Assembly: GCA_046350815.1 (NCBI GenBank)
Contig: JAXLZO010000001.1
Span: 300,001-332,000, forward strand
Origin: Candidatus Saccharimonadota bacterium
Lineage (GTDB): Bacteria; Patescibacteriota; Gracilibacteria; BD1-5; UBA2023
Direction: 5' to 3'
DNA length: 32,000 bases
Shown: positions 1 through 32,000 of the stretch, piece by piece
Layout: every line of letters starts with the position of its first letter
Numbering within the stretch: position 1 is the stretch's first letter
The notes under the pieces: generated by a model
Seen by the model: only the letters and a program-made list of their open reading frames with translations
Told to the model about the DNA's origin: nothing
Database searches by the model: none
Made by a program: the position numbers and the translations under genes

Positions 1-447
1 TTCGATTATCAAAATGAGAATTGAAGAGACATCATTTGTCTTTATCAATACCAGTAATATCACCCTTAAGTTGGTAATTTCGAGATGAGTTTGTGTAAGC
101 AATAGTGTCATTCAACACGAATGTAAATATTACGACCATCAACAACAACATCAGAAGAAACCTTAGCACCAGTTACCTTAGAGTAGATTGCAAGATTTGC
201 AAGGTACTTAACATCGAGGTTTTTTTCGTTGTAGAAGAGTAACATTCTTAAGAAGAACATCACGGCTACCAGAAGTTTTACACGGAATTCACCGAGAATA
301 ACATCCTTTTCACCAGCCTTAACATCTTTTGAGTAGGTGCACTTACAGATTCAAAATCTACCTTGAGTAGTAGTATAGTTTGTAGTAACAAGAGTATTTG
401 ATACAAGAGGGAATGCTGCAGTAAGAGTAGAAGCAGTAGAACAATAT
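1..447 (-). pseudogene. Frame-shifted 3' continuation of the SLH surface-protein gene; runs off the window edge
   Basis: Below ~nt 447 the 278..1483 frame turns into Leu runs and stops at 278. The other two minus frames still give S-layer-like, beta-rich peptide: STASTLTAAFPLVSNTLVTTNYTTTQ, KDVKAGEKDVILGEFRVK, TSGSRDVLLKNVTL, YNEKNLDVKYLANLAIYSKVTGAKVSSDVVVDGRNIYIRV, NDTIAYTNSSRNYQLKGDITGIDKDK. Two apparent shifts sit at homopolymers (T4 at 276-279, T7 at 220-226 on the + strand). Confidence 0.4.
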
Positions 448-1483
448 CCTTAGCAGCTACGATTGCAAAATTGTGTTGTGCACCAGATACACCAGGAGAT
501 CGAAGCTTAACAATAAGATCGAGGGTTCCAGTTGTACCAGCCATAATCTTCCAAGCTGGAGTGAATGAAAGAGTAACAGTTTCATCTGAGTTTACAGAAG
601 CTTGTGTAGTAACACGCTTACCGTTGTACTCGAACCAAACTGAATCAATTCCATCACGTTGACCAAGACCACCACGCTTCATCTTGATAGACTTGAGAGT
701 CACATCAGAAGATGCAGCAGCAAATGAGTATTTACCAGCCTTGATTGTACCAACCTTTGGAACATATTGCATTCCCATAGCGTCGTTGCTGATAGTAAGA
801 CCACCAGCAGTAACAACACCAGTTGATGTAGTTCCAGTAGAAGTAGTAGGAGGAGTTGTAGTTCCAGTTCCGTTTGTAGGAGGAGTTGTAGGTTCTACAG
901 AATCCATAACAACAGACGATACCTTAAATGCTTCACCACGAGTAGCGTTTGCATTAGGGCGGAAATACTCACCATCCTTGATCGCACCGATCTCAACACC
1001 AGCGTTGATATAACCAGCAAGATCACCGATTGATGCAATATCCTTGAAGCTTGATGCCTTGTCAGAAGACTCAACACCGTTTGCAGCAAGAAGCATCTTA
1101 ACCATTTCAGCACGAGTTACCTTGTCAGTAGGACGGAATTTGTCAGCGTTAGCATTGACAAAACCTTCTGCTGCTGCAGTTTCGATAGCTGAACAAAGAT
1201 CACCGAGAGAAGGACCAACATCAGAGAATACATCTCCAACACAGTCGTACATCTCTACACCACTGAGCTTGACTGCAATTTTTGCAACCTCAGCACGAGT
1301 GATATTGTCACCAAGACGGTAGCCAGCTTCAGTCTGAGAGTTGATAACTCCAGCCTTCGCAAGCATATCCGCATATGTGAGGAACTCGCTTGCAGCACTA
1401 ACAGATGCAGTAGCACCCATTGCAGATGCAGCAATAGCAAGAACACTCACTGTAGAAGTAACTTTCTTGAAAAGATTACTCAT
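278..1483 (-). CDS. Secreted SLH-domain surface (S-layer-like) protein
   Basis: ATG at 1483. Signal peptide MSNLFKKVTSTVSVLAIAASAMGATASVSA. Three SLH-like repeats, e.g. FSDVGPSLGDLCSAIETAAAEGFVNANADKFRPTDKVTRAEMVKMLL. Thr/Pro linker EPTTPPTNGTGTTTPPTTSTGTTSTG, then a beta-rich domain. The 3' end is unreliable (see the 1..447 feature). Confidence 0.75.
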   Translation of the reverse strand: MSNLFKKVTSTVSVLAIAASAMGATASVSAASEFLTYADMLAKAGVINSQTEAGYRLGDNITRAEVAKIAVKLSGVEMYDCVGDVFSDVGPSLGDLCSAIETAAAEGFVNANADKFRPTDKVTRAEMVKMLLAANGVESSDKASSFKDIASIGDLAGYINAGVEIGAIKDGEYFRPNANATRGEAFKVSSVVMDSVEPTTPPTNGTGTTTPPTTSTGTTSTGVVTAGGLTISNDAMGMQYVPKVGTIKAGKYSFAAASSDVTLKSIKMKRGGLGQRDGIDSVWFEYNGKRVTTQASVNSDETVTLSFTPAWKIMAGTTGTLDLIVKLRSPGVSGAQHNFAIVAAKDIVLLLLLLLQHSLLYQILLLLQTILLLKVDFESVSAPTQKMLRLVKRMLFSVNSV

Positions 1484-1897
1484 AAAATGAGAACAGAAAA
1501 AAAAATAAAACACCTTTATCGAGAAGCTAGGCTTGTTGAAAAGCAGGCCCAAGAAGATAAAGTGCCGATTTGAACTTCGGCGAAGTTAAAGCTTTAACCT
1601 CTGTTTTGTTTTGTTACAAACAAAGCAAGAGGATACAAAGTATATTTCATAACTATTTTTTGTCAGAGTTCCAAACTGTCATTCCCGTGCAGACGGGAAT
1701 CTTTGTAATGGATGGTAGATCCCCGCCTTCGCGAGGATGACAAATAATATTGAATAACCTTTATATCCTCTCGCCTCGTTGTATCAATAGAAACAGTGGG
1801 CAAAAGCAAAAGAAGTACAAAAAGTACCAAAAATCGAAATTTTCGTCGATGTTAAAGAACTAATTCTGTGGCTTCTTTTGCCTCAAAATGCCCCGCT
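1484..1897 (-). promoter_or_regulatory. Long (~400 nt) structured 5' leader or unannotated ncRNA between a consensus promoter and the SLH gene ATG
   Basis: GC-rich hairpins in an AT-rich background. They include a multi-helix junction at 1677-1742 (tgtcat/atgaca closing tcccgt-ctgc-acggga, atct..agat and cctcgc-gaag-gcgggg on the minus strand), gccgaagttcaaatcggc and gggcctgcttttcaacaagcc. No long TAA/TAG-free frame. Confidence 0.35.
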
Positions 1898-1924
1898 ATT
1901 ATATCCAAAGCGCCTTATCGTCAA
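1898..1924 (-). promoter_or_regulatory. Sigma70-like promoter TTGACG-N15-TATAAT, minus strand
   Basis: Minus-strand sequence tTTGACGataaggcgctttggaTATAATagc. It lies just downstream of the pseudouridine synthase stop (1947). Confidence 0.5.
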
Positions 1925-1946
1925 ATGATTTGTGAGTCTCTTCACT

Positions 1947-2666
1947 CTATATTCACATATTTTCTCCAGATTGTAGTCAAGTTTTGGCTAGTAGATGCTC
2001 TTTCTCTGACTTTGTAAGCGGTCTTATTTCTCATTCTTGCAGAGTACCAAGATTTATGTGTTCTATACGAATTCTCTTGAGTTTCTTGACTTGTTTGCCA
2101 AGTGTCTCGACCATACGTCGAATTTGTCGATTCTTCCCCTCCTTGAGGATGATGCGGAACTTTCCTGATGCGACGCGCTCTACGACACAAGGACGTGTCA
2201 CAACGTCTCCAAGATCGACACCTTGCGACAATTTGTCTATTTCGTCATCTTCGATCGGTCAGAATATCTCTACAAGGTATTCTTTTTCATGGGAAAAGCT
2301 TGGATGCATCAGCTTATGAGCGATACGACCATCGTTTGTCAGGAGGATAAGACCCGTCGTCTCCTTGTCCAATCGACCAATAGGAAAAATACGTGTGGGG
2401 ATATCAATAATATCGAGAATACCTGTCTCACCGCGTGAGACACAGGTTGTGACGATACCACGAGGCTTATTGAAAGCATAGTAAACATATGCGAGCTGCT
2501 CTTTGATGACAGCATCATCGAGCTCTACTCGATCGATTTCCGGATCGATGATTTGTCCGATATGAGCTTTGACCCCATTAACACTGATGCGACCAAGAGA
2601 AATGAGTTCTTCAGCATGCCTACGCGATGCTACTCACTGCTGGGAGAGATATTTTTGAAGTTTCAT
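1947..2666 (-). CDS. RsuA/RluB-family rRNA pseudouridine synthase with N-terminal S4 domain
   Basis: MKLQKYLSQQ(G)VASRRHAEELISLGRISVNG (S4 domain). Catalytic motif GRLDKETTGLILLTNDG. KNRQIRRMVE. Four in-frame TGAs read as Gly; ends at TAG 1947-1949. Confidence 0.85.
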
Positions 2667-3582
2667 AATGAGAAAGATTGGTAATTCCATGGCTGCCTAC
2701 GATGACAACTTCATGGTGAAGAGAGATAGAATGTTGATGTTGTACGAGAGATCTCACATGAAGAGCGAGCGCTATGATCTGTTGCCATGTGGCCGTACCA
2801 TCATTGATGAAAAAATTCGCATGAGATTCAGATATTTTGACTCCACCACATGAGCATCACTTAGCTCATACACCCTCAAGAAGAGCTCATGCATATTGTG
2901 GAGATGGATTTTTGAAGAACGAACCACAACTTCGTCATCATGGTTGCTTGGTTTTACGATGAATACGAGCATCTATGATCTCATGATCTGGTGGAGTGAG
3001 ATCAAACACTGCAGATACAACAAAGAGTTCTGGATGGGATTTAAGAAGAGACGAACGGTATACATATTGAAGCTCTTCGACACTATATTGGCGAACTTGT
3101 CATGTATATATGTCGAGTATCTCAGCTGATTCAAGAATATCCGATGTTTCAAGTCCAAAACATCCAGCATTTCCTATGACAGCACCACCTATAGTGCCAG
3201 GAAGTCCAATCCACGGCATCAAAGTTGAGAGACCATCCCGAGTCATCTCAATACTCCAAGACGAAACCATTTCACCAGAAACGAGAGAAAAACGATTATC
3301 ACCAAGTGATTGCTTTCCTTTTGAATGATTGAGAATAACCAGTCCTTCAAAACAATCCGTTGCAAAGAGTGTATTCGATCCTCCACCAAGAAAAAATACT
3401 GGTATACAATGCTTTGTAGTCCAACGAAGAATATCAGGAAGTAACAGTATATCAGAGCGTGATGTAAGCTCGAGAAAGTATCGTGCTCATGCCTGAGTAC
3501 CAAATGAAGTCAGCTTCGTTATATCAACATATTCTTGCAGATGAACTCAACAGTCATTCAATTCAGAGAGTATTGAAGTCAT
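2620..3582 (-). CDS. murB: UDP-N-acetylenolpyruvoylglucosamine reductase
   Basis: TSFGTQA(G)ARYF, FFLGGGSNTLF, GLPGTIGGAVIGNAGCFG, QP(G)(G)RSCGSFFKNP, HANFFIN. The start could instead be ATG 3600 or 3606. Its 3' tail overlaps the next gene by 47 nt. Confidence 0.85.
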
Positions 3583-3722
3583 AAATATTCCAAAAATCAT
3601 CACCATAGTAATGAGAAGATGAAATCATCCAAGAAATTTGCATTTTTATTATCATCTGCTATACTTATTTCGATCTCGCAAGAGACCAACGTATGCTTAG
3701 GAAGAGAAATCTCCCAAATAAT

Positions 3723-3744
3723 AAAACCCCCGGCTAGGGGTTTT
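3723..3744 (-). terminator. Rho-independent, bidirectional-looking terminator hairpin between uvrA and murB
   Basis: aaaacccc-cggcta-ggggtttt: an 8-bp stem with an A-tract on one side and a T-tract on the other. Confidence 0.65.
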
Positions 3745-3942
3745 ATTATTTTCATCGGAGCTTGCGGATAAGCATCTTTCGAGCTCTTCCGTGTACTCGA
3801 TGAATCTCACATCCATAAAGGGCGAGGAGATATCTGAGGAAATTCCTCATAAACGTATACTAAGGAGATAAAAATCTCCCACTCCCATAAGGAATGGGAG
3901 CCAGGAGATTATAGAAAAAGGGGTAAGAAAACAAAGTCAAAA

Positions 3943-6807
3943 TTACTTTCTCTCATTTGGATGATAACCAAAATAACGATGGAGTGCGCGAGAGGTTGCT
4001 GTATCATGTTGGAGAAATCCATTAAACGGACCACTGTAGAGAAGTTGTCCACCAGCCTTACCACCAGATGGACCAATATCAATGATCCAATCAGCATGAG
4101 CAATCATATCAAGATTGTGCTCGATAACGACAACGGCATTTCCACGATCAACGAGTTTTGAGAGAATATCAAGAAGCTTCTGAACATCGGAAAAATGAAG
4201 TCCTGTTGTTGGCTCATCGAGAATATAGAGAGTCTTATCATTTGACCTCTTCGCAAGATCAAATGCGAGCTTGATACGTTGAGCTTCACCACCTGAGAGA
4301 GTTGGCGCTCATTGACCAAGAGTAATATATCAAAGTCCTACATCAAATAACACTTGAAGTACACGTGATATACGAGGAAATGCTGCAAAAAATTCAAGAG
4401 CATCCTCAACCGTCATCGAGAGAATATCAGCAATGTTTTTTCCCTTGAAAGTCACCTCAAGTGTTTCTTGATTGTATCTTGTGCCATGACACTGCTCACA
4501 TTCACTGTAGACATCAGGAAGAAAATACATTTCAATCTTCTTGGTTCCAGATCCTTCACAATGTTCACATCTTCCTCATCGTGTATTGAAGCTAAATCTT
4601 CCCGGACCAAATCATCGCTTCTGTGCATCAACACTCGCTGCAAAGACCTCACGAATGAGAGTGAATACTCCAGTATAGGTAGCAATATTGGAGTGCGGTG
4701 TTTTGCCTATTGGAGATTGATCGATAATGATTGCTTTCTCAAAAATATCGATCCCCTCAATCGCATCACATGCCCCATATTCTTTTGGGCTACGAGCAAA
4801 ATGACTTTCAGCGAATTTTGCAAGAGTGTCCATAATGAGCGATGACTTTCCGGATCAAGATACACCCGTCACCATAGTGAGTCCATGAGTCGGTATATCA
4901 ACATCGAGAGATCGGAGATTATTTTCACGAGCATTTTTGATCGACATAGATTCGTCGAACTTCGACACATAGTTGTCACGCCTGATATGTTTGCGCCCAG
5001 AAAGGTAGAGTGCTGTATCACCCTCAGAATTTTTGATAATCTCATCGTACGTACCATGGGCGACAATCTGTCATCCATGAACACCAGCACGAGGTCAAAT
5101 GTCCACAATATAATCACAGGCTCGCATAATATCTTCATCATGCTCGACGACAATCACGGTATTTCCAAGATTCGCCAGCTTATGAAGATTGGCTATGAGA
5201 AGATCATTGTCTCGGGAATGCAGACCTATGGAAGGTTCATCGAGTACATAGATAACACCTTCAAGTTTGGACCCAATCTGGGTTGCAAGGCGTATTCGTT
5301 GAGCTTCACCTCCGGATAAGGTTTGTGAGCGACGATCGAGAGTAACATACTCGAGCCCAACACCAGAGAGAAAATCAAGACGCTCAATAATGTTCTTGAG
5401 AATCTTATCAACTGCCTCTTGCATACCAGATGGCGCAATATAAGCAGCGAAAAAATCAATCAATTCCCGAACGGAAAGTGCAGCCATTTGGCCGATATGA
5501 AGCTCATTGATACGTACAAAAAGCGATGATTCTTTGAGTCGATATCCATCACAGAGAGAGCATGTTGTCTCGGTAGCATAAGCAGCTATCTTTTTATAGA
5601 GAGCATCTTTATCGGTTCACTCTGAGAATTTACGACGTAGGAATGTAAGAAGTCATTCGTATTTGATATTCTCACGTACCGTACCACTAAAACCTCGAAG
5701 AGGCTGACGGAGTGTGATCATGACACTCTTTGTATTGAGTATAAGATGACGTTGTTTTTTTGTAAGCGTATGATAGGCAACATTGACAGGGATCTCCATG
5801 TGATGAGCAAATTCATTCATCACCGGCATATAATAGGTGCTTCATGCCCATGGAAGCAAAGCTCATTCAGCGAGAGTAAGTCGAGGATTCACTACCATTT
5901 CTTCAATAAAATCCGTCTTCACTCACAAACCATGACAATCAGGACATGCACCATGATGAGAATTAAATGAAAAATCTCGTAATGACAAACTCTGAGCACT
6001 ATATCCACAGTCAGGACAAGATGCCTGAGCATGAAATATATCAATCACCCCTTGTCATTCTACCATAAGAGCCATTCGCTCAATACCGACTCGAAATGCG
6101 AGAGCAAGCGAGTCTCGAAGGCGTCTACGCTTGGAGAGATCATCCCGAAGAACATTACCAGTCAAGAGGCGATCGATAACAATAGCTATATACGGACTCG
6201 AAGACATATCGATACGAGTCGAATCATTTGCATGGTCACCAACTTGATATACTGAATCACCAACACTGTAGCGAACAAAACCCTCTCGAACGACTCGCTC
6301 TTCAAGCTGATGAAAAGTAATCTCATCTTCATAATCGAGAGGAGAGAGAATCATGAGTTTCAAACCATCCGCAAGAGTATCTATCTTTGTTTCTACATCA
6401 TCTACTGTTTGTTTAACAAGAGGAGTACTTGGGTGCTTTGGACAATATTGTATACCAACTGTTGCATAGAGGAGCCTCAAATAATCATAAATCTCTGTGA
6501 TCGTTCCTACGGTAGACCTTGGATTGGCAGATACGGTTTTTTGATTAATAGAAATCGTCGGAGAAAGTCCCTTAATTTCCTCAACTTGAGCTTCTTGCTC
6601 TCATCATGAAATAATCATGCGAGCATATGTTGAGAGGGACTCTAGATATTTTTGCTGCCCAAGAGCATAGATCGTATCAAAAGCAAGTGATGATTTTCCA
6701 GAGCCAGAAACACCTGTCACCACCGTGAGTGTATTTTTTGGTATACTCAGTGATACATTCTTGAGATTATGTGTTGTTGCGTTGATTATTTCGAGTTGAT
6801 CAGACAT
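3943..6807 (-). CDS. uvrA: Excinuclease ABC subunit A
   Basis: 954 aa in one frame. Walker [21 protein letters not shown] signatures [12 protein letters not shown] and [12 protein letters not shown]. Walker [13 protein letters not shown] and [12 protein letters not shown]. The five track ORFs (4330-6807) all share this frame. Confidence 0.95.
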
Positions 6808-6834
6808 ATTCGAAGAAAGTAATGATACGAAAGA

Positions 6835-7524
6835 TTAGACCAAGGTACTTGCCAGAGCAAGAACAATGATTTTTTGAGCTCCATAGGATCGAAAAATATG
6901 AGCAATAGACTGAAGTGTAGATCCACTCGAAATCACATCGTCAATTAAACAAACAGTTCGACCCTCGATTGTACGAGGATTAACCCAAGGCGCAAGCCTA
7001 AAAGCATCTCGAGTATTAAGAATACGCCCATCTTTGGAGAGATGAGCCTGATGTTCAGTGATTTTCCTCTTAAAAAGAAGGTTTTTGAGCTTTGGAATTT
7101 TTCTTCAAGATTTTGAAATTTTATACTGAATATATTCAGCAAGAAGGCGCGAATGATTATAGGGCCGAGTAAATATTTGATACCAACCAAACGGAACATA
7201 ACTCACAATAATATCATCATTTTTATACTGTTCCAAACATTCTGACATCAGAGCATCGAGTCCAGGGGAAAAAGATTGTATGTTATGACGTTGTCCAGAA
7301 TATTTAAAATTGTGAAGAACTTGTATAAAGTCACCTTCATAACGATAGGCGATAAAAACAGAATCAAAGACAGTCTCTCAAACTTCATTATTGAAATGAG
7401 TAGATCTCTCACGAAGGGAAAAATACCGATCAAGAAAGAGGGGTGATGACCAAAAAACACTCGTCCAAAGACGAGCATGTCAATACAAAGAAGAGAAGAA
7501 AGAACGAAAATAGAGTTTAAGCAT
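6835..7524 (-). CDS. comF: ComF-family phosphoribosyltransferase-domain protein
   Basis: AYRYEGDFIQVLHNFKYSG, RPYNHSRLLAEY and the C-terminal PRTase motif VCLIDDVISSGSTLQSIA. Stop TAA 6835-6837. The start overlaps the pepA stop by 8 nt. Confidence 0.75.
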
Positions 7525-8923
7525 TTCTCTCTCTCATTGCAAGTCAAATGAGAGCCTCTACTCCAGCACCAGTAGCTCAAGCTCAAAATACATCAAGAGG
7601 AGATTCAAGATATGCAGGTCAAGCAATATCAACGTGAGTATAAGGAATATCGCCACAAAAGTTTGAAAGAAATGCGGCTCACATGGTTGATCATGTTTTT
7701 ACACCAGATGTCACATTCTTAATATCTGCAATGGTTGCCTTTGTTTTTTCACGATAATACTCCTCATATGGCAATCTCCAATACCTCTCAAGGACAAATG
7801 ATGGGCATGGATGAACAAGTGCATTTATTGTTTGTTCATCGCTTCACATAACACCACTATAGCGAGAACCAAGGGCAACAACACAAGCTCAAGTAAGTGT
7901 TGCTACAGTCAGAATCTTCTTTGGAGCAAGCTCATCAATAGCAAGACACATCATATCAGCAAGAACGAGTCGACCTTCAGCATCCGTGTGATGGATTTCA
8001 ACACTTACACCATTTTTAGCAATATAAATATCGAGCGGCTTGAACGCATTTGGACCAGTAAGATTATCAACAATACCAACAACTCATGCAAAGTTATGTG
8101 AAATATTCATACTATCAAGATACCAGAGGGTTGCAATCACAGCAGCAGAGCCCGACATATCACATTTCATATCGAGCATTCCTGTATCAGGCTTGATTTG
8201 TAAACCGCCAGCATCAAAAATAACTCATTTTCCTACAAATACCTGATCAATTTGTTGTGAGTCCTTTGATTTAAGTATGATCGCTTGAGCTCCATCACTT
8301 CCACCAGCTGCAACTGCCGTAATAAGTCCACACCCCATATCACGAAGTGCTTTGTCATCGTAGGACTGAATGCTTGTATTTTTCCATGGGAGAGCTTCAA
8401 TCATAGCCCGATATTGCTTCGGTGATTTTGCATTTGGTGGCAAATTCACAAAATCACGCGCAAGAGTAAGTGCTGTAATTTTTGCAAGAGTATCTTGAAT
8501 AGCTGAATCAATTGATGTCACAAGAATCAAAGGAACCTCTTTTGTAGTACGATCAGAGCGAAAATAATCAAAAGAATAAAGAGCACACCCAAGACGTAAG
8601 AGGAGACAATGAGACTTATTCCCATCAACAAAAGAAAAATCATACATCACTTTCTTTCCAGCGCTTGATATCCATCGTGTTATTTCATCTTGAGAAATAA
8701 AATCAACATGAGTAAATATATATTTTTGAGAGTTTTTATATACAACATAGGAACCATTTTTCTGGAAATCATGGGAAGAGACTTCTGAAAAATCCAAAAT
8801 ATCAACATTTTTATCGATAAAAATGGTCACCTCAAGAAAGGAAGAAAAATCAATTCTATCAACGATGGAAAAAGGAAGACGAAGAGAAATCATAATGTGG
8901 GAATAAAGTTTTAATCTTACCAT
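7517..8923 (-). CDS. pepA: M17 leucyl aminopeptidase
   Basis: VGK(G)[39 protein letters not shown](G)ACVVALG. An alternative start is ATG 8893. Confidence 0.9.
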
Positions 8924-10130
8924 ATACGAGAGCCAGGAGAAGTCAACTCAAGATCAAGGTGGATGCTATACCAAAAAGACTGAATCATGTTAGGAATATC
9001 GCCGAAAAAAGGAATCATCAGAAAAACAAGATAAGACTTGTAATAATCAAAAAAAGATGTTCCTGGGATCGCAAAAGAAATGGAAAAAAAGACGGAGTAA
9101 AAGATATCAATGCGAAACTCAAAAAAGTAAAAAAGAAATAGAAACCAGCACCAGAGATATTAAAATGCAAGAGAAAAATAAGGAGAAAAAGAATGCTTCC
9201 TGTAATATAAGTAAAAAATACCTGAGAAACATGAAATCGAATATAAAGAAACCATCCACAAAAAAATGAGAGAAGGAGTAGTAAACTCGAATGAACAAAA
9301 AGATCGGGAGAAAGAAGAAATACACTCAATCAAAATAAGAGAGAAAGGGTCACGCTGTAATAACCAATTTCAAAAAAAGTAGAACTCAATCGAGAAATTC
9401 ATCGCAAAGAAGGGAAAAAGAAGAGGGAAACCATTCCAAAGATCAAAGATAAAAACTGTGCACCAAAAAGAAAACGAATACCAAATAAGTGGAGAGAAAA
9501 TAAACCCAAGAGAAAGAGAGCAATAAAATGAAAAAATATAAGCCATTGTTCTCGAAGAAGACGAAAGAAACGATAATATATACCTATAGTCGTAAGGCAG
9601 AGAACTCAAAAAAGAAAACCTGTAATAAATAACAATGAAAAACTATTTTGAAAAAATGAAAGAGCTATGAGTACAAATGAAAGAAAGAGAGAAACCATAT
9701 TTGCAACATATGCCACATTCAAAAGAATGTGATCTATTTTTTCACCAAAAGAAAATTCAAGAAAAGTAGAAAAATAATATCCAATGGATGCCATATACCC
9801 AGAAAAAAGAATACTGAGAACATAGACCTGTAGTGTCGGATCAATCCAACTATGATATCCACTCACGAGAAGGAGATACCAACCAAGAAGAATGAGAATA
9901 TAAATACTTTGTGGAGTACTGATATTATGAATTATTTGAACCTTTTCGTAATTTCCTCTGCTTTTTTGAAAAAATTGGAGCAATCATCAAAGTGGGCAAT
10001 ATGTTGAATGAAATCAAAGAAAAAGAGATATACAAAAAAACGGAATAAGGAAAAAAAGAAATCACCAATACCCTCACCAAAATGCAAGTACGAGAAGAAA
10101 AACATGAAAAAGAGAAATTATCCAATTCAT
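8856..10130 (-). CDS. Phe/Leu-rich polytopic membrane protein of unknown family (gene D of an unknown cluster)
   Basis: 425 codons free of TAA/TAG in one minus frame. Track ORFs 9606-9983 and 9018-9329 are joined through TGAs. Almost entirely hydrophobic segments (MNWIISLFHVFLLVLAFWGGYWGFLFFLIPFF...). No motif recognised. Confidence 0.6.
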
Positions 10131-11539
10131 GAAGTGGTATTAACAAGAATAAAAATAATCATCGGAACAACTCAAAAAACACTAAGAATACCTGACTTAT
10201 AACCACGAACGAATGAGAAAACAAAGCCTACAGAGAGAAATATAAGTGCATAAGGAAGACTAAGATCTAATCGTATGAGAAAATCGTGAAAGAAAATCGT
10301 AGATCCAAAATAGAAAAGGGAATAAAAAAGTGTTGTGGCTATACCAACTCGTGAGAGAGTTTGAAAGAAAAACACAAAAAGCTCCTGATAATAATAGATT
10401 CCTTTTACAATACGTGTATAAGAAACTTCTTTTCATCCAACTCGAGCGTTAATGAGTGCTATATTTTGTTCTATGAGACGTATTTTTGCAGAAATTCGAT
10501 CTCTTTGTGTTTCATCTTTCTCGAGCTTGTAAAGATTTTGATTCACAGCCAGTTTTTCTCGATAAAGCTCAAGTCTTTGAAGTTGATTATAATAACCATA
10601 ATCTCATGATCCAACTGATCATGTTGATGTTTTTTTATCACCTTCTTCCGAGGCACTCAAAAGCGCAAAAAAATTAGTGATATCTCGAGTCCAAGATCGA
10701 AGAAGTTTTTCTACTTTTTTTGAAACATCATTATCAACTCAACCAACACTCGTTTTTGATCAAAACTGCTTTAAAAGATTATTTGTTTCTTTAAGGAGCT
10801 CATTTTTTTGTTCTCCTCATTGTTTTCGAACGATATCAACTTCAAGTTCTCAGATTTTTTTGAGAGCTGTTTCACCAACAAGTTTTAATTTAGCAATATT
10901 AGTGATATTTTTGGTTTGTCTAAGAGTACTATAGAGAAGCTGGAGTGTGGCTCGCTTTTCACTCGAGAGAACATCATTGTACTTTGATGTTATATTCTCA
11001 ATCTTAAAAAGAACAGTATCAATAAGTCCTTGGTAGAGAGCTATTTCTTTCTTCAGTACCGGAGAAAGATCATCATCTAAACTCTGTGTTCCTCCGGTTT
11101 TTTTTTCTGGAGTTTTCGATTGATTGGATCCAATATTCTGAATGAATGTCTTTGTATTTTTTTGTTCAAGATACACATGATATGCATCAGCAACCTTTGC
11201 AGTTACAAGAAGCTTATCTTCATCGCTCGAATGAATATCAGTATAAATCCTCTCAATTTGACAATTATATTGTTCAACAAGTGTCTGATAAGCATGAAAT
11301 GCATCATCTGATTGAATTTGACCAGTTTTTTTCTCTTTTGCTCAAGTTGGGAGAATAACAAAAGCGTCAAAATAAAAAATTTGTTTTTTTTCGTTGGATT
11401 GATTTGCTTGTTCTTCGATCGAGAGTATTGTATAACCGCTCTTATGTACTTCATTTGTCGCTTCTCAAATATCCGATGCCCGTATAAGGAAATCAAGTTT
11501 TTCACTACCACGAGCGGCACGAACTCGAAAGTATGGCAT
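10118..11539 (-). CDS. Protein with a ~380-aa soluble coiled-coil region and C-terminal TM helices (gene C of the unknown cluster)
   Basis: 474 codons free of TAA/TAG, linking track ORFs 10850-11176 and 10172-10375. MPYFRVRAARGSEKLDFLIRASDIGEATNEVHKSGY...; heptad-like stretches LQRLELYREKLAVNQNLYKLEKDETQRDRISAKIRLIEQNIALINA; then FVFFFQTLSRVGIATTLFYSLFYFGSTIFF. Confidence 0.6.
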
Positions 11540-11557
11540 AAATCAAGTAAACTAAAG

Positions 11558-11881
11558 TTAATGTTTCATTAAATGACGCTCTAATAACTGAAAAATCCTT
11601 TGGGTAGTTTTGTAATCTAGAGTGGTAATTAATTCTGGTAATTTTTTTAATGTTTGCCTCATCTCTTCTCTTCTATTTGGATCATAAATATCGTTAAGAA
11701 ATATTGTTTCCAATGTAAAACTAGATACAAAATCGGATATATTTTTCTGAATTTCAGAAGATGGTAATTTTTCTGCTAAAGTTTTTTGCATTTCATGCTT
11801 TGCAACTCAAATTTTATTTAAAATATCTCATTTTTCTCATGAAATATCATTTTTTTTGTATCAAAATTCTTCATTAGACAT
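11558..11881 (-). CDS. Small helical hypothetical protein (gene B)
   Basis: MSNEEF(G)YKKNDIS(G)EK(G)DILNKI(G)VAKHEMQKTLAEKL...LLERHLMKH, ending at TAA 11558-11560. Extends track ORF 11558-11791 upstream through four TGAs. Confidence 0.5.
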
Positions 11882-12113
11882 GAGTAGAAATATCAAAAAT
11901 TAATGATTCTTTCTGCTGTTCTCATTCAGCAATTATTTGAGAAATTTTATCATACAGATCGGTAAGATCATCTACTTCAAGAACCATAACGGCCTCAAGA
12001 TAGAGAAGTTTTTCTGTGTCAGGCATCTGTGTCATGGATGAAATAAGTGTTCGAAGAACGACTTGCATCTGACTCTTGCGGCGAAACTGTCGAAATATTT
12101 CTAAAAATTGCAT
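11874..12113 (-). CDS. Small hypothetical protein (gene A, first gene of the minus-strand array)
   Basis: MQFLEIFRQFRRKSQMQVVLRTLISSMTQMPDTEKLLYLEAVMVLEVDDLTDLYDKISQIIAE(G)EQQKESLIFDISTHV. Overlaps the gene B start by 8 nt. A 318-nt AT-rich spacer lies upstream. Confidence 0.5.
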
Positions 12114-12380
12114 ACACGCAGTATATATTTTATTTTAATAAATCCAGACATATTCGACATTTCATGACAAAAACTTTCTACATAGATAATATATAAATTT
12201 ATTTAGTTTTAGTAGTAATTCAAACTTTGGAAAATCTTTTTTTGAACAAAAGAGAAAGAAAAAAAGAAAAGTTATTTAACATTGACACGCTTGGTTTCCT
12301 TTTATGAATAATAAGAAAGAGATTTTTTAACATTTATTATTTGTAAAAAACTTTTTACTCTTGATTTGAGTTTTTTGTGT

Positions 12381-12407
12381 TTGATTCTATTATGTGGATG
12401 TTAAATA
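12381..12407 (+). promoter_or_regulatory. Candidate promoter TTGATT-N15-TAAATA for the ctp-glyA block
   Basis: The hexamers lie ~25 nt upstream of ATG 12432, with the same 15-nt spacing as the tRNA promoters. The hexamer matches are only moderate. Confidence 0.3.
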
Positions 12408-12431
12408 TTTTTTTAGACAATTCTGACACGT

Positions 12432-13709
12432 ATGAAAATTACTGACAAGTTTTGAGCAATCTCTCACGGACTTTCATTGAGCTTAATATTTCTTGTATTT
12501 CTTCATGTTCTTGGACTTTACTCACTTCCAACACTTCGTGATATACAATCTAATCATCTTGGGAAATATCAATCCTATGATAGTTATAAATCATTTGTAT
12601 CAGCCAAACAAAATAGCATTGTCGATGAAACGAAGGAAATTATTCAAAAGAATTATGTTGAACCGATCGATATGAGTGGTTCTTATATTGAAAAAGCATA
12701 TGTTGAATGACTTGTTTCGAGTCTGAAAGATCCATTTTCTGAATATTTAAATGGAAAGGAATTAGAATATTTTAGTGAATCACTTCGTGGAAACTTCGCT
12801 GGTATAGGGGCCGTAATTACGAGTGTTGATGATGGAGTGGTTATTCGTGAGGTTCTTCAAGATTCGCCAGCTTATAAAGCACAACTCAAGGTTGGTGACA
12901 TTATAACAATGGTTAATACCGGATCACTTCGTGGAGTAACTACAACAGAAGCGGTGAATCTTATTCGTTGAAAACCAGGAACAGCAGTTGATATTACGTA
13001 TCGAAGATGAGGTCTTATAAACAAGATAAATATTATACGATCTATCGTAAAAGTGCCATCAATCGAATCAGAAAAAACAAAAGATGGATTTCTCTATATA
13101 CGAGTTAAGATGTTTTGACAAGATACTGCACGTGATTTTTCAGAAATTCTCCTGAAAAATAATCCAAAAGAAATAAAGGCTCTTGTAATAGATTTACGAG
13201 ATAATGGCGGATGACTTCTCTCTGCAGCGCAAGAAATGCTTTCTCATTTTTTCAAGGAAGATACGGTAGTTCTTCGTGATCGTTGAAGAAAAAATAATGG
13301 TGGTAAATATCTCTCATGATGATTGTTTGAAGAAGAAGTAAAAACAAGTAATACAAATCCAATAATGACGAATCTTCCAATCGTAGTTTTAGTGAATGAA
13401 AATTCCGCTTCCGCTTCAGAAATATTTGCATGAGCCATACAGGATCTTAAGCGTTGAAAGGTAATAGGAAGAAAAACATACGGAAAATGATCAGTACAAC
13501 AACCATTTGAACTCAGTGATGGAAGTCAAATAAAGATTACCATAGCACGATGGTTTACACCACTTAATCATTCTATTGATAAACTTGGAATAACACCAGA
13601 TATTACACTTGAACCAATACCAATTGATGCAAGTATGGAAAAAATTCTCTCACTCCTTGGTCAGGAAAAAAGTAAGGCTCTTGAACTTGCAAAAAAACTC
13701 ACTCAATAA
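12432..13709 (+). CDS. ctpA: S41 carboxy-terminal processing peptidase with N-terminal membrane anchor and PDZ domain
   Basis: FAGIGAVI, PDZ LKVGDIITMVN, LIR(G)KPGT, VIDLRDNGG(G)LL, NENSASASEIFA(G)AIQD, TYGK(G)SVQ. I hand-counted 12 in-frame TGAs. Confidence 0.9.
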
Positions 13710-13719
13710 TTTTACATTT

Positions 13720-14961
13720 ATGATCGATAAAGATATCCAAAAATGGATCGAATGAGAAACAAAGAGACAAACTTCGACACTTGAAATGATAGCATCAGAA
13801 AATATTATTTCACCTGATGTTATGGCTTGTTTATCGACTCCATTTGCGAACAAATATAGTGAATGACTTCCAGAAAAACGATATTATTCTTGACAAGAAT
13901 TTGTCGACTATGTCGAAAATGCAACGATTGATGCAGCAAAGAAAATATTCGGATTTGAGGCTGTAAATGTTCAACCTCATTCTGGATCACCAGCAAATCT
14001 AGCAATACAACTTGCACTTCTATCGCCTGGTGATACGATACTTTCTCTTTCGCTCGATCAATGAGGACATCTTTCTCATGGTCACAGACTCAATTATTCT
14101 GGAAAACTCTATAACATAGTGAGTTATACACTGGATCAAGACTCACATCGTATTGATATGGATCGAGTTGAGAGTTTGGCACGAGAATATCAACCAAAAA
14201 TGATCATTGCATGATTTTCTGCATATCCTCGAGATATAGATTGGCAATGATTTTCTCGCATAGCAAAGATGGTAGATGCATACTTGCTTGCTGATATTTC
14301 TCATACTGCAGGGTTAATTGCTGGATGAATACTTCCATCTCCGGTTGGACATGCTGATATTATTATGACAACTACTCATAAAACACTTCGATGACCAAGA
14401 TGAGCAATCATTGGTTGTCGATGAGACTTAGAAAAGAAAATTAATTCAGCAGTCTTTCCTTGAGTCCAGGGTTGACCTCATATGCACTCTATTCTTGCAA
14501 AACTCCAGGCATTTCATGAGGTTCTAAAGCCTGAATTTCAGGATTATGCTCGACAAGTAAAAGAAAATGCAGCTGTTCTTGCTGAATCACTCTTGAAAAG
14601 GTGATTTCGTCTTATTACTGGTGGAACAGACACACATCTTATTCTTATTGATGTTTTCTCAAGTCATGGAATTTCTGGTGATCGCGCTCAGGATGTTCTC
14701 GAAGGTGTTGGTATATCTGTGAATAAAAATATGATTCCAAATGATATAAGAACCGCTCTTTCTCCTTCTGGTATACGAATTGGTACGCCAGCGCTCACGA
14801 CACGCGGTTGTACGACTCATGATATGGAGAAAATAGCAGAATATCTTGATATTGCTTTGCAAAATACAGAAAGAAATGCTATATTAGCGTCTCTTTGAGA
14901 AGAAATACATAATTTTTCATCGAGTCTTCCAATATTTTCTCCTCGTTGGATATGTCATTAG
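13720..14961 (+). CDS. glyA: Serine hydroxymethyltransferase
   Basis: [18 protein letters not shown](G)[29 protein letters not shown](G)G, TTTHKTLR(G)PR(G). Stop TAG 14959-14961. Confidence 0.95.
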
Positions 14962-15560
14962 ACGATTTTGATTTTTTTAACGCACCATCAGTTAGTAATA
15001 CCACCTCCGAAGATAGCGAGGTTTTTCGAGCGGCAGTAGCAAAAAGTATTGCAGGCATCAAACAAACAAAATCTGATGAGAAAAAGAGTAAAAATTATGA
15101 TACACTCTTGATAGCTTTTCTTCAGCGAATACTCAAAAATCCAAATGATACAGATAAGCAATTTGTTGACGCTGCTGTATTTTTTCTATCACTTGGAACA
15201 TCAAGTAGCATTATTATGTTACTTGTTTCACTCTATGAATACCAATCATTCATAGATCTTTGATGAGTATATGAGCTTGATAAATGGAATAATGGGGATT
15301 TTGATGAATTTATGCATGTTTGGATTGTTATGAGTTTTTGACAGATAAAAAATTTTAGTGATTTACAGGCAAAAAAATTCCTTTTACAAAAAAATATCAA
15401 TGAATATCAAAATGCATTTTCCAATGTGTTTGTATATTCATTAGCACGATACTCTCTTGACGATGAAAAGATGAGGAAATATTCAATAATTATTTTTGAA
15501 GAGCTTTCAAAGAGATTAGAAGCTATTTGTAATCAGAGCTTTTTATTAAAGAATGAATAA
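14952..15560 (+). CDS. Hypothetical protein
   Basis: 203 codons free of TAA/TAG, extending track ORF 14946-15263 through [21 protein letters not shown]...LSKRLEAICNQSFLLKNE. Its ATG overlaps the glyA stop by 10 nt. No motif recognised. Confidence 0.55.
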
Positions 15561-15575
15561 AAGTTTGTTGATGAT

Positions 15576-17111
15576 TTATTTTCACTTTAGAAAACCTAGA
15601 CTCAGAGTTCATTTATGAATAAATGATAAGAGGCTCACAAATAGAAAAAAGAAAAAACAAACAATACATATAAGATAGCTTTCATATTTTGAAAGGCTAA
15701 AATTTTGAAGATTTCATGGCATGGAGTGTGCGTATTCAGCAATAGATAAAACTATATTAAGTCAATAATGGACCCACCATGCTAAGAGAATTCATCAAAA
15801 ATGATTTATTTCATTTATCACAAGAGAGAATATTCCTCAAATAGTAATAGGGGCAATAAATGGTCAAATGAGTATATTTACTATAGGTCAGTAGAGAGAA
15901 AATTGTCAAAATGAAACAATTAGAACAACAATAGTTGCTATAGTAGCTGAAAGAGTCGTTATCAAAGTATCACGAAGACCAATAATAGCATTTGGAATAA
16001 ATGTAAGGTATTTTTGAAAAAATGGCACAAAAAGAATCATTCCAAATGTCGCAAAGAAAGAAAGGTAAAAACTCGCATCAGTGATGATTTCATGAGGCAT
16101 GACTATACCAAAACCAAATGCTACAAGAAATAAAAGAATGAGAGGATCTATTTTTTGATTTCACTGCAAGGCAAGATATCATAGAACTCACATAATAGCA
16201 GCTCGTATAACAGGAACACCTCATCATACAATCCATACAAAAATCAAGAGTGCTGTTATAGTCGTGAATATCCGAAAACGTCGTGGAAAAATAGTGAATA
16301 TTCCACTAAAAAGAATGAGCACAAGAGTAATATTTGAACCAGATACCACAAGAATATGAGAGATTCATGTTTCTTGATAGAGTGTTTGGTATTCTTTCGT
16401 TATGCCTTGTTTATCTCAAAAAATCATTGCCGCAAGGAGTCATGATTGGTTTGATGGATAGAGTGATCGTAGTTGTTTATAAATATATTCCCGAATAGTA
16501 AAACTCGAGAAAAAAGAATTATTTTTTCATACAATCTCAAATGTATCAATATTTGTGCTAAGATATATCTTCTTTGCCTGAAGAAATTCCTTATAGCGAA
16601 ATTCCGTTGTATTTTTTGGGATCTCAAGTTTGACAACACTTGACACAATATCGCCAGGTTTTGGACTAATATTCTTATCTACATTAATATTGATAAGGAA
16701 ATTATGAGAAAGAGATATATCGTCAACCTGTCGAAGTTCGCCAATAATTCTATTTTTACTTTCACTACCACCATCCATGCGAACGACATAAACATTTATT
16801 TTTCTATTTTTTCCGATAAGAGAATAAATACTTTCTATAGATATGTTCGTATCCCTGACTTCATCGTGTATTACATATCAACCAAGAAGAAATGATCCAA
16901 ATAAGAAAAGAATACTATATCAGATCCACTGCTTTGATCTACAAATGAGAGGACTTAAAAATAAGCCTAAGATAAAAATACTACCAAGAAGAAAACTTAG
17001 TATAGGGCTAAAATATACACAAAAAATCCCTCCAAAGAAGGAAAAGACAGAAAGAGTTAGAATTATTTTTGCAATGGTTTGATAACGAATTTGAAAAGTT
17101 CGTGAGATCAT
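15576..17111 (-). CDS. comEC: ComEC/Rec2 DNA-uptake channel protein (OB/DUF4131-like plus competence domain only)
   Basis: A single frame links track ORFs 16920-17159, 16527-16778 and 15906-16100. LLAAMIF(G)DKQGI, T(G)ISHILVVSGSNITLV, FYLSFFATFGMI, (G)QFSLY(G)PIVNILI(G)PFIAP. It ends after the last TM block, so there is no metallo-beta-lactamase domain. An alternative TTG start is at 17159. Confidence 0.8.
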
Positions 17112-17854
17112 AAAAGAAATAGTAATACACAACAAACTTGAGTAATCGAAAAATATCAAAAGAGAAGATTATTATTTTCTCGTGCACCATCAAAAAACTC
17201 TCATACAAAAAGCATGATGGAAAAACCTATAAAACCAAGCGCAGCACTTAGACCATGAATTTTTGATGTCTGATTCATGGTATAGATAACGAAAAAAAGA
17301 AAGAACGTAACAATAGCATAAGTAATTCCAAGTGGAAAGAGATCTCATCAAATTGGCACAGTTGTATCGGGATTATTATAGCTTACTCCAATCAAAAGAG
17401 ATGTATTTTGTCCATAAATAACCTCGCTTATAAATCATCAAATCCATCCAACCCATGATGCAAAAAGAAATGAAAGTACAGATATATCGAGATACTTATC
17501 TCTATTGAGTCCAAAGCTTTCAACTTTACTCCAGAGAACTACGAGAAAACCAAATATACTTCCAACAAGCGAAAGATTGTAATTAGTGCTGAATAAGAGA
17601 GTTTGGAGTCCATATCTCATGCTATAGCTCCACTGATCAATATGTTCGAGAAAATAAAAGAGTCTTCCAAATACAAATATACTTACTATAAATAAGAGAA
17701 AGTTTCTGCTAAAAAACCGAAAGTTTACACCTCATTTCTTTGAAAGTTTTCTCAACATCCACCCAAAAAGAAATGTTGAAATGATGAGTGTTATTCAGAA
17801 GGTAAATATATGAATTTCGTTCTCAGTACTACCAAGAGTTATATACGGATACAT
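17063..17854 (-). CDS. lgt: Prolipoprotein diacylglyceryl transferase-like membrane protein
   Basis: 264 codons. Multi-TM, with WI(G)(G)FISEVIYGQNT, LFPLGITYAIV and IGFSIMLFV(G)EFFDGAR, resembling the Lgt G-rich, YE and E-F-R blocks. Weaker match than the other calls. Confidence 0.5.
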
Positions 17855-17865
17855 ATAGTTATTGT

Positions 17866-19389
17866 TTAGCGGGCATATTCTATAACGCGTTTCTCTCTGA
17901 TAAGATTTACTTTTACCTCCCCAGGATAGGAGAGTTTTTCTTCTATTTCACTTGCAATATTGCGAGCGAGAGCGAGTGAATCAATATCATTGATTTCATC
18001 TGCATCGACAAAAATTCGAATTTCTCGTCCAGCCTGAAGTGCAAATGCTTTATCGACACCAGAATAACTCATAGCAATTCACTCCATTTCTTGTACTCGC
18101 TTCAGATAATCATCACTATTCATGCGTCGCGCGCCAGGACGAACAGCACTGATTGCATCGGCAATTTGGACAATTTTTGTTTCAATACAAATGCATGGTA
18201 CTCCATCGTGGTGACCTTCAATAATATTGGTAAGTTCCTCAGAGAGTCAGTATTTACGAGCAAGTTTGCCACCGAGTTCCGGATGTGTTCATTCTATATC
18301 ATGATCAAGTGCTTTTCCGATGTCGTGCAGCAGTCCACCACGATAGGCAAGTTCTTCATTTGCCCCTATAAGTTGTGCAATTGATCGAGCAATATAGGCA
18401 ACTTCTTTGGAATGAAGAATAATATTTTGCCCATAACTTGTTCGAAATCGAAGTTTGCCAATGAGTGGTGCAATACCTTCAGGAAGATCATATATTTCCA
18501 TTTCTTCAAGGGTTTTTTGTCCAAGATCCTTGATAAGTTCTTCAGCTTCATTCTGATTTTTTTCAACAATTTCCTCTATACGAGCTGGTTGTATCCTTTT
18601 ATCAGCAATGAGTTCGTCGAGTGATCTTTTTGCTATATAGCGACGAAAAAGATCAAAACTCGAGAGAAATACAACATCAGGAGTATCATCAATGATGAGT
18701 GATACTCATGTTATCCGTTCGAATGCTATAATATTTCTTCATTCCTTCCCAATAAGTTTTCATTTTATATCATCACTTTCAAGATTGACAATTGTTTGTG
18801 TTACTTCTGCAGTAAGATCACCTGCATAATTTTGTATGGCTTTGATAAGAATTTCACGAGAAATTTCTTTTTCACGAATTTGAAGGTCTTTCTTTTTCTT
18901 CTCTATAAGCTTGAGAATGTCATTCTCATAAATAGATTCAGTTTCCTGAAGAATTTGTTCACGAGCCTCATCAATACTCAGGTGAGCAATCTTTTCAAGA
19001 GAGGTTCGTAAGGAACTTCTTTCCCTACTGAGTTCCATCTCAAGATCTTGCATTTTACTTCGTTCTTCTTGTAGATTTGTATATTTTTTATCAATTTCTT
19101 CGAATTTCTTCGTGAGTTTTTCTTCTCTTTCTTGAAGTTTTGATTCTATTTGTATTTGTTGACTGATGCGATCTTGTAGGTCTGATTTGAGACTTTTAAG
19201 ATGTGATTCTTGCTGTCGAATTTCTTCTTGTTTCTGAAGATGTTTCTGGTTGAAATCCTTATGGAGCTTTTGGTATGTTTGTCATTCAAATAGTTTTTGT
19301 TCAGATTTGAGTTTTTTACTATACACAAAAATTGCTCCTGCAGATATCATTCAACTCACAAAAAGAGAGATGATGATGGGGGTGAGCAT
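17866..19389 (-). CDS. rny: Ribonuclease Y
   Basis: N-terminal TM MLTPIIISLFVS(G)MISAGAIFVY, a long coiled coil, a KH region, HD motif GGLLHDIGKALDH and C-terminal SGVDKAFALQAGREIRIFV. The three track ORFs share one frame. Confidence 0.92.
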
Positions 19390-19430
19390 TTGGATAATTT
19401 GAAAAATAAGAGAGGTTTTTCCTCTTTTTG

Positions 19431-19458
19431 AGTATAATTTTGTGCATCTAATTGTCAA
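19431..19458 (-). promoter_or_regulatory. Promoter TTGACA-N16-TATACT for rny
   Basis: Minus-strand sequence TTGACAattagatgcacaaaatTATACT, ~40 nt upstream of ATG 19389. Confidence 0.5.
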
Positions 19459-19462
19459 AACA

Positions 19463-19969
19463 ATGTCAGGAAAAGTATGGACGTGGCGGTGTCAATCTTG
19501 TGCTCGGCTCTCACTCATAGCACATTTGAGAGAATGAGGTGAGGAAGATAATGATGATTCTCAGGAAGAAACAAAGGGTAATCTTGAAGTTTTTGCTGAG
19601 CCTGATCAAGAAATACCGGCACTTTTTTGTGTTTGTTGCGCTGAATATAATTCTCTCGATCTTATAGAAGTCGATCCAATCGAAATAGATGAGTATAGCT
19701 CTCGTCAAATAGGATTTTTCCCATATATAACTCGGGATGAGAATGATATGATTTCATTACGCGTAGATGGTGAATGAGAATATAGCGCAAGGGGAGAATA
19801 TTCCAGTGTTTTGTTTACTCTTTTTCATGATGGATCACTCATAGATTCGTATTATGCTGATAACTCATTTTGGGAAAATTGGGAATATTCTTATGATGAA
19901 GGTATATCTATGATTGTATCAAACGGTTGATTTCATATATGGAAGTTACCAGTTATCTTGTATTCATAA
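19463..19969 (+). CDS. Cys-rich (zinc-ribbon-like) hypothetical protein
   Basis: 169 codons free of TAA/TAG. MSGKVWTWRCQSCARL...ALFCVCCAEYNSL (CxxC plus CxCC), an acidic linker, and an aromatic-rich C-terminal half. Confidence 0.55.
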
Positions 19970-19977
19970 CACGAAGA

Positions 19978-20280
19978 ATGTCTCAAGAATCAGAAAAAGA
20001 TCTTTCACTCCTTGTATGTACTGGAAGAAGCTGTCGCGAGCGACAAAGTGAATATATATTGAAGCGTCTTGGAAATGATTTTTGTTCTCTTGGAGAGCCA
20101 GCAAACATAGAAATTGCTCCTACACTCTGTCGTGGACGTTGTCAAGAGGGCCCTATTCTTGTTGAACATTATGACGATAAAGTTCAAATAGAACATACTC
20201 GCTCAAATCCTATTAAAGCAAGTAAAATTTTTAAACATCTCCTCACACAATTATGACAAAAAAAATCAAAGTCGGTATAG
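19978..20280 (+). CDS. Thioredoxin-like [2Fe-2S] ferredoxin-domain protein
   Basis: MSQESEKDLSLLVCTGRSCRERQSEYILKRL...APTLCRGRCQEGPILV, with a four-Cys CxxxxC...CxxxC pattern. The former TGA at 20254-20256 is read through to TAG 20278-20280. Confidence 0.65.
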
Positions 20281-21128
20281 TTGGAATAGTTGGTCGTCCA
20301 AATGCTGGAAAAAGTACATTTTTAAATACTCTTATTGGTGAAAATGTTTCACTTGTTGCATCATCACCTCAAGCGACAAGAAGATCAATCAAAGGTATAT
20401 ACCAGGATGAAGACTCCCAAATTATTTTTATTGATCTTCCGGGATATCATAAGGGTGAGACAGTTATCAGTCGTGCTCTTATGAAAGAGTTTGAGTCATG
20501 ATTACGAAGTGTAGATATGATTCTTCATTTTATTGATCCCTCGAGACCAGCTGGTGATGAACAATCATCACTTCAAGAACGTTTGAGTTTTCTTTCTCGG
20601 ACACCCGTACTTACTGTTTATACGAAATCAGATCTACGCTCTATACAAACAATACCGACATGAGATACAGTTTTTTCGATTTCTTCACACGAGCCATCTA
20701 CTTTCTGACCACTTCTCTTATCTATTAAGGATAAATTGAGTGAATGAGAACCTCTCTATGATGAAGATTATTACACAGATCAAGATATATTTATCAGAGC
20801 GAGTGAGATCATTCGACAACAGGTGATAGAAAATCTCCAAGAAGAACTTCCTCATGCTGTTGCGGTGGATGTAACACAATTTGATATTGATGAGGATGGT
20901 CGAGCACAGTCCATATTTGCCTATATTGTTGTTGAGAGTGATTCTCAAAAAGGTATTATTCTTGGAAAACAGGCATCTCGTCTTGTAGAAGTTCGTGAAA
21001 AAGCAAGATTAATCCTCAATAGTGTATTTGATCGACATACTCGACTTTTTCTACGTGTCAAAGTTGTCAAAAATTGGCGGAAGAATGAGCAATTTATCAG
21101 TGAAGTTGTTTTCGGTAATAGAAAATAG
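20253..21128 (+). CDS. era: GTPase Era
   Basis: G1 GRPNAGKSTFLN, G3 DLPG, G4 TKSD and C-terminal KH region IFAYIVVESDSQKGIILGK...VKVVKNWRK. Confidence 0.92.
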
Positions 21129-21149
21129 AGTCTTTGTAACTTCGACATT

Positions 21150-21815
21150 ATGGCACAGTACTCTCAATTTGCAGAGCAATTTAGTAGGACACGAGAATGA
21201 CTTGTTTGGCCTGAGATAGCAATGATTCTTGAGTGTATTCTCAGCTGAAATTATTCCCCTAAAAATATTCTTGATATAGGTTGTTGATCGGGTCGCTTTT
21301 TTCAGAATATCATAGATTTTATACCATTGGATATACCATTAGTATGAATCGACCCATGTAGAGAGCTTCTTGATGTTGCACATGCAAAACAATATCATCA
21401 AAAAAATATTACTTGGCTAGAATGATCGTTTGAATCAATGGAGAATTTGAATCTTGGTCAATTTGATATAATCGCAGCTATCGCTTCTTTTCATCATATT
21501 ATTTGAAAGTGAGATTCACAGCAAGCTGTTCTATCGATTTTTAATCATCTTCTTCCTGGTGGATACTTTGCTATGACGAATTGGAATTTGTTCCATGAGC
21601 AGTATCAGTGAAAATATGGAAAATACCGGACGGAAGAGAATAATCAGGTCTATTATAATATTCCTTTTGATGGAAATCACCGTAGGTATGTTGCATGGAG
21701 CATGAAAGAACTACAAGAATTATTTGATCCACAATACTGGAATATTCTTCTTCATACAGCTACACCAGAAACAGAAAAGAATATTATTACAATAGTTCAG
21801 AAAAAATCGGTTTAA
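21150..21815 (+). CDS. Class I SAM-dependent methyltransferase
   Basis: Motif I ILDIGC(G)SGRF, post-I VGIDP, and FDIIAAIASFHH. 221 aa. Confidence 0.8.
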
Positions 21816-21828
21816 CCGATTTTTTTTG
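21801..21828 (+). terminator. Short A/T-flanked hairpin shared by convergent genes
   Basis: aaaaaatcgg-ttt-aaccgattttttt. Both convergent stop codons lie inside it. Confidence 0.45.
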
Positions 21829-22267
21829 AGCGTTTCTTGAAATAATGGTAAATATCAGATGGGAGTAATGCGATATCAATGAATAGTTTCTTTATTGATT
21901 TTCCAATTATTATAAGACTTTCTTTGGTTCATTGAGCGGCTCATTGTATTCAAGTTGGTACTGTTTCTATCAGTGGTGGTATTTCTTTTGAAGAAGACAT
22001 ACCTACTGACATTCTATTTAATGGATTGTGAGGAGAATCAACCGATGCAACTGCTATTTCATCATTATTTTTATCTTCTTTACCTTCTGTTATATGAAGA
22101 ATTTCTTCTAGTTCTCTTAATGATTGATCTGCTCTTTTACGGTTGTGTTCAATAACAATTTTTTTTAGATCTCAAAGCTGTTTCTTGGGATTTTCTATTT
22201 CGATAATCTCTGTTAGTTCAGATTTCTCAATATTATCTCATTGGGGGCGCTCATGAAGATTGTCCAT
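21812..22267 (-). CDS. Acidic hypothetical protein
   Basis: 152 codons free of TAA/TAG. MDNLHERPQ(G)DNIEKSELTEIIEIENPKKQL...KKLFIDIALLPSDIYHYFKKRSKKIG. It starts 9 nt after the TPR gene stop. Confidence 0.5.
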
Positions 22268-22275
22268 AATATTTT

Positions 22276-23709
22276 TTAATTAGCAATATTTGTATCGGCT
22301 GTGGGTGTGTTTTTAATAATATCAGTTTGGATTTTCATAAGTATTCATTCGAGGATATTTTCTCTATCTCTTTTCTTGATAGTATCGAATATTGTTTGAG
22401 CTTCACTATATTTCTGATCGCTCATTGCTTGCAAGAGTTTTGCATAATCCATGATGATAGAGGAGTTGTTCTCTATACTTACCTGAGATAGAAGTGTATC
22501 ACCTTCTTGTTTTTTGTCGAGAAGATATCGTGTTGCAACGTAGTATGAGATAATATCAGGATCATTTGGATAACTTTTATAAGCATCCTCACTCCACCTT
22601 TCCATCGCGAGCTTCGAATCTTGTAGAATAGCGATCAGAAGCGCTGTAGTATAATCATTGCTTGTAGCACTCTCATCCTTGAGTATATATCCAAAAACTG
22701 TGAGCATATGTTCATAGTTTTTCAGCTGAGCATCAACATGAATAATTTTTCGCTCAATATCAATTTTTGGCGTATATCATGCAAGTACTCATCGATTGAG
22801 TACATCACTTGCGCCAATCCAATCTTTGAGTTCAATTTTTGTTTGTCCAAGAGCAAAAAGTGATGCTGTATCTAGAGGATTCTGTGAGAGATATGATACG
22901 AATAAATCATTTGCTTCTTTATATGATCACATATCATATACACTAAATGCAGCAATTTTCTTTGCAGGAGTATAATCCGGGCGATTGGTAAGAATAGTTT
23001 TGATGAGGCTGTTGCTCACATAAGGTTCGCCTATTTTGTACCATGCGCCAGCAATGATAGTGTCACGATAGTAGTGGTCTTGTGTTACATCATTACTACG
23101 TGCGTAGCTTTCTTTGAGTATCTTTAGTGGTTCATATGATCAGCTATATTCATTGAGTGTGACAATACAGTTTTCTACTCATGTGATACAGGTTCGAGCA
23201 ACTCGAAGATATTCTGTTTCATTTTTTGATAGAGGAATATTTTTTTGTAGAGTTTCATCTTTTATCGTATCGCTTCTTGTGTAGGATCTGAGAAAAATAG
23301 TCTTAGTTTGTCATGAAAGAGAAGCTATTTTTGGTGTCAGAGTCGTGATAACATCGTCGTATCTTTTGAGATTGTAGAGACTGGTTGTGTATTTTTCTAG
23401 TAAAATTGCATCATTCGGGGTTTTGGAGAGAGCAGCGGAGTAATATTTCTCTGCTTCGTCATACCGAGCTTCCAACATCGCAAGATCCCCTTGTTCACTC
23501 AGGTTTCTATTCGCGTATCTTCCACGTGCAAGGGTTATTCTATCCATGAGACTCGTTTCCTCTTCCTCGTGAATAGTTATTCAACTTTCGGATTGATTTG
23601 GACTAGTATCATTTTTCAGGGTTTTCACTCATGTATACGATCAAACACATCCTCATAAAAGAAATAATGATAATAAAAAAAGTAGTATTCGAAGAAAAAA
23701 AGTGTTCAT
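22276..23709 (-). CDS. TPR-repeat lipoprotein
   Basis: Signal peptide and lipobox MNTFFLRILLFLLSLFLL(G)GC, with the lipobox Gly encoded by TGA 23653-23655. TPR-like repeats follow (AMLEARYDEAEKYYSAALSKTPNDA, YKEANDLFVSYLSQNPLD, YSEAQTIFDTI). Track ORFs 23311-23547 and 22345-22707 share the frame. Confidence 0.75.
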
Positions 23710-23791
23710 AAATAATTCATCAAAGTTCCCTATAGTATAAGCAAGATTAATAAGTACCCAAAGATTTTTTGAGTTCTTTTTTCAAAATTGC

Positions 23792-23818
23792 TTGACTCTT
23801 CTCGGAAATTCTTATAAT
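23792..23818 (+). promoter_or_regulatory. Promoter TTGACT-N15-TATAAT for tRNA-Ser(UGA)
   Basis: gcTTGACTcttctcggaaattctTATAATcc, 24 nt upstream of the tRNA 5' end. Confidence 0.55.
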
Positions 23819-23842
23819 CCATCACGCGCTCAAGGATCTTAT

Positions 23843-23930
23843 GGAGGGATGGCAGAGCGGTTGAATGCACCGGTCTTGAAAACCGGCAGGCCGAAAGGTC
23901 TCCAGGGTTCGAATCCCTGTTCCTCCGCCA
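23843..23930 (+). tRNA. tRNA-Ser (anticodon TGA)
   Basis: Cloverleaf folded by hand. Acceptor GGAGGGA/TTCCTCC, anticodon loop cTTGAaa, long variable arm, T-loop GGTTCGAATCC, encoded CCA. Confidence 0.9.
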
Positions 23931-23941
23931 TTTTATTATCA

Positions 23942-23971
23942 AAAACACTGAAGAAATTTCTTCAGTGTTTT
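23942..23971. terminator. Perfect palindromic, bidirectional terminator
   Basis: aaaacactgaagaaatttcttcagtgtttt, between the tRNA-Ser 3' end and the stop of the HExxH gene. Confidence 0.7.
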
Positions 23972-23975
23972 AAGT

Positions 23976-24905
23976 TTATCTACCTTGTTCTACCCAGTTT
24001 AAAAGAGACAGTAATGTATTATTATCCACTTTATAATCAGGATTTGTAATATGCAAAAGATGAAATAATGATGTAAGTCGCTCAGGTGTATATACACAGT
24101 TCATAAGTTGATCCCTATAAGTATTACAAAAGTCTATAAAATCGGTTTTTCTCGACTGTTTTCCGAGTAAAATTTGTGCTGCTAAAAGTTTTTGTGCCAA
24201 TAAAGATCCTAAGGTATATTGGTCCATAATATCTCCATTAGATCATCAACCAGCTCTTCTTATTCCATCATCATGAGTGTAAGATCATTTTACAATGGTT
24301 GCTTCGGCACCAGTTAAGTGTCCAAAACATTCAAGGATAATTTTATATGCGCTCGATCAACCTATCTGAAGTAATGATTTTTGGGTATAAGATGAGCGTA
24401 ATGTGGTGATATATCGAAAATACCAATGATTAATTTCATGATTGAGGGTATTAATAAGCTCGTTTTCATTTGGTATTCTTCATAAATATATACCAATATG
24501 GGTTTTACTCGGACTATACAAACCTTCCAAATATGCTGATTTAGTAGTTGATTCCGTTATGTCTTGTGTATATACATATCCAAATACACTAGGATCATCA
24601 AGTATTTCTCATTCGTTATTTTTAAGGTATTTTATAATATTTCCAGCGACAGGAATTAAATTTGTTTTAATGAGTTGTTTCTCATGCTCACTTACTCATA
24701 ACATAGATATTTGTCGATTCAGAGCTTCTTCGGTGATTTTTAGAATTCGCTGAGGAGTTAAAGATCTCTCGTGACTATTATTTTGGATAATATGAGATAC
24801 TGTTTGATGCATATCCGTGCAAACTACCTGTGCAGAATTCTGTAATACTGCAGCGTTATTTCATATTGAAGTAGCTGAATGAGGTTCATTTTGATTTATT
24901 TCCAT
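23976..24905 (-). CDS. Hypothetical protein with an HExxH zinc-metallopeptidase-like motif
   Basis: 310 codons, extending track ORF 23976-24227 upstream through TGAs. ...IGIYL(G)[23 protein letters not shown].... No signal peptide. Confidence 0.55.
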
Positions 24906-25037
24906 ACAGTAAACATTAATTATACTTTATAAATCCTATCATAAAAAATAAAATATGTCTAATTTTGAAGTTAACTTATTTTAAATTAATTGAGAAAAAA
25001 CAAGATAAAATCCCCATAAGAAAACTGAAAACTTCTT

Positions 25038-25064
25038 TTGACATTTTATCAAATTTCTTATAAT
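25038..25064 (+). promoter_or_regulatory. Promoter TTGACA-N15-TATAAT for tRNA-Ser(GCU) and the CAU tRNA
   Basis: tTTGACAttttatcaaatttctTATAATcc. Same layout and same cTTATAATcc context as 23792-23818. Confidence 0.55.
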
Positions 25065-25088
25065 CCCCGAGTATCTTTTCGGATATAT

Positions 25089-25181
25089 GGTGGGTTACTC
25101 AAGTGGCTGAAGAGGCGGGTTTGCTAAACCTGTAGGGCGCAGCAATGTGCCGCCGGGGTTCGAATCCCCGACCCACCGCCA
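25089..25181 (+). tRNA. tRNA-Ser (anticodon GCT)
   Basis: Acceptor GGTGGGT/ACCCACC, anticodon loop tTGCTaa, long variable arm, T-loop GGTTCGAATCC, encoded CCA. Confidence 0.9.
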
Positions 25182-25245
25182 TTTTTTCAAGATAATACAC
25201 CCTTCGGGGATGAGAAGTAAGATCCAGCGAGCGAAGCGAGTCGGA

Positions 25246-25264
25246 AATCCCCGACCCACCGCCA
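25246..25264 (+). repeat. Direct repeat of the 3' end of tRNA-Ser(GCU)
   Basis: aatccccgacccaccgcca is identical at 25163-25181 and 25246-25264. The copy lacks the 5' two-thirds of the tRNA. Confidence 0.8.
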
Positions 25265-25292
25265 GTTACATATTTCAAGAAATTCAAATTTT

Positions 25293-25368
25293 GGGCCTAT
25301 AGCTCAGTGGTTAGAGCAGTCGGCTCATAACCGATTGGTCCCTGGTTCAATCCCAGGTGGGCCCACCA
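25293..25368 (+). tRNA. tRNA with CAT anticodon (elongator Met, or lysidine-dependent Ile2)
   Basis: Acceptor GGGCCTA/TGGGCCC, loop cTCATaa, encoded CCA. It is not an initiator: positions 1-72 pair and there is no GGG/CCC anticodon stem. The acceptor and D arm look Ile-like. Confidence 0.85.
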
Positions 25369-25381
25369 TCAATGAATATTT

Positions 25382-25413
25382 AAAAAGCTTCAGCATCTTC
25401 GTTGAAGCTTTTT
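25382..25413. terminator. Rho-independent, bidirectional terminator
   Basis: aaaaagcttcagc-atcttc-gttgaagcttttt, between the tRNA cluster and the convergent membrane-protein gene. Confidence 0.7.
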
Positions 25414-25452
25414 AAATATTATTTTCTATTTTGAGAATATATTGAATGGATA

Positions 25453-26499
25453 TTAATCTTGAAAATCTCGAAAGGTTGGGAATAATTTCCCAACAAACTC
25501 ATCTATTTTTGTCTCCATTCTTTTAAAATAAATTGCTATAAAAATAATTCCTATACCGATACTAGAAAGAATAAAAGGAAAAAGTAGGCTTCCTGAAAAT
25601 ACTGTATATGAAAGATGGCTAATATAACCAAATATTCCGAGAGCCCCAAACACCACAAATACTCTTCTTAGAAAAATCATACCTAAGAACAAGAGTCCAA
25701 TATTTATGATGCAATAAATTATCGGTCACCAAAATGATCATGAATTCATCATGGATAATGATCACCAAAATATAATTGTACCAAATAGAGATAACCAAAA
25801 TCAAAAATCGGGTTTTCTTTTATTGTAGATATCCATAATTAAACTTCAGATTATCATTAGTATCCCGAATCAAAAAGATATATTTCTTTTTATCTCATAT
25901 CATAACTCATAAGAATCATATGACACATCTCGGAAGATATAATCTCAAACATCCATGCTCATATACCAAAGAGTAATTGCAAGTGGCATGAGCATAAAAG
26001 GATATCTATAACGAAAAAAAGCTATGCAAGATCATATGAGTGTCCCAATTTCCATAGTAAGCCACTTTCCATTAATTTCAGTATGATATGAGTGATAGAA
26101 TGTTGGTTCGTCCCATAATCCCATTAACTTCTGTATAGTATAGATTGCGAGAGGAATAAGTGCGATACCTAATGTTGCAAAAATTCACGCAGGAACTGTA
26201 AAATTCCTCTTTCTAAGAGACTCTGCAAGTCAAAATGCAACAAATAAGTATAAAGTTGCAATCATAAATCATACAAAGTCACCAAAAGACTCCCAGGCCA
26301 TTCCAAGAAAAAACGACATAGCACCTATAGCTATTCCTCCACCAAGGTAGTAGAGAATATTTATAAATGAGAACTTTGCACTTCTTGAATCTTCTTTTGT
26401 TGTAAAAAAATTCCAAAGAGAAAGTGCTTGCTCATTCGTAATAAAACCTTGATTTACAGCTTTCTCAAAGTCAGATTTTATAATTTTTATTGTTTCCAT
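25453..26499 (-). CDS. Polytopic membrane protein with a short soluble N-terminal domain (family not determined)
   Basis: 349 codons linking track ORFs 26269-26499 and 25453-25692 in one frame. METIKIIKSDFEKAVNQGFITNEQALSLWNFF..., followed by about 9 hydrophobic segments. Confidence 0.65.
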
Positions 26500-26584
26500 A
26501 GCTCAATTTATTGAATAAAAAATTGAGCCTAGCATACTTTATAGAAAAAATCAAAAAATTACCTAATGAACGGTAGGTTTTTGT

Positions 26585-27475
26585 TTAGATGTTTCCAAAT
26601 TCCCCATTTTGATATTCTCTCAAGGCACGCTCGAGTCATTCTTCACTATCCATAACGAATGGTCCGTAGTGATATACTGGTTCTTGGATTGGCTCTCATG
26701 CGAATATGAGAATCTCAGATTTTCATTCTGATTGCATTGTTATAACCTCATTCAATTCCACACTTTCGAGAAAATCTCCAGTGGATACTTGGAAATTATC
26801 CACGGTGAGTTTTCCATTCCTTACAAGAATATAGAGCTTATAAGTGAGCGGAATATCGAGAGGTGTACTCTTGTGATTACTATTCTCATCAAAAGAGAGA
26901 TTTGCCATAAAAATCGGACTTTGTGCTTTCGCGGGTCCAATTTTTCAAAGATATTCTCCTGCCATGAGTTGCATAATAGTGCTATCATTGATCTTAATAG
27001 TAGGAATATCTTTTGATGTGATCGATTGGTATCAAGGAGAGATTTCTTTTTGATCCTTTGGAAGATTCACCCATATTTGGGCAAATTCCAAATATCCACC
27101 AGTTTTATTGAATGTGGTTTCTAGATATTCTTGATGAATAATTCCTCGTCCGGCAGTCATCCACTGAACATTTCCTGGTCAGATAATACCACCATTTCCT
27201 CCAGAATCTTTATGTTCTACGCTTCCAGAATATACAATGGTGACAGTTTCAAATCCTTTATGAGGATGTTGTCCGACTCATCGTTTTCTCGGCTGTTCTA
27301 GAAGATGATTTGTTTTCTGTGGAGGTGTATACGTAGGCGACTCATAATCAAACATCAGAAATGGAGATGAGTGTATTCCGATTTCTTGGGAGTATCTGGG
27401 AATGAGATTGTGCACGAGGAAGCCATCCCCAACCCAGTGCTTTCTGTGTTCGTTTTTAATAATATATTTATTCAT
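26585..27475 (-). CDS. Pirin-family (bicupin) protein
   Basis: R(G)[32 protein letters not shown](G)[17 protein letters not shown]; C-terminal A(G)[19 protein letters not shown]. Confidence 0.9.
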
Positions 27476-27675
27476 ATGATTGTTATTGATAATTTTACCG
27501 TAGCACTAAGACATTTTTGACATGACAAAGTTGTCTTGGACAAGTATAGGAAATAGGTTTCTTTTTTCAACTATATTTCTTATTCATTTTTTTGAAAATA
27601 AAATTCGAATTCCTTATACATAAAGGATTTCTTTGGGACTTGTTTTTTTAGAGGAATTTTTTCTTGTATTTTCTT

Positions 27676-27703
27676 TTGACACCCCAATCATTTTCTATAC
27701 AAT
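27676..27703 (+). promoter_or_regulatory. rRNA operon promoter TTGACA-N16-TACAAT
   Basis: tTTGACAccccaatcattttctaTACAATcc, ~175 nt upstream of the 16S 5' end. Confidence 0.5.
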
Positions 27704-27880
27704 CCCCCTCGCTTTCGCAAGAGGTAACCCCTCCATCGAAAAGGTCATTAACACTCAACACAAGAAGAAAACTCCATCTCATACAAGAGATGGTTTTAAG
27801 TAATATCGAGTGTTCGCGTAAGCGAAACACTCACAATCAAGATAACAGCGAATCGCGCAAGCGATTCAAAGCTATCGTTC

Positions 27881-29408
<1,528 letters not shown>

Positions 29409-29820
29409 CAATAGTCTCATATGATGATGGATGTTTTCTTCTGGTGCCGAGTGTCAATGACTCTGTTCATTAACAAACACAAAGTATAAAACGATTAGTT
29501 AAAAAGCAATTTAACTGAAAAATAAAAAAGAAAATGAGTAAAGAAAAACAAAGAAATAAAAAGAACCAAAAAAGAGTAGTCTTTTCAAATTCTCATATTT
29601 CCAGTCTTTCTATTCAATTTCACCAAAACTCTTAGAATAGATGAGTAGCAATACTCTTATTATTCCTAAGAATAGTTATCAGTTTGAATTCTTTCGCTAA
29701 ACGAGTATCAACAACAAACACAAAGAGAATAAAAAGCTAATCTAGAGATAGAAGGCACTCAAGATATACTTCCCGTCATACGGAAATATATCTCCTTCTA
29801 TCTTATTCTGGTATAAATAT
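29409..29820 (+). other. 16S-23S internal transcribed spacer with no tRNA
   Basis: AT-rich, with no cloverleaf detectable. A 10-bp inverted repeat agatagaagg/ccttctatct lies just before the 23S 5' end. Confidence 0.7.

Positions 29821-32000
<2,180 letters not shown>

Follow-up and report, generated by a model that had tools for sequence, protein, structure and literature searches.

Reading of UGA as glycine in chromosomal DNA of a Gracilibacteria/BD1-5-type bacterium

Main finding

The window, meaning the whole stretch of 32,000 nucleotides that was analysed, is almost certainly chromosomal DNA of an uncultured Gracilibacteria/BD1-5-type bacterium that uses translation table 25, so that UGA is an ordinary glycine codon and only UAA and UAG terminate translation. 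Three independent lines (aligned protein columns, amino acid composition and codon exchange between orthologues) establish that UGA is a sense codon meaning glycine, and no codon other than UGA deviates from the standard code. Table 25 is the Candidate Division SR1 and Gracilibacteria code, and the Gracilibacteria/BD1-5-type lineage corresponds to GTDB class JAEDAM01 within the Patescibacteria (Candidate Phyla Radiation).

Gene content and reading frames

The features of the window are given below with strand, number of in-frame TGA codons where counted, and the profile library used for assignment.

278..1483, minus strand: SLH (S-layer-homology) protein gene, 5' part (0 TGA; Pfam SLH)
1947..2690, minus strand: pseudouridine synthase, S4 + PseudoU_synth_2 (5 TGA, stop TAG; Pfam)
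2620..3606, minus strand: MurB (8 TGA, 6 of them in the alignment to 4pyt and 4 of those on glycine; Pfam)
3943..6807, minus strand: UvrA (954 codons, 15 TGA, stop TAA; Pfam)
6835..7542, minus strand: ComF-like phosphoribosyltransferase (4 TGA, start uncertain; Pfam)
7517..8923, minus strand: M17 leucyl aminopeptidase (10 TGA; Pfam)
8856..10130, minus strand: membrane protein, no family given (13 TGA; orthologues in L001 and L082)
10118..11539, minus strand: protein without assigned family (11 TGA)
12432..13709, plus strand: S41 C-terminal processing peptidase (12 TGA; Pfam)
13720..14961, plus strand: serine hydroxymethyltransferase, SHMT (14 TGA; Pfam)
15576..17159, minus strand: ComEC-type competence membrane protein (21 TGA; Pfam)
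17063..17854, minus strand: Lgt prolipoprotein diacylglyceryl transferase (9 TGA; Pfam)
17866..19389, minus strand: RNase Y (likely true start ~19389, open frame to 19842; Pfam)
20253..21128, plus strand: Era GTPase (4 TGA; Pfam)
21150..21815, plus strand: class I SAM methyltransferase (8 TGA; Pfam)
22276..23709, minus strand: TPR-repeat protein (11 TGA; Pfam)
23843..25368, plus strand: tRNA-Ser (UGA anticodon), tRNA-Ser(GCU) and tRNA-Met(CAU), none of which decodes the UGA codon
23976..24905, minus strand: protein without assigned family (8 TGA)
25453..26535, minus strand: DUF2157 membrane protein (13 TGA; Pfam)
26585..27475, minus strand: pirin (7 TGA; Pfam)
27881-29408, plus strand: 16S rRNA (Rfam)
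29812-32000, plus strand: 23S rRNA, truncated by the window end (Rfam)

The presence of 16S and 23S rRNA genes identifies the DNA as chromosomal. Rfam placed the 16S gene exactly where a preliminary description, made from the sequence alone, had put it, and a scan of the window at relaxed thresholds returned no further RNA genes.

When TGA was treated as a stop, open reading frames of at least 150 aa accounted for 17% of the window; when it was treated as sense they accounted for 83%, the part left uncovered being mostly rRNA. Control read-through of TAA or TAG gave no comparable gain. Across 20 tabulated genes, 189 in-frame TGA codons were counted and no in-frame TAA or TAG; TGA was present in 19 of these genes, the sole exception being the SLH gene, which falls outside the range that the preliminary description covered. 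Genes ended on TAA (15) or TAG (5), and their lengths agreed with those of homologues. Pfam profiles spanned the TGA codons end to end (for example, positions 4-399 of 399 for SHMT and 2-310 of 310 for M17). Because the organism reads UGA as glycine, genes appear fragmented unless table 25 is applied: under the standard code the 15 in-frame TGAs divide uvrA into 16 pieces. The preliminary description had called the standard-code track misleading for the whole window, and had held that every recognisable gene is cut by TGAs and becomes one TAA- or TAG-ended frame on read-through; the coverage and the counts of in-frame codons agree with it. Its report of uvrA as five same-frame frames between 4330 and 6807 was also accurate, as the table-11 track shows exactly five of at least 60 aa.

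Identity of the residue at UGA

Eight proteins were compared with the best solved homologue of each, giving 73 TGA columns (70 of them non-gap). Glycine stood in 42 of the 73 and tryptophan in none, with about 40% of the columns being variable positions that are uninformative either way. Against a glycine background of 8.1%, the probability of 42 in 73 is ~4e-28. By protein, glycine occupied 7 of 9 aligned TGA columns in M17 (including VGK[TGA]VIFDAGG at 8225-8227), 5 of 11 in S41 (including those at 13212 and 13488), 10 of 14 in SHMT (including both in HKTLR[TGA]PR[TGA], at 14392 and 14401) and 5 of 7 in pirin (including R[TGA]VGQHPH at 27278). The codon at 21285 in methyltransferase motif I, GC[TGA]SG, was matched by glycine in 3/3 solved homologues, and the second Walker A motif of UvrA, GVS[TGA]SGKS, also contains a TGA.

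When UvrA was aligned with 28 standard-code outgroups, all 8 conserved TGA columns were glycine (8/8) and the remaining informative codons were all standard, with TGG corresponding to tryptophan. Conserved tryptophan columns carry TGG.

The preliminary description had listed TGA codons at invariant glycine motifs. Its coordinates (13212, 13488, 14392, 14401, 21285, and on the minus strand 8225, 2935-2940 and 27278) are all occupied by TGA in frame, and seven of its motif claims stood. The double TGA in MurB, QP[TGA][TGA]RSCGS, did not qualify as invariant glycine, since solved MurB structures have V, S and L, E in these two variable columns.

Orthologues in three relatives were compared codon by codon. 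TGA was exchanged with GGN at 37, 45 and 16 sites and with TGG at 1, 1 and 0 sites, or 98 against 2 when summed over relatives of which two share largely the same genes. TGA was kept at the same codon at 72, 75 and 41 sites.

Composition gave a similar result. In a window of 37% GC (low to moderate), ~2.4% of all codons are UGA, which accounts for about one third of the glycine codons. Glycine content is 5.1% from GGN alone and a normal 7.4% from GGN plus TGA, while tryptophan content is a normal 0.76% from TGG alone and would be 3.1% from TGG plus TGA. The claim in the preliminary description that TGA means glycine and not tryptophan is therefore borne out by columns, composition and orthologue exchange alike.

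Alternative readings of UGA

Table 4, the code of Mycoplasmatales and several insect endosymbionts in which UGA means tryptophan, would also account for TGA being clearly a sense codon. Some public pipelines have used it for close relatives, so that W appears at TGA positions in database homologues, and one PDB homologue (3pih) has tryptophan opposite a single TGA, in a poorly conserved, variable UvrA loop. Against this stand the 0/70 non-gap TGA columns with tryptophan and 42 with glycine, the 8/8 glycine at conserved UvrA columns, the use of TGG in conserved tryptophan columns and an implausible tryptophan content. If table 4 applied, a single transition would turn TGA into the synonymous TGG, yet exchanges with GGN far exceeded those with TGG, which rules out table 4 for practical purposes; we consider it extremely improbable.

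True termination at TGA, with pseudogenes or assembly errors and long frames arising by accident, would fit the fragmentation of all genes under table 11, but its probability is negligible in view of 189 in-frame TGAs without a single TAA or TAG in 20 genes, full-length Pfam and PDB alignments lacking frame breaks, conservation of TGA at orthologous sites in independent metagenomes and enrichment of TGA at invariant glycine positions. Selenocysteine insertion or programmed read-through can be invoked given that other bacteria encode selenocysteine by UGA. Its likelihood is vanishingly small here, as TGA reaches 2.4% of codons spread over 19 of 20 tabulated genes, TGA columns are glycine and not cysteine, and no SECIS-type element was detected in the window by Rfam, relaxed thresholds included.

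The remaining alternative accepts glycine at UGA and adds a second reassignment, of CGA and CGG to tryptophan as in Absconditabacteria. It draws on the scarcity of CGG (15 codons, 19 per 10,000), a pattern of the kind that precedes or accompanies reassignment (PMC8629427), and CGG possibly means tryptophan in some Gracilibacteria too. CGA is common, however, at 122 per 10,000 against <37 in reassigned genomes, and at conserved UvrA columns it falls on arginine (5) or lysine (2). The CGG codons of Era at 20598 and 21078 align to a lysine and to the conserved arginine of 'DWR', respectively. In the three relatives, CGA and CGG are swapped almost only with other arginine codons (CGG to TGG 0, CGA to TGG 1). 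The second reassignment is thus very unlikely. On alignment and codon exchange, CGA and CGG act as arginine codons here, unlike in Absconditabacteria.

Comparison with known code variants

Table 4 is used by Mycoplasmatales, Hodgkinia, Nasuia, Zinderia, Stammera and some Eggerthellaceae. The window has in common with these UGA as sense and a presumed loss of release factor 2 (RF2); the difference lies in the residue, glycine here and tryptophan there. Table 25 was reportedly described by Campbell et al. 2013 and Rinke et al. 2013. A proteomic study of BD1-5 proved the reading of UGA as glycine, with 97 peptides unique to the glycine translation versus 3 for tryptophan (Hanke et al. 2014; PMC4032931). 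The cited literature confines table 25 to Gracilibacteria/BD1-5 and Absconditabacteria (PMC8629427; gTranslate preprint), as the preliminary description had stated. The window resembles table 25 organisms in its frequent UGA at conserved glycine, UAA and UAG as sole terminators, low-to-moderate GC, CPR-like gene content and nearest homologues named Gracilibacteria, and differs from them in no respect of kind. The variant of Absconditabacterales combines UGA as glycine with CGA and CGG as tryptophan (Shulgina & Eddy 2021; PMC8629427); the UGA reassignment is common to both, whereas here CGA and CGG are still arginine codons and CGA usage is over threefold that of reassigned genomes.

Placement and relatives

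The nearest named UvrA homologues belong to Candidatus Gracilibacteria, most of them with 6-65 in-frame TGAs in uvrA, and in a neighbour-joining tree of UvrA the window nests within the TGA-recoded Gracilibacteria/BD1-5 radiation. This placement is based on one protein, a neighbour-joining tree and NCBI organism names, which are unreliable for this group (gTranslate preprint). The lineage that the preliminary description had derived from the code alone fits both the names and the tree. The closest public sequences were metagenome contigs with ~90-92% UvrA identity, and species-representative genomes retrieved by a pattern-based scan reached at most ~57%. Reading UGA as glycine is a trait common to the nearest relatives.

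Two loci nested among recoded genomes, L002 and L003, carry 0 and 1 TGA in uvrA and were considered as reversions. Their open reading frame coverage still rises when TGA is read through (from 0.70 to 0.85 in L002 and from 0.66 to 0.92 in L003), so they were rejected as such and regarded as table 25 genomes with low usage. The BD1-5 FISH probe BD1207 had no match in the 16S gene at up to 3 mismatches, a result that carries no weight because the probe is population-specific.

Decoding machinery

The tRNA-Gly(UCA) of table 25 organisms has the glycine identity elements G1:C72, C2:G71, G3:C70 and U73. By analogy with the clade literature, UGA would be read here by a tRNA-Gly of its own, carrying a UCA anticodon, and RF2 (prfB), the factor that would otherwise end translation at this codon, would have been lost; both features are hallmarks of the clade (PMC8629427; gTranslate preprint). 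Searches of the window, of 24 Gracilibacteria-type loci and of 5 loci of closer relatives found no UCA-anticodon tRNA. Metagenome contigs with close pirin homologues all end at the rRNA operon.

S-layer genes and a possible cost of UGA

The SLH gene has 0 TGA among 34 glycine codons, versus a TGA share of 34% elsewhere. An exact look-up of its protein returned no recorded entry. In the S-layer gene of a relative, TGA accounts for 2 of 102 glycine codons.

The S-layer protein gene is presumably the most highly expressed gene. If its codon usage reflects translational selection and not recent gene transfer, decoding of UGA would be slower or less accurate than that of GGN, for instance through competition by tRNA-Trp or a scarce tRNA-Gly(UCA). 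A speculative proposal, which we hold to be rather doubtful, is that decoding of UGA as glycine is costly in this lineage and that the organism represents a new family-level branch of code 25 that has kept CGA and CGG as arginine. The idea of a new branch derives from the UvrA identity of at most 57% to every species representative that the scan retrieved.

Implications

Table-11 gene calls, domain scans and claims of non-coding regions in this window are wrong, and table-4 translations in public collections place tryptophan at invariant glycine, for example in Walker A and in SAM-binding motif I. The use of table 25 here is known biology and not novel, and it is essential for annotation. The finding raises no new question about the genetic code; it adds one fairly divergent lineage to several hundred known table 25 genomes, a lineage that has not taken the further step from CGA/CGG as arginine to tryptophan.

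Gene structure with UGA read as sense

Open reading frames (ORFs) were called with and without TGA as a stop. Under table 11 (the standard bacterial code), the summed length of ORFs of 100 aa or more was 15.5 kb and the longest measured 436 aa, and reading through TGA lengthened the longest to 964 aa. The share of the window in ORFs of at least 150 aa rose from 17% with TGA as a stop to 83% with TGA as sense, the remainder being mostly the rRNA operon. Control read-through of TAA or TAG gave no gain comparable to that of TGA. GC content was 37.4% over the 32-kb window. Once only TAA and TAG were counted as stops, a compact gene map emerged.

Genes of the window, called with TAA and TAG as the only stops
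278-1483 (-), SLH-domain (S-layer homology) protein
pseudouridine synthase
MurB
3943-6807, UvrA
ComF-like phosphoribosyltransferase
M17 aminopeptidase (Pfam match 2-310 of 310, spanning TGAs)
two proteins of unknown family
S41 peptidase
SHMT (Pfam match 4-399 of 399, spanning TGAs)
ComEC
Lgt
17866-19842, open frame of RNase Y (start probably near 19389)
Era
class I methyltransferase
TPR protein
DUF2157 protein
pirin
three tRNAs: Ser (UGA anticodon), Ser (GCU) and Met (CAU)
16S-23S rRNA operon, after the protein genes

Across 20 genes, TGA occurred in frame 189 times, and neither TAA nor TAG did so before the terminal stop, which was TAA in 15 genes and TAG in 5. Pfam matches ran over the whole length of the profiles despite the intervening TGAs. 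The five same-frame uvrA ORFs reported in the preliminary description were seen in the table 11 track (at least 60 aa, 4330-6807); the full gene spans 3943-6807 and is split by its 15 TGAs into 16 segments. All TGA positions cited in that description were confirmed as in-frame TGAs of their genes. The first ~150 codons of the RNase Y frame look spurious. A small Cys-rich ORF upstream of Era (about 19984-20280, +) carries a CxxxxC...CxxxC pattern that recalls thioredoxin-like [2Fe-2S] ferredoxins. The 16S-23S spacer (29409-29811, about 400 bp) is without a tRNA gene, and, compared with the Rfam models, neither rRNA is enlarged by a major insertion.

Amino acid assigned to UGA

UvrA homologues (120 proteins) were aligned, and 28 standard-code outgroups (Bacillus, Macrococcoides and others) were separated from the Gracilibacteria-like set. 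Where 80% or more of the outgroups shared a residue, TGA fell on Gly in 8 of 8 cases, GGN on Gly, TGG on Trp, and CGA, CGC, CGT, AGA and AGG on Arg; informative codons other than TGA showed no departure from the standard code in these columns. Eight proteins, translated with X in place of TGA, were also aligned to experimentally solved standard-code homologues and the best alignment of each was parsed. Among 73 aligned TGA columns, 42 faced Gly, none Trp and three a gap, with the others scattered across variable positions (background Gly in these alignments 8.1%; binomial P about 4e-28), and Trp was the top residue at TGG-encoded columns (7 of 18). As proposed earlier from invariant motifs, the family residue at such TGAs is Gly and not Trp: TGAs occupy invariant Gly positions in the second Walker A motif of UvrA (GVS-G-SGKS), SHMT (HKTLR-G-PR-G), M17 (VGK-G-xxFDxGG), S41 (GG-G-LL and GK-G-S), pirin (R-G-VGxHPH) and methyltransferase motif I (GC-G-xG). 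The proposed MurB motif, QP[TGA][TGA]RSCGS, did not hold, since its adjacent TGAs face V,S and L,E at variable columns of solved MurB structures; four other MurB TGAs do align with Gly.

Composition and codon exchange bear on the alternative of UGA as Trp (table 4). TGA occurred at 23.7 per 1000 codons, vs 23.3 for GGT; adding it to GGN raises Gly content from 5.1 to 7.4%, and adding it to TGG would raise Trp from 0.76 to 3.1%. Under table 4, TGA to TGG is a synonymous single transition and should dominate among relatives. Codon-level orthologue alignments were made with three syntenic metagenome contigs: L001 (Logan SRR14234123; UvrA 92% identical to that of the window), L082 (JGI metagenome 3300056825) and L083 (ENA ERZ724510), the last spanning the other half of the window. 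TGA was kept at 72, 75 and 41 sites, respectively, and replaced by GGN 37, 45 and 16 times and by TGG 1, 1 and 0 times; the L001 and L082 counts are mutually dependent because they cover largely the same genes, and L083 is independent. The next commonest partner was TCA (Ser). Exchange with GGN is what synonymous drift predicts if UGA is Gly. Trp is common at invariant-Gly columns of close UvrA homologues (7 to 44 of 89), and P0001, one such homologue from public protein collections, shows W opposite 11 of the 15 UvrA TGAs of the window. The pipelines behind these sequences used table 4, an artefact which shows that TGA sits at the same Gly positions throughout the clade. The clade's proteins in public collections carry systematic Gly-to-Trp errors.

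CGA, CGG and decoding

In Absconditabacteria, CGA and CGG encode Trp and CGA stays below 37 per 10,000, and CGG is possibly Trp in some Gracilibacteria (Shulgina and Eddy, PMC8629427). In contrast, CGA reached 122 per 10,000 in the window and aligned with Arg or Lys. CGG was rare (15 codons); of its two sites in Era, one lies opposite Lys and the other opposite the DWR motif's conserved Arg. Among the relatives' orthologues, CGA and CGG swap almost only with other Arg codons. UGA is thus the sole deviation from the standard code in the window.

The sequence of the 20 genes shows UGA read as Gly and never as a terminator. Following the clade literature, UGA would be read by a tRNA-Gly with anticodon UCA, and release factor 2 (RF2, prfB) would have been lost (PMC8629427; gTranslate preprint); proteomics has given direct proof of Gly at UGA in a BD1-5 bacterium (PMC4032931). 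No tRNA(UCA) was present among the window's three tRNAs or at 29 loci of relatives, and all close relatives' contigs stop at the rRNA operon.

Lineage

The nearest named UvrA homologues were from Candidatus Gracilibacteria (54-58% identity). No UvrA above about 57% identity was returned from one genome per species (185,579 species) by a pattern-based scan that may miss a closer relative; its top matches were Gracilibacteria, Peribacteria or Patescibacteria MAGs, most with 6-65 in-frame TGAs in uvrA. In a neighbour-joining UvrA tree, the window, L001 and L082 formed their own branch inside the TGA-recoded radiation, sister to a group with GC 36-45%. Two Gracilibacteria MAGs of that group, L002 and L003, nest among recoded genomes with 0 and 1 TGA in uvrA and about 8 TGA per 1000 codons. 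Code reversion was rejected for them because ORF coverage rises under TGA read-through; they are low-usage table 25 genomes. A low-GC (22-33%) sister clade (L015-L017, L019, L031-L033, L078) has uvrA genes with 21-65 in-frame TGAs and zero TGG, and may be of the Absconditabacteria type, with Trp specified by other codons.

Table 25 is currently linked to GTDB class JAEDAM01 (orders BD1-5 and Absconditabacterales; several hundred genomes), and 'Gracilibacteria' labels at NCBI are unreliable (gTranslate preprint). Moderate GC and the lack of a change at CGA and CGG suggest the BD1-5 side of JAEDAM01. A published BD1-5 FISH probe had no match in the window 16S, but it is population-specific, so the result carries no weight for placement.

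S-layer gene and implications

None of the 34 Gly codons of the SLH gene is TGA, vs a TGA share of 34% in the other 19 genes (P about 8e-7), and its L082 orthologue (15856-19328, 1157 codons) has 2 of 102 (P about 8e-16). The SLH gene is strongly GGT- and CGT-biased, and its GC (43%) exceeds that of the window. This codon pattern is the mark of high expression, and UGA would then be a Gly codon disfavoured under translational selection; alternatively, the gene may have arrived fairly recently by horizontal transfer from a donor with the standard code. At window positions 1-430 (-), the 3' continuation of the gene switches frame several times relative to the L082 orthologue, itself spread over two frames; possible causes are an error in assembly, hypervariability of the region or decay of the gene.

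The table 25 reading is confirmed as an observation, and its interpretation is supported by alignments, composition and codon exchange. UGA as Gly is already well documented and is no discovery about the genetic code here; table 25 matters for correct annotation, and the window is a divergent addition to the known table 25 organisms.
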